The notes under the pieces: generated by a model
What the model was told of the DNA's origin: nothing
The model's input: only the letters and a program-made list of their open reading frames with translations
The model's database searches: none
Position numbers and translations under genes: made by a program
Shown: positions 1 to 64,000 of the stretch, in pieces
How the letters are laid out: every line of letters begins with the position of its first letter
Position numbering within the stretch: the stretch's first letter is position 1
Assembly (NCBI RefSeq): GCF_006345805.1
Contig: NC_043010.1
Location: 58,466,001-58,530,000, forward strand
DNA from: Octopus sinensis
Lineage: Eukaryota
Direction: 5' to 3'
DNA: 64,000 nucleotides

Positions 1-29
1 TAGACGGAACCTGAAAGAAGCCTGTCGAA

Positions 30-80
<51 letters not shown>

Positions 81-283
81 CTGTGTTTGTCCCCCTAGCA
101 TTGCTTGACAACCGATGCTGGTGTGTTTACGTCCCCATCACTTAGCAGTTCGGCAAAAGAGACCGGTAGAATAAGTACTGGGCTTACAAAGAGTAAGTCC
201 CGGGGTCGATTTGATCGACTAAAGGCAGTGCTCCAGCATGGCCGCAGTCAAATGACTGAAACAAGTAAAAGAGTAAAAGAGTA
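1..283 (+). mobile_element. 3' part of an abundant tRNA-derived SINE (cut by window start)
   Basis: Same body (ctgaaagaagcctgtcg-(TA)n-ttgcttgacaaccgatgctggtgtgtttacgtccc) and tail (gtgctccagcatggccgcagtcaaatgactgaaacaagtaaaagag) as the fuller copy at 41539-41893 and other copies in the window. Confidence 0.8.
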
Positions 284-314
<31 letters not shown>

Positions 315-571
315 TACATACATAAGCAGAAAAGACAGACTCCCAAAAGTGGACATAAAGAATGTATTTACATGGAAAGTTGCAAATACAAATAAATGAT
401 GTAATCAAATCTTGTCTTTGCAGCTGTTTCAGATGACTGCTGACTGGGCCCATATCCATGTATATTATGGAATGAAGTGCGATAGTATTGTTGGTGGATG
501 GACTAATGTTGATTTTGTTAGACCTGCAATGTGAAGACGCATGCATTACAAGACGCATCCATACATACTCG

Positions 572-616
<45 letters not shown>

Positions 617-617
617 A

Positions 618-674
<57 letters not shown>

Positions 675-675
675 A

Positions 676-1150
676 CACTGGGCCTCACAGATGCAAGAAC
701 CGAGTTTATTTGGCATTATGTCATGCTTGAGGATAAGACCCATCAAACCAAGTAAAACCACAGTTATGGCAGTAAAAGACAGTAAAAGACAGAACAAAGA
801 GAATAACATCTGTCTTTTACTGTTTTTACTTTTATTGTTTTTACTGTCTTGTTTTGTTCTTACTGTCCTGTTCTTGTTACCACTTTTACCCCTCCGCAAA
901 AAATCCCAAATTTTATTTGATTTGCTTTGCGGGAAGGACTGTTTCAACAAAGTCGCGTCTTGTCCTTACCTTCGAAACGTCGAGTAGACGAAACGGGGAT
1001 AACTGAAGAAGGGGAATATTCCTTGTGTTGTATGACTTGTACTCTGTTTTTTCGTCGTTTGAAAAAAAGTTTGTTTCCCTGTTTTTGTTTTTATGTTTTC
1101 GTTTCTCATTGTGTTCAACATTTATTTTGATGTCCTATACCCATATATGC
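676..1150. repeat. Interspersed repeat of uncertain class with internal hairpins (possibly Penelope-related terminal repeat)
   Basis: 14-bp perfect inverted repeat cagtaaaagacaga/tctgtcttttactg (780-822); ttcgaaacgtcg and ctgaagaagg motifs; 3' end (gtcctatacccatatatgc) resembles 28230-28265. Boundaries approximate. Confidence 0.4.
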
Positions 1151-1227
1151 ATGTATATATACATATAGATGTATGTATGTACATATATGTATGTATATAT
1201 GCATATAGTTATATATTATTTATATTG

Positions 1228-1311
<84 letters not shown>

Positions 1312-2078
1312 GTATAAAAGAAAATGGAATTAATGATGTTTTTTATTCAAAATCACTACAATTGTTTCAGTGCATTCCAACACCTGTTGTACATAGATGA
1401 GATGTTGCGCAATCATTATCCTACTTTGACAGTGTTGAATGCACCTCCTAAGGTGATCGTTTAAGTAAGCTCTCCAGTAGATCCTTCCTTCATTTCACTC
1501 AGTTTGATAAAGTATACTCAGCCATTCACAAACAAAACTAAACCCATCGATACAATTACAATAAAAATACAAAATACAGAGCTAAAAAATATATACATAT
1601 ATACGCATATAGACAAATGAAAATAAAGGGGTCTGGTTGACTCTAAGCTTCTATTCTATCTACGAGTCAGATTATAAAGAAGAAGGTATCAGACAGACTA
1701 AAGAATAAATAAAATAAAATGTTTAGAAATAATAAAGAGATAAGTAGGCTGAGAGTTGACTATTTCAGTCACTGTCAGCTGTTTCTTTGCCTCCTTTAAG
1801 CACCTAAATTGCCTTCCTTCACCCCTGCCAAAAAATAACAGCCCCCCGCCATCTTACACCAAGAATGAGTCTCTATGTAAACTTAATTGTAGTGATCTTA
1901 CATAAAAAAATGTTAATTCCATCTTCTTATATAAACTCCATGGATAATATGGGGTTCCTGATGTATATCCTGTAGCAGGAGCATTTCAACTGTATGATGA
2001 CATCAGATAGCCAATAATTGTGGATGAGCTTTGTACAGCATTCAACAAGGTTTTTACACGAATCTAGATTGACTACAT

Positions 2079-2127
<49 letters not shown>

Positions 2128-5100
2128 TGTATGTATTTTTTGTTCAGTGTATACAAATAACAAGGAAAAAATAAATAGTTACCAGAGTGGCAAATATTCA
2201 CATAAGTGCCAAGGATATTACAGCCTACTTTTACAGGTAGAAATTCCAGGTTTAAGTGAAATGCTTTTGTATAACATGGATAAATTAAGAAATGGAGTCA
2301 AACGCAGGTGTTATTCAAATCACACACACACACACACAATGAGTATATAGGGATATTTTATCCACACAGGTACTATAAGAGATCTCTGGTACATTCCTGG
2401 TTCTGGCTAACAGCATCAAGTAGTAAGAAGCATCAGAGATCACTTAGGATTAGCAATCCCACTGTAATTCTTCTCATGGGTAAATCCAGGTTTGTTTCAC
2501 TGGATTACGAATATATTCAGAAGCATAAACCCAAAACAATTACAAAGAATGTCGAGACTGGTACAGTTTTGAATTTTTCTTTTACAGTTAATTAAAACAG
2601 TATGATTAGGTAGTTAAAATGACCAACAAATGTTTCTGCTGCACAGAGTATGTGCATTTGCATAGGCAACCCACACTATTCTGCTCTGCATTTTCATTCC
2701 ATGTCTTTCCATTAGCATAGTCCAAAGTGAACTGAGTTTCTTTGTGCATAGACAGCTTATTTCATTATTTTTCTATGGTTTGAGATACAAGAGCAAATTG
2801 ATAGGGAGATGTTGACATCTGATATGGCTATAAAGTTTACTCCGTATCTGACCTCATGTTAACCTTAGTTCCAGGATGAAACTGAGAGTTCACCATATTA
2901 AATTAGGCCAAAGTATATCTGAATGTTTTAACACAGCTTTATCTATGTATTAAGAGATTGAATGAAAATAGATTTAATTTAATTACATTAATCGATAGAA
3001 TTCTGTCATATTTACGTAAGATGTCCATAAGGAAGGTGCACTTGCTAATTGAGTTTTAGATTACATGGAAGTTACTATGTCCTATGTGTGTTTCTATGAT
3101 TTATATACAAAAAAAAAAGATATTTTAAGCTAGTGATAATAAAGATATGGTCCCAACATTTACCTCTAAAATTCAGGCACCTCCCCTTTGTGTAATGGAT
3201 ATCATACAACCCAACATCTACATGGAAGTATTTACACGTTTTTCCATGCAGGTGCAGACATCTAAAGACTTGTTCCAGTCTACAGTTAAGCAATTGTTGT
3301 TTTGATGTAAAAATCTAGTACTTTTCTTCTATGCACAGGTTACATCTTTTTCCTCCTGTTATATAAAGTATAGCTGTGCTAATTTTTACCCATTCTATAC
3401 TAAAGGTAGCATTTTTATCCTTAACAAACTGACAAACTTGTTCAAGCTAGTTTTGTTCATCTTAATTCTGTTCTTAAATGTATTTAAACGATTTACCAGT
3501 CTCAATTTAAAGTTTGTCGAGGTCACACCTAATTAAAAGTAAGAATTTCCGTTTGATGTAATCTTACATTGGTATACTAAGTTCTTCCTCATACACTGTG
3601 TATTTAAGGGACTAATTATATTTTTATCACAATTACAGAGATTTCTTTCCCTATTACTACTACCTTTGCCATCGGTGCTCATACAAAATGTTCTCCATAT
3701 TTGTGTAACTATTGCTCTATTATTGCTTACATTCTGGCTACCGTCTTGGGTTCCAGGCTATTATTTCTAGTGATTCCTATACCTGGTCTGATCTCTATAA
3801 GGATTGTTGCAGTTGCCTCCCTTGCTCTCCTTCCCACTGCTCAGGTGCTAGCTTCCCCACAATTGTATCTAACTGTAATGTTTGAGGTGAACTCCCATTG
3901 GCTGCTTAACTTTCCGGCCCTATACTCGTGGTTGCTACCATTTGGAGGACTGCTATTGAAATCATTTCTACCGATGGAAATGATTAACCATTAAGCAAAA
4001 TGAGCCCCTGCTTAGAGCATCAAGGGAAGGGTGGGACACTGCAGAAATAGTAAATGGTTTACAGTACAAATGAAATCAATTTAAAATTGCTAAAATAATA
4101 TTCAGAGTAGTTGATATTATTGGAAGTATAATCTCGGAGTATTCATGGTATCATAGTGAGGATCTGTTCAAAGATTTAGCAATTAAAAAATGTAGTAGAA
4201 AACTTTTCCAATATAAATGAAATGAAAGTAGAAAAAATATTATTTTCTTTCTTTCTGTTAGTTTAGTTTCATTTTAAAAAACATAAATTTATTTTATGGT
4301 TCATTATTGTTTCTATTTTGAATTACATATATATGGGGGAACAAAACCTTTTAAATGCTTAGGGCCTCCATGAGTCTTAATCCATTCCTGATAACTAGCA
4401 AAATTCTTGGTATTTTTTTCCCAAACAAATGCCAGATATGTTCCATTCAAATCGTTTATTACTTTCACATTGTTAAAAAAAAAGGTATAATGAAAATTTA
4501 ATGATTAATGTCTCTGACATAATTATTGTGTATTGTTTTGAAACCTTCAAATCAACTTGTCAGCTTTTCCAATATTATCAGTAGCGATATTTACCATTTC
4601 CTAATGAACTGTTATTAATAAACTTTACTTGATGTCAAAACTACTTCATTTCTATCTTCATATTATGATTTCCCATAAATATTTTCATGTGTTTAAGGTT
4701 GTTGAATGCCCAAGCCAATGTACAAACGTCAGTATCATAAAACTGGAAAAATGTTTCAAATTACTTCACAGAAAGAGCAGAGAGTTATTGTCTTTTGCTG
4801 GTTTGGTTTGAAGCGACAGAGAGGAGAAAAGGAGAGGGATATATTTCTGTAAAGACTTGTTGGTCATAATAGGAGAAGGGAACACTTTCATTGGGGGAAG
4901 TACTACAATTATTAAGGGGATCACTGGTTTGACATCATGACTGGAGAATTATGATGGCACCACCATTACACCACAACACCATGTTAGAGCAACACAGCAT
5001 TACACTACTACCCTACCACACACATACAAAATTAAACCCCCACCACACTATTAGACCAGCACAACTTAACTAGACACCCCCCCCACACACACACACAGAA

Positions 5101-5790
5101 TTAGACCAGCACAGCACAATTAAACCCCCTCCATACACAATAAGACCACCACACAATTAGATGGCCATTACACAATCATACCATCACCACCTCAGCATTA
5201 GACTACCCACCATTTGCCTATAACGACACAAGACCACCACCACACCATTCAACTGTCTGGGGTGACAAAAATGTTTTCATTTGAAAAAGAAATGTTTTTG
5301 AAATACTTTTTCTGTTTTGATAAAACTGAGGAAGAATTCCCTCCATAAATTCCATTCTTTCTTCAATTGTTTGAAATGAAATTGTTCAATAGTGGTCTAA
5401 TTCCTGCTTGGTAATTATTATGTTAGTCTCTTTTGGTAAACTGCAAAGTTACGGGGATGTAAACACACCAACAACAGTTGTCAAGCAATGGTGGGACACA
5501 CACACACATGCGATGAGCTACTTTCAATTTCTGTTTACCAAATCCAGCTCAAGGCTTTGATCAACCTGAGGCTTTGGTAGAAGACAGAAGACATTTGCCC
5601 AAGGGGACACACAGTGGGACTGAACCCAGAATCATGTGGATAAGAAGCAAACTTCTAACCACACAGCCACATATGCACCCCCATGAACTGTAACAAACGA
5701 AGCAAAGCAGATGAAGGTATTAAATATCTTTAAGCTGTTGTGACCATTTCAATAGTTAATGGAACCCATTTCATCAATTTACATGTTCAT

Positions 5791-6201
5791 TTATATATAT
5801 ATATATATATATATATAAAGCTGAAGTTGTCTGTGTATGGCAGGTTTGGTAGCCTTCAACTAACACTATCTCCTCCGAGACCCTGCCGCGCAAGTTGACC
5901 AAAATTGAGAGAACGATAGAAGAAGGCTTGCTCTTCCTTCTGTAGAAGAAAAAAAATTCAAATTGGACAATGTTAACACCAAAAATTATTTGCATCAAGA
6001 AGGTGCTTTTTTTTTCTATGAAAATCCCTCTTTTTTACGATTTTTTGACTGCTGTGTCACCATTTTTCGGTGTATTTCAAAACCAGAAAGATGTTCACTC
6101 AAAGAGAATAACAAACTACATAATGCAAAATTTTTACTTTTCAAAAATTCCAATTCTAAAGGGTCGAAACAAACCCGAGCAATGCTGGGCGATACTGCTA
6201 G
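5791..6201 (+). mobile_element. Non-autonomous Helitron-like element
   Basis: Ends in CTAG (6198-6201) followed by T, preceded by a GC-rich subterminal hairpin (cccgagcaatgctggg); no TSD or TIR. 5' boundary uncertain within (TA)n. Confidence 0.5.
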
Positions 6202-6689
6202 TATATATATAAAATTATCAAAATCTCCAAAATAATTAATGAGACTACTACGAACCATTTCTCAGGAATGCTTCATGTAGAATATCAAGGTTTTCTGCTA
6301 ATGAAGAGATTTCTCTCTCAGAATATCAAATATTATAATGCAGCTTTTGCTAAAACAGGATAAGCTGGAAAGATCTGCTACATTCCCAAGAATAGTAATG
6401 TGAAATTATTGAAAGGTCAGAGGATTATTGTTATTGGAACACAGATGTAACAGTTATTAACAAGGTGATATTAATTATTGCAATAATGTTTAGCAATGTG
6501 AAAACTCATCACAGAGGCTGTGGAACTATGAAGAAGGAAATAAAAGCCTACATAATGAGTAACCAAGATAATTTCACAGTTAATGAGGCAAATTGTTTAA
6601 ATAACCCTTGTGTTTCCTTCAAATACCCAGGCTCAAACCTGGTATTTTGAGGAATGGGACCTTAGTTATGTGTGACTAAAAATAAGGCA

Positions 6690-7270
6690 CAGTCAAAGCT
6701 GTATGGTTAAAAGCTTGCTTCCCAACCACATGGTTCTGGGTTCAGTCCCACTGTGTGGTACCGTGGGCAAGTGTCTTCTACTATAGCCTCAGGCTGACCA
6801 AAACCTTGTGGGTGGATTTGGTGGATGAAAACTGAAAGAAGCCTAGGGTGTTCAAAAAGTCTCTCCACAGTGAATTTTTTTCATCCAGTACATCACCATG
6901 GCGCTACTTCAAAAGTTTTTCGGTGAAGGGATTATTTCAAAGGGATTTTGGCCACCAAGATCACCTGATTTAACACCACTAGACTTTTTTTTGGGGGGGG
7001 GGGGGCAAGTAAAAGATCAGTGTACAAGAATCGGCCAAAAATCATTAAATACTTACTGTGGAGAGACTTTTTGAACACCCAATATATATATATACATATA
7101 CATATATATATATATATATGTGTGAGTGTGTGTCTTAGTGTCTGTGTTTGTCCCCCCACCTACCACTTGACAACCAATGTTGGTGTGTTTATGTCCCTGT
7201 AACTTAACAGTTCAGTAAAAGGGACCAATAGAATAAGTACCAAGTTTTAAAATATATATGTACTAGGGTT
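6690..7270 (+). mobile_element. tRNA-derived SINE interrupted by a MITE
   Basis: SINE head (gctgtatggtt...ggttcagtcccactg...ggcaagtgtcttctactatagcc) stops at ctgaaagaagcc and resumes at 7081 with (TA)n and the normal body. Confidence 0.7.
6846..7080. mobile_element. Tc1/mariner-type MITE, 235 bp
   Basis: Perfect 26-bp TIRs gggtgttcaaaaagtctctccacagt (6846-6871) and actgtggagagactttttgaacaccc (7055-7080); sits at the TA-rich centre of a SINE. Confidence 0.8.
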
Positions 7271-7276
7271 GATTCA

Positions 7277-7575
7277 GACTATCATCTCTTCAGCCCCATG
7301 AAAGAGGGTTTGAAAGGCAAACATTATTCCAGTGATGAGGAAGTGAAAACTGTAGTGAAGAAGTGGCTAAAAGAATGGTCAACACAATTTTATGGGGCAG
7401 GAATACATGCTCTCATTCGAAGGAACATTGCTATTGAGAGAAATGGTGACTATGTTGAGAAGTAGGGATGTGATCCACAGAAGACCAGCTTCATTTTGAT
7501 GTATGATACATGTTCCTGTGTTTGTAATTATACCCGTCCTAAACAAAATGGCATTACCTTTTGACTCACTCTTGT
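7277..7575 (+). mobile_element. mariner transposase C-terminal remnant
   Basis: Translates DYHLFSPMKEGLKGKHYSSDEEVKTVVKKWLKEWSTQFYGAGIHALIRR..ERNGDYVEK*, i.e. the mariner DYHLF and C-terminal GDYVE motifs. Confidence 0.75.
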
Positions 7576-8189
7576 ATGAATTACTCAATTCATGGTTGAT
7601 TGTAGGTGATACACTTCCATACAAAGTGGGTTGGGTAACTTTATTTTGTGCTTAATAGAAGCTCCCATTAAATGAAACTTTCTTAAAATTTTATTTAGCT
7701 GAATAGCATTTTTTGCATAGTTACCTTTTTTATTGTCTCAACTCCTTCCCAAATTATTTCTAATGTATCCAACCAATCATTCGTTTCTTAATTGCTGCAA
7801 ACAATTTAATTTTACTGTAATGTTAATCTCATTTCAGGATGACATGATATTCTAGACTTGATTACAGTTCTGGTGCACAAAACTTTCGGGCTTCTCTTTT
7901 ACTTCACACTCCCTACACATTTTTTTGTATTCTTTTATTTTAGTTCCTTTCAACTTTCATCTCTGTATCCATTTCTTTTACACCCCCATTCTTCCCTTCA
8001 ATCATAGCACTGGGATTGCAATAGTAAACTACCATTTCTTTGAAGTTCCTCATATTATCTTCCTCATATTAAATTTTTTTTTTAACACCAATAAACATTT
8101 AGACTGACAGCCACTTGACCAGTCAGTACCAGTGGTGCAGATGATATGTACAAGAATTAAATGAATGGAATTGATATCTTCATTATCTG

Positions 8190-8590
8190 TGCTAGGGCAA
8201 CATGCTGTGCTTGATGAAACCTATTGAGTCAAGTACATCAAAATCAAAATCATATGGAAAATTGTAGTTGTGATCCCCATGCCGGTGGCACGCAAAAAAC
8301 ACCATCCAAACATGGCCAATGCAAGCGCCACCTTGACTGGCTTCCGTGCCAGTGGCACGTAAAAGCACCAACTGATCGTGGTCGTTGCTAGACTCCTCTG
8401 GCCCCTATGCCGGTGGCATGTAAAAAGCACTCACTACACTCTCGGAGTTGTTGGCATTTGGAAGAGTATCCAGCAGTAGAAACACTGCCAGATCAGACTG
8501 GAGCCTGGTGCAACCTCCTGGCTTCTCAGACCCCAGTCGAGCTGTCCAACTCATGCCAGAATGGAAAACAGACGTTAAACGATGATGATG
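8190..8590 (+). mobile_element. SINE or truncated LINE 3' end sharing the RTE 3' UTR, with (ATG)n tail
   Basis: Matches 44880-45250 (gccggtggca...gtaaaaagcac-cactacactc-cggag...ccaacccatgc...aaatgatgatg). Related copies on either strand near 15010, 15990, 23760, 27925, 30840, 31260, 33890, 37925, 39105 and 51495. Confidence 0.7.
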
Positions 8591-9409
8591 ATTATCTTTA
8601 TTATCCATCAACTAAAAGATTTCCATGACAGAGTGAAAACTTGCTGTTTAATCACACGTCACTTACACTCCACTCGCACTTTATTGCCATTTCACTTTCC
8701 CAATAAACAGGCTGAGCCATTTGTCATCCGTAAATGACCACCACCAATTAGTACCATCAGTTGTCCATATCCATGGAAGAATGACCAACCTAAGATATAT
8801 TCTTGATCAATCTTTTTCCTCCATATTCATCATGTCAGGTCACCTGATCACCTACCAATCAAAGGAGCACACTTTACCACAAACCAACTCCTGCCATGCC
8901 CCTCCCTCCTCTGATGCTTCAATACATCTACCTATCACAGTTTGCTAGATTGATTTATAAATACACCCACACCCACACACTAGCTTCTTGTGGTTGATAT
9001 TGTGTGTAGTGTTGCTTAGTCCCAGGTCAGACCTGATCCAGTAGACCTGGTGTTAAAGATATTCCATCCATGCCCATCAACCAATATATTGTCGAAAGTC
9101 AACGAAGGTTTCTTTCCTGTTGTGATGCTGACTAATTTCTATTCGTGTCTGGCTGTTGTCTGTGAGAAGGACTCACTTAAAACAAAATGGTACTTAGTTT
9201 TGTAGAAATGTCCAATGAAACACATCACATGCCTCTCTCTCTCTCTCTCTTTTCTCCCCCTCTCTTTCTTTTTTCCCCTCTCACTCCTCTCTCCCTCTCT
9301 CCCTCTCTCTTCTCTCTCTCCCCCTCATGACATCAGTGAGTGTAACAATCCAGTCTTTGGGTGAATGTTTCATTTTTTTCACATGAAATATTCAAAACAT
9401 CTTTTAATT

Positions 9410-9775
9410 ATCTTTTATCTTTTAATTGCTTCGGTTGTTTCACTGCAGCCATGCTGGAGCACAGCCTGGAAGAGTTTTTAGTTGAATGAATTGACTCCCA
9501 AGACTTTTTATTTAAGCTTGGTACTTATTCTATCAATCTCTTTTGCCAAACTACTATGTTACAGGAACATAAACACACCAACACTGGTTGGGGTGACAAA
9601 CACAGATACAAAGTTACACACACATGTACATATATGACAGGCTTCTTTCAGTTTCCCTCTACAAAAATCGGCTCGAGGCCATGGTGGAAGACACTTGCCC
9701 AAGGTGTCACCCAGTGGAACTGAACCTGAAACCATTTGGTTGGAAAGCAAGCTTCTTACCACACAGCCATAGCTG
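9410..9775 (-). mobile_element. tRNA-derived SINE (same family as 1-283). Further minus-strand copies near 5440-5630, 22190-22330, 34260-34645, 35140-35240 and 47880-48545
   Basis: Reverse-complement of SINE head and tail (ctgcagccatgctggagcac; caggcttctttcagtttcc; gaagacacttgcccaagg; cttaccacacagccat). Confidence 0.7.
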
Positions 9776-11465
9776 TAATTGCCATCCTGCCTTGGGCTTG
9801 CTTCTGCGTATCTGGTCACTGTCCAAACAGTGGATTCATGCAATGGCACTAATTCTTCAGTGGCATCAAGAATGTTCTCAAGTGACAAACACCCGAATGA
9901 CACTGAAGCTGCCATGATTTCAGCAGATCATTTTCTCTCTTTTGCCTCTCTCGGTGCTATATTACAACAGGTAATGGTTGACTGCTTTTTTCTGCCCCAC
10001 CCCCACTCCACCACTCTTCATTATATCAAATGTAGACACACTTGGAGACTGTGATACACGAACCAATATCTTTGGTTGCTTTATTTAAGGTCATTTAAAC
10101 AGGGTGGTCACATCTGAGAAGAGTTGACATCATGAAGATAATTTATGCTTGTTGTTGTTGTTGTGGCTAGGTGATGAGGTGGGGAAGATTGTTTCATTTC
10201 TCTTTGACTGAAGCTGAATTCTTTTGTTACTTAAAGCATAAAACACAGAATTGTGAAAAATGATAAAAGAAAAACAGAATGATTCAAGCAAATCGTTTGG
10301 CAAATTGCTGTCATTGGTGTTGAGATTAGCTGCACTGCAGTCAGGTAAGCCATTTCGGATATCTTCTCTGTCCTCCACCACAACATCATCACCTTGCTTT
10401 GATTCCGACTTATTGTATGAAGGACTAATGAGAAAATATGAATGATCTTCAACAAAAAGGGAGTAAAAAAGTCAAACATGAACTTCTTTTTAACACAGTT
10501 CACACGCAAATATATTTAATGAAATTAACACAGACACAGATAAGTTTTGATGCTTTTATTAACAGACATTTTCAAATATATATATATACATACATATACA
10601 TTTTTATATGATATATAATATATATATATATGTATATAATATATATAGACATGCTTTTGAAGGTCATGCTTATTTTTTATTTAAATTTCGTCTGTTTTGT
10701 ATGTTTGGCATGCATGACTGGTATATCAGATTGTTGTCATCCCAGAAGCCTGGAATTATCTGCCCTTTACTTCCACAAACAGTTAATTCATGAAGAAAGC
10801 CAACAGTTTGCAGTGGGGTGGGGGCGGGGAGTTAAGATGTTTTTTTTTATTACATTCTTATATAATAATATATAACCAAGCAAGGGGAGACAATCTCTAC
10901 CACATTGATGTTGAGATAACTGGAAAGACAAATAGAGGTTATCGTATAGACTTTGATATTAAAATTAAACAGTTGAACAAATAACGAATAAACGACTTTA
11001 ATTCATTGATAGTGAAACAGTTATGGAAACAGTGCTAACATATATACACACATATACATATATATGTCTATATATAGTCATAATTATCATTTACAGATAT
11101 TCATATATATATATATATTACATATATATTCATCATACAAAGATATCATTCTCACTCTCTTTCTATCTCTCTTTCCCTCTTTTTCTCTTGCTATATGCAT
11201 ATATATATATATGCATGTCTCTATGTATTTATGAATATGCACATATATTGTGGTCAGTAACAGAGACGTGACAATTGTATGTTTCAACTCACGAAGGTGG
11301 TTTTTTCTTTTACTTTTTACATCTCAAAATTGCTAATATACAATGAAATATTTAGAATTATAAAAAAAAACAATCATTTAAAGTACCATTATGTAATATA
11401 AATATAAATATATAAATGTTTATATATATGTATATATATATTTATATAATATATATATATAGGTT

Positions 11466-11509
<44 letters not shown>

Positions 11510-11709
11510 TAAACATAAAACCAGTGTTTGTACATTGGTGTTACAATTGGTATACTGTATCCCTGCATGCTGTGAGAAGCAACTAAATTGGTTGGCATCA
11601 TCAGAATGGAATCTGCTTGTAAAATAATACACATGCACACATACATGTGTGTGTGTATATATATATATACACACACACACATACATATGCTTCTATATAC
11701 ATATATGTT

Positions 11710-11753
<44 letters not shown>

Positions 11754-11781
11754 TACATATGCTTCTATATACATATATGTT

Positions 11782-11827
<46 letters not shown>

Positions 11828-12227
11828 ATATATACATACATACACACACATCAATATTTATGTATATTAATGTAGATACACCTTCACACAAACACACATA
11901 TACTTATTGTATAAAAAAGTTGAGAGTTTGTCTGAGTTTTGCCCTAATCTGGGCTGTTTCTGGGTGCTGCAAATATACATACATGTCTGTGTGTGTGTGT
12001 GTGTGTGATGGTGGGTTGAATGTGTGAGTGTGTGTTTGCAAGTGTTTAATGAGCACGTATGTGTATTTGCATTTACATGTGTTGCTTACATATACCTGCA
12101 TCTAAATCTTAATTTATTAATATTTAGAATGTGTCCTGTGTTGCAGTGTGTGTCGAGTAGGAGATATTGCTTTGGTCCAGTTGATACCTGAAATATTAAA
12201 GAGGACATACACATATATATATAATAC

Positions 12228-12277
<50 letters not shown>

Positions 12278-12661
12278 ATACATATATATATAATACATAC
12301 ACGCACACACATATACATGCATGCATATATGTACATACATATATATATACTTATGTATATATTCATGTGTGTATGTATATATATATACGTGTGTGTGTGT
12401 GTGTGTCTGTGTATCAGTGGTGACTCTAGCACTTGGGTTGTTCAGGCTTAGCCTGAGCATAAATTTAGTGAAGTGAACGTGTATTTGCAAGCTGATTTCA
12501 TTTCTGCCAACACTGGCTTCAAGTGTGTAACTGCAGCCAATAACTTGTGCTCCTTTTATTGAGCCTGGTCACAGTTCATTTATTTTCGTTCAGCCTCTGT
12601 CGGTCGTCTTACAGGTGCCCTGTATCAAAAAATATCATTCACAGCAGACGTTCTCTCGACA

Positions 12662-12712
12662 TCATTCACATGTGCCTGACTCAGTCTCAGAAGTTACAGC
12701 CCGAGTTGTTAT
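12662..12712 (-). CDS. Candidate terminal coding exon of Pcdh unit C (ITTRAVTSETESGTCE*)
   Basis: T-rich acceptor ttttaatttttacgattatAG at 12713-12714; exon start ATAACAACTCGGGC aligns to TTACCAACTCGAAT of the LPTRIK exons; lies 968 bp past the strong donor at 13680. Confidence 0.4.
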   Translation of the reverse strand: MTTRAVTSETESGTCE

Positions 12713-13247
12713 CTATAATCGTAAAAATTAAAAGTAATTCAAATTCAGTTTTTTCCTGAGACAATAAATTTCTATAGAGATTAGGATTTAAATTCTAATC
12801 TGTGAAAAGTTTCCGTTCTACAATATTCTTAAACGAAAAATTATCCAGCAACTTGAGTTAATACAAATGAGTCTGGTAGGTGTAGAAGACTAACTGGCAT
12901 CTGTTGTCAAGAGTACAGGTGACAGTCAGACAGGTGATGTTTGTTGTGCACCCTAGTGTCGTTATTTGATTGCTGTTCTTAGAAATGGAGAAAGACATAT
13001 TAAAACTATATTTGTCTTATTGTTGAACTATCAGTGCACATGTAAGTTTGCAGTGTGCATCATGTCTCTTACCTCCTTTTCTACATGTGTCTTATGCAAA
13101 ATCTGTGATGAGCCCGAGTGATGCTGATGACCTGGAGTCACCTCTGATATGTATGTGTATACATACACACACACACACATATACATATATATATATATAC
13201 AGACACAAATACATGCACAGATATACACACACACATAGATACATATA

Positions 13248-13287
<40 letters not shown>

Positions 13288-13680
13288 TAAAGAGGACATA
13301 TATTCATCAATAGGATTACAAGAAATGGCACAAGTGCAAAATAGTCAAAGAAATCTTTGGGATAATCTAAAACTAATGTGGGATAATGAAAATTGGGTTA
13401 ACATAACAGTCAGACTGGTCTAACAGTAAGAATGTATGAGATAACATAAAACGAGCATGGGGTATCAGTAACATAGTATGGGGTAACATGAAACTAAAGT
13501 AGGGTAACATGGACATTATTTGGGTTAACATAAGGGTAGGCTAAAATGCAGTCGGGTGTAAGGGAAGAGGTTTTACTTCAACACAGAAATGGCAACATTA
13601 AATGAATAAAATGAAGCTATTTGAAATATTTTATGAATATTTACCTCTGTCATAACTGGGTCTCTTTTCTTCTGGCATAC

Positions 13681-14550
13681 CTGTGTTAGCCTACATTGAC
13701 CTCTGTCACAACTAGATATCTTTTCTTGCAGGGCACATGTTGTGTTTCAAACTGCGGGTAGAAATCTTCCTTACATTCCACAAATGGCATGTTTCTATTA
13801 TTCATCTCAGAAGAGTACCTCACTGGGGTACCAGGAATACTGCTGCTCTGACACGGTAAAGGTTGATCAATTCTGTTACATATAGCTGACCTATTAACAC
13901 CTTTCCTAGTGCTCTTGGCAGAGCGAGACTGACCACTGCTACATTTCACAATACACAGTGTGATCGACACTACAATCACCACAGCTACTATTACAGCTGC
14001 TACTACAAGGATAATCAATAATGGTACGTCCAGTGTTCTGTTCTTCTCTAAGTGGACAGTCGGCATCGGTGCTGATGTCTTGTTAGTGACCCTTAATGAC
14101 AAAGACACAGTAGTTGTGGCTGACAACACTGGGCTACCAGAATCCTTGACCACAGTGGAAAAAAGAAATCTCCTTTAAATGCACAGACAGGGGAGAGGAA
14201 GGTTGTCCCAAAACCTCCTCTGATCAGCACACAGCTTCCAAGTTTTAGTGACATATTTATTTAAAGCATTAATGTTGTTTTTAAGAGATGGAAGTGAGGC
14301 ACAAAAGCATGAGGTGGGGAGGTGGGGCTGAGTTCATAATACTGTTTCATTGAGCAAGGAAGGGTGTGATGTGTCTGTCCATGTTGATGGTGAAATTGGT
14401 GAGATGTACCATGATTTGAACCCTGGAACTCAACATTATTGCTTAGTGAGAAGTCAGCTGCAATGTTCCCTAAATAAAGGTGTAGGAAACACATTTGAGA
14501 ATATAAGATTTGTAGAGTTGGGTCAGATGGGTTCAGCTGTGAGGTCATCT
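13681..14550 (-). pseudogene. Pcdh: Pcdh unit C second exon: 5' UTR-like segment joined directly to EC6 end, TM and cytoplasmic tail (ectodomain deleted)
   Basis: Strong acceptor tttctttttttccAG (14551-14552) and donor CAG|GTATGC (13680). 13751-14154 is near-identical to the 3' end of the unit A/B exons (VVKDSGSP...LLIILVVAAVIV...EDFYPQ). In-frame TAA at 14175-14177 just upstream of the junction. Confidence 0.8.
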
Positions 14551-16229
14551 CTGGAAAAAAAGAAACATAGATTAGATTGATAATGTGTGTGTGTGTGGAT
14601 GCTTTAAATTCTTATCATACCCCCTCTCCCCCCATAATAACTGTTACACTTTGAATCTATAATTTCCTTGTTTCAAATCTCCCATGGGACAGAAATGAAA
14701 TTTCTCACTTAAGCATCGCTTGAGCTAGAAATAAGTTTGAATCAGCTGTAACTGTTCAGAATGTCCACAAGAAACATTTTGGAAAGACTGCAGATATCAA
14801 CAAGCATTGCAAAACCAAAAATTAGTAGTAGAAACATATTGCCAGAGTTGAAGAAAATCTGTGCAGCAAGTGAATTGTAAGAAAGGAATTTAGGTTAACG
14901 TGTTTCTCTTTCAACACCTGAATAAGAGGCACTAAATGTAATCAAGAAGCTGTATTAGGGACAGAAAATAAGGAACCATCACTGAAGTACCTTAATGAAA
15001 TATACACATCATTATCACAATCATCATCATTTAGCATCCATTTTCCATGCTGGCATGGGTTAGAAGGTTTGACTGGAACTGGTAAGTTGGAGAGCTGTAC
15101 CAAGTTGCAGTCTGATTTGGTTTGGTTTATACAGCTTTATGCCCTTCCTAACGCCAACCGTTCTTCACCGGCACGAGTGCCTTTTATACATCACCAGCAC
15201 TGGTCATGACTACAATTACACTAGGCTTGACGAGTCTTCTCAAGCACAGCAAATCCTCAAAGACCTTTGTCACTTGTCATCACCTCCATGAGACCCAAAA
15301 CCTGACCGTCATGATTCACCACATCATGCCAAACCAATAGTGAAGCCACAAGTAATCAGAAGAGGTTCTGCTGGTCTAGAAACTGCCAAACCCTTAAATC
15401 TGAATGGTAGATGGCACCAACAATGGAAACACATTGAGTATTTCCTCTTCTAAATATGATTATCTTGTTGCACATAGGAAGTTAGGCTCAAGGTGTATAA
15501 CAGAACCTATAATATTCTACAACATGTTGCAGATGGAACGTACTAGCCACAAGTATATGAAAACATGTTTTGGAATATACGAGTTAGATGAAATAATGCT
15601 TTCTAATTTTTGAGAGAAAGCCAGCAGTTTTGAGAGGGGAAGGAAGTCAATTACGTCAGCCTGACCCCAGTATGCAGTGGGTACTTATTGTATCAACCTT
15701 GAAAAAATGAAGACAAAGTCTCCTTTGGCAACATTTGTATTCAGAACATAAATAGCCAGAAGAATCGCTGCTAAGTATTTGGTCTGGTATGGTAATAATT
15801 CTACTATAATACTGAGACAGGTAATAGGAATCAGTTTGTACAGGTAAATATGATGAACTCAGTTTCAATTTATAGGGTGACACCAATGGGCTACACTTCA
15901 GAAATATCTAACTGCTAGTTATAACTTTAAACACAAGACACACACTCACACACATACATGATATCACACAAAAAGCCCCCATGCTGGCAACACATAAAAA
16001 GCACCCAGTCCACTCTCGGAGTGGTTGGCGTTAGGAGAGGCATCCAGCTGTAGAAACCATGCCAAAGCGGATGACTGAAGCCTGGTGCAGCTTAACAGCT
16101 CCTGTAAAACCATCTGAGCCATGCCAGCATAGAAAACAGGCATTAAATGATGATGATGCTATTTACATATGTGTATAGATAGCAAACTCGATCTCCCTAT
16201 ACTTAAAATTTATCTCAGTTTCCATTGGT

Positions 16230-16960
16230 GAAGATTAATAATATTGTTGAAGTTGTGTATGAAGAAGAGAAGCAACTCCCAATGTTTGCCTTCAAGGGTA
16301 ATTACTCTGCAATGAGGAAACCGTTTTAGAAGTAATTTCTTTGAGTTGTAACATTAGGACATCTGAACATTTTAGAAGAGTTCTGAAAGGAACTTCTGTC
16401 AGTAGCAATAATGGGACAATTCATCTGATTTCTAGTTAAGAGACATTGCACGTGGATTCAAAATGTGGAATTCTTCAATTAGGCAAAATCTGGCTTAGTT
16501 TCATCAAAGGAAGACATGTTATTCCCTCGTCCCTAACTTTTTTAATGAATTGTAACAGAAGAGTGGAATTTTCCCCATTCTTTAGCCTGAATCGTTGAAG
16601 ATATTGAAGAAAGTAGCCCTTGAAAGTGCTATCTGTTAAGCCCTTATAATTCTTCTTAAAACTATCCTCAGTTTTGGTCACTTGAAATAAGACTTAGAGA
16701 AGCAAGGATTTTAGCTGTTGCAAGCTGGATGATGGTGACTGTCGAGGATCTGGATGGTTATTGCAGTCTTTGATTTAGGAAGCTATGTTGTCTGGACAGG
16801 AATGACTAAGTTTAATATTAGGTGAGTTGAACAGCTTATGGTCTATGTGGTGTGTAGTTTGAAAGTAATGTTAAAGAATTCTTGCCTATATTTGTAATGG
16901 TCTCTACATTATGATTCATGAAAACCAGGTTAATTTATCATTAGTTCCACCCTGTTGTGT
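16230..16960 (-). mobile_element. Degraded Penelope-like element (linker plus GIY-YIG region)
   Basis: Broken frames give TNIGKNSL.LL, HKLFNSPNIKLSHSCPDNIAS, YKGLTDSTFK and SSKMFRC, which resemble the PLE linker/GIY-YIG segment also seen at 39941-40555. Confidence 0.55.
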
Positions 16961-17529
16961 GCTGGGTGGATCTTGGCTATATAAAATAATTTTTTGTTGA
17001 AGCCACTCCCAGCTTGCACATCATGTTATATATATGTGACGTGTGTATATATATATATACATGTATATATATCACTAGTTTAATAAGTGCCAATGCATGA
17101 AACTTTTAGACCTTGAGTTATTCTGTTGCTTCTGATAATATTAATAAAAAAGATACATACATCGTTGCTATTATGCAAAAGTCCAAAACGTTGCTTTTAC
17201 AGAAAATGAAAAAATAGCTTCACCATTCCATTTCTCTTTACATTAGCAACAGTTTCAGCTTAACAATAATAATACTTTGTTGAGTGCATAAAATCGTAGC
17301 TCCATGCATGTATGATATTTTCAGTAAGAAATATTTTTGCAAAACTGTCGAATGTGGGATTTACTACACTTTCGAAGAGCGCTAAACCATTCTACTACAC
17401 TCTGACAGTTTTCATCTGAAGAAGCTGGAGATACGATAGTTTGAGCAAAAGAACCGGCTATTGCAAGCATTTGGTCAAATTGGGAAATACGACAGTTTAA
17501 CATAATAGCAATGATAGATAGAAACATAA

Positions 17530-17627
<98 letters not shown>

Positions 17628-17747
17628 TGATGGATAGATAGAGACAGTATATGTCAGAGAGAGAGAGAGGGGGAAAGAGAGAGAGAAGGTAAGAGAAGAA
17701 CTGATTTGTTACATTAAAGATAAATTATATCAATAAACCTGACCTAC

Positions 17748-17855
17748 CTCCATTCTATCATCCATGATAATCAAGTAGCAACATGTGGCAGTAGAGATGT
17801 GGACCAGAGGCTGTAACTGTTGTTGTTGTTGTTGTTATTGATCCTGCTGCAGTCA
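17748..17855 (-). promoter_or_regulatory. Leader (first) exon end of Pcdh unit C: ATG GAT GAT AGA ATG GAG | GTAGGT, with upstream CTGCTGCAGTCA motif
   Basis: ATG at 17765, donor GT at 17747-17746, motif at 17844-17855; same layout as 36214 and 60795. TSS not determinable. Confidence 0.65.
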
Positions 17856-18419
17856 ACCTTTTGGGTTTGTTTCTGGTGTTGTTGGTGTTGTTGTTGTTGT
17901 TGTTGTTGCTTAGCAACAGGTCAGCCCTGAACAAGCAGACGTCAGACCAAAAGGCGTTCTTGCAATGAGCATCTGTCTTTTGTTTTTAAATCCACTCTTT
18001 CATTGTGCAATGTGGTTGTTTTGTCTGAGATGATGGGATGTGTCTGAGGGAGATTTAGCTGCTATTTCTAGCAATTTGAATGTAGAGGCTCCCTTCTTGG
18101 TTTATGTCTGATTCTGTAGAAGAGAGGGCAGGAATACATTGCCCGCCTTTTTTTTTTTCTCTGTGTTTGTACAATATATATATATATATAACAGGGAGCT
18201 GGGTATAAAATGTATATATACATTATGACAATGATTATAAGCAATGTATGTGGACGTGTAGAAAGTTAACAATGTCATAGAAATAGCTTGAAACAGTGAT
18301 GTATACATACATGCCCATACTAATATATATATACAAATATATATGTATATATATGTGTATGCATGTGTGTGAACATATATATATATATATATATATATGT
18401 ATACACACATATATTTGTG

Positions 18420-18475
<56 letters not shown>

Positions 18476-19135
18476 TATACGTGTGTATGTATATATATAT
18501 ATATACACACATGTACATCTTGAGAGAGTTTTTACTTACCATAATAATATTGCGCATAGATATTTTTTTTTAACATCCAGTATGTATAATTTTAAATTTT
18601 TTGTGACAGAGTGTTTATTAAATTTCATTGAATTAATTTTGATTTTTGAAAGTTCAGGAGAAAGTCAATAATTATAAACACACATTCATATAGGAAATAT
18701 ATATACACACATATATATATACATACATAAACATACATGCATACATCCATTCACATATACATATACATACATATATATGCAAATGCATATATGCGTGTAT
18801 GTATGTATATATTTTATATTATTTGATATGAAAGGCAACCTTTTTAATAATTATCAATTATTTTTCTGTATTAAGACCAATTTTAATATTTTTTTTTCCC
18901 ATTTTCTTTTTAAAATCCATATACACGGAAATTTTACAAAATATCCGAAGGAAAGGTAAGTATGTCTCTAGCTTGTAGAGATAGTTGATAAAATAGTTTC
19001 CAGTGTGTGGGGAAGGGTATTGAAAGCAGACAACACGCAAACATTTATTACGCCAGATATAAAGATCAATTTCGGCAGATATTTCATAATTTTGTTATTA
19101 ATATATATATATGTACATAGATATACATAAATTCA

Positions 19136-19191
<56 letters not shown>

Positions 19192-21846
19192 ATACAATTC
19201 TTGTCGATGTAAGCATTTAATTTTGTTGTTGATATTATTGTTGTTGTTGGTGGTGTTTTTTCCTAATTGTTTTTTTTATGTAAGTATTTGTTTCTTTATT
19301 CATTATAGATATTTTCTTTTTTAAAAGGAAAAAAGACAAATCGTAAACGTAACCAATTATTTTGATCGATTAATGAAGCAACGTGGGCAATAAAATTTGA
19401 ACAGATCAATCCGATTGTTATCACTGATCTGTACAAAAAAATCTTAGATATTGGAATCAATCAATCAATAGAAAACAGTTCAATAAAAACAGATAATACA
19501 TTGATCTCTGCACATACAGATATATACATACATGCAAATATATATATATGTGTGTGTGTATATATATACATAAATATATGTAAATAATTATTTACACACA
19601 CACACGCATCCATATGTATTAATTCTTTGATAAACTGTTGCAGCTTATTTGTTGATGATGTTGCACTTGTTTCATCATAGATTTATCACAAACTCTTTCT
19701 CTCTCATCTCCCTCTTGCCCCTCTCTCTCTGTCTCTCTTTCTCTCTCTCTCTCTCTCATTATATCACTATATCTATCCTCCCTATTATTTTGTTTCCCTA
19801 TCAAGTTCATGTACGTATGTATATATATATATATGTGTATATATATGTATATGTGTATATATATGTATATGTGTATATATATATGTGTATATATATATGT
19901 GTGTGTGTGTGTATGTATCACAACACACCTTGTGTATGTGTATTCAATTTTGTTTGTTTTTATATGTATACACACACACACACACATATATATATATGCA
20001 TATATATTTGTGTATATGTATGTACATACATATGTATGTACGTATGCACATACATACATAGCTAGATAATGAACTGGGTGTATAGGTGTGTGTGTGCGTG
20101 CAATGATGTGGCAAGCAGTCGTTAAAATGATGAACTGGAGTGGAATAAGATTTATTCAAAGACGAGTGTGAGTGATGAAGCAGAAGAAAAATGGAGTCTG
20201 TGGGGGAACTCACAGACACACTCAGCTTTGAAGGAATCTTATACACACACACACACGTATGTGTATGTGTGAATGTATACATGCATATGTCTACATATGT
20301 ACCTGTGGATGTATACATGTATGGATGTATGTGTATGTATGCATGGTGATATTTGAATGCATGTAAGTAGGTATGTATGTTTGTATGCATGTATGTGTGT
20401 GTGTGTACGCATGTATGTATGCATGTCTATATAAATAGGTGCGTATGTGTGTAGAAAGGATTTTTCTGGCTTCCTAAGCACATTAACTTTTACACATTCA
20501 GTCAGTCATTTGTTTATGCATAAACACATACATACATACATGCATGCATACTTAAACACACATACATGCTTACATAGACACACATACATATATACACATG
20601 TATAGACATAAGCTCATATACATTCATACATACATACCTACTGCATTCAAACATAACCATGCATACACATACATATATACTAAAGGACATACATACACAT
20701 ACAAATACATATACACACACACATACATGTGCATATACATCCATAAAACATACCTTGAGACACACACACCAACCTATACATTCACCCATGCATGCATATA
20801 CACACATATATACATTCATATATCCTCCACCCATCGATCCATCTGTGCATGCACACATGCATACATATACTCATCTCCACATCCATATATCGTGCATTAC
20901 AGATACTCCTGTCAATACATTAGAGCAGAGAGAATCGGACACACAACTCCAGACACAAACTGCAGCCTACTCCCTGTTCTCTATTACTCCCTCTATTCTA
21001 TTGGTCCCCATACTCTGAGATGGACTGAAGAGAATATGTAAAGCATTGACAATTCTGGCTAGAATCCATGTTATCCTTACTGATCAACTAACAGAAGTAT
21101 GAAGGCCTTCTCATCCTCCTATGCAATAACCATGTGAAGGGTATAAAATAGAAGGCTGTATATAATATGATCTGTTGTGTAATCTATAACACTTCAGTGT
21201 GTTTATATTTAACTATGTAGGTCTGTGTGTGTGGTATACTATTTTGCAGTGTATATATGCCTGTTATATATGTTTAATGGGTATCCATATACACACATGT
21301 TCATACATGTGTGTATAAATGATCAGTTAATGCCTGCTTTATAATTTTATATATGAGTTTATGAACATATATATTTATCTGCATTTATACAAATATATGA
21401 TATATATTATACATATATATTCATATACATTAACACACACATGCATGCACAAATACACACACACAAACACACACACTCACACACACACCAATACAGGAAG
21501 CAATCTCTCTTTATCCCATTTATGCAAATTTTTCAATTTCTGTGGAGATTCTGGAATGGTTTTTCTAAGCCAAATAACCTGAGAGCATCCAAGGAAATTC
21601 CTCTTGTATAATTTTTTGTGTAAAAAATATTTAAAAAATAAACAGAAAAAATAATTGGAAGAAAAATGAATCATTAAGGTAAAAAATTGAAAAAAAAAAG
21701 AATATAAATAAAAAATAAATGATTAAAACAAGTTAATTAGGCAATTTGGTGAAAAGTGTTGCAGGAATGATGGAAGAAGTGTTGACAAAATAAGAGAATT
21801 AAGTAATGGAGAATGAATTTGGTCATTTGGTGCTGTGGTTTACCTA

Positions 21847-21870
21847 TTATCTTTTGATTCGAGTTGGTAA
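21847..21870 (-). CDS. Pcdh: Terminal coding micro-exon of Pcdh unit B (LPTRIKR*)
   Basis: Acceptor ccatttttctctttctctttcAG (21871-21872); TTA CCA ACT CGA ATC AAA AGA TAA TAG; phase 0 matches the unit B donor; paralogous copies at 37493 and 62620. Confidence 0.8.
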   Translation of the reverse strand, partial: LPTRIKR

Positions 21871-23879
21871 CTGAAAGAGAAAGAGAAAAATGGAATTGTT
21901 TTCAAACTGAAAGACGAAATGGTTAAATGCAAAAAGATTGAGTTTTATATAGAAAGATAGAATGGCTTCATACACATGGATAAAATGGTTTTAAAAACAA
22001 AAGAAAGAATGGTTTAACATTTTTTTAAATGCAATGATACCAAAATATGTGGACCTTTCCCTCACAGCTCCTTCAGTTCCATGTGGTTGAGTATTCTTCC
22101 CCGACCCCATCTTGAGGATAAGAAGCATCAATAGTTCCTATTAAAATGTTTCAGAAACTATTTTAAAAGTCCTTCTACTATGAATTCTTGGATTATTTTA
22201 GCCTTTTACTTGTTTCAGTCATTAGATTCTGGCCATACTGGAGCATGTTGTAAAAAAAACACATTGCCACTCTGTGGGATTGAACTTAGAACCACATGAT
22301 TGCAGAGCAAACCTCTTAAACACACAGCCATCACTTCATCTCTATAAGTATGATTCAAAATCGAATTCGTTACATCTAAAATAATTCTGTCAAATTTTAC
22401 TTTAAGGCTATGGGTGGGGTGGGGTGGGGGTTAGTCCATTACACCCACCCCAGCACCTGACTGGTACTTCTTTTATCAACCCTAAAAGGATGATAGGTGA
22501 AGCATAAAATAATAAAATGGTTTCCAACTGAATGACGGAATATAATTAAAAACCAATCATTGCTTGTTAATTGTTGCTTTATTTGTTGTTTTGTCAAATG
22601 ATTTGATCTCAGGCAAGGTTCTGTTTTACACTCATTTTAGTATGAAATAGTTTATTGACTTGGATGACTGACTCTCTAACTAGAAAACTAACTACAACTG
22701 ACCACCACTGACCTCTCAGTTATTGGATATGAACCTGTTCCTTTGTCCTCTGCTTGGCAGAGAGTATCAAGCAGGGTTATGTGCCTTGTTCAGAGACAAA
22801 AACGCAACACTATGAGAAGAGTAAGATTTGAACTTATGACGTTGTGTGTGTGTAAGTCTCACTTCTAAAACTTGAGAAAAGTCTTACATATTTTTACTGT
22901 ATTTGTAGCCTGCAAATCAGTTGGTTGATTGGTTTTTCTGAAAACCTTAGCTTATCCAAATCGTCACTTAGGCAGTTACCCACAAAACCAAGTGCACCAA
23001 TTCTTATTGGTCTGAATGTGAATTTATAACCTGGATGAAGAAGCTGGAGGTTTCAAAGCAGTTGTCCTTAATTATCCTCTTTCTCTTTGATTTTTAATGA
23101 GATATTCACATCAGCATACTTCTAGTATATAATAATACTTAATGTATGCGTACCGTTGAAATGCTAGAAGCTGCAGATTTTGTCATGGAAAACTCTCTAT
23201 ATGTATTGTATTGAAAGACACAATACATCTTAGAGCTTGGGAAAAGGAAATTGCTCCAGAGGCAAATGAAAGAGCGACAGGTTCGTGCTTCACCACTTCT
23301 GGCTTGTCAGTCTTATGTACTCGTGTCACTTTCAAAACAAGATCAAATCAATTAGTCTGAAGTATAGAGGGACAGTGTAAAAACTATACATTGCTTTGCC
23401 ATGGCACTGCATGAGCAGAATAACGAATATACGAACAAAATATAGTTTTATATAACAAACACAGGACAAGACAGATTACAAAGCTAACAGTTTCTCATAA
23501 ATCTCCATCATAACCTGTGCCACATCTGAAAGGGCCTCTGCAAAGTAATTGCTGAAGAAACTAGCTGTGACTGTGGTGACTAAGCACTTATTTCTTTTTT
23601 ATGACAACCTTAGAAATGCCATTGTTTCAACACTGAATCAACATAACTGGTGATTTTAAATATAAAATATGACTGTATTTTGTGGTTCAGCTTTGGACTC
23701 TTTGGTGTAGGCAAACTCAATAGCAGTGATCTTCACCAACAGCAACAGTTATGTTCCAGACAGGCCCTCATCATCATCATCATCATCCTCATCACCAACA
23801 TCATTTAATGTCTGGTTTCCGTGCTAGCATGGGTTGAATGGTTTGACATGGAGCTAGCTGGACTATGCATCCACAAGAA

Positions 23880-24480
23880 TCTCCAGCATAAAATTATTTG
23901 GACACATTTTCAGTCTGAACGAGTCATCTCATTGATTTAGTCACAACATGTAAACATGGCATTGGTGATCTCTATAGAATGTTAAATTAATGTGTAGGGC
24001 TGCATGTCAAATGAATCCCTATCAAATAGGAACAAAACTGAAGTTGTTAGGAAAGTGTTTAGAAATAGTAAGAAGCTTCCAGAATGTTGGCAAACACTGA
24101 AAGCCAGCAATATCTGCATCTTTTCTTAAAGTTCTAAAGCATTCATCACCTAATGAGTGTTCATGGTCATGCTTCATATTAAATATTTATGCCACTGTTG
24201 CCAATTTCTTAGGATTCAGGACACACAAACACAAAGATTGGCTCAACAAAAATAACTCAGAAATATCTGACCTCTGAGATATCAATGATAAATCACACCA
24301 TAGACTGTTCAATCTTAATTCATCTAAAAATGAACATTTGAAGACGGAGAATTTAATAAAATACCAGAAATCTGCTTTGCAGAGAGAAACTGAGGGTAAT
24401 GAAGAATGCATGGTGGTTGAGTATATCTAAGGATATTCAGCTGGTTTTTGACAAAAAAAGACTCCAAAACAATGCCCAGC
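23880..24480 (+). mobile_element. Highly degraded RTE/BovB-like LINE fragment
   Basis: Translates ...WTHFQS..HLIDLV (endonuclease end) and LGFRTHKHKDWLNKNNSEISDL, similar to the RTE LG.xTRKHQDWFDEN motif; many stops. Confidence 0.5.
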
Positions 24481-25361
24481 TTGTTAAAACAGGTGTTTGG
24501 TCTTCATCAAAAACTTAGAATCCTCTCCCTTTTTACTAAAACCTCAGGTTACATCTTGTATAGCCAGATCTACTGGGACCTATTTCCTATCTCACTCACT
24601 AATGCTCCCACAGTACAGTTTCCGGAGGGCCAGGTCTAATGGCCTATCTACTGGAACTTGGTTTCTATGTCCTTCACCAGAGCCTCTACCTTGGTGGAAT
24701 CAATGATTTAACAGTGACTGCTATGGAACTCCCTTATGGGCTCCTGGCAATGATCTCATAGACTAGAAGGGTCCTACCTGATTAGATGATCACAGCTTAT
24801 ACATATTCCTCATCACATAAACATGATACCAGTACAACATATAACTCTGATTTCTTTCCACTGACATCCCATCAACTTTGCTAAACCACAAAACTCAGTT
24901 GTGTTATTCATGCATTTCCTGTTGCACTTGCCACCATCTGCAACAAAGCTTATCCTTTGGCAGGCAATAACACTATCTTAACTTGCTGAAATTGTAACCG
25001 ATGTGCAATCTAGACACATCACCTCAAGCTGAAACAGATTCCAGGAACAGAGACCCTTAAAGCCTTCACAAATAACTACTTAAAAATACAAATAAAGGAA
25101 AACACAGGATACAGTGAAAACCTGTTGACCCAATTCTGGAAATATTAATATTCATAAAATATAATTTAAGGTGCACTATATAAAAATAACTGTAACAATA
25201 ACGATGTCAAGTGGTTAAATATATTCATCTCACATATCTCCTGACTTTTTATCATTTATACACACACACACACGCACATGTACACACTCACATACAGACA
25301 TATACACAGGTTTACATAAATATACATTAAATTATACTATATAATATATAATGCAACTTAC

Positions 25362-27782
25362 CAATATTGTGGTGGGTGGACTCTTCTCCAGGGTACCCAC
25401 GTTCGACCAATCAATCTGAGATTCATACAGCGGGTAGAAATCTTCCTTACATTCCACAAATGGCATGTTTCTATTATTCATCTCAGAAGAGTACCTCACT
25501 GGGGTACCAGGAATACTGCTGCTCTGACACGGTAAAGGTTGATCAATTCTGTTACATATAGCTGACCTATTAACACCTTTCCTAGTGCTCTTGGCAGAGC
25601 GAGACTGACCACTGCTACATTTCATAATACACAATGTGATCGACACTACAATCACCACAGATACTATTACAGCTGCTACTACAAGGATAATCAATAATGG
25701 TACGTCCAGTGTTCTGTTCTTCTCTAAGTGGACAGTCGGCATTGGTGCTGATGTCTTGTTAGTGACCCTTAATGACAAAGACACAGTAGTTGTGGCTGAC
25801 AACACTGGGCTTCCAGAATCCTTGACCACAAGCACCAGTTCGTATGAGCCAGCATCGTTGAGATGAGGTGCACGCGAGAAAGACATTTGACCAGTTAAAG
25901 AGTTGAGTGTAAACAAGCGTTTATTGTTACCGTCAAGTATTCCATATTTGAGGAACGCATTTAAATGACTGTCTCTGTCAGACGCTCTAATCACAGTGAT
26001 GGCATTGGTACTTTGCGGGTGGTAGTGGACATTGATATGGAAAGGGTCAGTTGTAGGGTAGATGAAATACGGATTATTGTCGTTTCTGTCTAAAACCTCA
26101 ACAACAACATTCGCTGTGTTATTCAACGACGGTTTACCATTGTCTTTGACAAAAACCTCAAACTTATACATGTCTTCTTCTTCTCTGTCCAATGGTATGT
26201 TGCTGGTAATAAAACCATAATCACTCACCTGGAACGGTATGTTATTTCTGTCTTTACTCAACAGTGAGAACGTCAGTTGACCAGCACTTGCCAGGTCTGG
26301 GTCAGTGGCATTGATAAAACCTATAGGAAAGTTTGCTTTACCATTCTCATAGGTGAGGAAGTGGAATGTATCTTTGGTAAATTGCGGTTGCACATCGTTC
26401 ACATCCATTACTTGGATTGAGATCTTTCTCTCTGTCTTTAAAGCAGGGCTTCCATTGTCTTCACACACAATTCTCATGTTAAAATGGTCTAATGTTTCTC
26501 TGTCAAGGGATTTCTTCAGAGTAATCTTGTATTCCTTTGATCCTAAATGTGAGAGGACAACTGTATCATGTTCTAATTTACAACTCACTTCTCCATTTGC
26601 TCCAACATCGTTGTCCACCACATTCACATAAGCTAGATAACTGCCCACTTTTGTCCCTTCGTAAATAGCTGCAGTGCCCTTCTTCAATTCGGACACAAAA
26701 TTTATATCAATTTCAGGAGCATGGTTCTTTTCATTGAGAACATTCACCCGTACAATGGCAAAGGAATTTAAGGATGGATTCCCTCCATCTTTGGCCTCGA
26801 CATATAATTCATAAATGCGATCTCTCTCTTTTGAGAAATTTTCTGTGATAAACAATTTGCCAGACTCTCTTTTTAATATATAACATTTTTTAGCTTTGTC
26901 TGGTGTTTCTGAACTGAAATAATAAGACACTTTACCATTATTGCCAGAATCTGGGTCTTTTGCAGACAATGTCAAAATAGGGTTGTTGTTAGGATGTGTA
27001 TTTTTGATGGAAATATTGTAAATATGTTTTGAAAAAACTGGTGAGTTATCATTCACATCATTTATTTTAATATGAACATGTAGAATTCCTTGTTTTGAAG
27101 GTTGCCCTCCATCTTTAGCTATCACTTCTAGATTGTAACTATCTTTGATTTCTCTGTCTAGTTTGTCTCCAAGAACAATTCCTATCTTTGCTCTTCCTGT
27201 GATGGTTTTTCTCACAGACAATATAAATGGGTCGTTAAATTGTTTCTTCAATTTATATGTAATTTCTGAGTTTTCCATTCCAACATCTCTGTCAATGGCA
27301 TCTGGAATTAATCTTTCGGCTCCTTCTCCATCATCTTCATCATACGTAACATTTATTTGTTTCTGAGGAAACTCAGGGCTGTGATCGTTAATGTCTTCTA
27401 TAATTACTTTGACTTTCAGAATCTTCATAAAAGACTTGGCCTTGTTTACAGCTATTTTAATGTATTTGAAACATTGTTTCCTCGGTTTGCACAGAGACTC
27501 GGCATCAATTGTGTGTGCCGTGTACAATTTACCATCTTTAGTGACATTGAACACCTTGGAACTATCTGTTCTTCGGTGCTGTATTTGATTAAATATAATG
27601 GACGTCTGCTCATGTGATTCCATATTCTCCAAGACGAGGGAATCGGCTGCAACATCTCCAATAAATGTTCCTGTAATGTCTTCATCTTTCAAATAATATA
27701 CAATATCTTCACACACAGTGCTTTGCCAGAACAGAGCGAAGATACTCAGAAGAAAGAACAATTGCGTTTCCCTTGTTTCCAT
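25362..27782 (-). CDS. Pcdh: Protocadherin unit B large exon (signal peptide, EC1-EC6, TM, cytoplasmic tail; 807 codons, 814 aa with the terminal exon)
   Basis: Signal peptide METRETQLFFLLSIFALFWQSTVC; cadherin motifs DINDHSP, LDRE, AxDGG, DVNDNSP, DVNDVQP, DRNDNNP; EC1 Cys-X5-Cys (CKPRKQC) typical of Pcdhs; one TM; donor TTG|GTAAGT at 25361; 5' acceptor atatttcAG at 27817-27818. Symbol is family-level only. Confidence 0.97.
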
Positions 27783-28261
27783 CCCTAGTTTTCAGATCAC
27801 TTCACAGCTCTGGCCCCTGAAATATAATAATGTACAGTTGATAGGGGAATAAATAGTCAGATAAACAATGACACACTAAATATACATCATGTAAATAGGT
27901 CCTGCGTAATATGTAATATGTTATATCATCATCGTTCAATGTCCGCTTTCCGTGCTAGCATGGCTAGGACGATGCAATGAGAGTGATATAAAGTCGTGTT
28001 ACACATAATATCAAATATGTAATATCCTATATAAACAACAAGAGAAAGAATGGAAAATAGGACAAGTAAATGCAGAGAAAGGATCCTTCATCAGTTGTCA
28101 GCTGCCTATCTACTCCTCATTTCAAGCATTCATAGAAAGACAACCGACAACTGATGAAGGATTCTTTCTTTGGGTTAGCTTGTTCTGTTTTACATTTTTC
28201 TCTCTCGTTGTTTACGTATTTCATGTTGTTTGCACCGTTAATGACGTCCTGTACCCACATA

Positions 28262-28353
<92 letters not shown>

Positions 28354-29591
28354 ACAATAATTGTTTCTTATCAGGAACAAAAAAAGGTTTAATAGGACTG
28401 CAATAGAAGTGCTCTATTGGAAGAGACAAAAATATCAAACTAAAATCATTGAACAAGCAAATACAAGGTCAACCGCACCTAGTGCTTTAAACATAATTCA
28501 CCCCTGAAATGGCCATAGGGATAAGTAAACATGATTTCCTTCTTATATATAAGGCTTATTTTACCTGATTAAGATTTCTAAACGATGAACCTTATTTTAC
28601 TTTATTTACACGATATATATATATATTATATTTTTTATATGCTCCTATATGTATATATATTTATATATGTTTTATATATTTTTATATGCCTATATTTTTA
28701 TATACCTATATATTTCTATATATTACTTATATTATATTTTACTTTCTACGTCCATTTATAAATGTATTCTCTTTGAATCGCTAGAATATTAATTCTAAGT
28801 TTTAATGATAAGAATTTTTCTTGCACCATACCATATTATTATTATTATTACGTGCTGTACATATGAATTTTGTTCCATCTTGCGGGTTATATGTTTATTC
28901 TATAATTAAATGTTCGAATTATGAAATGACATGCGGTTGACCTTGTATTTGCTTGTTCAATGATTTTAGTTTGATATATATATATATATATTATTTTTTA
29001 CTATTATTTAACTGGACGCAAAGCATCCATTTCTAAGTATTAGTGAATTAAAACTTGAAATGAAAATATCAAAATAGACAGTGAAGCTTTGCAAATGGAA
29101 ACGGAAAGTGTTGCCGTTGCTACATCAATACCAGAAGTTGACATTGAGAAACCTTTTTAAAGAAGTGAATCATATATATAAAGCAATATTATTTATTTTT
29201 AATAAAAAAATCAAATGAAGAGCCTAAGATAAGTCTGAGGTTAAATTATTCCCACATCACAAGTATGGAAGCAATGGAGGAGCGATTTTCACATGAAAAG
29301 TAAATACACACACATCTCTATTTTATATATTAGATATACAGGTTGTGTAAGCTATTTAAAGACATAACTTTTTGGGGGCATTACTGCATTTTTTGCTAAC
29401 TCTGTATAATCTTTTGTTGTGTCTAGGGAGAGTCATTTTCTTTTTGTACCTTATAATGTAACACACTCACCGGTAAAATTTCCACGTTTTTCTTATTTTT
29501 ATTGTCTTAAAATTTTCGTTGCGTCTTGCAACCTTTTCAATAGTTTTGACTCCAAAAACGAAATGTATAATCTTTGTTTCAGAAAATAATA

Positions 29592-30622
29592 ATGGCAGAC
29601 CCTCAGCTTACTCAAGAAATGAAGAGGCATCTAGTTATTGTGGTTATAAGGGCTGAGCATAGCAATTTAGAAATATCTCAATTTTTAAAAGTTACCAGAT
29701 TTTCATCTACAAAGTTTGTAAGGAGCTAGAGACTGAAGATGGAAACATATCACCAGTATCAAAGCATAAAAAGCATTCTAAATGCTCTGAAATCATCAGA
29801 ACACCTGAATTAATCCAGAAAGTTTAAAAGACCATTTGATTACAATCCCAGAAAGTCCATGAGGTCAATTGCAAAAGATTTCCATGTATCACAAGGAACA
29901 GTTAGAAATGTTGTCCACAAAGACATCAGATATAAGTCTTATATGATGAGGAAAGGTCAATTGGTCAGAAAAAGCAAAAGAAAATCATTATATCAGATCT
30001 AAAAGGCTCTTAAATAAACTGAAAAATCCAGCAGATGAAAATTTGATTTGGTTTTTCTCAAATGAGAAAAACTTCAACCAGCATCAAAAAGTTTGCAGAA
30101 GAAATGACAGATGCTTATGTGCAGATCCTTCTGAAGTTCCAAGTGTTATGCATACAGAATTTCCTGCAACTGTCATGGATGAAGGACATGTGATGCCTCC
30201 TTATTTCTTTCCACAAAGCCTTAGAGTTAACTCTGCCGCCTACAGTGAGGTCCCGGAAACAATTGTTACGCCCTGGATTGACAGTGTATACAATGGAAGG
30301 CGATATGTGTTTCAGTAAGACTCTGCACTATCAGACATGGCTCTAGTAAACACAAGAATGGATGGCTAAAAATGTTCACGATCACATAACCCTTTATATT
30401 TGGCCTCTTAATTCCCCAGATCGCAATCTGTTAGACTATTGTAAGTGGAGCATTGTTGAGAAAGAGGTCAAGGAGCATGCCCATAACACCAAAGTTTCTT
30501 TGAAAGGTGCCATAGTCAGAGTAATGTTAAAAATGAACCAGGACCACTTGAATCGAATATGTAGGTGATTTAGATCTCATTTAGAAGCAGTTGTTGAAGC
30601 TGAAGATGGCTTTATTGAATAA
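29592..30622 (+). mobile_element. Tc1/mariner superfamily (maT/Bmmar1-like) transposase pseudogene
   Basis: MADPQLTQEMKRHLVIV...; WFFSNEKNF; VMPPYFFPQSLRVN; YVFQ*DSA; IWPLNSPDRNLLDY; FRSHLEAVVEAEDGFIE*; multiple stops and frameshifts. Confidence 0.8.
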
Positions 30623-30756
30623 CATTATAGAAAAGAAGGTTTATTTTTATCCTCATAGCAATTTTTGATAAATAAAGTTATTTGTTATTTTATATCTATA
30701 TTTTTATACACATTTATAAACATAGATCTATCCTCAAATATCTTACATACTCTGTA

Positions 30757-30841
<85 letters not shown>

Positions 30842-31111
30842 TGTTGTTTAATGTCCACTTTCCATATTGGCATGGGTTGGACAGTTTGACTGAGGACTGG
30901 CAAGCCAGGAGGCTCCACCAGGCTCCAATCTGATCTGGCAGTGTTTCTACAGCTGGATTCCCTTCCTGATGCCAACCACTCTGTGAGTGTAGTGGGCGCT
31001 TTTTTACATTCCACTGGCACAAGGACTAATCAGGCGGCACTGGTATCAGCCATACTTAAATGGTGCCTTTTATGTGCCACCGGCACGGATGCCAGTCAGG
31101 CGACACAGGCA

Positions 31112-31142
<31 letters not shown>

Positions 31143-31762
31143 GCCAGTGTCTCCTGACTGGCACCAAAATATATATATATATTTTGGTGAGGTTGGGTGC
31201 ATAGTGAGAGCTGGCAGTGATCTTCATAAAGCAGTTTGCCCAAACCAACATTGTTGCCATCATCATTTAACATTTGTTTTCCATACTTGGATGAGTTGGC
31301 TCGTTTGACAGGATCTGGTGAGCTAGAGCACTGTGGAAGCACCACAGTTAGCATCAGGGATCTGTGGCTGGATCCCTTCCTAATACCAGCCACTTTACAG
31401 AGTAGACATGTAAACATTTGAAAATAAACATTTCAGCAAGTAGAAAAGTACTCTATACTAACAGTAGAGTATCAAAATATATCTAATTAAACTGGAAACT
31501 TCAAAGATTGCGACATTGCATGAAATGATTGAGTATCAACATTATTTCATAATGCAACATATTGATTTTTTCTATTGATTACCTTCCCCTATACATCTGA
31601 TCTTATCCAACATTTTAGATTTTATATCCCCCCCCCCCGACCTCCATTCAAAATGAATTCTTCTGCTTTCTGTTACCTCAGTATCAACTTTAATAGTTTC
31701 TTATTTCATTTCTCAAATTTTATTCAAAGATTACACACAACAATCAGTGTCAGTTTCACCAT

Positions 31763-31793
<31 letters not shown>

Positions 31794-31818
31794 TGTATGT
31801 TTATATATATATATATAC

Positions 31819-31849
<31 letters not shown>

Positions 31850-32009
31850 GATATATATTTATATACACATACATACATATATATATATATACATACATAT
31901 ATATATTTATATATTCATACACATATACATATATATAATATACATACATATATATTTATATATACATACATACGTGTATATACATATATATATACACATA
32001 CACACATAT

Positions 32010-32400
32010 ACAGGGTGCAGTGAATAAACTGTCATCTAAATTACACGAAAATGAAAATAAAACTGACATCTCTGCACCCCCTCCCCCCAATCATAGGGGT
32101 TGCAGTCTGGGGAGTAAGCTGGCCAGATGTTATGGGTGATGTGGTCGCAGAAGTTGTCTGACAGCCGTGACAGGGTTCTCCTGCTTGTCTGGCATGGTGC
32201 AGAGTCCTGTTGCCAGACACAGGATCTTCCAGCAGCCACCCTCTTGACTGCCTCCTCCAAGCACTTGGAAAGCATGAGTTTTTTTACAGTATGTCCTCTA
32301 GATCACTACAAACAAATCATTTGTGCAGATTGTTCAGCAAAAGATATTGGAGAAAACCATCTACTTTGGATTACAAGAGACTGTCATCATGAATCATTGG
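32010..32400 (-). mobile_element. maT-like transposase fragment with terminal sequence
   Basis: ORF 32036-32275 includes VWQQDSAPC and IWPAYSPDCNPYD; starts with tacagggtg at a TA-rich flank. Confidence 0.7.
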
Positions 32401-32485
32401 CATAAATATATATGAGTGTGTGTGTTATCTGAATATCTCTCTGTCTATCTATCTATCCATCTATTTGTCTGTCTGCCTGTCTGTT

Positions 32486-32522
<37 letters not shown>

Positions 32523-33049
32523 ATATCTATCACACACATACATATATATATATTCGTATATATGTGTATGTGTGTGTGTGTATATTTGAGAACCCTTAAT
32601 TACTCTTTTCAAACCAGTTAAAAGATATTTCTTTCAGATCCCTGATGGCAGATTCAAATGCTAACCCCAAAAACCCAAAAGACATGCAGTCATTGTTGCC
32701 ATTTGGGTGAAACAGAGATTTATAATGTGTCCATTTTCTAAATGTTGCAACATCTTTTGTATGCAGAGTTTGGATGGAATTTGAAGCTTCTGACAGGAAT
32801 ATTTCAACTGTACCAAAGGGGGGGAAATAAACTTTAATTGTTTGGACACTACACAGTTTGAACACTGCAATCAAACCAACGGGTTGAAGACATTGATTGA
32901 TTGATTGATTCTAGTTTCAGCTCATGAGCTGTGGCCATGCTGGGGCACCGTTGATTATGTTTCCAGAAAATTAATCTGGACCATCACCAGAGAACTTCAG
33001 GTATCAGAGTAGACTATTGGAACTGTGATGCACAAGGACATTTGATACG

Positions 33050-33780
33050 GGTTGTTTGTTCTGAGGAGAGACCAAGCCATGGGTAGAAACATACAGGAAA
33101 ACCATTAATTCCATGCCAGGCAGTTATTTAACAAACCATGGCATGCTTTGGTTCTTCTGTGTGAGTGAAGAATCTGGACCAAGAAGAAAGCCTAACAGGA
33201 GAAATAGCAGATGGTTATGTGCAGATGGTTATGTGCAGATGGTTATGTGCAGATGGTTATGTGCAGATGGTTATGTGCAGATGCTTCTGATGTGCCAAGA
33301 GTGATGCTCACTAAATTTCCAGCAGCTAAAATGGTTTTTAGGAATGGTGAGGAAGGAAGGTCATGTCATGCCACCTCACACCTTTCCACGGGTGTTAAGC
33401 TCCAGGTGCATGAAGTATGCAGTGGAAGACCATCATGTGTTTCAGCAAGGCTCAACACTTGCTCAAAAAGCCCATGTAACCCAAGAATGGATGTCAAGCA
33501 GTTCTTAAGAAGAAGATAAGCATGTAAAACCAGATTTGTGGCCTCCAAATTCACCTGATTTCAGTCCCATTTGGAACATTGTTAAAAGGGAGACTAAATG
33601 ACATCCTCAAAATACCAGAGACACATTGAAGACTCCCATTCTCCAGTTGAGGATCATTTAGTAGAGATGGGTCAAGGATTCCGGTCCTCACTGAAATGGT
33701 CATCGATGCCAAAGTCTGATTCGTTGAAGATTTCAGAAGAAAGATTATCGAGAATGGCTGCACAAATCTTTAGTAACATA
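33050..33780 (+). mobile_element. Degraded maT-like transposase containing a 14-bp x5 tandem expansion (33207-33276)
   Basis: Remnants similar to 30043-30600 (tttggttcttc, gtcatgccacctcac, tttgtggcctccaaattcacctga); gcagatggttatgt repeated five times. Confidence 0.6.
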
Positions 33781-34859
33781 CTTTTGGTATTTACTAGCTT
33801 AAAGTTATTTTATAAAATTACTAATTATGTCTGCAAATGCCTCTTACAAACCTGTATACATGCAAATATAGATATATATACATACATCATCATCATCATT
33901 TAGCATCTGGTTTCCATGCCAGCATGGGTTTGATGATTTGACTGAAACTGGAAGCCCAAAGAGCTGTATAGAAATCATGCCAATCTGATTTGGCATGGTT
34001 TCTATAGCTGGATGCCCTTCCTAATGCCAACCACTCCAAGGTGCCAGTTATATGACACCAGCATTGACCATGACTACAATTTCACTTGGCTTGATGAGTC
34101 TTCTCAAGCACAGCATATAGTCAAAGGTCTTGGTCATTGGTCATCACATCTGTGAGGTCCAACATTCAAAGGTTATACTTCACCTCTCCACAGTTAGAGG
34201 TTGGCACTTCTTTACTCAGCTCTCCTTGTCCATATGTGTCTGTGTGAGTGTGTATAAGTATATATTTCTTTTGTTCTTTTACTTGTTTCAGTCATTTGAC
34301 TTCAGCCATACTGGAGCACCTGCTTGAAGAGGTTTAGTCAAAGAAAGCTTAATACTTATTCTACCAGTCTCTTTTTCTGACCCACTAAGTTACAGGGACA
34401 TAAGCACACCTACACTGGTTGTCAAACAAAGTTGGGGGGGGGGACAAATACAGACTCAAAGACACACACATAGATATACGTCTGTGTGTGTGTGTGTGTG
34501 TGTGTATACCATGGGCTTCTTTCAGTTTTTGTCTACCAAATCCACTCACAAGGCTTTCATCAGCCCAAGGCCCAAGGTGCCACATGGCAGGATTGAACCT
34601 AGAACCATGAGGTTGGGGAGCAAGCTTCTTACCACACATCCACATCTGCCCATATGTTTATACATACATACATACATACATGCATGCAAACAAACAAAAA
34701 TACCCTTGGGTCTTGGTTAGAAATTGACTCTTTCTCTATTGGTAAGAAATCTTGAAATAAAACTGAACAATGACATACATATATACATACATGCATATGT
34801 ACATATCTTTGTTGGAAATTGGCTCCTTCCTCAATTATAATTAAGAGATAGAAGAGACC

Positions 34860-34906
<47 letters not shown>

Positions 34907-35540
34907 CATTATATAAGCATTCACTTTTCCATGCTTGCATGAGTCTGGCAGAGTTTAGAGAAGCAGATTTTCAACAGCCTGATGCCCTTCCTTTTGGCAA
35001 CTCTCACCTGTCTCCAAGCCAGGTAATATTTTCCCAGGACCAAGCATGGTTTCTGCAGAATATTGGAAATGACTACAACTGTTTCTATGACTGTGACATT
35101 CATTTACACCCTACATGCTGTGTCAAGACAAGGAGACACAAACATGTTTGTACTCAGCTTTGTACTCACAATACACACTGGGATTGAACCCAGAACCGTG
35201 TGGTTGGGATGCAAGCTTCTTGACCACACACTCCATACCTGCACACATATCTATGTGTGTGTGTGTCCGCACACACAAACAGATACACGCATGCACACAC
35301 ACACATATATATATATACATACATATATATTTATGTTTTCTTTTGTTTCAGTAATTAGATTGCGGATACACACACACACACACACACACATATATAGACA
35401 GATAGATTGAGAAAGAGAGAGAGAGATACACAAGCAATTACAAACACACACACACCCACACACACACAGGTGTGTGTATATACACTCATATGCATAGTGA
35501 TACATGGAGCAGAGCCCATCCTCGTCAAAGAGCCATCACC

Positions 35541-35924
35541 ATCAAAGAGCCACCACAACTATGGCTGCTCTGTGTATATATTTCACCGTAGTCTTCATCT
35601 ATGTTTTTAACATTGATTTCAATACAATTACAACACTTCATCTGCACATTGAGAGATGTTATCATTAATAAGAATAACAACAATAATAATAATGATAATC
35701 ACTGAAATATCTCACTGAACCAAGCAGAAATATTCCTCCGTGATTGAATATTACAATAATTACAGATATTTGATATTAATTTGCATTATTAGAAATGAAA
35801 CAATAGTTGAGGTAGGTGTTTGTCAGTGATGTAAGGGTCCTTTATAACGGTATCTTAGCATTTTCTCCCATCACAACATTTCATGAAATATGTGCAACTG
35901 CCTAGCTTTCTGTATATTTATATA
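35541..35924. repeat. 384-bp unique-looking segment duplicated at 60344-60727 (intron 1 of unit B)
   Basis: Direct alignment by eye: 2 mismatches, no gaps. Confidence 0.95.
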
Positions 35925-35957
35925 ACTACATATCTACACAGACACATGCTATAGATA

Positions 35958-36010
<53 letters not shown>

Positions 36011-36092
36011 ACATACATACGTACATATATATATATTTATATTTACATATATATTTGTATATACATATATATACACAGATGCATTATATTCT

Positions 36093-36124
<32 letters not shown>

Positions 36125-36213
36125 GTTTATGTGTGTGTATGTATATATTGTATATAAATAAAAAAAGGGGAGAATTATAACAAAACAGTAAAAGATATGA
36201 ATAATAGACTTAC

Positions 36214-36404
36214 CTCCATTTTTCCATCCATAATCTGTGTGCATGTATATATATATATATATACTTCTGTGCATATATATGTGTGTAGTAGTATAGTCGT
36301 GTGTGGCGGTTTATGTGGTAGTAGGGCTATGGATCACAGGTTTTTACTACTGCTAGCTGCTACTGCTGTTGTTGTTACCGCTGCTGCTGCAGTCTGCTGC
36401 ACTC
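36214..36404 (-). promoter_or_regulatory. Leader exon end of Pcdh unit B: cagatt ATG GAT GGA AAA ATG GAG | GTAAGTCTA, with CTGCTGCAGTC motif
   Basis: ATG at 36231, donor at 36213-36208, motif at 36384-36394 (second near-copy 36394-36404). Confidence 0.7.
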
Positions 36405-36853
36405 CAAACACACACACACCGAATCAGGTACGGCACTACTACACGTGCCATCAGCTGTTGGAGGAGACGATGATGGAATTTCCAAGATGGGCTTACTTCC
36501 AGGGCTGCATAGGTTCCTCTCCTTCTCCGTGTCTGTGTGTCTGTGTAGCGAAATAGTTCAGTCAAGCAATCAATCTGTACACTGTGTGTGTGTGTGCATG
36601 CAGGCACGTTACAGTATCACTGCACTTTTCTGTGCATTTATATTTCGTGCTGCAGTTATGAGTAATGATGTCAGCATGCAGTGGTATGTGGTGTGGGTGG
36701 GTGGAGATGTGGTATTGGTATGCACTCTGGAAAAGGTTTAATCTTGGTATGTTGCATGCTATAAAATGAGTGGTAGTGAGTTATCAGATATTCTAGTGCA
36801 ATATATCACCTAGTGTAAATGCATGTATATATATATATATATTTGTGTGTGTG

Positions 36854-36902
<49 letters not shown>

Positions 36903-37377
36903 ATATATATGCATGTATTTACATTCATATATTAATGTACATATAAATATGTAGTTATGTGTGTGTGTGTATATATATAAATATACTACATATATACACA
37001 CCTATATATATATATATATACACCTCTATATATAGATATAGATATACACCTATATATATATATATTTATATGCATGTTTGTGTGTGTATATATATATATA
37101 TATTTATATATACATTCATATATTAATGTATATATATAAATATGTAGTTATGTGTGAGTGAGTGTATATATATATATATCCCAAAAAAAGCTGTAAGACC
37201 TATTTATAAATGTTCTAAAATCTTTCACAGCCTTGGATTTTTATCTCATTCTGAAAATTTATATATATATATATATATATATACATATATATATACATAC
37301 ACATATATATTTATACATACATATATACACTCATTCTCATATATATTCCACATGCACTGTCATGTTTCTGTGTAATT

Positions 37378-37383
37378 TTTATT
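37378..37383 (-). terminator. Candidate polyadenylation signal of unit A
   Basis: AATAAA on the minus strand about 110 nt after the stop at 37493; position plausible, not unique. Confidence 0.35.
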
Positions 37384-37492
37384 TACTTGTTGTTGTTGTT
37401 ATTGTTGTTGTCTTCGTTTCATTTGTAATGTCCAGTGTGAAACGTTTGCAGTCTGGTGACTGTTGTCCCCCGAAAGGAGGAACTGTGACATC

Positions 37493-37516
37493 TTATTTCT
37501 TGATTCGGGTGGGTAA
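37493..37516 (-). CDS. Pcdh: Terminal coding micro-exon of Pcdh unit A (LPTRIKK*)
   Basis: Acceptor ctatcttcttatcttccAG (37517-37518); TTA CCC ACC CGA ATC AAG AAA TAA; followed by GATGTCAC as in the 62620 copy. Confidence 0.8.
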   Translation of the reverse strand, partial: LPTRIKK

Positions 37517-39424
37517 CTGGAAGATAAGAAGATAGAACACAGTCAGAAATGGTGGTGGTGGTAGTGGGGGATGATGGTGAGGAGGAGGAGGAAGAAGATG
37601 AAGATGACTGATAATAATTTCTTTGGTACTCTACCTGTTGTGTATTACATAAAGTATGTATTTATTTCTTTATTGCCCACAGGGGGCTAAACATAAAGGG
37701 AACAAACAAGGCCAGACAAAGGGATTAAGTCGATTACATCAACCCCAGTGCATAACTGGTACTTATTTAATTGACACCAAAAGGATGAAAGGCAAAGCCG
37801 ACTTCAGCAGAATTTGAACTCAGAACATAACAGCAGACAAAAAACTTTTTTTTCCTCCTTTCTCATCAGAATAAGTGATCATTAATACATAAAGTGTGTA
37901 TTGTACATAAACCTGTATATTGATTCTTCATCATCATCGTTTAATGTCCGTTTTCAATGCTGGCATTGGTTGGACGGTTCGACTGGGGTCTGGGAAGCCA
38001 AGAGGCTGTACCAGGTTCCAATCTAATCTGGCAATGTTTCTACAGCTGGATGCCCTTCCTAACGCCAAACACTCTTAGAGTGTAGTGGGTGCTTTTTATG
38101 TGCCACCAGCACAGGAGCCACAGGGGGCTGGCATTGACCACATTCAGATGGTGATTGTTTGTATTATATAAATATCTATACACCGTGTATATATTGTATA
38201 GACATATCTATATACTGTATCCACAAGATAAAGATGTACCCACAGTAAATATTTCAATTGTCAGTTTTGGCTTGGTCTCTCCAGCTGGATGCCCTTCCTA
38301 ACTCCAACCACTTTGCAGAGTGTCAAGTGGTAGGAGCTTTTTGTGTAACCTGCATTGGTGAGGTTGCTAGGGAATTTGCAAGGCAAGAAAAGAAAGGAAT
38401 AAGAAAAAAAGAGGGGGGAAAAGAAAAAAGAAAAAGCTGCTTAATGAAGGATAGGAAGCTGATTAATGAAGGATAGGAAGGTGTAGTTGGAAGGGGTGAT
38501 GGTTCCATGCCAGGGATTGAGAGGTTGGGGTGAGATGGCAGAGTAAGCCTAGGTGTTTTGCTATGGTGATATAAGGATCCCAACATTATATAATGGTAGG
38601 TGGGATTTGCTGGAAGTCTGGAAAGAAGGGATGTGGTGGTGGGTTGTTGGAGTATCTCAAGATATGGGGTTGATATTAAAGGGGATGCAGGCAGTGGATC
38701 CTGGTAGGGGACGGAAGGGAAGTTTTATTAGGGTGTGAGGAGAGAGAGTTTGAGAGACAAGAGAGGCTCACCAGAGTGGCCATGCAAAGCAGGGTGTGAT
38801 GGAGGTAGTTTTCAAATTGTATAAAAACGTGTAATATACAAATAAATATCTGTAAATATAAAACCATCCGAATTTCTGAGTACCTCATTTCTTCTAAGAT
38901 ATATATATATATGTATATATATATGTTACACAAACCTGCATATATATTATATAGAAACATATCTATATATATATATATGTTACACAAATCTGCATATATA
39001 TTATATAGAAACATATCTACATACTGGATATTTTTCCTATATACCACATAATTATACAGTGTGTATATAACTGTATATACATGAGTATATTACGTACATA
39101 ACCATCATCATCATCATTTAACCTTTGTCTTCCATGCTAACATGGGTTGGATGGCTTGGCAGGAGCTGGTATGAATGGAAGGCACACCAGGTTCCATTGT
39201 CTGTTTCTGGCTTGATTTCAACAGATGGATGCCCCTCCTAATACCAACCATTTTACAGAGTAGACTGGGTGCTTTTTGCATGGTACCAGGACAGGCAAAG
39301 TTTGTTTTGGTATGGTTTTTACATCTGGATAACCTTGCTGATGCTTCAATCCTGTAACATAGTATCTGTGTGAAGGCGCATGGCTCAGTTGAGCTCGTTG
39401 AGCTTACGACCATGAGGTTGTGAG

Positions 39425-41222
39425 TACAATGGACTGTTAGGTAACAAACTGATTATATAACTTTACGCTCATCAGAGTTAGCTGATATGGAAGCGAATAT
39501 GCCAACTGCTTTCTATGGTCAGAGGTGGATTAGCACAACTGGTGAAAAAGGTGGTGGAATAAAAAAAGGGGCCAAGGGATTAGTTTAAGAGTTATGTCCC
39601 TTGGTTGGGTATGCTGTGAAGCGGGCAAGAATTATTTTGATGTGGGAAAGTGTGTATTATTAAGGTGGTGCTCCTGTGTGGGGACGGGGTGTGTGGTATG
39701 TGTAGCAGTGTCATATGTATAAGTTTTTCCGGGGGTGTAAGTAAATATAGCTGTATTCGTTGGTCTGTTTTCTTTCTGTAAAGGATAAAGCTGTGGTGGG
39801 GGTGGTCATGTTAGCATGTGGTGTGTAAAATGCATGTCTGGGATCTGTGTATATGAGGAAGTATAATTTGTGTGAAGGGGTATGTGTTGGTGGTGGTGGG
39901 AGATAGTTTATTCTGTAGGGTGTCCGCCTTATAGGGGTGTGTGTGTATGTTTATGGGTGCTTTGAGAAAGCACCACCTGAAAGTACTGTGGTTCACACCA
40001 CCATTTTCTTTAAACATTAAGACCAGAGTAGGTAAGATTTTTCTTAGTTTAGTTGATAGACACACCCTGAGAGTATCCTTTAGATGTGCACCCAGTGTTA
40101 AAAAGATTTTAGTATGTAGGCCCACACCTGAGGCTGAGGCAGGATGCTCGTGCAGGGGTAACACAACTTCTCCACTAAACGGCCACTGCAATAGGGAAAC
40201 AGTTGTTTATGAGGTAGAAGTAACAGTAACAAAACTCAATGGACAATTGAGCATGTGGAAATATGTGGGGGCAACAAAAGACCCCTTCAGAACCTACTTT
40301 AAGTCCTCATTCAACATCCCAGAGAGACGTAACACCACAACCCTAGCCAAGCACATCAGGACTTTGAAAGAGGGCAGCACAGAGTACAGCATAAAGTGGA
40401 AGATTCTAGAAAGATGCAAACCATACTCCACTAGCAGCAAGAAATGTAGATTATGCCTGGCTGAGAAGAGAGCAATTTTAAAAGGTACCCAACGCCCAGA
40501 TGTTTACCTGAATAGTAGGAGCGAGGTGTTTAATCCTTGCCCACATGATAGGTAGTACATTCTATCATACCTGCATGCCCCACCATGACTGCCTCAACCT
40601 TCCACAAACTACTTTCCACCATTGACCTTGAGCCTGGCAAACACCAAAGCACCCGTGTACATACGAACATACACTCACCCCTATAAGGCTGACAACCCAC
40701 AGAATAAACTGTCTCTCACCCACCCCAACACATACCCCTTCAAATTATACCCTCACATATACACAGACCGCGCACACACATTACACACCAGACACTAACA
40801 TAACCCCCACCCCCAACAACTCTGTCCTTTACAGAAAGGAGACCAACAAACACAACTATATGTACCTACGCCCCTGGAAAGAATTATAGATATGACACCA
40901 CTACACATACCACACCCCACCCCCACAGGAGCACCATATTAATAATACACACTTTCCCCACTTCAAGATAACTCTTGCCGACTTCACAGCATACCCAACC
41001 AAGGGACATAACTCCTAAACTAATCCCTTGGCCCTTTTTTCATTCTACCACCTTTTTCACAGCAACTGCTGATCAGTTGTGCTAATCCACCTCCGACAAT
41101 AGAGAACATTCACCAGATTCTCTTCCATATCAGCTAACTCTGATGAGCGTAAAGTTATATTGTTAGTTTGTTACCTAACAGTCCATTGTATTCTTTATGC
41201 GAAACCAATTGGCAAGACGAGC
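39425..41222 (+). mobile_element. Penelope-like element remnant: GIY-YIG endonuclease flanked by inverted copies of its terminal repeat
   Basis: ORF 39941-40555: PPFSLNIKTRVGKIFL, CSCR..SPLNGHC, VVYEV...KYVGAT, IKWKILE, CRLCLAEK, LNSRSE. 39425-39963 is the diverged reverse complement of about 40644-41190. Confidence 0.8.
41131..41222 (+). ncRNA. Type I hammerhead-ribozyme-like motif in the Penelope-like terminal repeat (probably inactive)
   Basis: CTGATGA (41140-41146); stem II gcgtaaag/ctttatgc (41147-54/41193-200); GAAA (41201-04); palindromic stem III ccaattgg; position 16.1 is C rather than U. Confidence 0.55.
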
Positions 41223-41270
41223 CATGATGGATATTTAATACTATACATTTTGGATAATATATATATAATA

Positions 41271-41449
41271 ATAATTAAAAGTATCTAAACGATACCACCA
41301 TGCTAGAGATAGCAGTCAAAACTTGTCTCTAAAACCACATCATATATTCATCCAGCACCAGGTGCTGTATGAATTCCTGATGTGGTTTTAGAGTCAAGTT
41401 TTGACTGCTATCTCTAGCATGGTGGTATCTTTTAGATACCTTTAATTAT
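41271..41449. mobile_element. Fold-back MITE (almost entirely palindromic)
   Basis: gataccaccatgctagagatagcagtcaaaacttg...caagttttgactgctatctctagcatggtggtatc plus outer and inner paired segments. Confidence 0.75.
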
Positions 41450-41538
41450 AATTTTAATAATAATTACCTATAAGGTTTTTATTCCCATGCTATCCACTTG
41501 ATATGATTAACAATCTTATCCTTATTTATATATATATA

Positions 41539-42112
41539 GGCGCAGGAGTGGCTGTGTGGTGAGTAGCTTGCTAACCAACCACATGGTTCCAGGTTCAGTA
41601 TCACTGCGTGGCATCTTGGGCAAGTGTCTTCTGCTATAGCCCCGGGCCGACCAATGCCTTGTGAGTGGATTTGGCAGACGGAAACTGAAAGAAGCCTGTC
41701 GTATATGTGTATGTATATATATATGTGTGTTTGTGTGTCTGTGTCCCCCTAGTGGTGTGTTTACGTCCCTGTCACTTAGCGGTTCGGCAAAAGAGACCGA
41801 TAGAATAAGTACTAGGCTTACAAAGAATAAGTCCCGGGGTCGATTTGCTCGACTAAAAGGTGGTGCTCCAGCATGGCCGCAGTCAAATGACTGGCCGAAC
41901 CGCTAAGTGACAGGGACGTAAACACACCACTAGGGGGACACAGACACACAAACACATACACACACACACACATATATATATACATACACATATACGACAG
42001 GCTTCTTTCAGTTTCCGTCTGCCAAATCCACTCACAAGGCATTGGGCGGCCCGGGGCTATAGCAGAAGACACTTGCCCAAGATGCCACGCAGTGATACTG
42101 AACCTGGAACCA
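41539..42112. mobile_element. SINE (41539-41893, +) followed by an inverted copy of its own 41584-41788 segment (41894-42112)
   Basis: Arms are near-perfect reverse complements and share a private internal deletion relative to the SINE copy at 1-283. Confidence 0.9.
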
Positions 42113-45100
42113 ATCGGGCCAACATACCAGCCAAATTGACTACATCCTTACAAGGCAAAGGGAGAGATGGCTGCTTATAAATGCCAAAACCTTCCCAGGT
42201 GAAGAATGTACCCCACAACATAGACTGGTAGTTAGTGACTTTAGGATCAGGACTAGGAGGACAACCAGAAGACGACCAACATGGAGAAGAAGGATCTGGA
42301 AGCTTAAGGATCCTGCAAATGGACAGAGATTTAGGGACATATTACTTGAAGCCTCTGACGAAGTAGAAGGGGATAGTAGAGCACAGGGGGTAGAAGACAG
42401 CTGGACGTTTCTAAGGGACAACCTGCTGAGAGCCACTGACCAGATCTGTGGCTGGTGCAAAGTCCCCTCTCGACCTAGAATAACGTGGTGTGGAACAATA
42501 TTGTAGACAGGGCTATTAGAGAAAAGAGACAGGCTTGGAAGGTCTGGAAAAATGGAGGTAGCAGGGAATTGTATCAGACTGCCAAAAGAGAAGCTAGGAG
42601 ACAGGTTTATTTAGCCAGAGGGGAAGCAGATAAGAAAAAATTTGCCAATGTTCTGCGCCATGAGGACCAAAGACTGGAGGTGTTTCGTGTTGCAAGACAG
42701 TGTGTGAGAGAGAATCGTGATGTGGTAGGAGAGAAGTGTGTTCGCATGGAAGATGGTTCACTTGCGCTAAATGAGGATGCAAAGAGAGAGGTTTGGAGAT
42801 GCCACTATGAAAGGTTGCTGAATGAAGAAAATGAATGGGATAAAGAGAGTCTGCCGAATGTTGACCCAACAGAGGGACCAGCTATCCGAGTTGATAGTTC
42901 TGTGGTAGCTAAGGCAATTAGAAGCATGAAGACAGGGAAAGCCCCAGGCCCATCAGGAATCACTGCAGAGATGCTCAAAATGTCTGGTAGTGTCGGCTAT
43001 AGCCTAGTCACCCATATAGTTAATCAGGTGATACACAAAGGGGTCATACCCAATGACTGGTGTAGCAGTATAATAGTCAACTGCTACAAAGGTAAAGGTG
43101 ATGCCCTAGATACAAATAACTACAGAGGTATCAAGCTGTTGGAGCAGGTGATGAAGGTTACGGAGAGGGTCATAGCCCAACTAATTAGAGAGAGAGTTAG
43201 TTTAGATGAGATGCAGTTTGGGTTTGTGCCAGGGAAAAGTACTACTGATGCTATATTCTTGGTAAGGCACCTGCAGGAGAAATACCTAGCCAAAGATAAG
43301 CCCCTGTACCTGGCTTTTGTTGACATGGAGAAAGCCTTCGACAGGGTCCCCCGATCCCTTATCTGGTGGGCAATGAGAAAACTAGGGATAGATGAATGGT
43401 TAGTGAGAGCTGTGCGGGCCATGTATAGGGACGCCGCTAGTAGGGTGAGGGTTGGAAATGAGTACAGTGAAGAATTCCGGGTAGAGGTAGGGGTCCACCA
43501 AGGCTCAGTACTCAGCCCCCTCCTATTTATCTTAGTCCTCCAGGCAATAACGGAGGAATTCAAGACAGGATGCCCTTGGGAGCTCCTCTATGCTGATGAC
43601 CTTGCTCTAATTGCTGAGTCGCTATCAGAACTGGAGGAGAAGTTTCAGGTGTGGAAACAAGGATTAGAATCGAAGGGCCTCAGAGTCAATCTAGCTAAAA
43701 CCAAAGTCGTAATCAGTAGGAAGGTAGACAAATCACAAACACCTTCAGGTAGATGGCCCTGCTCGATCTGTAGAAAAGGTGTAGGTAGAAACTCTATAAG
43801 ATGCACCAAGTGTAAGCTATGGACACATAAGAGATGCAGCAATGTCAAAGGAAGGCTAACTAGGAAGATGGTTTTTGTATGTGGCAGATGCTCAGGAACA
43901 ATAAACACTGAAAATGCTCTGAGACCAACTTCCGTCACTTTCCAGGGAGAAAAACTAGAAATAGTTGATAGTTTCCGTTACCTAGGTGACCAAGTCAGCA
44001 GCGGGGGCGGGGGTGTGTGCTGAAAGTGTAACTGCTAGAGTAAGAATAGCTTGGGCAAAGTTCAGAGAGCTCTTACCTCTGCTGGTGACAAAAGGCCTCT
44101 CGCACAGAGTGAAAGGCAGACTGTATGATGCGTGCGTACGAACAGCCATGCTACATGGCAGTGAAACATGGGCCGTGACTGCTGAGGATATGCGTAAGCT
44201 CGCTAGAAATGAAGCCAGTATGCTCCGATGGATGTGTAATGCCGGTACTCACACTCGGCAGAGTGTAAGTACCTTGAGAGAAAAGCTGGACCTAAGAAGC
44301 ATCAGTTGTGGTGTGCAAGAGAGACGTTTGCGCTGGTATGGTCATGTGGCGAGAATGGATGAAGATAGTTGTGTGAAAAAGTGCCACACCCTAGCGGTTG
44401 AGGGAACCTGTGGAAGAGGCAGACCCAGGAAAACCTGGGACGAGGTGGTGAAGCACGACCTTCGAACTTTAGGTCTCACCAAGGAAATGACTAGAGACCG
44501 AGACCTCTGGAAGTGTGCTGTGCGCGAGAAGACCCGGCAGGACAAGTGAGTCCACAACCCGTGGCCTTCTACATGGGATGGAGCCAGCCTACGTATGCAT
44601 ACCTTCCCTTCTTGGGACACAAAACTCTACTTGTGAAGACGTGTTGAGGCAAGTGAGGATCAGAATCGAAATCGATCAATGGAAATTGCGGATGTGCTAC
44701 CAGTGCCGAAACTCTGCTTGTGAAGACCCATTGAGGCAAGTGAGGATCAGAATCGAAATCGATCAATGGAAATCGATCAATGGAAATTGCAGATGTGTTA
44801 CCAGTGTCGAAACTCTGCTTGTGAAGACCCATTGAGGCAAGTGAGGATCAGAATCGAAATCGATCAATGGAAATCGATCAATGGAAATTGCAGATGTGTT
44901 ACCAGTGCCGGTGGCATGTAAGAGAACTTTCCGTTTCGCGACCGTTGCCAGCACCGCCCCGTTTCGTGTCCGTTGCCAGCCTCGCCTGGCCCTCGTGCAG
45001 GTGGCACATAAAAAGCACCATCCGTTCGTGGCCGTTTGCCAGCTCTGTCTGGCACCAGTGCGGGTGGCACGTAAAAAGCACCCACTACACTCACGGAGTG

Positions 45101-45250
45101 GTTGGCGTTAGGAAGGGCATCCAGCCGTAGAAACACTGCCAGATTTGACTGGGCCTGATGAAGCCTTCTGGCTTCACAGACCCCAGTAGAACCGTCCAAC
45201 CCATGCTAGCATGGAAAACGGACGCTAAATGATGATGATGATGATGATGA
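42113..45250 (+). mobile_element. 5'-truncated young RTE-clade LINE (end of APE endonuclease, RT, PHD-type finger, 3' UTR, (ATG)n tail)
   Basis: SQIDYIL..EEC.PQHRLVV (APE end); GKAPGPSG, NYRGIKLL, QFGFVPGKST, FVDMEKAFD, GVHQGSVLSP, LLYADD, FRYLGD, GRGRPRKTW; frameshifts near 42490 and 44005; tail (ATG)n ends at 45250. Confidence 0.95.
44622..44910 (+). repeat. Three tandem copies (87, 101, 101 bp) within the RTE 3' UTR
   Basis: Units start at 44622, 44709 and 44810 (aaactctgcttgtgaagac...ccagtgycg). Confidence 0.9.
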
Positions 45251-45550
45251 AACAGTTGTAATTGGTTCAGCCTGCAAAAGGACTTAACTTGTTTCATGTA
45301 TTTATGCAATTAGGTTTGCATATATTTTTGTTATTTTGCAATAAATATGGAGGGGTATGTCACTGTCTGGAACATCGAAGGAACATAAGAAGTACTGCTA
45401 TAATTGAGGGATAGTCATATGTGGAATGGATCAATAGACAGGCTGATGTATGGAAGGAGAACAGATGTAGGGGGACAATGAGGGCCAATGTACATGTATA
45501 TATGGATGGATGGACGGATTTGTATGTATATCTATGTATATATGTATATG

Positions 45551-45594
<44 letters not shown>

Positions 45595-46080
45595 CTGAAA
45601 TTGTGAGGAGCATGGAATCACTCTTTACCCATGTTCTGGATATGAATAATATCGAGGGATGAGGTCCTGGTTTGGGAGTTCTGGGGGGTGATGAGCATGG
45701 ATTCACCCCATAATTACAATTATTCCTAGCTTTGTTCTGATCCTGAACCATAGTACCTGTCAGGGTTCCGTCTATGGGTTAAATAGATTTCCCAGGCACC
45801 TAGCGTAGCTAGGAGGGGGTACGGGCAGTTGTCCAACCCGCACAGCACTTTTAATGGGGCACACTTTTGGGTCTGCTCTAGGCAATATTTTTTTGTGTGG
45901 GGTGCTGAGGGGAAAAACAGAAGGGCCACCCTGGGTGGCACACACTAGCTACACTAGTGCCTGTTACTTTTTACAAAGCCATGGAGAAGGAACTCTTCTA
46001 GAAGATGGATACTCTGACATAAAACTTGCAGTCCAAATAATAGCAGCCATCTTGCAATGTTTGTCACTGGAATCACTTGA

Positions 46081-46301
46081 CCCTTTTGTTACCAACCTGG
46101 CTGAAACCGCCTCTGGCTCTGTAGTACAAATGTCTTGTTTTCAAAAGTTCTGAATTAAAATCTTCCACCAAACCTTAGTCACAATTTATGTTCCTAACAC
46201 TAGCTTAATGACAACTAAGTTATTTCACTAAATTCTTTGTTATATTTAAAGTAATTGAAAAAGATACTGAGCATCTCAAAATAAATAGAGTAACGAAAGG
46301 G
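46081..46301. mobile_element. piggyBac-like MITE
   Basis: TIRs cccttttgttac / gtaacgaaaggg; flanked on both sides by TTGA (46077-80, 46302-05). Confidence 0.6.
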
Positions 46302-46514
46302 TTGATGTGATTGAGAGAGAGGCATAAGTGTTGTACAAGCTTTTGTCAATTAAATCCAGTGGTATTCAGCTATTTCTCTATCACTTCATATCTGTCCACA
46401 TGGAAGGATGAAAGTGAATGAGAAACAATCAAGCTGAATGTGAGATGACTATCATCTGAAAAGATGAGACAAGCATCTTTTGTATGTATGTATGTATGTA
46501 TATATATATATATC

Positions 46515-46815
46515 ATGGACTCTCCCATCGGTAGACGATGTATGAAGGTTCGGTACTTTCTTGCCGAATGACCACACAGATGATTTGTTTATAGTGATCA
46601 AATATTTGTGTCCACATAAGCTCACTCCCTCCTTCAAATCGACATTACCTGTACAGGTGCACCAAGTGACATATGTCAGGTGACGAAATGATTGCAGAGC
46701 AACAAGAAATGAAGTGCTTTGCTCAAGAACACAATGCAATGCCCGGTCTGGGAATTGAGCCCATGATCTCACAATCAAGAGTGCAACACCATAACCACTA
46801 AGCCAGGCGCCTTCA
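46515..46815 (-). mobile_element. Second tRNA-derived SINE family, minus-strand copy
   Basis: Minus strand begins gaaggcgcctggcttagtgg...caattcccagaccgggc...tgtgttcttgagcaaagcactt, like 48081. Confidence 0.65.
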
Positions 46816-48080
46816 CATATATATGTGTGTGTGTTTGTGTTTATCATATATTTCATTATATGTATGTATGTATGTATATATCTATCGACATGTGTGTGTG
46901 TGTGTGTGTCTATATGGATATTTGTATGTTTTCATATATATCGTGTTTATATTAGCATTGCTGTCTCCATATCATCTCACCTGGATTTCTTTCAGAGCCA
47001 CTCTTTACACAGAATCCAAGTCCCCAGTAAAGACTTCAGGGCACTACTACATGTTTCCTATACTGAATATTTCTAGCTCTCACCTTTTGACTCTGTGTGT
47101 GTGTGACAGAGAGAGAGATAGAAAAAGAGTGAGAGAGAGAATATGCTCATAGCAAGAGAGAATGATTTGCAAATAGAAGACATGGAGTGATGAAAGCAAT
47201 AGAGAAAGAGAGAGAGAACAGCAAAGAGGCAGTGAGAGATTGGCACTTGTTTGGTTTTCTATGTATTTCATCAACCTTATTCTGACCTTTTTTATTACTT
47301 TATGTTTTGAATATCAAAGACTCAGATTCTGTCCCCATCACACCAAAATTTTTGAATTAATGAAAAATTAATTAAAACTTTTAAAAAATATTTTAACTAA
47401 TTAATTTTATTTTTATATTTTTAATTAAAAAGAAAAAGTTAATTAAAATTTCAGAGTTGTGCTTGTCTATCAAGTGAGTTGATCTGAGGCCATGCGTTTC
47501 AAGACCGAAGCTACTAAACTCTTGGAGAAACATTGTGTGAGACAGCAAAGAAGTTGAATTCACTTTAGATTGAAAGTATTTCATGAAGTGTCAAAATTTT
47601 CATTATATAACTGTGACCTGGTCACTGACACAGGGTCACTGTAACTAGGGAACCAGGTTCCAAATCATCATCATCACCACCTTCATCATCATTGTTCTTG
47701 TCATCATCATCCTTGCTGTCATCGTTTTTATTATCATCATCCTCGTTGTCATCTCATCAATGTTCTCATCCTTGTCATCATCGACATCCTCATCTCTGTT
47801 GTCGTCGTCATCAGCATCATCCTCATCATCGTCATTGTAATATCCTCTTTTCCAAGTTTGCATGGCTTAGATGGAGCTTATTGTGTTATATATCTTTTAT
47901 CTTTTACTTCTTTCAATCATTGAACTCTGGCCATGCTGGGGCACTACCATGAATAGTACTCATTCTACAAGGCTCTTTTTGTGCAAACTACTAAGTCACA
48001 TGGCTGTCAACAAACCAACACCAGTTAAGTGGTGATGGGGACAAACACACCTGATAAACACAAGTATATAAATCTGCAGT

Positions 48081-48398
48081 GAAGGCGCGTGGCTTATTGG
48101 TTTGGGCATTCGGCTCACGATCGTAAGGTTGTGAGTTCGATTCCCGGCGACGCGTTGTGTCCTTGAGCAAGACACTTTATTTCACGTTGCTCCAGTCCAC
48201 TCAGCTGGCAAATTGAGTTGTACTGTATTTCAAAGGGTCAGCCTTGTCACTCTCTGTGTCACGCTGATTATCCCCGAGAACTACGTTAAGGGTACACGTG
48301 TCTGTGGAATGCTCAGCCATTTGCACGTTAATTTCACGAGCAAGCTGTTCCGTTGATCGTATCAGCTGGGACCCTCGTCGTCGTAACCGGCGGAGTCT
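48081..48398 (+). mobile_element. tRNA-derived SINE (second family), young CpG-rich copy inserted into an older SINE
   Basis: Pol III A-box (tggcttattggtt) and B-box (gagttcgattccc), followed by the tgtgtccttgagcaagacact central domain. Confidence 0.75.
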
Positions 48399-48578
48399 TG
48401 TAAATCTGCAACATCATTCGTTCTGTCACAGCCAACCAAATTCACTCACAGGGCATTGATTGGCTGGATTGGAAGATCTTGCTGGAACTGAACTCAAAGC
48501 CATATGGTTGAGAAGCAAACGTTTTACCATTCAACCATGCCTGCATCTTTCTCTGTGTGTGTGTGCGTGTGTGTGTAT

Positions 48579-48609
<31 letters not shown>

Positions 48610-48630
48610 TGTATATATATATATACACAC

Positions 48631-48662
<32 letters not shown>

Positions 48663-48769
48663 GTATATATATATACACATATATATATACACATATATAT
48701 ATGTATATATATACACACATATATATATGTATATATATATACATATATATATATGTATATATATATGTG

Positions 48770-48850
<81 letters not shown>

Positions 48851-49259
48851 GTATGATGTGAGGCAGATAAGAGTATGTGAAGTATTCATCAGAGACCTGT
48901 CTGCTGACGTAAGCACACTCTGGCTTACGTACAGACTCTCATATTCTTCATCCTGCAACAACTACACTGCCTCCAGATGGGACACTTTGTACATCACATC
49001 TTGAACTGAAGGACCTTGAAAGCCCTGCTACATGAGGAAGTGGCTTCTAGCAAGACAGCACAAGGACAATGACATCTGTTTTCCTTTCATAGATGTGAGC
49101 AAGAGAAAGAGACGAACTCTCCTTATATGAAGATCAAAAAATGGGAGAATATTGCTGAGTAAAATGAATCTCAGTTGGTTTGAAATAATGATTTGTCCAT
49201 CTGTTCCATTAACTATGTGTTGATATTTAATACTGTATATTGTACATATATCTACATAT

Positions 49260-51480
49260 TGGAGCTCTTATTGTACTGAGCTGCAACGCCCAAACTGGCT
49301 CGAAAGTTATGCCTCTGGAGATGTGAACATTATACTTCTGAACATTCTGAATTCAATATGGACAGCATGTGCAGCATCGGTACCACTCAAGCACAAAAAA
49401 AACACCCAATAATGCAATTTGGGAGACTGGAGCAGTCTGACTTGTCAGGAAAGAATGCAGTAATGCTGAACAGGAATACAGAATGCACAAATCAGAGATC
49501 AACAGGAAAAAGCGCAATAGATCATCCAACCACCTCAAGCAGGTGACAAAAAAGGCAGTGCTTGAATTCGAACAGCGCATAGCAACCAACCCTGTTGGCA
49601 AAGTGTTCTGGAAGTATGTCTGTTCAAAACAGAGACCTCACTCTCCAGTTGGTCCCCTTCGCAATCCCCACACAGGACAGATTACTGGCAATCCCAAAGA
49701 ATGTGCAGAAATCATTGCTGGATGCTATGCAGGCATCTTTACTGTCGAAGATCGAAATGTTCCATCCCCATCACCACTGACACTGGACCCTATAACTACT
49801 ATGAAATTTACACCAGCAATGCTACAATGCCAACTTAAGAATAAACGCAACTATGCCTCTCCTGGTCTCGATGGTGTTACATACCTACTTCTCAAACATG
49901 GTGGGTACTTTCTTCTAAGCCAATTTTCTCTATTCTTCCAATTCTGTCTTGACAATGGTGTTACTCCAGAGCAGTGGAAAACTGCCAGTGTTATCCCTCT
50001 GTTCAAAAAAGGTGACCGCACATCGCCTGTCAACTATTGCCCTGTTAGTCTTACTAGCTGCATCACCAAACTGATGGAATCCTGTGTCAGGGAAACCCTC
50101 TGGAACTTCTGGAAGTCTCACAGCCTCATCCAGCTGTCACAATTTGGTTTTATTCCTAACTCCAGCTGCTGTAATCAACTCATCGAGTTTGTTGAGGACA
50201 TTACCCAAATCACTGATCGCAGATCCTGGGTGGATGTTGTTTACCTGGACTTTGTTAAGGCTTTTAATTCTGTGCCACACAAAAGACTTATGGTGGAACT
50301 CTCTGCGATGGGTGTAAGAGACTATCTCTATAACTGGTTGAAGTCCTTTATTATCGGCTGAAAAGAGTTTGTCACAGTTCTAGGACAGCACTCTTCACCC
50401 TATGAGATGACATCTGGTGTACCACAGGGATCTGTTCTTGGTCCCCTTTTATTTGTTGCATATGTTAATGACATAGATGCCAACTTAAAGAATGCCACAG
50501 TGCTGAAATATGCAGATGACATCAAGCTGTACATTGAAATAAAGAGGTCAGATCCTGTACACTATAGATCTGTATTGCAATCAGACCTGGACACAATGCA
50601 GCAGTGGATCATGGACTGACAACTCAAGCTGGCTGTGGACAAATGTACCACCATGCATTTTGAGAGGAAACACTCAGCGTCTACTTACTCCCTCCACAAC
50701 ACTAATCTCAAAAAGTCTTCGCGTGAACGTGACCTGGGTGTTATTGTCGACAGTGATTTGCGTTGGACAAAACACATCGCTAAAATTGCCAATAAGGCTG
50801 AGGGTGTCTTGGCATCACTCACCAAGTCCTTTGCGAGCCGCTCTCCGGCTATCTATCTGCGGCTTTATATAGCTATGGTGCGACCTAACCTGGAATTTGC
50901 ATCACCGGTCTGGAACCCCTATCTTGCCCAGGATATTAATCGTCTGGAAGCCATTCAGTGACGTGCAACCAAAAGAATACCCTCCATTGGGCATTTGCCA
51001 TATTCTGAACGCCTTACTTCCGTGGGCATGGATACACTGAAACTCCGATGTCTGGCAGCTGACTTGGCAGACACCCATAAAATTATTAACCATCTTACAA
51101 ACAATAACTCTGAGCACCTTTTCAAACTCCACCTGTCTAACACCCATGGACATGTTTACAAAGTCAGAAAACAGCACAGCTCCCATGACTTCAGGAAACA
51201 TTTTTTCACGCTGAGGGTTGCTGAAGCATGGAACAAACTGCTGGCATCAGTTGTTAGTTGTCGGAGCACTGCATCCTTCAAAACTTCCATGCTTCCTGAG
51301 ATTCGCCAACACTACACCTGATTTTCTCCCCGCCCCATACACACGCAAGCATGTATCTGACTCATACACTGTTCACTTCCCAGACATTTGTACATTACTG
51401 CACATGCTTTATACGCACTTTTGACAAGTTGTGGTGCACCTGAGCACTGTATGCAATAATTTCATTATTATTATTATTAT
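49260..51480 (+). mobile_element. CR1-group LINE, 5'-truncated, inactivated by nonsense codons
   Basis: ORFs at 49483, 50407, 50635 and 50995 share one frame, separated only by TGA stops; SPGLDGV, YCPVSLTS, VYLDFVKAF, SGVPQGSVLGPLLF, YADD, ERDLGV; (ATT)n tail ends at 51480. 5' edge approximate. Confidence 0.93.
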
Positions 51481-52088
51481 ATATATAACATGATATCATC
51501 ATCATCATCATCGTCGTTTAACGTCCGTTGGGCGATTCTTTCTTGTCTGGGGATTCATGGTCAAACAGTTGGGTGGAAATGCGCAAAAAATTACAATGAT
51601 CCGGTGGTGATGCTGGGCTTTGTATTTTTTTCAAAGCTCCCATGGTTACTGAGATAATCTTCTATAATCATACACTTGTGTTAATGAATGAGAAAGAAGG
51701 GGGTGATAGATGAATAAGGAAGGAATGGTGATGTCATACTTGGTAGTGGGATGATGAAGATTGTACGCTGAAAAAAATAAATCAAAACAGCATTTTGTGT
51801 GTGTATGTAAAAGGCGGGTATGTGTGTGTGTGTACATGTGCGCCTGCAATGGAAGTAGGAGGGTTCATCTTTGTTCACTTAGTATTTGAGTTTATTTTTT
51901 CATTTGGTTGAATCTTGGTTGGTTTTTTTTTGTTGTTGGTCAGTTATTTTTAGCGTTTTGACAGAAAAAAGTCATTCTAAAATTGTTTTTTAATGTAACT
52001 GTGCCCAAATAAGTCGAATGCTTACACAGAGCAGGTTTTACAGCCACATCATCCAGACCGACTGAGTGAAACTGGGCTTAGCTGCTAG

Positions 52089-52098
52089 CATATATATA

Positions 52099-52182
<84 letters not shown>

Positions 52183-52256
52183 TATAGATATAGATATATA
52201 TATATATATACTTATATATATATATATAAAAATATACATATAAATATAGATAAATA

Positions 52257-52313
<57 letters not shown>

Positions 52314-52349
52314 TAAATATATATATTATATATATATGTATATATATAT

Positions 52350-52387
<38 letters not shown>

Positions 52388-52413
52388 ATATATATATATA
52401 TGTATATATATAA

Positions 52414-52469
<56 letters not shown>

Positions 52470-52520
52470 AGTATATATATATATATAAGTATATATATAT
52501 ATAAGTATATATATGTACAC
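52089..52520. repeat. Long imperfect (TA)n microsatellite, representative of many (TA)n, (CA)n, (GATA/GACA)n and (ATT)n tracts
   Basis: Direct inspection. These tracts account for most IYIYIY/HTHT ORFs in the track. Confidence 0.95.
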
Positions 52521-52649
52521 ATATACACACACATTACTATATGTCATAAACATGAATATACATTGTGTTGCATATAAAGACCTCATATATTTAATAAACT
52601 TGTCTAAATTCTGCAGATAATACATATAAACATGTCTGCATACTGTATA

Positions 52650-53560
52650 TGATGTGGTATTAAAAAGTTCCTGGACTAGTTCTGTAGTGTCCCAACAGAT
52701 CACAGCACATGGTTGCATGCACAATACAGAGCTAGCAGTGACCTTCATGGGGCAGTGTACCAAGCAACATTGCTGTGCTTACTTCACAAGTTGTGAAATT
52801 TGTGTTTTTGTGATCACGTGTGTCTGCTGTAATCTGCAATTCTATCATGGAGAGGAACAAAGAGCCAACATAAAATTTTGGTTAATCTTGGGAAGTCTGC
52901 TGCAGAAACATCGAACATACTTCAGTAAGCTTACAGTGATGATGAGGCAATGGGTTGTACGTAATGTTTTGGAGTGGCATGGGTGCTTCAAAAGCAGAAG
53001 AATGAACCTGAAAGGCCTGGCACAAGTGTCACCCCTAGAAATGTGGTATTGTGCATCAAGAATTCGTCACCCCAGGGCCAGATCATCAATCGAGAGTTCT
53101 ACTGTAACGTTTTGAAGCATTTGAAGGAGGGCACTTGGTGATGACAACCACATCTGTGGAACGCAAAGTAATGGATTCTTCATGATGACAATGCACTTTG
53201 TCACCAAACTTCCTCATTCATGAGTTTCTTGCCAAAAAACAACATGGTACCACTTCTGCACCTGCCCTATTCACCAGATTTAGGCACCGGTGGAGTTCCC
53301 TCTCTTCCCCCAAGATGAAAAGGCAGCTCAAAGGCCACCATTTTAGTACTGTGCTCAAGATCAAGAGTGAAACATAGAAGGTCCTCAGCTCACTTATGGA
53401 AAATGACTTCCAGGCTGGATACCAAAACTGGCAGGAAATCAGAGACCAGTGTGTTATTGTGCAAGGTTGACTATTTCAAAAGTGATGAGATAAAAACTTA
53501 GGTAAATAAGTTATTTTTTATTAAACATAACTAGTTCGCAAAGCTTTTGATTTGACCTCT
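52650..53560 (+). mobile_element. Degraded mariner element
   Basis: EQRANIKF..LGKSAAET..LQ.AY; LHDDNA; cctattcaccagatttagg (PYSPDL); degenerate TIRs (aaaaagttcctggactagt / actagttcgcaaagcttttg). Confidence 0.75.
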
Positions 53561-54281
53561 TTTGATAAACATTGTATACAACACATAAACATGTCTAAAC
53601 TCTGCATATTTCATAAGCATCTCAACAAACTGTCCTTAATAATAAGAAGAAAGCTTTTAGAAGTGGGAACCACACACTGAAGGTGAAGAATACCAGAACA
53701 TAGATAACGACAAACCTAAAAATTTTGTGAGGGAGTACAACTTTATTAATTAAAGTAACCAAAACTATTATGGCCAGTGTAAGAGATCATTATATATGGT
53801 AACTTGTTACATGACTTAGTGAGAGGAAGGAGGTGTTTCCTTAAAAACCAATTTAGGGGCTCTGTGACTGCTGGAAAGAAGGGGGGAAGTTAAAGGGTTG
53901 GAATATTGGACCCTATTTAGGATAGCCACAGCCAAGTGATGGTGTTTAACTGGACAACAGATTAAGTCTATCAACGAAAAGAGTAATGGACTCTTCCAAA
54001 CTCACATATTATCACATCTTGAGGGCTGGTTTTGGGGGACAGCAAATAATGTTATTCATTTTGATGAATGACAATAGGGAGTAGGGCTTGTGTGAGAGAG
54101 CACAAATTCGAATTTAGGGCTCTGCAATGATTATAAGGAAGACAAAAAGGAAGAGGAGAGGGGGAGAGGGACATGCAAGAGGTTGATGATGAGGAAATGG
54201 ATGGGGAAGAAGAAAATGTAGTGAGGAACAATGACAGGAGTGATTAGGGTTAAGTATATTTGATGATGTTAAATACATATT

Positions 54282-54356
54282 ATATGCACTTTCTGACAAG
54301 TCGTGGTGCACCTGAGCACTGTATACAATAAATTCATTATTATTATTATTATTATT
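54282..54356 (+). mobile_element. Short 3'-end fragment of the CR1-type LINE
   Basis: gcactttctgacaagtcgtggtgcacctgagcactgtatacaataa plus (ATT)n matches 51413-51480. Confidence 0.8.
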
Positions 54357-54481
54357 CACACATATACATATATAATATAAAATAATAGACATAGAAAGTT
54401 ACATGGATAGACAGACAGATAAACACAGAAACATATAGATAGATAAATAGACAGATAGAAAGATTATATAATGCAACTTAC

Positions 54482-56907
54482 CAATATTGTATTGGGTGGA
54501 CTCTTCTCCAGGGTACCCACGTTTGACCAATCAATCTGAGACTCATACTGCGGGTAGAAATCTTCCTTACATTCCACAAATGGCATGTTTCTATTATTCA
54601 TCTCAGAAGAGTACCTCACTGGGGTACCAGGAATACTGCTGCTCTGACACGGTAAAGGTTGATCAATTCTGTTACATATAGCTGACCTATTAACACCTTT
54701 CCTAGTGCTCTTGGCAGAGCGAGACTGACCACTGCTACATTTCACAATACACAGTGTGATCGACACTACAATCACCACAGATACTATTACAGCTGCTACT
54801 ACAAGGATAATCAATAATGGTACGTCCAGTGTTCTGTTCTTCTCTAAGTGGACAGTCGGCATCGGTGATGATGTCTTGTTAGTGACCCTTAATGACAAAG
54901 ACACAGTAGTTGTGGCCGACAACACTGGGCTTCCAGAATCCTTGACCACAAGCACCAGTTCGTATGAGCCAGCATCGTTGAGATGAGGTGCACGCGAGAA
55001 AGACATTTGACCAGTTAAAGAGTTGAGTGTAAACAAGCGTTTATTGTTACCGTCAAGTATTCCATATTTGAGGAACGCATTTAAATGACTGTCTCTGTCA
55101 GACGCTCTAATCACAGTGATGGCATTGGTACTTTGCGGGTGGTAGTGGACATTGATATGGAAAGGGTCAGTTGTAGGGTAGATGAAATACGGATTATTGT
55201 CGTTTCTGTCTAAAACCTCAACAACAACATTCGCTGTGTTATTCAACGACGGTTTACCATTGTCTTTGACAAAAACCTCAAACTTTACATGTCTTCTTCT
55301 TCTCTGTCCAATGGTATGTTGCTGGTAATAAAACCATAATCACTCACCTGGAACGGTATGTTATTTCTGTCTTTACTCAACAGTGAGAACGTCAGTTGAC
55401 CAGCACTTGCCAGGTCTGGGTCAGTGGCATTGATAAAACCTATAGGAAAGTTTGCTTTACCATTCTCATAGGTGAGGAAGTGGAATGTATCTTTGGTAAA
55501 TTGCGGTTGCACATCATTCACATCCATTACTTGGATTGAGATCTTTCTCTCCGTCTTTAAAGCAGGGCTTCCATTGTCTTCACACACAATTCTCATGTTA
55601 AAATGGTCTAATGTTTCTCTGTCAAGGGATTTCTTCAGAGTAATCTTGTATTCCTTTGATCCTAAATGTGAGAGGACAACTATATCATGTTCTAATTTAC
55701 AACTCACTTCTCCATTCGCTCCAACATCGTTGTCCACCACATTCACATAAGCTAGATAACTGCCCACTTTAGTTCCTTCATAAATAGCTGCAGTGTCCTT
55801 CTTCAATTCAGACACAAAATTGATTCCTATTTTGGGGGGATGGTTCTTTTCATTGAGAACATTCACCCGTACAATGGCAAAGGAATTTAAGGATGGATTC
55901 CCTCCATCTTTGGCCTCCACATACAATTCATAAATGCGATCTCTCTCTTTTGAGAAATTTTCTGTGATAAACAGTTTTCCGGAATGTTTTTTTAAAATAT
56001 AACATTTTTTAGCTTTGTCTGGTGTTTCTGAACTGAAATAATAAGACACTTTACCATTATTGCCAGAATCTGGGTCTTTTGCAGACAATGTCAAAATGGG
56101 GTTGTTGTTAGGATGTGTATTTTTGATGGAAATATTGTAAATATGTTTTGAAAAAACTGGTGAGTTATCGTTTACATCATTTATTTTAATATGAACATGT
56201 AGAATTCCTTGTTTTGAAGGTTGCCCTCCATCTTTAGCTATCACTTCTAGATTGTAACTATCTTGTATCTCTCTGTCTAGTTTGTCTCCAAGAACAATTC
56301 CTATCTTTGCTCTTCCTGTGATGGTTTTCCTCACAGACAATATAAATGGGTCGTTAAATTGTTTCTTCAATTTATATGTAATTTCTGAGTTTTCCATTCC
56401 AACATCTCTGTCAATGGCATCTGGAATTAATCTTTCGGCTCCTTCTCCATCATCTTCATCATACGTAACATTTATTTGTTTCTGAGGAAACTCAGGGCTG
56501 TGATCGTTAATGTCTTCTATAATTACTTTGACTTTCAGAATCTTCATAAAAGACTTGGCCTTGTTTACAGCTATTTTAATGTATTTGAAACATTGTTTCC
56601 TCGGTTTGCACAGAGACTCGGCATCAATTGTGTGTGCCGTGTACAATTTACCATCTTTAGTGACATTGAACAACTGGGAACTTTCCATCCATTCTTGCTG
56701 AAGTTGGTTATATGTTAGTAGATCTCTGTCTGTCAGAGATCCACTGTCACCAAGCATGGCATCAGCAGCAACATCTCCAATAAATGTTTGGGGACTACTT
56801 TCTTCGTCGACATGGTACTCGAGGTCAATTGAAATGCAGGAGTGTAGTAATGCAACCAAAATATTTATTTGAATGATCAACTGTCGACCTGGCGTTCCTC
56901 CTTCCAT
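54482..56907 (-). pseudogene. Pcdh: Protocadherin unit A large exon with a 1-bp deletion at 55285/55286 (true pseudogene allele or assembly error); 816 aa if repaired
   Basis: ATG at 56907 (MEGGTPGRQLIIQINILVALLHSCIS; the ORF-track start at 56988 is TTG). ATG TAT AAG of unit B reads ATG TAA AG here, giving a stop in EC5. The remainder (54482-55284) continues in the shifted frame to donor TTG|GTAAGT at 54481. Confidence 0.92.
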
Positions 56908-57059
56908 CACTTTGCTTAGTACAACACTGAGACATGTAATTCCATATATGGTAACTGGAACAAAAGGAACAGCAGTGGTCTCTCCCAAAATGATGATATT
57001 GAAGGCATAATGTTGAAAGGTATTAGGTATAATAAAGTGGGAAGAATAATAGATACCAA

Positions 57060-57103
57060 GTGGACATTAAGTGGACATCAGGTAGACATCATGTAGACAT
57101 CAG
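57060..57103 (-). repeat. 11-bp x4 tandem repeat upstream of the unit A start codon
   Basis: GTGGACATTAA GTGGACATCAG GTAGACATCAT GTAGACATCAG on the + strand, immediately inside the acceptor ttttccttttcttgcAG (57110-57111). Confidence 0.9.
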
Positions 57104-57312
57104 ATTGATCTGCAAGAAAAGGAAAAAGCTTGACATTAAAATTACCTGCCACGTTAGCCATTGTTAGTTCACATTAGTAGTCATCATACAGGGAAGTCTA
57201 TGGACCCCCTACACATATTTATTTACCTTCAACTGTACATATGTGTGTGTGTTTGTGTGTGTATGCATGTGTGTGTATACATATATATATATATATACAT
57301 ACATATTTATAT

Positions 57313-57343
<31 letters not shown>

Positions 57344-57429
57344 CACATATATATACATATCTCTATATATATAATGTGTGTGTGTCCAAGATATAAAAGT
57401 TTTGTTGTAATATATATAAAGTAACTATA

Positions 57430-58380
57430 GATTACCCCACTAAGCACCCTAACAATAGACTCCCTGTCCTTGATACTGAACTTTGGTTAGAGACTGTGTA
57501 CAACAGAGTGCAGCTCTTCCACTCCTATTACATGAAATCCATAGCTTCTAAATATGTTGTCCACTGGAACTCAGCTTTGTCACACAGCATGAAAATCAAA
57601 ATGCTGATAGTAGATTTAGTTAAGATAATGAACCATGTGTCCCCACTATGCAAACCCTATGAAACAGAGAAACATGTACAGAACTTCATGCACTGCATGC
57701 AATTCTCTGGATATGACCAGAACGATAGGATTCGGGTATACAGGGGAGCTAGAAAGAAGTTAGATAGCATTATATGTAATAAACCAGTGGTACCCACCCT
57801 AGATATAGAAGTAAAAACAGGAATAAGATACAAAAAGTTTGTGACAAAGCAAACAGGGTGAACATGGGGTACAAGACTGACAAATATCAAGGAGCAATGT
57901 TCATAGAGGCCACAGCCCATGGAGAACTAGCTCAAAGATTTAGGAAAGCTCTGAAGGAAACCAAACTCAACATTAAGATCATTGATGAACCAGGAAGCTC
58001 CATCAGATCACAACTATGTAGGATGTACCCTTTTCAGAATGCCACATGATAACTGCATGGTATGTAAGACTAACCCTGGCATTAACTGCAGAACTAGAAA
58101 TGTAGTTTACAGCATAAGGTGCATAGAGGGTGCTTGTAAAGACAAGAACATGATATACATTGGTGAGACATCTAGAAGCATTGTGGAGAGACTAAATGAA
58201 CATTAGAGACAATATGATGACAAAAAACAGTCCTCCATATGCTACCAGCATACTAAAGACCAACATGGAGGCACACTGGGTCAACTTGACATCTGTACTT
58301 TATCCAAAAACCCAAAGGAGCCAACACCTGGACAAATACAGGGTACGTCCTCATAAATGAAACATCCTCAATACCCACAA
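57430..58380 (+). mobile_element. Penelope-like element remnant, second family (RT C-terminus plus GIY-YIG)
   Basis: DYPTKHPNNRLPVLDTELW; YMKSIASKYVVHWNSA; MQFSGY; CRTRNVVYSIRC...IYIGETSRSIVERLNEH; frameshifted. Confidence 0.8.
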
Positions 58381-59456
58381 TTTATATATACACAAGTTGA
58401 GTTATTAGTAGGCTAAGAAGGTAAATGGATATGCAAATAAACAGATAGATAAGTAGATAGGTATATAGGTAAGATGGACAGACAAACACACATATATACA
58501 CAAATGAAGCCTGAAACACATGACTACAGTTTTGTATTGTTTTCTTACACTGTATATATAGGACTACTTTATCCAATGTGACCTTCCTATTTAAGAAAGT
58601 AGAGTGTATGTTAGGGGGACTTAGTCACTATTTCTTGCCAGCTGACCAACCAGTTAGAGGTTTCCCACTTTAGCTTGTCCTCATTATGGCTGTTTTTGTT
58701 GATCATCACCATCATCACAACTGCCACAAGCTAACAACAACGACAATACCCCTACCACACCCACCACTATGAACTATATGTCTGCGGGTTGGATGGGTCA
58801 TCATTGCCCAAAGAAGTTCATATGAAGAGTTCCAACCCTCCTAGATGGCTTAGTGGAGCATGACTTGCTGTTAGGTCCCCTGTTTGCATGTTTTTTTGTT
58901 TTTTTTTACATCTTGTTGCCCTATGGAATGTATTGGATGACTTTTATCATGGTATCAGCGCTTGTCATGTTACCACATCCATGACAAGACTAAAGAAATC
59001 CCTCAACCCTACGTCAACTCCTGTCACTTGCCAGCCCTGTTACAGAGTATACTGAGAGTATTTTACTGTGGCCCCAGCAACAGAGGGGTTGTTTGTTCCC
59101 AGGAAACCTAAAGAGTCACCTCTACCCTAGAATGTTGTCACATTGTCGGCAAACAGAAGACAGCATAATGACAAGGGACCAGGGTGAGAGGCTGACAGGA
59201 GACTACAGTGCTACACACATTAGAAAATACTTCATCATATGGCTGGAAGGTTTCTTGGAGAATGGTCCCTGAAGCAGTGTTTGATTCACAGCTTACTGAA
59301 GGAATTGTCTTCTGGAGAGATGGGCAGTTGGTCAAAGACGACAGAAACAGATAAACTAAGATAAAACTTAGATATGTTTCGACCAAAGATTGGTCCAGGC
59401 CATGTCTAACTTAATAGCACCACCTGATAAACAGTAACATAGGAATAAATTCGCGC

Positions 59457-59500
<44 letters not shown>

Positions 59501-59968
59501 TGTGTGTGGTGTGTGGTGTGTGCATGCACATTCATCCATAAATATATCTATGAATATATTCATCCATCTTAAAGACACAAGACCAAATCGTTTTATGATG
59601 AGAAAGATGCAACCAAGTTATTATCATTGGGCCATCAAAGATTCACTTTAATCAGATGAAATTATGAAGTTTAGAAGAAATACAGAACCTTAAATACATC
59701 TTTCTGAGTTTTTGTTGTTATAAAATATGGTGGAAAATGCAGAAGGAGAGAGAATGAGTTTTACTGTTTCTAACATGGCTGCCTTCATTTTTGTTGGTGA
59801 CAGCAGAGATTAATAACCACAAGGGAAAGTTTAGTGTTTCTGTCACAACGTTTACAAAATAACTAGAGTAAAATGATACACACACACACACAAACATATA
59901 TATATGTGCATACATATCCATAGACATATATATATATGTGTGTGTGTGTATACACACACAGTATTATC

Positions 59969-60001
<33 letters not shown>

Positions 60002-60343
60002 ATCATCATCATCATTTTAAGACCTATTTTTCCATGCTTGTATGGGTAACATAGGAAAACTATATGTTAAATAAATGATTATAATAATGTATATCTATAT
60101 ATTCATATATATGTGTGTGTTTTTATGTCTATATGTGCATATACATATGTATGTAAGTGAGTATGTCTACATTTTTTTCATTTTTGTCAGAAATAAAAGT
60201 GTTAAACATACCTATTTCTATGAAGGGAATACATACATACATATATATATATGTGTGTGTATATACATATATATATATATTATATATATATATATATATA
60301 TACATACATGAATCATATATAAAATATATATGAGCCAATTCTT

Positions 60344-60727
60344 ATCAAAGAGCCACCACAACTATGGCTGCTCTGTGTATATATTTCACCGTAGTCTTCA
60401 TCTATGTTTTTAACATTGATTTCAATACAATTACAACACTTCATCTGCACATTGAGAGATGTTATCATTAATAAGAATAACAACAATGATAATAATGATA
60501 ATCACTGAAATATCTCACTGAACCAAGCAGAAATATTCCTCCGTGATTGAATATTACAATAATTACAGATATTTGATATTAATTTGCATTATTAGAAATG
60601 AAACAATAGTTGAGGTAGGTGTTTGTCAGTGATGTAAGGGTCCTTTATAACGGTATCTTAGCATTTTCTCCCATCACAACATTTCATGAAATATGTGCAA
60701 CTGCCTATCTTTCTGTATATTTATATA
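60344..60727. repeat. 384-bp segment duplicated at 35541-35924 (intron 1 of unit A)
   Basis: 2 mismatches versus the unit B copy. Confidence 0.95.
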
Positions 60728-60794
60728 TTTGTCGGACAATAATGTGTTTCTAGGAAACGAAAATGTGAATAATCCAAGATGGGTGTAGACTTAC

Positions 60795-60943
60795 TTTTAT
60801 TGCCTGATCCATAATCTGGAGCTGTTGGCAGCTGAGTGTGACAGTCTGGGGAAATGTGTAGCAGGTTGTAAAAAAAGTGTGTTGCAGTTGTTGATAATGC
60901 GTGTGGTCGTGGCTGCTGCTGCTGTTGCAGTCTGCTGCAGTCA
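60795..60943 (-). promoter_or_regulatory. Leader exon end of Pcdh unit A: cagatt ATG GAT CAG GCA ATA AAA | GTAAGTCTA, with CTGCTGCAGTCA motif
   Basis: ATG at 60812, donor at 60794-60789, motif at 60932-60943. Confidence 0.7.
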
Positions 60944-61975
60944 CACACACCCAGATCATTATGGGTGGGACTACAGGCATTATGTTGTTACTACATACAG
61001 GAACCAAACTTGCTCAAATTTCAGCATAGTTTAATTATTTGTATTGTGTGTGTAGAATATATAAACATATGATGTATATTATTTATACACATATGTGATA
61101 TTGTTTGTGTGTGTATAAATTTGTTCTAGTATTTGAGTAAATGGTGTGTGTGTGTAGATTATATATACATTAAAGTATGCAAGTAAAATGTTTATATATA
61201 TTCTGTCTTTGTGTAAAATGCATATATTGCAATGTGTATGTGTGTGTGGTGTGTGAAATGTGTATTTCCAATGTGTTGGGATTTGTGTATCTATATATAT
61301 ATGTGTGTGTGTGTGTATTTAAATGTGAGTGTAGAATGTGCAGATACAAGTATGTGTGTGTGTAAAGTGTCTATATCAATATCAAGGTATGGGTCTTGCA
61401 GTAAAATGTGCCAGGAATATTTCAAAGATTGGTGAAATGTAATTCCTTAAATCATTTTTTTTAGAGTCTCTAAGTTTTTAACTTATATCAATAATATCTT
61501 ACAAAGTTATGTGAAGTTGTCTGGGAAGTAGTGGCTTTCATACAATGCTAGTAGCATTTAGGGCTTAAGTAAAAAAGAAGAAATCTTGTTATTTGAACCT
61601 GGGTCCCTAACTGTTTCTATGTCTCTATGGGTGTACATCATGTGGTAGACCACTGCAACTTCACATGCATATCAAAGATATCTCCCTACATGATATGGAT
61701 TTATGGTGTTCCCACATTCACTATATGTTGGAGACTCTTCCACACCATGTGGAACTATTGCATACAGACCTCAGCAAATGATAGAGACCTATTCTGGAGA
61801 TCTACCACATGTTGGAAATGTACAGTAGGAAGATCTTTCCCATGTGGTGAATGTATGTTGAAGAAGTTTTACTGCATGTAGCAAACGACCATGTGGAGTT
61901 ATAAACATCATTAAACAATAAACCTAACTTAGCATAACACTTAAACTGATATTTTCAAACAAATATGTTGAGTGA

Positions 61976-62071
61976 TACCATGGAGTGATGCCACCATGGA
62001 GTGACAACACCATGGAGTGATGACACTATGGAGTGACGACACCATAGGGAGATGACACCATGGAGTGATGA
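61976..62071. repeat. 16-bp x6 minisatellite (caccatggagtgatga)
   Basis: Direct inspection; lies between the unit 0 stop codon and the unit A leader. Confidence 0.9.
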
Positions 62072-62619
62072 AGTGATAGGTGTTTAGAAGTCTACTGAGT
62101 GTTGTGATACTACATGAAGACTTAGGGAAGAAGAGTGGTGTGTCTTGTTGAAGGACTGAGAGTAACTGCTGGAGATTGCTGTTGTTTAGCCCTAGGTTAA
62201 ACCTGACTGAGGAGACCTATGCTCTAAGATATTCCACCGATGACCATACCATCATTCTATGGGTATCTAGGATTACATTTTCAAATGTGACATTCCTTGT
62301 TTGAAATGCTAGGGTATAATTTGAGGGAGATTTGTTCTGTAAACCCGTGTATCTGTAGTAGTAGTTGTGGTGGTGGTGGTGGTGGTGGTGGTAGTGGTGG
62401 TGGTGGTGGTGGTAGTGGTGGTGGTGGAGAGATGTTGCAGTTGTTAACGTTGTTATAATGGTTGTTGGGTGAAGTGTTGAGTAGCTGTAAAGAGTGTGAC
62501 TATTTGAGATATGTTGTTGTTGTTGTTGTGACTATATCCAGTAGCGAAATGATGTTGTTGCAATTGTATCCAGGGGTTAAATGGCTGTTGTTGTGACTGT
62601 ATTCCATGTAGAGTGACAT

Positions 62620-62643
62620 CTACTTTTTAATTCGAGTTGGTAA
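62620..62643 (-). CDS. Pcdh: Terminal coding micro-exon (LPTRIKK*) of an upstream Pcdh (unit 0) whose large exon presumably lies beyond the window end
   Basis: Acceptor ctttacttctttttcAG (62644-62645); TTA CCA ACT CGA ATT AAA AAG TAG ATGTCAC. Confidence 0.75.
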   Translation of the reverse strand, partial: LPTRIKK

Positions 62644-63165
62644 CTGAAAAAGAAGTAAAGAAACTGATCAGTCATTGATTGATATTTTAGGAATAATATT
62701 GATTATTGATTTCAAATATTTAGCCCAAGGCTAGCAATTTCAATGCATTGACTGGTTTAAAAAATCCACATCAGACGCCATGACGGATCTAAGGTGCAGG
62801 TACAAGAGGTGGTCAAACTCTGCATAAGGAGTAGACAACCACCATATATAACTATATAGATATATATATGTGTGTGTGTGTGTGCGCATGCGTATAGGTA
62901 GACTATATGATGCTTGTGTGTGAATGGCTATACTCCATGGTAGTGAGACATGAGCTCTGCATGCAGAAGACAATCGTAGACTGGAGAGAAATGAAGGTAG
63001 TATGCTCTGTGTATGTGCACATGTCTGACAAAGTGCAAATGTACTGAGTGAAAAGTTGGGACTCACAGAGGACTGAGATGTCTGGCAATATGAAGTTCTA
63101 GAGAAGACTCGCCCATGTCAGCGAAACTGGGTTCTAGAAGTGCTGTTTGTCCCACACTTCACAAA

Positions 63166-63770
63166 AAAACTTCTCACACACCCTACCACAAGAAACCAAA
63201 CTACATCTCTACGCTTCCCCACATTTCCATTTCATGCTCTATGCTTACCTCCCACTCCCTAATCATGTCCTCTTGGCCCTGTTCCACTATATCATTCCTC
63301 TACGCTTGCCTCCAATTTGTGTGTTCCACATGCTCAATCTCACTGTATTATTGCTCTCCACTAGCCCCTGACCTGTGCTCAACCCACACCTAACTAGAAA
63401 ACTTCTCACATACCCTACCACAACAAACCAAACTACATCTCTCCTCTCCCTCACATTTCCACTTCATGCTCTATGCTTACCTCTCACTCCTCAATCCTGT
63501 CCTCTTGGCCCTGATCCACTATATCATTGTTCTCTGCTAGCCCCTGATTTGTGTGTTCCACCCACACACCATGCCTCACTGTATCTCCACGAGCCCCTGA
63601 CCTGTGTTCCACCCACACGTAACAAGAAAACTTTTCACACACCCTATCCCAACAAATCAATCTACATCTCTTCTCTTCCTCACATTTCCTCCTTCTTACA
63701 CTGTGCCTGCCTCTCACTCCCCAATCCTGTCCTCATGGCCATGTTTTTCTGTATTATTGCTATCCGGTAG
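63166..63770. repeat. About 230-bp diverged tandem repeat, 3 copies
   Basis: aaaacttctcacacaccctaccac...ctacatctct...cctcttggccc recurs at about 63166, 63398 and 63628. Confidence 0.8.
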
Positions 63771-64000
63771 CCCACCCCACCACTCTATATATACTCAGGT
63801 TCTCACCACCCACTTCTCCCTCCTCTGCACTCTCCAATCATGCTCCTTTCACAATATCCTGCCACTTATATTATGACATTCGAACCTCAAGGGTCTGCCC
63901 TGACACTTGCAGCCATCTGTATCTCTCTCTTCCTTCACTCAACCATCCATTTATATTCTGATCCCTCTCCTTTGTGAGTGTGCCCAGCATTTTGCCACCA

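What the first reader, a model, noticed from the sequence alone, without database searches (positions are those of the whole stretch)
17748..60812. Conserved 6-codon 'MD' leader reading frame that becomes a splice-junction uORF in all three units
Seen: at three places an ATG-GAT in strong context (A at -3, G at +4) sits exactly 18 nt before a GT donor: MDDRME (17765), MDGKME (36231), MDQAIK (60812). A and B share CAGATTATGGAT and GTAAGTCTA although the surrounding exon has diverged. Spliced to the best acceptors these frames stop almost at once: MDDRME-R*, MDGKME-GPEL* (19 nt before the unit B ATG) and MDQAIK-INLMST*. They cannot fuse to the main ORF in B because of an in-frame TGA at 27794-27792, and I found no good in-frame acceptor in A. 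Inference: a positionally conserved uORF that throttles Pcdh translation (reinitiation or leaky-scanning control), or a relic first coding exon kept under selection.
Basis: partly seen in the sequence, partly recalled or inferred. Interest (0 to 1): 0.75.

Follow-up and report, generated by a model that had tools for sequence, protein, structure and literature searches.

The report
Conserved upstream start codon in octopus protocadherin leaders
Each gene copy in this octopus protocadherin array has a short non-coding first exon carrying a start codon 18 bases before the splice site, making a tiny upstream reading frame that has been kept since octopus and argonaut diverged and probably damps translation, which is an ordinary kind of control element.

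Summary
ATGGAT-N12-GTRRGT occurs three times, all on the minus strand (17765, 36231, 60812), against 0.02 expected. The window matches Octopus sinensis LOC115219374, a tandem protocadherin array.

Each site ends a leader exon lying between one unit's terminal micro-exon (LPTRIKK*) and the next unit's main exon. The same architecture occurs in O. vulgaris, O. bimaculoides and Argonauta hians, in four paralog types, while the surrounding introns no longer align.

ATTATGGAT and the donor are the most conserved bases. After splicing, the frames stop after 10-13 codons in Octopus, 9-19 nt before the main ATG in E and B types. The junction MDQAIK|INLMST* appears verbatim in an O. vulgaris gene model.

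The peptide is not conserved: every changed codon seen in the E-type comparison is non-synonymous. Conservation also runs about 25 nt into the intron. A sequence-independent repressive uORF is the best reading (about 0.55). A nucleotide-level promoter or splicing element is a serious rival. A relic coding exon is not supported.

Units A and C look degenerate, and C's acceptor is unsupported. The element is confined to this subfamily. This is a new member of a known kind, of modest interest.

The parts
60795..60940 (-). Leader (first, non-coding) exon of unit A. The 5' limit is approximate and set at conserved block 1 (CTGCAGCAGACTGCAACAGCAG). An internal cryptic acceptor at 60845 is used in an O. 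vulgaris read-through model.
   Evidence: The O. vulgaris model CAI9733542.1 translates 60845-60795 as TVTLSCQQLQIMDQAIK.
60810..60812 (-). Upstream ATG of unit A in context attATGG. It starts MDQAIK, 18 nt before the donor GT at 60794-60793.
57089..57109 (-). Start of unit A's main exon (acceptor cttgcag|ATCAAT). It carries the uORF tail INLMST and the stop TGA at 57091-57089. The main ATG lies 181 nt further on, at 56907.
   Evidence: The same junction appears in O. vulgaris L004 (16410>20162) with canonical GT/AG.
54482..57109 (-). Unit A main exon. It ends ...SPPNTIL|gtaagt. The ORF is broken by a 1-nt deletion that gives ATG TAA at 55290-55285.
37493..37516 (-). Terminal micro-exon LPTRIKK* of unit A, 17 kb downstream of its main exon. 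Leader B begins about 1.1 kb after it.
   Evidence: Retroelement ORFs lie in the intervening intron.
36214..36402 (-). Leader exon of unit B. It holds block 1 (GTGCAGCAGACTGCAGCAGCAG), block 2 (GATCCATAGCCCTACTACCACA), a (TA)n run, then CAGATTATGGATGGAAAAATGGAG. The 5' limit is approximate.
36229..36231 (-). Upstream ATG of unit B in context attATGG. It starts MDGKME, with a second in-frame ATG at codon 5. The donor GT is at 36213-36212.
27802..27816 (-). Start of unit B's main exon (acceptor atatttcag|GGGCCA). It carries the uORF tail GPEL and the stop TGA at 27804-27802, 19 nt before the main ATG at 27782.
   Evidence: The acceptor is identical in O. bimaculoides, and one is present at the same distance (34 nt) in Argonauta.
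25362..27816 (-). Unit B main exon: an intact protocadherin with five cadherin-domain hits, ending ...SPPTTIL|gtaagt.
21847..21870 (-). Terminal micro-exon LPTRIKR* of unit B.
   Evidence: It matches the C-terminus of the O. vulgaris ortholog CAI9733544.1.
17748..17854 (-). Leader exon of unit C: GACTGCAGCAGG, a (CAA)n run, block 2 (GGTCCACATCTCTACTGCCACA), then ATCATGGATGATAGAATGGAG. The 5' limit is approximate.
17763..17765 (-). Upstream ATG of unit C in context atcATGG. It starts MDDRME. The donor GT is at 17747-17746 (gtaggt).
13686..14153 (-). Unit C remnant: only the C-terminal 155 codons of a protocadherin main exon. No N-terminal part and no verified acceptor.
62620..62643 (-). Terminal micro-exon LPTRIKK* of the preceding (E-type) unit, whose main exon lies beyond the window. 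It shows that leader A sits in the intergenic space.

Best explanation
Each repeat unit of this protocadherin array is a three-exon gene:
- a non-coding leader exon of roughly 110-190 nt;
- a 2-8 kb intron;
- a main exon with a short 5' leader, then the signal peptide, cadherin domains and transmembrane segment, ending ...SPP(N/T)TIL;
- a terminal micro-exon, LPTRIK(K/R)*.

The leader exon ends with an AUG in strong context (A at -3, G at +4), exactly 18 nt before the 5' splice site. Most lineages have a second in-frame AUG at codon 5.

In the spliced mRNA this makes a junction-spanning uORF of 10-13 codons in Octopus. It stops 9-19 nt before the main AUG in E and B types, and 181 nt before it in A.

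Inferred mechanism: scanning ribosomes initiate at the upstream AUG and translate the short frame. The spacer to the main AUG is very short, so few reinitiate, and protocadherin output from leader-containing mRNAs is damped. The effect would depend on the act of translation, not on the peptide made.

Shown here: the sequence architecture, its conservation, the conserved splice sites, and use of the A junction in an annotated model.
Inferred: that the TSS lies upstream of the AUG, that ribosomes initiate there, and that this represses the main ORF.
For: - Non-random occurrence: 3 observed against 0.02 expected.
- Orthologous and paralogous leaders carry ATGGAT 18 nt before GT. O. vulgaris E type: MDETME; O. 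vulgaris A type: MDQAIK. O. bimaculoides: MDETME, MDQTIK, MDGKME, MDDRTE. Argonauta hians: MDQIME, MDKTME, MDGNIK.
- Between Octopus and Argonauta, only the main exon (83%), the terminal exon and the leader blocks (81-90%) still align. The introns do not.
- Across 7 lineage representatives, ATGGAT is invariant and -3 to -1 nearly so. A run of 6 invariant columns arises in 0.17% of column shuffles.
- 12 of the 16 invariant columns in the 342-column alignment lie within 27 nt around the ATG and donor.
- The donor consensus is kept in all copies, and acceptors are conserved 33-37 nt before the main ATG in E and B types.
- The E-type uORF is 13 codons with a conserved TAA in all six copies from three species.
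- The junction MDQAIK|INLMST* appears in CAI9733542.1 with canonical splice sites. That annotation drew on Iso-Seq and RNA-seq transcript assemblies (PMC10700109).
- Other ATGs in the leaders all have a pyrimidine at -3, whereas the conserved one has A in all but Argonauta B.
- Leaders lie 1.1-4 kb downstream of the previous unit's terminal exon, so they are first exons in intergenic space.
Against: - No TSS, junction-read or ribosome data for this locus could be reached. No Logan transcript exists for this subfamily.
- The only model that includes a leader uses it as an internal exon of a read-through transcript.
- The first 25 nt or so of the intron are as conserved as the uORF in the E type (84%). 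Positions -2, -1, +5 and +6, which initiation does not need, are invariant too.
- Every changed codon in the E-type comparison between Octopus and Argonauta is non-synonymous. Nothing marks the frame itself as selected.
- In Argonauta B the context is weak (T at -3). There the uORF is 21 codons and overlaps the main ATG.
- O. sinensis versus O. bimaculoides divergence inside the uORF (3 changes in 54 nt) equals the flanking neutral rate of about 5%.
- Units A and C are probably not working genes.
Confidence: 0.55

Rival explanations
1. The constraint is on nucleotides, not on translation. On this view the block ATTATGGAT...AATGGAG|GTRAGTCTACAYCYAT is one of two things. It may be a promoter-proximal or first-intron transcription-factor site, for example two ATGGA (CCAT-core) half-sites 12 nt apart. 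Or it may be a splicing signal spanning the exon-intron border. The uORF would then be a by-product.
For: - Conservation runs across the donor about 25 nt into the intron at the same level as the uORF in the E type (21/25 against 15-16/18).
- Bases flanking the ATG that initiation does not require (-2, -1, +5, +6) are invariant.
- Changed codons in the E-type comparison are all non-synonymous.
- ATGGA occurs twice in register, 12 nt apart.
- From my own knowledge, not tested: the complement of the B-type copy reads CTCCATTTT, which resembles a YY1-type core.
Against: - In the oldest comparisons (E, A, B, C types) the intron part is lost. What stays invariant is the ATG with its context and the donor.
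- The second ATGGA is lost in three lineages while the first is never lost.
- No conserved RNA structure: 0 predicted pairs. No Rfam match.
- No factor can be named or tested with these tools.
Confidence: 0.3
2. The frame is genuinely coding. Three versions were considered: a first coding exon of an N-terminally extended protocadherin (or its relic); a C-terminal tail of the preceding gene in read-through mRNAs; or a small peptide read through the unspliced donor (MDxxMEVSLHL...).
For: - CAI9733542.1 translates the A leader as the tail ...NTIL-TVTLSCQQLQIMDQAIK-INLMST*.
- In Octopus E units the leader frame equals the main frame, because the exon-2 leader is 33 nt.
- Read-through peptides look alike at their start, MDxxMEVSLHL.
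Against: - An in-frame stop separates the leader from the main ATG in every unit.
- The exon-2 leader length is 33, 34, 37 or 202 nt, so the frame relation is not conserved.
- The main ATG is followed directly by a hydrophobic, signal-peptide-like stretch (read by eye, no predictor run).
- The internal acceptor is specific to A.
- Read-through frames are broken by a 1-nt indel (O. vulgaris against O. bimaculoides, E type) and a 13-nt indel (O. sinensis against O. bimaculoides, B type).
- No synonymous bias was seen.
- The canonical terminal exon LPTRIKK* is conserved as far as Argonauta.
Confidence: 0.07
3. There is no selection. The three copies are alike only because the units are recent tandem duplicates or are homogenised by gene conversion.
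For: - The gene bodies of A and B are 96.5% identical, and a 384-nt intron block is 99.5% identical.
- E-type leaders within a species are identical.
- O. sinensis and O. bimaculoides differ by only about 5% everywhere.
Against: - Outside three short blocks, the A, B and C leaders are too diverged for blastn to align.
- Leader types are orthologous across species. B type shares ATGGATGGAAA in Octopus and Argonauta. E type shares CAATGGAGGTRAGTCTACAT.
- Octopus and Argonauta introns do not align, yet the ATG, the spacing and the donor persist in both E and B types.
Confidence: 0.05

Closest known systems
Position-conserved, sequence-independent upstream ORFs in animal 5' leaders (short uORFs that lower main-ORF translation by capturing scanning ribosomes)
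   Same: - AUG in strong context upstream of the main AUG.
- Short frame of 10-13 codons ending just before the main start.
- The start codon is conserved while the peptide is not.
- Short spacer, which predicts poor reinitiation.
   Different: - Translation and repression are not demonstrated here.
- The uORF spans an exon junction at a fixed 18 nt from the donor.
- Conservation also covers neighbouring bases and the start of the intron.
Conserved-peptide uORFs (peptide-dependent ribosome stalling)
   Same: An upstream frame conserved over a long evolutionary distance, with M-D at positions 1-2 invariant.
   Different: - Positions 3-4 and the exon-2 part vary freely.
- All observed codon changes in the E-type comparison are non-synonymous.
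- Length and stop position differ between paralog types.
- The defining feature, peptide conservation, is not met.
Vertebrate clustered protocadherin variable-exon promoters (one promoter with a conserved sequence element in front of each variable exon)
   Same: - Tandem units, each with its own conserved upstream element lying between units.
- Gene conversion homogenises the 3' part of the large exon while the N-terminal cadherin domain stays distinct.
   Different: - Here the conserved element is, or includes, a separate spliced leader exon 2-8 kb upstream.
- There are no shared constant exons; each unit has its own terminal micro-exon.
- No sequence similarity to the vertebrate element was tested or claimed.

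Membership tests
Upstream ORF (uORF) of a 5' leader | An AUG lies upstream of the main AUG within the mature mRNA (TSS upstream of it, and the exon retained after splicing). | tested here: inconclusive
   - The donor and acceptor are conserved.
- The exon is included in the transcript-informed O. vulgaris model CAI9733542.1, but as an internal exon.
- A first exon ending 18 nt after the AUG needs a TSS upstream of it.
- No direct TSS or read data could be reached.
Upstream ORF (uORF) of a 5' leader | The frame ends before the main start, or overlaps it out of frame, so it does not extend the main protein. | tested here: met
   
- E type: 13 codons, stop 9-13 nt before the main ATG.
- A type: 12 codons, stop 181 nt before.
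- B type, Octopus: 10 codons, stop 19 nt before.
- B type, Argonauta: 21 codons, overlapping the main ATG out of frame.
Upstream ORF (uORF) of a 5' leader | The upstream AUG is conserved between species beyond neutral expectation. | tested here: met
   - Invariant in 11 of 11 aligned leaders from four species and four paralog types.
- Introns between Octopus and Argonauta do not align.
- Run of invariant columns: P about 0.002 by column shuffling.
Upstream ORF (uORF) of a 5' leader | Ribosomes initiate at the upstream AUG, and the main ORF output changes when it is removed. | not testable with these tools
   Needs ribosome profiling and reporter assays.
Conserved-peptide uORF | The amino-acid sequence is conserved, with synonymous changes in excess. 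| tested here: not met
   - First-exon peptides are MDETME, MDQIME, MDKTME, MDQAIK, MDGKME, MDGNIK and MDDRME.
- Exon-2 tails differ.
- Only one synonymous change was seen (GAT>GAC in O. bimaculoides B).
First coding exon / alternative N-terminus of the protocadherin | The leader AUG is in frame with the main ORF after splicing, with no intervening stop. | tested here: not met
   - Stops are TAA (E), TGA (A) and TGA (B).
- A TGA in the main frame at 27794-27792 lies directly upstream of the B start.
Structured RNA element | A conserved secondary structure with covarying pairs, or a match to a known RNA family. | tested here: not met
   - RNAalifold on 9 leaders gave 0 pairs.
- No Rfam match at gathering score in the whole window.

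The most novel reading that the evidence does not exclude
The leader with its invariant upstream AUG is a dedicated translational gate for this one concertedly evolving protocadherin array. On this reading, mRNAs from any chosen unit are made but stay poorly translated until reinitiation or leaky-scanning conditions change. That would add a post-transcriptional layer to protocadherin isoform choice in octopus neurons, one that vertebrate clusters (which lack a spliced leader) do not have.
Probability: 0.15. Interest if true: 0.6.

Novelty: new member of a known kind. Interest (0 to 1): 0.3.

Why it matters
Octopus protocadherins expanded independently of the vertebrate clusters, and how their expression is controlled is largely unknown. 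This work defines the gene structure of one array: leader exon, main exon and terminal micro-exon.

It also finds a non-coding element retained since the Octopus-Argonauta split, centred on an upstream start codon. That gives a concrete, cheap target for reporter and ribosome-profiling tests of translational control.

The work also corrects the current annotation. The 4660-residue RefSeq model at this locus is a fusion of six units. Conserved uORFs are common in animal mRNAs, so the finding is useful rather than surprising.

Tried and rejected
- **Exact look-up of the unit B protein for transcripts:** not on record. The subfamily's clusters contain only genome-annotation proteins and no Logan transcript.
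- **Logan contigs of other protocadherins (L008-L012):** these proved to be unspliced genomic DNA. L013 looks like a cDNA with a CAG-rich, ATG-free 5' leader. Its similarity to the leaders is only low-complexity and not significant.
- **RefSeq XP_036365280.1 junctions as evidence for acceptors:** rejected. Each fused segment begins right after an in-frame stop at a non-AG position. The last unit is B residues 1-707 joined to the C fragment.
- **O. sinensis isoform XP model P0011 (MDYLYY...):** not a leader. Its ATG lies inside the 3' end of the upstream main exon.
- **Orthologous comparison O. sinensis versus O. bimaculoides as a selection test:** uninformative. Everything is 94-96% identical.
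- **Read-through small-peptide idea (MDxxMEVSLHL...):** rejected because of frameshifting indels between close species.
- **Conserved RNA structure:** none. **Rfam:** no match.
- **Longer ORFs on either strand across the leaders:** none shared by the three copies.
- **Wider survey:** no leader-like hit upstream of the neighbouring Argonauta gene (L007). In a 108-kb O. sinensis cluster of another subfamily (L003) there was only one loose motif hit, about 43 kb upstream of the nearest downstream protocadherin ORF.
- **Literature:** searches found nothing on octopus protocadherin uORFs or leader exons.


Full report
**1. What the window is**

The minus strand carries tandem protocadherin units.
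- Unit B has an intact 816-codon ORF (25332-27782) with cadherin domains.
- Unit A (54464-56988) is 96.5% identical to B over 2.3 kb but has a diverged N-terminus.
- Unit C is only a 409-nt C-terminal fragment (13746-14154).

Long stretches of the Octopus sinensis RefSeq protein XP_036365280.1 (LOC115219374) match the window's translations exactly:
- 540 residues of A;
- residues 1-707 of B;
- all 156 codons of the C fragment.

The window is therefore that locus or an identical copy of it.

**2.

The three sites read exactly as described.
- ATGGAT-N12-GTRRGT occurs 3 times against 0.02 expected, all on the gene strand.
- Each ATG has A at -3 and G at +4.
- The strings CAGATTATGGAT and GTAAGTCTA are shared by the 60812 and 36231 copies.

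**3. Gene structure**

Models from O. vulgaris and Argonauta hians end ...SPP(N/T)TIL-LPTRIK(K/R)*. In the window the main exons end at canonical donors:
- A at 54482 (TTG|gtaagt);
- B at 25362 (TTG|gtaagt).

Terminal micro-exons lie at 62643-62623, 37516-37496 and 21870-21850. Each ATGGAT site therefore sits in intergenic space, 1.3-4 kb after the previous unit's last exon and 3-8 kb before the next main exon. This is the position of a first exon with its own promoter.

The main exons begin at good acceptors:
- 57109 in unit A (cttgcag|ATCAAT);
- 27816 in unit B (atatttcag|GGGCCA).

The B acceptor is identical in O. bimaculoides. An acceptor sits at the same distance, 34 nt before the ATG, in Argonauta.

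**4. Related loci**

I fetched the orthologous arrays from:
- O. vulgaris (L001, L004);
- O. bimaculoides (L005);
- Argonauta hians (L002, L006).

There are four leader types.

| Type | Units | Species and uORF first six codons |
|---|---|---|
| E | MEVGC..., upstream of this window | Octopus MDETME; Argonauta MDQIME, MDKTME |
| A | window 60812 | O. sinensis and O. vulgaris MDQAIK; O. bimaculoides MDQTIK |
| B | window 36231 | Octopus MDGKME; Argonauta MDGNIK |
| C | window 17765 | O. sinensis MDDRME; O. bimaculoides MDDRTE |

- In every case ATGGA(T/C) lies exactly 18 nt before GT.
- The Argonauta B copy was found by a profile search (E = 1.4e-12).
- It had escaped the exact pattern because its donor reads GTAAGC.

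**5. Is this selection or shared descent?**

O. sinensis and O. bimaculoides are 94-96% identical throughout these regions, introns included. Their agreement says nothing; there are 3 changes in 54 nt of uORF.

Octopus against Argonauta is informative. In a whole E-type unit, only these parts still align:
- the main exon (83%);
- the terminal exon (87%);
- the leader blocks (81% and 90%).

The introns do not align.

- Leader types are orthologous between the two genera, so the E and B leaders have evolved separately since before that split.
- Aligning 11 leaders gives 16 invariant columns out of 342. Twelve of them fall within 27 nt around the ATG and the donor.
- In an ungapped stack of 7 lineage representatives, ATGGAT is invariant and -3 to -1 (ATT) nearly so.
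- A run of six invariant columns arises in 0.17% of column shuffles.

The sequence containing the ATG is under purifying selection.

**6. The spliced products**

| Type | uORF | Length | Stop relative to main ATG |
|---|---|---|---|
| E, Octopus | MDETME followed by INSQDMI*, ISSRDMI* or IKPRDMI* | 13 codons | 9 nt before |
| E, Argonauta | MDQIME or MDKTME followed by IQTEDTI* or IQPEDTI* | 13 codons | 13 nt before |
| A | MDQAIK followed by INLMST* | 12 codons | 181 nt before |
| B, Octopus | MDGKME followed by GPEL* | 10 codons | 19 nt before |
| B, Argonauta | MDGNIK followed by 15 codons | 21 codons | overlaps the main ATG out of frame |

- All six E-type copies across three species keep the 13-codon length and the TAA.
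- The main ATGs have G at -3 and G at +4.

The A junction is not only a prediction. The O. vulgaris protein CAI9733542.1 ends ...SPPNTIL-TVTLSCQQLQIMDQAIK-INLMST*, with canonical GT/AG at all three introns. That annotation combined Iso-Seq and RNA-seq transcript assemblies with PASA updates (PMC10700109).

In that model the leader is an internal exon of a read-through transcript. The transcript skips the upstream unit's own terminal exon and enters the leader at an A-specific acceptor (window 60845). This supports use of the donor and of acceptor 57109, but it does not fix the TSS.

**7. What argues for a translational role**

- The ATG is never lost, although the in-frame ATG at codon 5 is lost in three lineages.
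- The context is strong everywhere except Argonauta B.
- The few other ATGs in the leaders all have a pyrimidine at -3.
- The frame always ends before or just over the main start.
- A first exon that ends 18 nt after the ATG can hardly start downstream of it.

Established scanning rules then predict two things. Most ribosomes would start at the upstream AUG. A 9-19 nt spacer would allow little reinitiation. The main ORF would therefore be damped. This last step is inference.

**8. What argues against it, or for a rival**

- The peptide is not conserved. Positions 3-4 vary at all six bases.
- Every codon change seen between Octopus and Argonauta E types is non-synonymous.
- Conservation does not stop at the donor. 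The first 25 nt of the E-type intron are 84% identical between the genera.
- This intronic stretch is not coding, because close species differ there by 1-nt and 13-nt indels.
- Bases at -2, -1, +5 and +6 are invariant, although initiation does not need them.
- ATGGA occurs twice, 12 nt apart.

A DNA-level or splicing element therefore remains a serious alternative. I found no conserved RNA structure and no Rfam match.

**9. Rejected readings**

- **Relic or alternative first coding exon.** In-frame stops are present everywhere. The exon-2 leader is 33, 34, 37 or 202 nt long, so the frame relation to the main ORF is not conserved. The main ATG is followed at once by a hydrophobic, signal-peptide-like stretch (read by eye; no predictor was run).
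- **Pure duplication or gene conversion.** The Argonauta comparison contradicts it.
- **General feature of cephalopod protocadherins.** A 108-kb O. sinensis cluster of another subfamily and the neighbouring Argonauta gene lack it.

**10. Caveats on the three window units**

- Unit A has a 1-nt deletion that creates ATG-TAA at 55290-55285. Its 202-nt exon-2 leader also carries several further ATGs.
- Unit C has no main exon, and the proposed acceptor at 14550 has no support.
- Only unit B looks like a working gene here.

**11. Verdict**

This is a real, conserved leader exon with a junction-spanning uORF, confined to one protocadherin subfamily.
- The uORF reading is the best explanation, at about 0.55.
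- The nucleotide-element rival stands at about 0.3.
- Conserved uORFs are common, so this is a new member of a known kind and of modest interest.
- I found no paper describing it.

Noticed in passing
window 25345-27669 versus 54465-56788; Argonauta proteins P0002 versus P0003: Concerted evolution with a sharp boundary. Units A and B are 96.5% identical from about codon 38 onward. Their signal peptides, 5' leaders and leader exons stay distinct, and each has its own Argonauta counterpart. In Argonauta the B-type and E-type proteins are also virtually identical from residue 367 to the end and mosaic before that. Gene conversion seems to maintain a 'constant' C-terminal part without shared exons.
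   Followed up: partly
window 55285-55290 (minus strand): Unit A reads GAC ATG TAA AGT where unit B reads GAC ATG TAT AAG. This 1-nt deletion gives a premature stop, so unit A is either a pseudogene or an assembly error. The O. vulgaris ortholog model also lacks its N-terminal part (P0122 starts at MKILKVK).
   Followed up: partly
whole window; RefSeq XP_036365280.1 (LOC115219374, 4660 aa): The RefSeq model fuses six tandem units. Each junction starts right after an in-frame stop at a non-AG position. The last unit joins B residues 1-707 to the C fragment. It is an annotation artefact and should be split into three-exon genes.
   Followed up: yes
window 62620-62643, 37493-37516, 21847-21870 (minus strand): Seven-codon terminal micro-exons, LPTRIK(K/R)*, one per unit, conserved as far as Argonauta (LPTRIKK/LPTRLKK). 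Unit A's lies 17 kb from its main exon.
   Followed up: yes
window 39941-50361 (plus strand): Retroelement ORFs with reverse-transcriptase domains (42485-44023, RVT_1 E = 2e-32 plus a sub-threshold PHD-finger hit; 49483-50361, RVT_1) lie inside unit A's last intron. This explains the intron's length.
   Followed up: partly
window 35541-35924 versus 60344-60727: A 384-nt block is 99.5% identical in the first introns of units B and A. It starts 290 nt and 67 nt after the respective donors. The cause may be a recent conversion tract, a duplication or an assembly artefact. In O. bimaculoides the B copy falls in a run of N.
   Followed up: no
L001 7225-7250, L006 7909-7933 and 14808-14832; window 60770-60794: The first 25 nt or so of intron 1 (GTRAGTCTACAYCYATSTT) are conserved between Octopus and Argonauta E types and Octopus A at about 84%. 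That is well beyond the donor consensus, and the stretch is not coding.
   Followed up: partly
window 57040-57100 (minus strand): Unit A's exon-2 5' leader holds four tandem copies of ATGTCYAC(NN..). They add several out-of-frame ATGs ahead of the main start. The array is conserved in O. bimaculoides.
   Followed up: no
L003 10001-10047 and about 78070 (O. sinensis, another protocadherin cluster); L004 12424>16360: Annotated read-through isoforms splice the donor at the end of one unit's main exon into the next unit's leader or main-exon acceptor (P0011, an 886-aa model, CAI9733542.1). Whether this is real transcription across units or an annotation artefact is open.
   Followed up: no
L013 1-182 (Logan contig from SRR25158139): An apparent spliced cDNA of a distant protocadherin paralog has a 182-nt 5' leader that starts with a CAG-rich run and has no upstream ATG. 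The resemblance to leader block 1 is low-complexity only.
   Followed up: partly

What the first reader, a model, noticed from the sequence alone, without database searches (positions are those of the whole stretch)
21847..62643. Hidden three-exon repeating unit: each protocadherin has its own 24-nt terminal exon encoding a conserved LPTRIK[K/R]-COOH
Seen: three strong acceptors (21871, 37517, 62644) each open onto 7 codons plus a stop, giving LPTRIKR, LPTRIKK and LPTRIKK. The third-position bases differ (CCA/CCC, ACT/ACC, ATC/ATT, AAA/AAG) while the peptide is kept, and the flanks are unrelated. All are phase 0, matching the TTG|GTAAGT donors of the large exons, and each lies about 1-4 kb from the next unit's leader exon. 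Established: vertebrate clustered Pcdhs splice variable exons to shared constant exons with a lysine-rich C-terminus. Inference: here the C-terminal motif is kept constant by selection on separate per-gene micro-exons rather than by a shared exon, and the basic C-terminal heptapeptide is probably a functional trafficking or membrane/adaptor-binding signal. ORF-based annotation would miss it and give the wrong C-terminus (VSCII...).
Basis: partly seen in the sequence, partly recalled or inferred. Interest (0 to 1): 0.82.

Follow-up and report, generated by a model that had tools for sequence, protein, structure and literature searches.

The report
Protocadherin genes' own tiny last exon
Three tandem octopus protocadherin genes each splice their one large exon to their own last exon, which adds seven conserved residues (LPTRIKK or LPTRIKR); this is real and under selection, but public gene models already contain it and it is confined to one small octopod subfamily.

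Summary
Three minus-strand sites (21870-21847, 37516-37493, 62643-62620) read cag|LPTRIK[KR]-stop, where chance predicts none. The window is Octopus sinensis CM016872.1:58466001-58530000.

The splicing interpretation is supported indirectly but strongly.
- A RefSeq model (LOC118766020) contains exactly the 25362>21870 junction.
- The spliced gene 1 product is 99% identical to O. vulgaris CAI9733544.1, including LPTRIKR.
- In 13 gene units from O. sinensis, O. vulgaris and Argonauta hians, large-exon donors and LP..K[KR]-stop terminal exons alternate strictly 1:1, all in phase 0.
- Flanks are at random-level identity (about 0.3), against 0.83 for the 21 coding bases.
- Codon differences are 44 synonymous to 10 conservative.

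Three corrections are needed.
- It is not hidden: gene models in four species already carry it.
- It is not a feature of every protocadherin. Only the short-tailed FYPQYESQ clade has it, 17 of the 120 best family hits, and an exhaustive profile search found nothing outside that clade.
- The 24 nt are only the coding start of a 3'-terminal exon.

The proposed function (trafficking, adaptor or lipid signal) is untested, and the peptide fits no canonical dilysine, PDZ or SH3 motif. Overall this is an ordinary gene structure carrying a small, undescribed conserved tail.

The parts
62620..62643 (-). Coding start of the 3'-terminal exon (LPTRIKK, then stop TAG) of a protocadherin gene whose large exon lies beyond the window end (>64000). 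The acceptor AG is at 62645-62644.
54482..56907 (-). Gene 2 large exon CDS, from the ATG at 56907 to the donor ...NTIL|GTAAGT at 54482. This assembly has a 1-nt deletion at about 55286 that gives an immediate stop. A candidate acceptor would start the exon at 56954.
37517..54481 (-). Intron of gene 2 (16,965 nt). It is inflated by retrotransposon remains: reverse-transcriptase ORFs on the + strand at 42485-44549 and 49483-50361.
37493..37516 (-). Coding start of the 3'-terminal exon of gene 2 (LPTRIKK, then stop TAA).
25362..27782 (-). Gene 1 large exon CDS, intact: signal peptide, 6 cadherin repeats, a transmembrane helix and about 85 cytoplasmic residues, ending ...TTIL|GTAAGT. A candidate acceptor (tttcag|) would start the exon at 27816.
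21871..25361 (-). Intron of gene 1 (3,491 nt, phase 0).
21847..21870 (-). Coding start of the 3'-terminal exon of gene 1 (LPTRIKR, then stop TAA). The junction is present in the RefSeq model LOC118766020.
13689..14154 (-). Truncated relic of a third large exon, 98% identical to the transmembrane and tail part of genes 1 and 2. Homology is lost before the YESQ motif. It has no donor and no terminal exon downstream.

Best explanation
The three sites are the coding starts of the 3'-terminal exons of three tandem paralogous protocadherin genes. These genes belong to an octopod-specific, short-tailed subfamily that I call the FYPQYESQ clade.

Each gene has one large exon. It encodes the signal peptide, six cadherin repeats, the transmembrane helix and about 85 cytoplasmic residues, and ends in a consensus phase-0 donor (TTG|GTAAGT). 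A 0.5-17.5 kb intron follows. The gene's own last exon then contributes LP[T/K][R/W]..K[K/R]-COOH, the stop codon and the 3'UTR. Tandem duplication copied the whole unit, so every copy carries its own last exon. Purifying selection on the peptide keeps the 7-8 codons while introns and UTRs have diverged beyond recognition.

Shown: the sequence anatomy, the 1:1 arrangement, the conservation pattern, and the presence of the junction in public gene models.

Inferred: that the junctions are used in vivo at these three particular loci, and that the peptide is a cytoplasmic short linear motif. My best guess is a small basic, proline-containing docking or membrane-lipid contact site at the free C-terminus.
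For: Anatomy and identity
- Pattern statistics and canonical acceptors and donors in phase 0.
- The window is O. sinensis CM016872.1:58466001-58530000.
- RefSeq protein P0001 (LOC118766020, 134 aa) ends ...TTILLPTRIKR. Its CDS range of 3,896 nt equals window 25742-21847.
- The spliced gene 1 product is identical to P0001 at 134/134 residues, and to O. vulgaris CAI9733544.1 at 806/814, including the tail.

Other gene models
- Nine other O. vulgaris models in the same 90%-identity cluster end NTILLPTRIKK. Argonauta hians models end LPTRIKK or LPTRLKK. Sister genes end LPTRIPKR, LPTRTLKR, LPTRTSKK, LPKWLPKR or LPTRIQKC.
- The O. vulgaris annotation was built with Iso-Seq and RNA-seq (PMC10700109).

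Arrangement and selection
- Donors and terminal exons alternate strictly in 13 units across 6 loci of three species.
- Mean pairwise identity is 0.83 in the 21 coding bases, against 0.27-0.32 in flanks beyond the polypyrimidine tract. Codon differences are 44 synonymous to 10 non-synonymous, the latter all K/R or I/L.
- Across the clade, Leu uses TTA/CTT/CTG, Thr uses all four codons, and Arg uses CGA/CGT/AGA/AGG.
- The MAFFT alignment shows conservation only from the polypyrimidine tract to the stop.
Against: - No spliced read or cDNA could be examined. Two tail searches of the protein collection gave no transcript-derived contig.
- The O. sinensis annotation here is poor. Gene 2 and most of gene 1 are swallowed by a 4,660-aa fused model whose junctions in the window are non-canonical.
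- Gene 2 carries a frameshift in this assembly, so its terminal exon may belong to a pseudogene.
- Six clade members are annotated with different 3' exons after the same donor, so this last exon is not the only possible end.
- The functional guess has no direct support. The peptide matches none of the canonical C-terminal motifs I checked by eye.
Confidence: 0.85

Rival explanations
1. The terminal exon works as a shared, vertebrate-style constant exon: several upstream large exons splice to one downstream LPTRIK exon, and the per-gene pairing is only apparent.
For: All donors and all terminal exons are in phase 0 and encode near-identical peptides, so any pairing would be productive. Cross-unit splicing is annotated: RefSeq isoform X3 (P0013) joins the donor of one large exon to the acceptor of the next gene's large exon 68 kb away, using canonical sites. 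Fused multi-ectodomain models exist in three species.
Against: Donors and terminal exons alternate strictly 1:1 in all 13 units examined, with introns as short as about 0.5-0.6 kb in Argonauta and O. vulgaris. No large exon lacks its own terminal exon, apart from the truncated relic at 13689-14154. The fused models have non-canonical junctions in the window.
Confidence: 0.06
2. The 21-24 bases are conserved for a nucleotide-level reason (a splicing enhancer, a 3'-end processing signal or a small dispersed repeat), and the peptide is incidental.
For: The conserved block is very short and sits directly at a splice acceptor.
Against: Third codon positions turn over freely, and Leu and Arg switch between codon families while the amino acids stay fixed, with 44 synonymous to 10 conservative changes. 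The pattern occurs only after protocadherin large exons in the window and in the five other loci scanned. The flanks are unrelated, so it is not part of a repeat.
Confidence: 0.03
3. The similarity only reflects very recent duplication or gene conversion. There is no selection on the tail, and the three sites may not be used.
For: The large exons of genes 1 and 2 are 96.5% identical over 2,329 nt, which shows recent homogenisation in this array. Recent tandem copies in O. vulgaris and Argonauta have 98-99% identical terminal-exon flanks.
Against: In the window the homogenised block stops 17 nt into the intron and does not include the terminal exons, whose flanks are at random-level identity. 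The peptide is kept between the families Octopodidae and Argonautidae.
Confidence: 0.03

Closest known systems
Vertebrate clustered protocadherins alpha and gamma (variable exons plus three shared constant exons)
   Same: Both have head-to-tail arrays of large exons, each encoding the ectodomain, transmembrane helix and proximal tail and each ending in a donor. Both have a basic extreme C-terminus. [quoted passage not shown]
   Different: Here every large exon has its own last exon, in 1:1 alternation. The added part is 7-8 residues rather than about 125-150. There is no sequence similarity, and no conserved Ser/Thr-basic PKC context across the clade.
Vertebrate Pcdh-beta genes and non-clustered delta-protocadherins
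   Same: They are independent genes, each with its own 3' end. Delta-Pcdhs have a large first coding exon followed by small gene-specific 3' exons that carry conserved cytoplasmic motifs.
   Different: Pcdh-beta genes are single-exon. Earlier work found no delta-Pcdh motifs (CM1-3) in octopus Pcdhs (PMC6339937). The octopod tail motif is unrelated and sits at the very C-terminus.
Octopus protocadherin expansion as published (168 'multi-exonic' genes, mostly in tandem clusters)
   Same: It is the same gene family, organism group and tandem arrangement, and 'multi-exonic' already implies gene-specific small exons (PMC6339937 citing Albertin 2015; PMC10084454).
   Different: No paper in the searchable library contains the string LPTRIK. 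The clade-specific tail and its own exon are not described in the papers I could read. Albertin 2015 and Wang & Ragsdale 2017 were not available to read.

Membership tests
Protocadherin (cadherin superfamily) | Six or seven extracellular cadherin repeats followed by a single transmembrane helix | tested here: met
   Pfam finds Cadherin_2 (28-112) plus 5 Cadherin stretches, whole-protein E=1.9e-66. A hydropathy scan finds one hydrophobic segment of about 25-30 residues starting near residue 690.
Protocadherin (cadherin superfamily) | Ectodomain, transmembrane helix and proximal tail encoded by one unusually large exon | tested here: met
   There is an uninterrupted 2,421-nt CDS at 27782-25362, and the same arrangement in gene 2 and in L002-L007.
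Vertebrate-type clustered Pcdh locus (alpha/gamma) | Many variable exons spliced to one shared set of constant exons | tested here: not met
   Donors and terminal exons alternate 1:1 in 13 units of three species. The window holds three terminal exons for two large exons plus one upstream of the window.
Vertebrate-type clustered Pcdh locus (alpha/gamma) | Tandem head-to-tail array of paralogous large exons | tested here: met
Vertebrate-type clustered Pcdh locus (alpha/gamma) | Own promoter with a conserved sequence element upstream of each variable exon, with stochastic choice | not tested
   No leader exon or promoter could be located. Only candidate acceptors 34 and 47 nt upstream of the ATGs were seen.
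Neuronal internal microexon (27 nt or less, flanked by two introns) | An internal exon with both an acceptor and a donor | tested here: not met
   The stop codon lies inside the exon. Sites 2 and 3 have no donor after the stop, and site 1 has only a fortuitous TAG|GTAAAC. This is the coding start of a 3'-terminal exon whose end (poly-A site) is undetermined. AATAAA/ATTAAA hexamers lie 109-1,584 nt downstream.
C-terminal dilysine ER-retrieval signal (KKXX / KXKXX) | Lysine at position -3 together with -4 or -5 from the C-terminus | tested here: not met
   In LPTRIKK and LPTRIKR position -3 is Ile and -4 is Arg. In LPTRIPKR position -3 is Pro. The motif definition is from my own knowledge.
PDZ-domain ligand | Hydrophobic residue at the C-terminus | tested here: not met
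   The C-terminal residue is K, R or once C. The motif definition is from my own knowledge.
Class II SH3 ligand (PxxPx[KR]) | Two prolines three residues apart, followed by x-[KR] | tested here: not met
   In ...TILLPTRIKK only the core hydrophobic-P-x-R (LPTR) is present. The 8-residue variants carry two such cores (LPTR-IPKR, LPKW-LPKR) but not PxxPxR. The definition is from my own knowledge.
Gamma-Pcdh-like lysine-rich lipid-binding C-terminal motif | A lysine-rich stretch that binds phosphoinositides and has an embedded PKC-target serine | not testable with these tools
   Only 3 of the last 4 residues are basic. The Thr is not in a conserved [ST]-x-[KR] context and is replaced in LPKWLPKR. 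Lipid binding needs an experiment. The reference motif is in PMC10849722.

The most novel reading that the evidence does not exclude
The LP[T/K][R/W]..K[K/R]-COOH tail could be an octopod-invented cytoplasmic signal. It would control surface delivery, turnover or membrane-lipid and adaptor contact of one protocadherin clade, converging functionally on the lysine-rich end of the vertebrate gamma-Pcdh constant domain. Because every donor and every terminal exon is in phase 0, read-through transcription could let large exons use neighbours' exons, as one annotated isoform suggests. That would give a primitive, vertebrate-like variable/constant logic built from per-gene parts.
Probability: 0.15. 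Interest if true: 0.55.

Novelty: already known. Interest (0 to 1): 0.28.

Why it matters
The practical point is that ORF-only reading of cephalopod protocadherin loci gives wrong C-termini, whereas evidence-based annotation already gets them right.

The biological point is small but real. One octopod protocadherin clade has a short tail whose last 7-8 residues are under clear purifying selection on separately evolving exons. That marks them as a candidate short linear motif in a family whose intracellular signalling is essentially unknown.

It also gives a clean contrast with vertebrate clusters. In both, arrays of large exons each end in a donor. In octopods the C-terminus is kept constant by selection on many copies rather than by sharing one exon.

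Tried and rejected
Searches that gave nothing
- Two tail-only searches of the 5.8-billion protein collection aimed to catch transcript-derived (Logan) contigs carrying ...TILLPTRIKK. The first returned only two RefSeq models and the second nothing. The word index is evidently lossy for short queries, so this is not evidence of absence.
- Exact-sequence look-ups of P0132 and P0006 were not on record. I therefore could not show a RefSeq model that uses the terminal exon at 62643.
- Albertin 2015 could not be read by PMC id or DOI.
- BLAST of the window's intergenic stretches against the other loci gave only dispersed repeats, so no leader exon was identified.

Ideas considered and rejected
- A chance match.
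- A dispersed repeat.
- A shared constant exon.
- The 4,660-aa RefSeq fusion model as evidence of in-frame exon chaining. Its junctions in the window sit directly after in-frame stops and lack AG.
- A dilysine, PDZ or class II SH3 motif, by inspection of the alignment.
Full report
**Observation**

The degenerate pattern for L-P-T-R-I-K matches exactly three times in the 64-kb window, all on the minus strand, at 21853-21870, 37499-37516 and 62626-62643. None of 100 dinucleotide-preserving shuffles gave a match. Allowing two mismatches adds no further site.

On the minus strand each site follows a polypyrimidine tract and CAG, and opens on seven codons and a stop:
- cag|TTACCAACTCGAATCAAAAGATAA
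- cag|TTACCCACCCGAATCAAGAAATAA
- cag|TTACCAACTCGAATTAAAAAGTAG

The two large minus-strand ORFs end ...ACAATATTG|GTAAGT, at 25362 (intact ORF, 27782-25362) and at 54482. Both donors are in phase 0.

**Identity of the locus**

The window is Octopus sinensis assembly GCA_006345805.1, CM016872.1:58466001-58530000. The large ORF encodes a protocadherin. Pfam finds Cadherin_2 plus five Cadherin repeats. There is one hydrophobic transmembrane segment starting near residue 690, followed by a cytoplasmic tail of about 90 residues.

**Is the junction real?**

I could not examine RNA reads, so the evidence is indirect. Four lines agree.

1. *Gene models.* RefSeq protein LOC118766020 (P0001, 134 aa) ends ...EKSPPTTILLPTRIKR. 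Its CDS range of 3,896 nt corresponds to window 25742-21847, which means the junction 25362>21870 is already annotated. My spliced gene 1 product (814 aa) matches P0001 at 134/134 residues. It matches O. vulgaris CAI9733544.1 at 806/814, tail included. Nine further O. vulgaris models in the same 90%-identity cluster end NTILLPTRIKK. That annotation used Iso-Seq and RNA-seq (PMC10700109). Argonauta hians models end LPTRIKK or LPTRLKK, and an O. bimaculoides model ends LPTRVKR.

2. *Arrangement.* I scanned the window and five other loci (O. sinensis L004, O. vulgaris L005 and L006, A. hians L002 and L007). Large-exon donors (YESQ..W...L|GTAAGT) and AG|LP..K[KR]-stop sites alternate strictly, giving 13 units. 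Introns range from about 0.5 to 17.5 kb.

3. *Conservation.* Among six independent 7-codon copies, mean pairwise identity is 0.83 in the 21 coding bases. It is 0.27-0.32 in flanks beyond the polypyrimidine tract, which is random level. Codon differences are 44 synonymous against 10 non-synonymous, and all of the latter are K/R or I/L. MAFFT finds no alignable flank. Across the wider clade Leu is TTA, CTT or CTG. Thr uses all four codons. Arg is CGA, CGT, AGA or AGG. This is the signature of selection on the peptide, not on the nucleotides.

4. *Depth.* The motif is shared by two octopod families, Octopodidae and Argonautidae.

**What needs correcting**

- *It is not hidden.* Public models in four species already contain it.
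- *It is not general.* Among the 120 best family hits, only 17 carry the FYPQYESQ..W...L| large-exon end. Eleven of these end in LP[T/K/A][R/W]..K[K/R/C], with variants LPTRIPKR, LPTRTLKR, LPTRTSKK, LPKWLPKR and LPTRIQKC. The other six are annotated with different 3' exons after the same donor, and one of those exons is conserved between Octopus and Argonauta.
- *Other subfamilies end differently.* Examples are ...QLPSTPDVVTS and variants built around YEEIP.
- *Nothing turned up outside the clade.* An exhaustive HMM search with a profile of the tails against 1.84 billion representatives gave only 17 hits at E<=0.001. Only P0002 (O. bimaculoides), a member of this clade, matched through the C-terminal profile positions. 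This absence is weak evidence, because it depends on other genomes' annotations capturing such a small exon.
- *"24-nt terminal exon" is imprecise.* The stop lies inside the exon, and sites 2 and 3 have no donor after it. The 24 nt are therefore the coding start of a 3'-terminal exon that continues into a 3'UTR of unknown length. AATAAA/ATTAAA hexamers lie 109-1,584 nt downstream.
- *The CDS has two exons.* A third, 5' leader exon is plausible. Candidate acceptors lie 34 and 47 nt upstream of the two ATGs. RefSeq isoforms of a sister gene have a leader exon 1.8 kb upstream of an acceptor that lies 33 nt before the ATG. I could not locate leader exons in the window.

**How the array evolves**

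The large exons of genes 1 and 2 are 96.5% identical over 2,329 nt (25345-27669 against 54465-56788). The block ends 17 nt into the intron and about 110 nt short of the ATG. Their terminal exons and introns are unrelated.

So the body of the large exon has been homogenised, by gene conversion or by a partial duplication, while the older terminal exons evolve independently and still keep the peptide. Intron 2 (16,965 nt) is inflated by retrotransposon remains.

Gene 2 has a one-base deletion, ATGTA-AAG against ATGTATAAG in gene 1, which gives an immediate stop. This is either a pseudogene or an assembly indel.

**Mechanism**

*Shown.* A phase-0 donor after ...T-I-L, the gene's own acceptor 3.5 or 17 kb downstream, and a product ending LPTRIK[K/R].

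*Inferred.* The tail is a cytoplasmic short linear motif at the free C-terminus, about 90 residues from the membrane. By inspection:
- It is not a KKXX or KXKXX retrieval signal, because position -3 is Ile or Pro.
- It is not a PDZ ligand, because the last residue is basic.
- It is not a canonical PxxPx[KR] SH3 ligand.

It does contain a hydrophobic-P-x-R core. The 8-residue variants carry this core twice (LPTR-IPKR, LPKW-LPKR), and the 7-residue form looks like LPTRIPKR minus the second Pro codon.

The nearest functional analogy is the lysine-rich, phospholipid-binding, PKC-regulated last 15 residues of the vertebrate gamma-Pcdh constant domain (PMC10849722). There is no sequence similarity, and the octopod tail has only three basic residues. 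I put about 0.3 on [quoted passage not shown]. Nothing here tests it.

**Comparison and novelty**

The architecture is that of independent multi-exon protocadherin genes in tandem, as published for octopus: "168 multi-exonic" genes in head-to-tail clusters (PMC6339937; PMC10084454). It fails the defining test of a vertebrate alpha/gamma cluster, which is shared constant exons.

No paper in the searchable library contains LPTRIK. The motif itself therefore seems undescribed, but the exon is in public annotation. I rate it "already known" as a sequence feature, with a minor undescribed motif. Interest is 0.28.

**Rivals**

- *Shared constant exon.* Contradicted by the 1:1 alternation. However, one RefSeq isoform does join an upstream paralogue's donor to the next gene's large-exon acceptor through canonical sites, so the units are not perfectly insulated.
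- *Nucleotide-level element or repeat.* Contradicted by the synonymous turnover and by the restricted occurrence of the pattern.
- *Recent duplication only.* Contradicted by the random-level flanks and by conservation in Argonauta.

Noticed in passing
window 55280-55290 (minus strand): Gene 2's large exon lacks one base relative to gene 1 (ATGTA-AAG against ATGTATAAG), which gives an immediate TAA and a frameshift. This is either a young pseudogene or an indel error in the long-read assembly.
   Followed up: partly
window 13689-14154 (minus strand): A 409-nt relic is 98-99% identical to the transmembrane and tail part of the large exons. It loses homology just before the YESQ motif. The 4,660-aa RefSeq fusion model uses it as its C-terminus.
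   Followed up: partly
window 25345-27669 vs 54465-56788: A homogenised block (96.5% over 2,329 nt) covers only the body of the large exon. It ends 17 nt into the intron and about 110 nt from the ATG. The signal peptides and starts of EC1 differ, and the introns and terminal exons are unrelated. This suggests gene conversion or a partial duplication.
   Followed up: partly
window 35541-35924 and 60344-60727: A 384-nt direct repeat is 99.5% identical, more alike than the coding exons. Each copy lies 1.6-1.9 kb downstream of a terminal exon and upstream of the next large exon. It was not found in the O. vulgaris or Argonauta loci. It could be a promoter or leader segment, or a young insertion.
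   Followed up: partly
L004:3001-3046 joined to L004:71072 (O. sinensis, about 0.45 Mb from the window): The first coding exon of RefSeq isoform X3 of a sister gene (P0013) is the out-of-frame 3' end of the upstream paralogue's large exon. It is spliced from that exon's normal donor to the next gene's large-exon acceptor 68 kb away, skipping the upstream gene's own terminal exon. This is annotated read-through, cross-unit splicing.
   Followed up: yes
window 27791 and 57066 (junctions of RefSeq XP_036365280.1, 4,660 aa): The fused mega-model chains at least five large exons. In the window its exon starts sit directly after in-frame stop codons and lack an AG acceptor, so it looks like an annotation artefact. 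Similar fused models exist in O. vulgaris (1,571 aa) and O. bimaculoides (1,044-1,162 aa).
   Followed up: partly
window 42485-44549 (+) and 49483-50361 (+): Reverse-transcriptase ORFs lie inside gene 2's 17-kb intron, on the opposite strand. Pfam RVT_1 scores E=2.4e-32 and 2.6e-11, and the first ORF has a weak PHD-finger hit. They are retrotransposon remains.
   Followed up: partly
window 39422-39964 vs 40645-41193: An inverted repeat of about 550 nt (81% identity) flanks and overlaps a 204-aa ORF (39941-40555, +) that has no Pfam hit. It may be a transposon remnant.
   Followed up: no
window 36800-37330, 48560-48850, 52090-52560, 11390-11900: These are related low-complexity or tandem-repeat tracts at 67-88% identity. 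One of them lies just downstream of the terminal exon at 37493.
   Followed up: no
proteins P0021-P0122 (other octopus protocadherin subfamilies): Many other octopod protocadherins carry a conserved YEEIP near an apparent exon boundary, followed by short variable ends. YEEI is the classic Src-family SH2 target sequence (from my own knowledge). Another group ends ...NSF[TS]SY.KPLPA[VI]PK. These may be further exon-bounded cytoplasmic motifs.
   Followed up: no

What the first reader, a model, noticed from the sequence alone, without database searches (positions are those of the whole stretch)
25345..56672. Exon-restricted homogenisation: units A and B are near-identical over 2.2 kb but have different signal peptides and EC1 N-terminal halves
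Seen: identity runs from 17 nt inside intron 2 (25345/54465) to mid-EC1 (27553/56672; 2209 vs 2208 bp) and then stops abruptly. Introns and flanks do not align, and the first ~50 residues of EC1 differ strongly (EDIVYYLKDEDITGTF...HRRTDSSKV vs IDLEYHVDEESSPQTF...QEWMESSQL). Within the tract I count 12 amino-acid differences, 6 of them within about 65 residues across the end of EC3 and start of EC4 (RE/KH, A-E-D/P-K-G, G/D). Established: vertebrate clustered Pcdhs undergo gene conversion but keep EC2-EC3 diverse, and bind through antiparallel EC1:EC4 and EC2:EC3 contacts. Inference: gene conversion or unequal crossover that spares the N-terminal half of EC1 could generate new specificities by EC1 swapping, with the EC4-proximal changes as possible partner-surface co-variation.
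Basis: partly seen in the sequence, partly recalled or inferred. Interest (0 to 1): 0.72.

Follow-up and report, generated by a model that had tools for sequence, protein, structure and literature searches.

The report
Octopus protocadherin paralogues homogenised by gene conversion
Two neighbouring octopus protocadherin genes are kept almost identical over 2.2 kb by repeated gene conversion, while a few short stretches predicted to form the binding surface stay different; this is the pattern known from vertebrate protocadherin clusters, and it suggests a testable binding contact.

Summary
Window 25345-27553 and 54465-56672 (both genes on the minus strand) are 98.05% identical, and identity falls to chance level within about 50 nt on each side.

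The window is most likely Octopus sinensis, at the end of a tandem array of about 13 protocadherin genes. The orthologous loci of O. vulgaris and O. bimaculoides, and the Argonauta array, support gene conversion:
- The 5' part of the exon groups by gene type and the 3' part by species, each with 100% bootstrap.
- dS between the two units drops from about 1.9 to 0 at the breakpoint.
- O. vulgaris has the same two boundaries.
- Small patches are swapped or mosaic between the paralogues.

Whether these are assembly errors or recent pseudogenisation is unresolved.

The hybrid structure of unit B is old, not a fresh EC1 swap. The A-E-D/P-K-G difference is an ancient two-state cassette on the first strand of EC4. 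In all 18 paralogue lineages examined it travels with the type of the EC1 C-D loop, although the cassettes between them are shuffled.

This is a new member of a known kind.

The parts
25362..27782 (-). Unit A large exon (ATG at 27782, donor GTAAGT after 25362). It encodes 807 aa: signal peptide, EC1-EC6, transmembrane segment and most of the cytoplasmic tail. The frame is intact.
   Evidence: ORF and translation. Pfam Cadherin 1.5e-64 and Cadherin_2. 99% identical to O. vulgaris CAI9733544.1.
21847..21870 (-). Unit A terminal mini-exon, LPTRIKR*.
   Evidence: Peptide search preceded by an AG acceptor. It matches the C-termini of the annotated orthologues.
54482..56907 (-). Unit B (called B' here) large exon. 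ATG at 56907. A 1-bp deletion between 55286 and 55285 gives an in-frame TAA.
   Evidence: The RefSeq model XP_036365280.1 skips 28 aa exactly there.
37493..37516 (-). Unit B' terminal mini-exon, LPTRIKK*. Intron 2 is about 17 kb and carries retroelement ORFs.
25345..27553 (-). Homogenised tract, unit A copy.
54465..56672 (-). Homogenised tract, unit B' copy.
27554..27782 (-). Unit A spared segment: signal peptide and EC1 strands A-C plus the C-D loop. It is orthologous to Argonauta P0002 and to O. bimaculoides and O. vulgaris A-type genes.
56673..56907 (-). Unit B' spared segment: its own signal peptide and EC1 N-half. It is conserved in O. vulgaris and O. bimaculoides with omega about 0.06-0.14.
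27558..27584 (-). Unit A EC1 C-D loop, IQHRRTDSS (R-type). It lies immediately 5' of the conversion breakpoint.
   Evidence: The AF2 model places it between strands C (38-42) and D (54-56), where pLDDT is lowest.
56677..56703 (-). Unit B' EC1 C-D loop, LQQEWMESS (W-type).
26706..26720 (-). Unit A EC3-EC4 linker and first strand of EC4, APEID.
   Evidence: AF2 predicts a strand at mature residues 333-338.
55825..55839 (-). Unit B' EC3-EC4 linker and first strand of EC4, PPKIG. It differs from unit A at 7 of 15 nt, synonymous sites included.
26652..26877 (-). Central patch of old differences, unit A copy (unit B' copy at 55771-55996). It holds 16 of the 19 differences that O. vulgaris shares orthologously.
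26979..27150 (-). Swapped patch, unit A copy (unit B' copy at 56098-56269). At 6 sites window A equals O. vulgaris B' and window B' equals O. vulgaris A.
13746..14154 (-). Orphan 408-bp copy of the end of EC6, the transmembrane segment and the cytoplasmic part. It is 98-99% identical to the array genes, with an open frame extended by 21 codons to a stop.
   Evidence: It is used as the last coding exon in the RefSeq model.
35541..35924 (-). 384-bp non-coding block upstream of unit A, 99.5% identical to 60344-60727.
60344..60727 (-). 384-bp non-coding block upstream of unit B'.
62620..62643 (-). Terminal mini-exon (LPTRIKK*) of the next gene upstream in the array. Its large exon lies beyond the end of the window.
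   Evidence: Collinear with O. vulgaris L005.

Best explanation
The window is the distal end of a tandem array of about 13 protocadherin genes in an octopus, most likely Octopus sinensis. Each gene has one large exon (signal peptide, six cadherin repeats, transmembrane segment) and its own 8-codon terminal exon.

The paralogues exchange sequence by repeated, short, non-crossover gene conversion at the DNA level. This keeps a common backbone nearly identical within each species: most of EC4, EC5, EC6, the transmembrane segment, the cytoplasmic part, and parts of EC2 and EC3.

Unit B (B') is an old mosaic. It keeps its own signal peptide and EC1 N-half, which is a diverged B-type. From mid EC1 through EC3 it was overwritten by unit A's sequence before O. 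bimaculoides and O. vulgaris split. It keeps a B-type patch at the EC3/EC4 junction. Later exchanges have kept it homogenised with A.

Shown: the conversion, its boundaries, its age, and that A was the donor for the EC1 C-half and the EC3 C-half.

Inferred: tracts stop where flanking divergence (about 45%) blocks heteroduplex extension. Selection also removes converted copies that uncouple predicted binding-surface elements, in particular the EC1 C-D loop and the first strand of EC4. Those two would meet in an antiparallel EC1:EC4 trans dimer.
For: Species and context
- The window is collinear with O. vulgaris OX597827.1 at 93-98% non-coding identity, and with O. bimaculoides at 82-95%.
- The O. 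sinensis model XP_036365280.1 contains both units exactly.

Conversion
- dS between A and B' is 1.6-2.5 in the EC1 N-half. Just after the breakpoint it is 0 (window), 0.06 (O. vulgaris) and 0.16 (O. bimaculoides). It is 0.066 over the whole tract.
- Orthologue dS is 0.035-0.043 (window vs O. vulgaris), 0.10-0.18 (vs O. bimaculoides) and 0.7-0.9 (vs Argonauta).
- NJ bootstrap: the 5' part groups by type at 100%. The 3' part groups all five Argonauta copies (A and B types) at 100%. Nucleotides 230-411 group A and B' of three Octopus species at 100%, with O. bimaculoides A and B' paired at 76%.
- O. vulgaris shows the same tract with the same two boundaries.
- Site patterns in the tract: 19 differences shared orthologously (16 of them within 226 bp), 6 swapped sites within 172 bp, and 3 concerted sites within 17 bp.
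- 8 of the 10 substitutions private to window B' match states of B-type copies.

Direction
- B' carries the A-type EC1 C-half and EC3 C-half. These are A-specific in Argonauta as well.

B' has been functional
- Its private EC1 N-half shows 4 synonymous and 1 non-synonymous change against O. bimaculoides, omega 0.06.

Coupling of loop and strand
- R-type loop with E-I-D and W-type loop with K-I-G(E) in 18/18 paralogue lineages.
- In both O. vulgaris and Argonauta B-type copies these are among the few site pairs at least 100 aa apart with r2 = 1, against a median r2 of 0.06-0.07.
- The intervening cassettes show all four combinations with each of them.

Structure
- The AF2 model puts residues 67-75 in the EC1 C-D loop and 357-362 in the first strand of EC4.
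- Harrison 2020 lists the EC1 C-D loop and the EC4 A-strand as interfacial in delta-protocadherin dimers.
- Nicoludis 2016 names positions 41 (EC1) and 320/321 (EC4) among residues homologous to clustered-protocadherin interface residues. These align to the octopus residues through Pcdh-alpha7.
Against: - Unit B' is frameshifted in this window, and at a different site in O. vulgaris. The copy may therefore be dying, and its differences from A may lack functional meaning.
- The loop/strand coupling rests on few independent events: two B subtypes in two lineages, plus the A and B' lineages. Naive Fisher p-values overstate it.
- Across the wider octopus protocadherin family there is no general charge complementarity between the loop and residue 357.
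- The homologous C-D loop (RGD) of vertebrate alpha-protocadherins is reported as exposed in their dimers.
- GC3 is only modestly higher in the most homogenised part (0.43 vs 0.31), so there is no clear sign of biased conversion.
- The swapped patch could in principle be a short-read polishing artefact in one assembly.
Confidence: 0.85

Rival explanations
1. A single ancient event (one large conversion or a hybrid-gene duplication) made unit B', and strong purifying selection alone has kept the tract similar since. There has been no continuing exchange.
For: The boundaries are shared by three species. 19 differences are shared orthologously between the window and O. vulgaris. In the 3' half, dS between A and B' (0.032) is close to orthologue dS between the window and O. 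vulgaris (0.035-0.043).
Against: The hybrid predates the O. bimaculoides split (dS 0.10-0.18). Yet A vs B' dS is 0 across about 35 synonymous sites just after the breakpoint, and 0.032 in the 3' half. O. bimaculoides A and B' share species-specific changes and pair at 76%. Swapped and concerted patches exist. In Argonauta the A and B types differ by 0-0.7% in the 3' half, despite dS of 0.7-0.9 to Octopus.
Confidence: 0.07
2. Unit B' is a pseudogene in this genome. Conversion from its neighbours is simply overwriting a dead copy, and the remaining differences are leftovers without function.
For: A 1-bp deletion gives a stop at codon 540 in the window. An independent 1-bp deletion (AAA to AA) lies in EC1 of O. 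vulgaris B'. The specificity-type segments of B' (EC1 C-half, EC3 C-half) have been replaced by A-type sequence.
Against: - Each species has only one lesion in 2.4 kb, and the lesions are not shared.
- From my own recollection, not checked here, both assemblies are long-read based. Short-read polishing is weak in near-identical paralogues, and several other O. vulgaris array models are also truncated or fused.
- Omega is 0.06-0.14 in the B'-private segment against O. bimaculoides, and 0.20 over the tract between the window and O. vulgaris.
- All Argonauta copies are intact.
Confidence: 0.3
3. Assembly artefact: a collapsed or chimeric assembly pasted one exon sequence into two places.
For: The O. 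bimaculoides assembly has N gaps exactly over the homogenised parts. This shows that such regions are hard to assemble.
Against: The independently assembled O. vulgaris locus has the same two genes with the same boundaries and collinear flanks. The two window copies differ at 43 sites, of which 19 are shared with the respective O. vulgaris orthologues.
Confidence: 0.02
4. Unequal crossing-over, or an RNA-mediated (cDNA-templated) process, explains the exon-restricted homogenisation.
For: The genes are tandem and in the same orientation. Homogenised stretches are mostly exonic.
Against: Introns and intergenic DNA are at chance-level identity. A crossover hybrid would share unit A's 3' flank. 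Identity runs 17 nt into the intron, starts in mid-exon, and does not include the terminal mini-exons. This does not fit a spliced-RNA template.
Confidence: 0.03

Closest known systems
Gene conversion in vertebrate clustered protocadherin genes (Noonan et al. 2004, as summarised in Etlioglu et al. 2016, PMC4978886)
   Same: Tandem protocadherin variable exons. Homogenisation is restricted to coding sequence and strongest in the membrane-proximal repeats and the cytoplasmic part (lowest dS in EC5/EC6). Recognition repeats stay diverse. Species-specific clustering of paralogues.
   Different: There are no shared constant exons, since each octopus gene has its own terminal exon. The segments that escape are short cassettes (EC1 N-half and C-D loop, EC1 C-half, EC2 first strands, EC3 C-half, first strand of EC4) rather than whole EC2-EC3. 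The array expanded independently of vertebrate clusters.
Statements on cephalopod protocadherin arrays (Albertin et al. 2022, PMC9068888; Styfhals et al. 2019, PMC6339937)
   Same: These papers already suggest that near-identical clustered octopus protocadherins reflect recent duplication and/or homogenisation by gene conversion.
   Different: In the texts I could read the suggestion is general. I found no breakpoints, no domain-resolved analysis, no cross-species test and no cassette coupling there.
Antiparallel EC1-4 trans dimers of clustered and delta protocadherins (Nicoludis 2016, Cooper 2016, Harrison 2020)
   Same: The octopus EC1-4 region is most similar in sequence to delta2 and clustered protocadherin structures (6vg1 E = 7e-86, 5dzv, 5iu9). 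The coupled octopus sites map to elements listed as EC1:EC4 interface: the EC1 C-D loop / position 41, and the EC4 A-strand / positions 320-321.
   Different: No octopus dimer has been tested. The octopus C-D loop aligns about 6 residues longer than that of Pcdh-gammaA1. In vertebrates EC1:EC4 is viewed mainly as affinity-giving and EC2:EC3 as specificity-giving.

Membership tests
Interlocus gene conversion / concerted evolution in a tandem array | Within the tract, paralogues of one species are more alike than orthologues of different species | tested here: met
   Argonauta A vs B types differ by 0-0.7% in the 3' half, against 11-18% to Octopus. All five Argonauta copies form one clade at 100%. 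O. bimaculoides A and B' pair at 76%.
Interlocus gene conversion / concerted evolution in a tandem array | Incongruent phylogenies on the two sides of a breakpoint | tested here: met
   The 5' part groups by type at 100% and the 3' part by species at 100%. Maximum chi-square is 761 against a permutation maximum of 30.5.
Interlocus gene conversion / concerted evolution in a tandem array | Homogenisation at synonymous sites, not only of protein sequence | tested here: met
   dS is 1.6-2.5 before the breakpoint and 0-0.16 just after it.
Interlocus gene conversion / concerted evolution in a tandem array | Flanking DNA is not homogenised (separates conversion from unequal crossover or segmental duplication) | tested here: met
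   55-65% mismatch in introns and upstream DNA in both species. The exception is a separate 384-bp block.
Interlocus gene conversion / concerted evolution in a tandem array | Exchange events seen directly in pedigrees or populations | not testable with these tools
   No read or population data were available.
Vertebrate-type clustered protocadherin locus | Many variable first exons spliced to shared constant exons | tested here: not met
   Each unit has its own terminal mini-exon (21847-21870, 37493-37516, 62620-62643), and these differ in sequence.
Vertebrate-type clustered protocadherin locus | Conversion strongest in EC4-EC6 and the cytoplasmic part, weakest in recognition repeats | tested here: met
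   Informative variable sites among array copies lie almost entirely between residues 67 and 430. The backbone from EC4 onward is near-invariant.
Vertebrate-type clustered protocadherin locus | Raised GC3 in converted regions (biased conversion) | tested here: inconclusive
   GC3 is 0.43 in nt 1180 to the end, against 0.31 in nt 230-1180 and 0.33-0.40 in nt 1-229.
Protocadherin (delta/clustered-like) protein | N-terminal Cadherin_2 domain, six EC repeats and a single transmembrane segment | tested here: met
   Pfam Cadherin (5 stretches) and Cadherin_2. Best solved relatives are delta2 and clustered protocadherins. The AF2 EC1-4 model has mean pLDDT 85.7.
Protocadherin (delta/clustered-like) protein | Homophilic antiparallel EC1-4 trans dimer | not testable with these tools
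   Indirect support only: coupled EC1-loop and EC4-strand cassettes, and mapping onto the literature.

The most novel reading that the evidence does not exclude
In octopod protocadherin arrays, gene conversion both homogenises a backbone and shuffles a small set of ancient binding-surface cassettes among paralogues, some older than the Argonauta-Octopus split. Selection keeps one pair locked together: the EC1 C-D loop (Arg-rich or Trp type) and the first strand of EC4 (E-I-D or K-I-G). These two touch in an antiparallel homophilic dimer. If so, this would be a natural compensatory pair that reveals the binding geometry of cephalopod protocadherins. It would also be a route to new self-recognition specificities that arose independently of vertebrates.
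Probability: 0.3. Interest if true: 0.75.

Novelty: new member of a known kind. Interest (0 to 1): 0.5.

Why it matters
Cephalopods and vertebrates expanded protocadherins independently. Whether octopus protocadherins work as homophilic recognition tags is, as far as I know, untested.

This locus shows with breakpoints and cross-species tests that the octopus array evolves as vertebrate clusters do: a converted backbone, with diverse segments that are predicted to form the binding surface.

The coupled EC1-loop/EC4-strand cassettes give a concrete, cheap experiment on binding mode and specificity, namely loop and strand swaps in cell-aggregation assays.

There is also a practical warning. These arrays are mis-annotated (fused and truncated models) and carry 1-bp indels that may be assembly errors.

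Tried and rejected
- Exact-product look-ups of unit A and of P0017 found nothing, because public models here are fused or partial.
- A family-wide test for charge complementarity between the EC1 loop and residue 357 across 116 octopod protocadherins showed no general rule. G at 359 and W in the loop are peculiar to this array.
- A second homologue search with a 338-aa loop-to-linker query found no further species carrying this array, so no extra independent lineages were available.
- The evolutionary-coupling list of Nicoludis 2016 did not give a usable 41-320 pair.
- Noonan 2004 and Albertin 2015 are not held in the library. The vertebrate pattern is therefore cited through PMC4978886.
B-type copies carry either state.
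- I considered an unequal-crossover (Lepore-type) origin of B' and rejected it, because the 3' flank is unrelated.
- I considered that the 384-bp block is a 5' UTR exon. I found no shared splice donor at its end and left this open.

Full report
**Observation.** Both genes lie on the minus strand.
- Window 25345-27553 and 54465-56672 align with 2165 matches in 2208 columns and one 1-bp gap.
- In 50-column windows identity is 47-50/50 inside the tract and about 25-35/50 outside it, with the change occurring within one window at each end.
- A maximum chi-square test puts the 5' breakpoint at about nt 226-229 of the coding sequence. Chi-square is 761, against a maximum of 30.5 in 1000 permutations.
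- Unit A is an intact 2421-nt exon (27782 to 25362, donor GTAAGT), so identity does extend 17 nt into the intron.
- The 12 amino-acid differences and the cluster of six within 65 residues are confirmed.
- In true unit-A numbering the differences are K213Q, R305K, E306H, A355P, E357K, D359G, G369D, T407I, A680S, M721V, L786Q and T805N. Alignment columns run two higher.

The 2209 vs 2208 bp difference is a 1-bp deletion in unit B between 55286 and 55285. ATG TAT AAG becomes ATG TAA, which splits the ORF. Two further shared pieces exist. One is a 384-bp non-coding block upstream of both units, 99.5% identical. The other is a 408-bp orphan copy of the transmembrane/cytoplasmic region at 13746-14154.

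**What the locus is.** Unit A has a Cadherin_2 domain and cadherin repeats. Its relatives are octopod protocadherins.
- The window is collinear with O. vulgaris chromosome OX597827.1 at 93-98% non-coding identity (loci L005 and L004), and with O. bimaculoides CM046614.1 at 82-95%.
- The fused O. sinensis RefSeq model XP_036365280.1 contains unit B exactly, apart from a 28-residue skip placed over the frameshift. It contains unit A exactly up to residue 707. The window is therefore most likely O. sinensis.
- In O. vulgaris the array has about 13 consecutive gene models, CAI9733532-544. The window covers its last two genes and the terminal mini-exon of the gene before them.
- Each gene has its own 8-codon terminal exon (LPTRIKK/R*). 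There are no shared constant exons.
- Three N-terminal types exist. B has about 11 copies in O. vulgaris and 6 in Argonauta hians. A has one copy in each of the four species.

**Gene conversion.** They are incongruent.
- *Trees.* For nt 1-229 the A, B' and B clades each have 100% bootstrap across species. For nt 1180-2421 all five Argonauta copies (four B, one A) form one clade at 100%. For nt 230-411 the A and B' copies of three Octopus species form one clade at 100%, and O. bimaculoides A and B' pair at 76%.
- *Synonymous divergence.* dS between A and B' is 1.6-2.5 in the EC1 N-half. Just after the breakpoint it is 0, 0.06 and 0.16 in the window, O. vulgaris and O. bimaculoides.
- *Age.* O. 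bimaculoides B' already carries A-type sequence after the same breakpoint, so the hybrid predates that split (orthologue dS 0.10-0.18). Yet window A vs B' dS is 0 in the first 59 codons of the tract and 0.032 in its 3' half. Exchange has therefore continued since.
- *Same boundaries elsewhere.* O. vulgaris shows the same tract with the same two boundaries.
- *Site patterns in the window/O. vulgaris quartet*. Nineteen differences are shared orthologously, 16 of them within 226 bp (A 26652-26877). Six sites within 172 bp are swapped: window A equals O. vulgaris B', and window B' equals O. vulgaris A. Three sites within 17 bp are shared by both paralogues of one species.
- *Donors.* Eight of the ten substitutions private to window B' match states of B-type copies, which points to several donors.
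- *Alternatives.* Introns and intergenic DNA are at chance identity. This excludes unequal crossover and simple segmental duplication. The 17 intronic nucleotides, the mid-exon 5' boundary and the unconverted terminal exons argue against an RNA template.
- *Assembly artefact.* The independent O. vulgaris assembly and the 19 orthologously shared differences argue against one. The O. bimaculoides assembly does have N gaps exactly over the homogenised parts.

**Anatomy of unit B'.** The EC1 C-half (CKPRKQCFKYIKIAVNKAKSF) and the EC3 C-half (YYFSSETPDKAKKCY...) of B' are A-type. The A-type state of both is shared with the Argonauta A gene. B-type copies of O. vulgaris and Argonauta carry a different, conserved state. 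Unit A was therefore the donor.

B' keeps three things of its own:
- its signal peptide and EC1 N-half;
- the pair K305/H306;
- a patch at the EC3/EC4 junction that is B-type.

**Is B' functional?** The window and O. vulgaris each carry one 1-bp deletion, at different sites. O. vulgaris has AAA to AA in EC1.
- There are no other lesions.
- The B'-private EC1 N-half shows 4 synonymous and 1 non-synonymous change against O. bimaculoides, omega 0.06. By my own binomial estimate this has p of about 0.007 against neutrality.
- Omega over the tract between the window and O. vulgaris is 0.20.
- Several other O. vulgaris array models are truncated or fused, while all Argonauta copies are intact.
- From my own recollection, not checked here, both Octopus assemblies are long-read based.

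I lean towards consensus indel errors or very recent decay, and I cannot decide between them here.

**The array is a mosaic of cassettes.** I aligned the O. vulgaris copies, the window genes, the O. bimaculoides pieces and seven Argonauta copies. From most of EC4 onward the backbone is near-invariant within a species. Variation is confined to a few cassettes:
- the EC1 N-half;
- the EC1 C-D loop;
- the EC1 C-half;
- the first strands of EC2;
- the EC3 C-half;
- the EC3-EC4 linker with the first strand of EC4;
- residue 369.

Several cassette states occur in both Octopus and Argonauta, so they are older than that split. Cassettes are combined differently in different copies. For example, the EC2 state QSEINLTFGERD and the EC3 states RRH/RQY occur with both loop types. 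This is what patchy conversion among paralogues would produce.

A-E-D vs P-K-G does not track the A/B type of EC1 as a whole. B-type copies carry either state (Ov534, Ov539, Ah339 and Ah341 have P-E-I-D).

It does track the EC1 C-D loop. R-type loops (IQRQRT, IQHRRT, MHHHRT) go with E357/D359. W-type loops (MQQQWTE, IQQQWTE, LQQEWME) go with K357/G359, or E359 in O. vulgaris B'. This holds in 18 of 18 paralogue lineages.
- Among B-type copies alone, the loop-by-linker pairs are 8 of the 10 site pairs at least 100 aa apart with r2 = 1 in O. vulgaris (474 pairs, median r2 0.07). In Argonauta they are again at r2 = 1.
- Naive exact probabilities are 1/126 (O. vulgaris/O. sinensis B copies), 1/15 (Argonauta B copies) and 2e-5 (all copies). 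These overstate the evidence, because paralogues are not independent and many pairs were scanned.
- The linker cassette differs at 7 of 15 nt, synonymous sites included. It is an old haplotype, not a few recent mutations.
- The 5' conversion breakpoint of the A/B' tract lies two codons after the loop.

**Structural mapping.**
- An AF2 model of EC1-4 (mean pLDDT 85.7) places residues 67-75 between strands C and D of EC1, where confidence is lowest. It places residues 357-362 in the first strand of EC4.
- Harrison et al. 2020 list the C-D loop of EC1 and the A-strand of EC4 among interfacial elements of delta-protocadherin dimers.
- Nicoludis et al. 2016 name positions 41 (EC1) and 320/321 (EC4) among residues homologous to clustered-protocadherin interface residues. 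Through the Pcdh-alpha7 alignment these correspond to octopus R70 and E357/I358.
- Cooper et al. 2016 report an EC1-EC4 salt bridge, R40-E328, in zebrafish Pcdh19.
- Against a direct contact: the alpha-protocadherin RGD (C-D) loop is reported as exposed. The wider octopus family also shows no general charge rule.

I rate direct, selected coupling at about 0.3-0.4.

**Comparison with what is known.** The pattern parallels vertebrate clustered protocadherins: conversion is strongest in EC4-6 and the cytoplasmic part and weakest in recognition repeats. It occurs here in an independently expanded array without constant exons. Cephalopod papers already suggest gene conversion in general terms. I found no domain-resolved or cross-species analysis. 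This is therefore a new member of a known kind, with one potentially new and testable detail, the coupled cassette pair.

**Verdict.** Gene conversion is strongly supported (0.85). 'EC1 swapping' is better described as an old mosaic kept in place by a divergence barrier and probably by selection. The co-variation idea is suggestive. The functional status of unit B' is unresolved.

Noticed in passing
window 55285-55287 (minus strand); unit A equivalent 26166: A 1-bp deletion in unit B' turns ATG TAT AAG into ATG TAA, a frameshift and stop at codon 540 of unit A's numbering, in EC5. O. vulgaris B' is intact here but has its own 1-bp deletion (AAA to AA) at the CKPRK codons of EC1. The RefSeq O. 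sinensis model skips 28 residues over the window's lesion.
   Followed up: partly
window 13746-14154 (minus strand), ORF continuing to about 13680: An orphan 408-bp copy of the end of EC6, the transmembrane segment and the cytoplasmic part, 98-99.8% identical to array genes, with B-type states. Its boundaries are sharp. Its frame is open and is extended by 21 new codons (FETQHVPCKKRYLVVTEVNVG*). It is present at the orthologous place in O. vulgaris. The fused RefSeq model XP_036365280.1 uses it as the last coding exon. It could be a relic kept similar by conversion, or a real alternative terminal exon.
   Followed up: partly
window 35541-35924 and 60344-60727: A 384-bp non-coding block with sharp edges, 99.5% identical between its two copies. 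It lies 1.6-1.9 kb downstream of the preceding gene's terminal exon, that is 7.8 kb upstream of unit A's ATG and 3.4 kb upstream of unit B's. It is 98-99% identical to the O. vulgaris orthologues and 94% to O. bimaculoides. It is absent from the loci around B-type copies. No shared splice donor was seen. It may be a converted regulatory element or a non-coding exon.
   Followed up: partly
window 41867-45252, with ORF 42485-44023 (+); also ORF 49483-50361 (+): Reverse-transcriptase ORFs (RVT_1, one with a PHD finger) sit inside the 17-kb intron 2 of unit B'. The 3.4-kb stretch 41867-45252 has no counterpart in O. vulgaris, where the flanks abut at L005:21617. It looks like a lineage-specific retroelement insertion.
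   Followed up: partly
window 26979-27150 and 56098-56269: At six sites, including K213Q, window A carries the O. vulgaris B' state and window B' carries the O. vulgaris A state. This is a reciprocal-looking patch swap between paralogues since the two species split. Alternatively it could be a polishing artefact in one assembly.
   Followed up: partly
window 48560-48860, 52089-52563, 36800-37330, 31786-32012: Satellite-like repeats give many overlapping direct and inverted self-matches at 75-88% identity in the intergenic and intronic DNA between the two units.
   Followed up: no
window 56930-56960 vs 62640-62670 (minus strand): The acceptor-like sequence just upstream of unit B's ATG (ttgttccag|TTACCA, reading ...LLFQLP) resembles the acceptor and first codons of the terminal mini-exons (ttttcag|TTACCAAC, LLFQLPTRIKK). 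This may be chance or a trace of how the 5' end of B' arose.
   Followed up: no
L006 (O. bimaculoides CM046614.1), N runs at 29372-31698 and 42925-43790: The assembly gaps in O. bimaculoides fall exactly on the homogenised parts of B' and A. Public gene models across this array in three species are fused, truncated or partial (1571-aa, 4660-aa and 1044-aa models). Protocadherin counts for octopus from such annotations may be off.
   Followed up: partly
Argonauta loci L001/L002; alignment, residues 163/165 and 288-326: In Argonauta B-type copies the EC2 residues AIDKD vs AFDED are in complete association with the EC3 C-half cassette type (2 vs 4 copies). This may be a second coupled pair, this time across the predicted EC2:EC3 contact. 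There are too few copies to judge.
   Followed up: no
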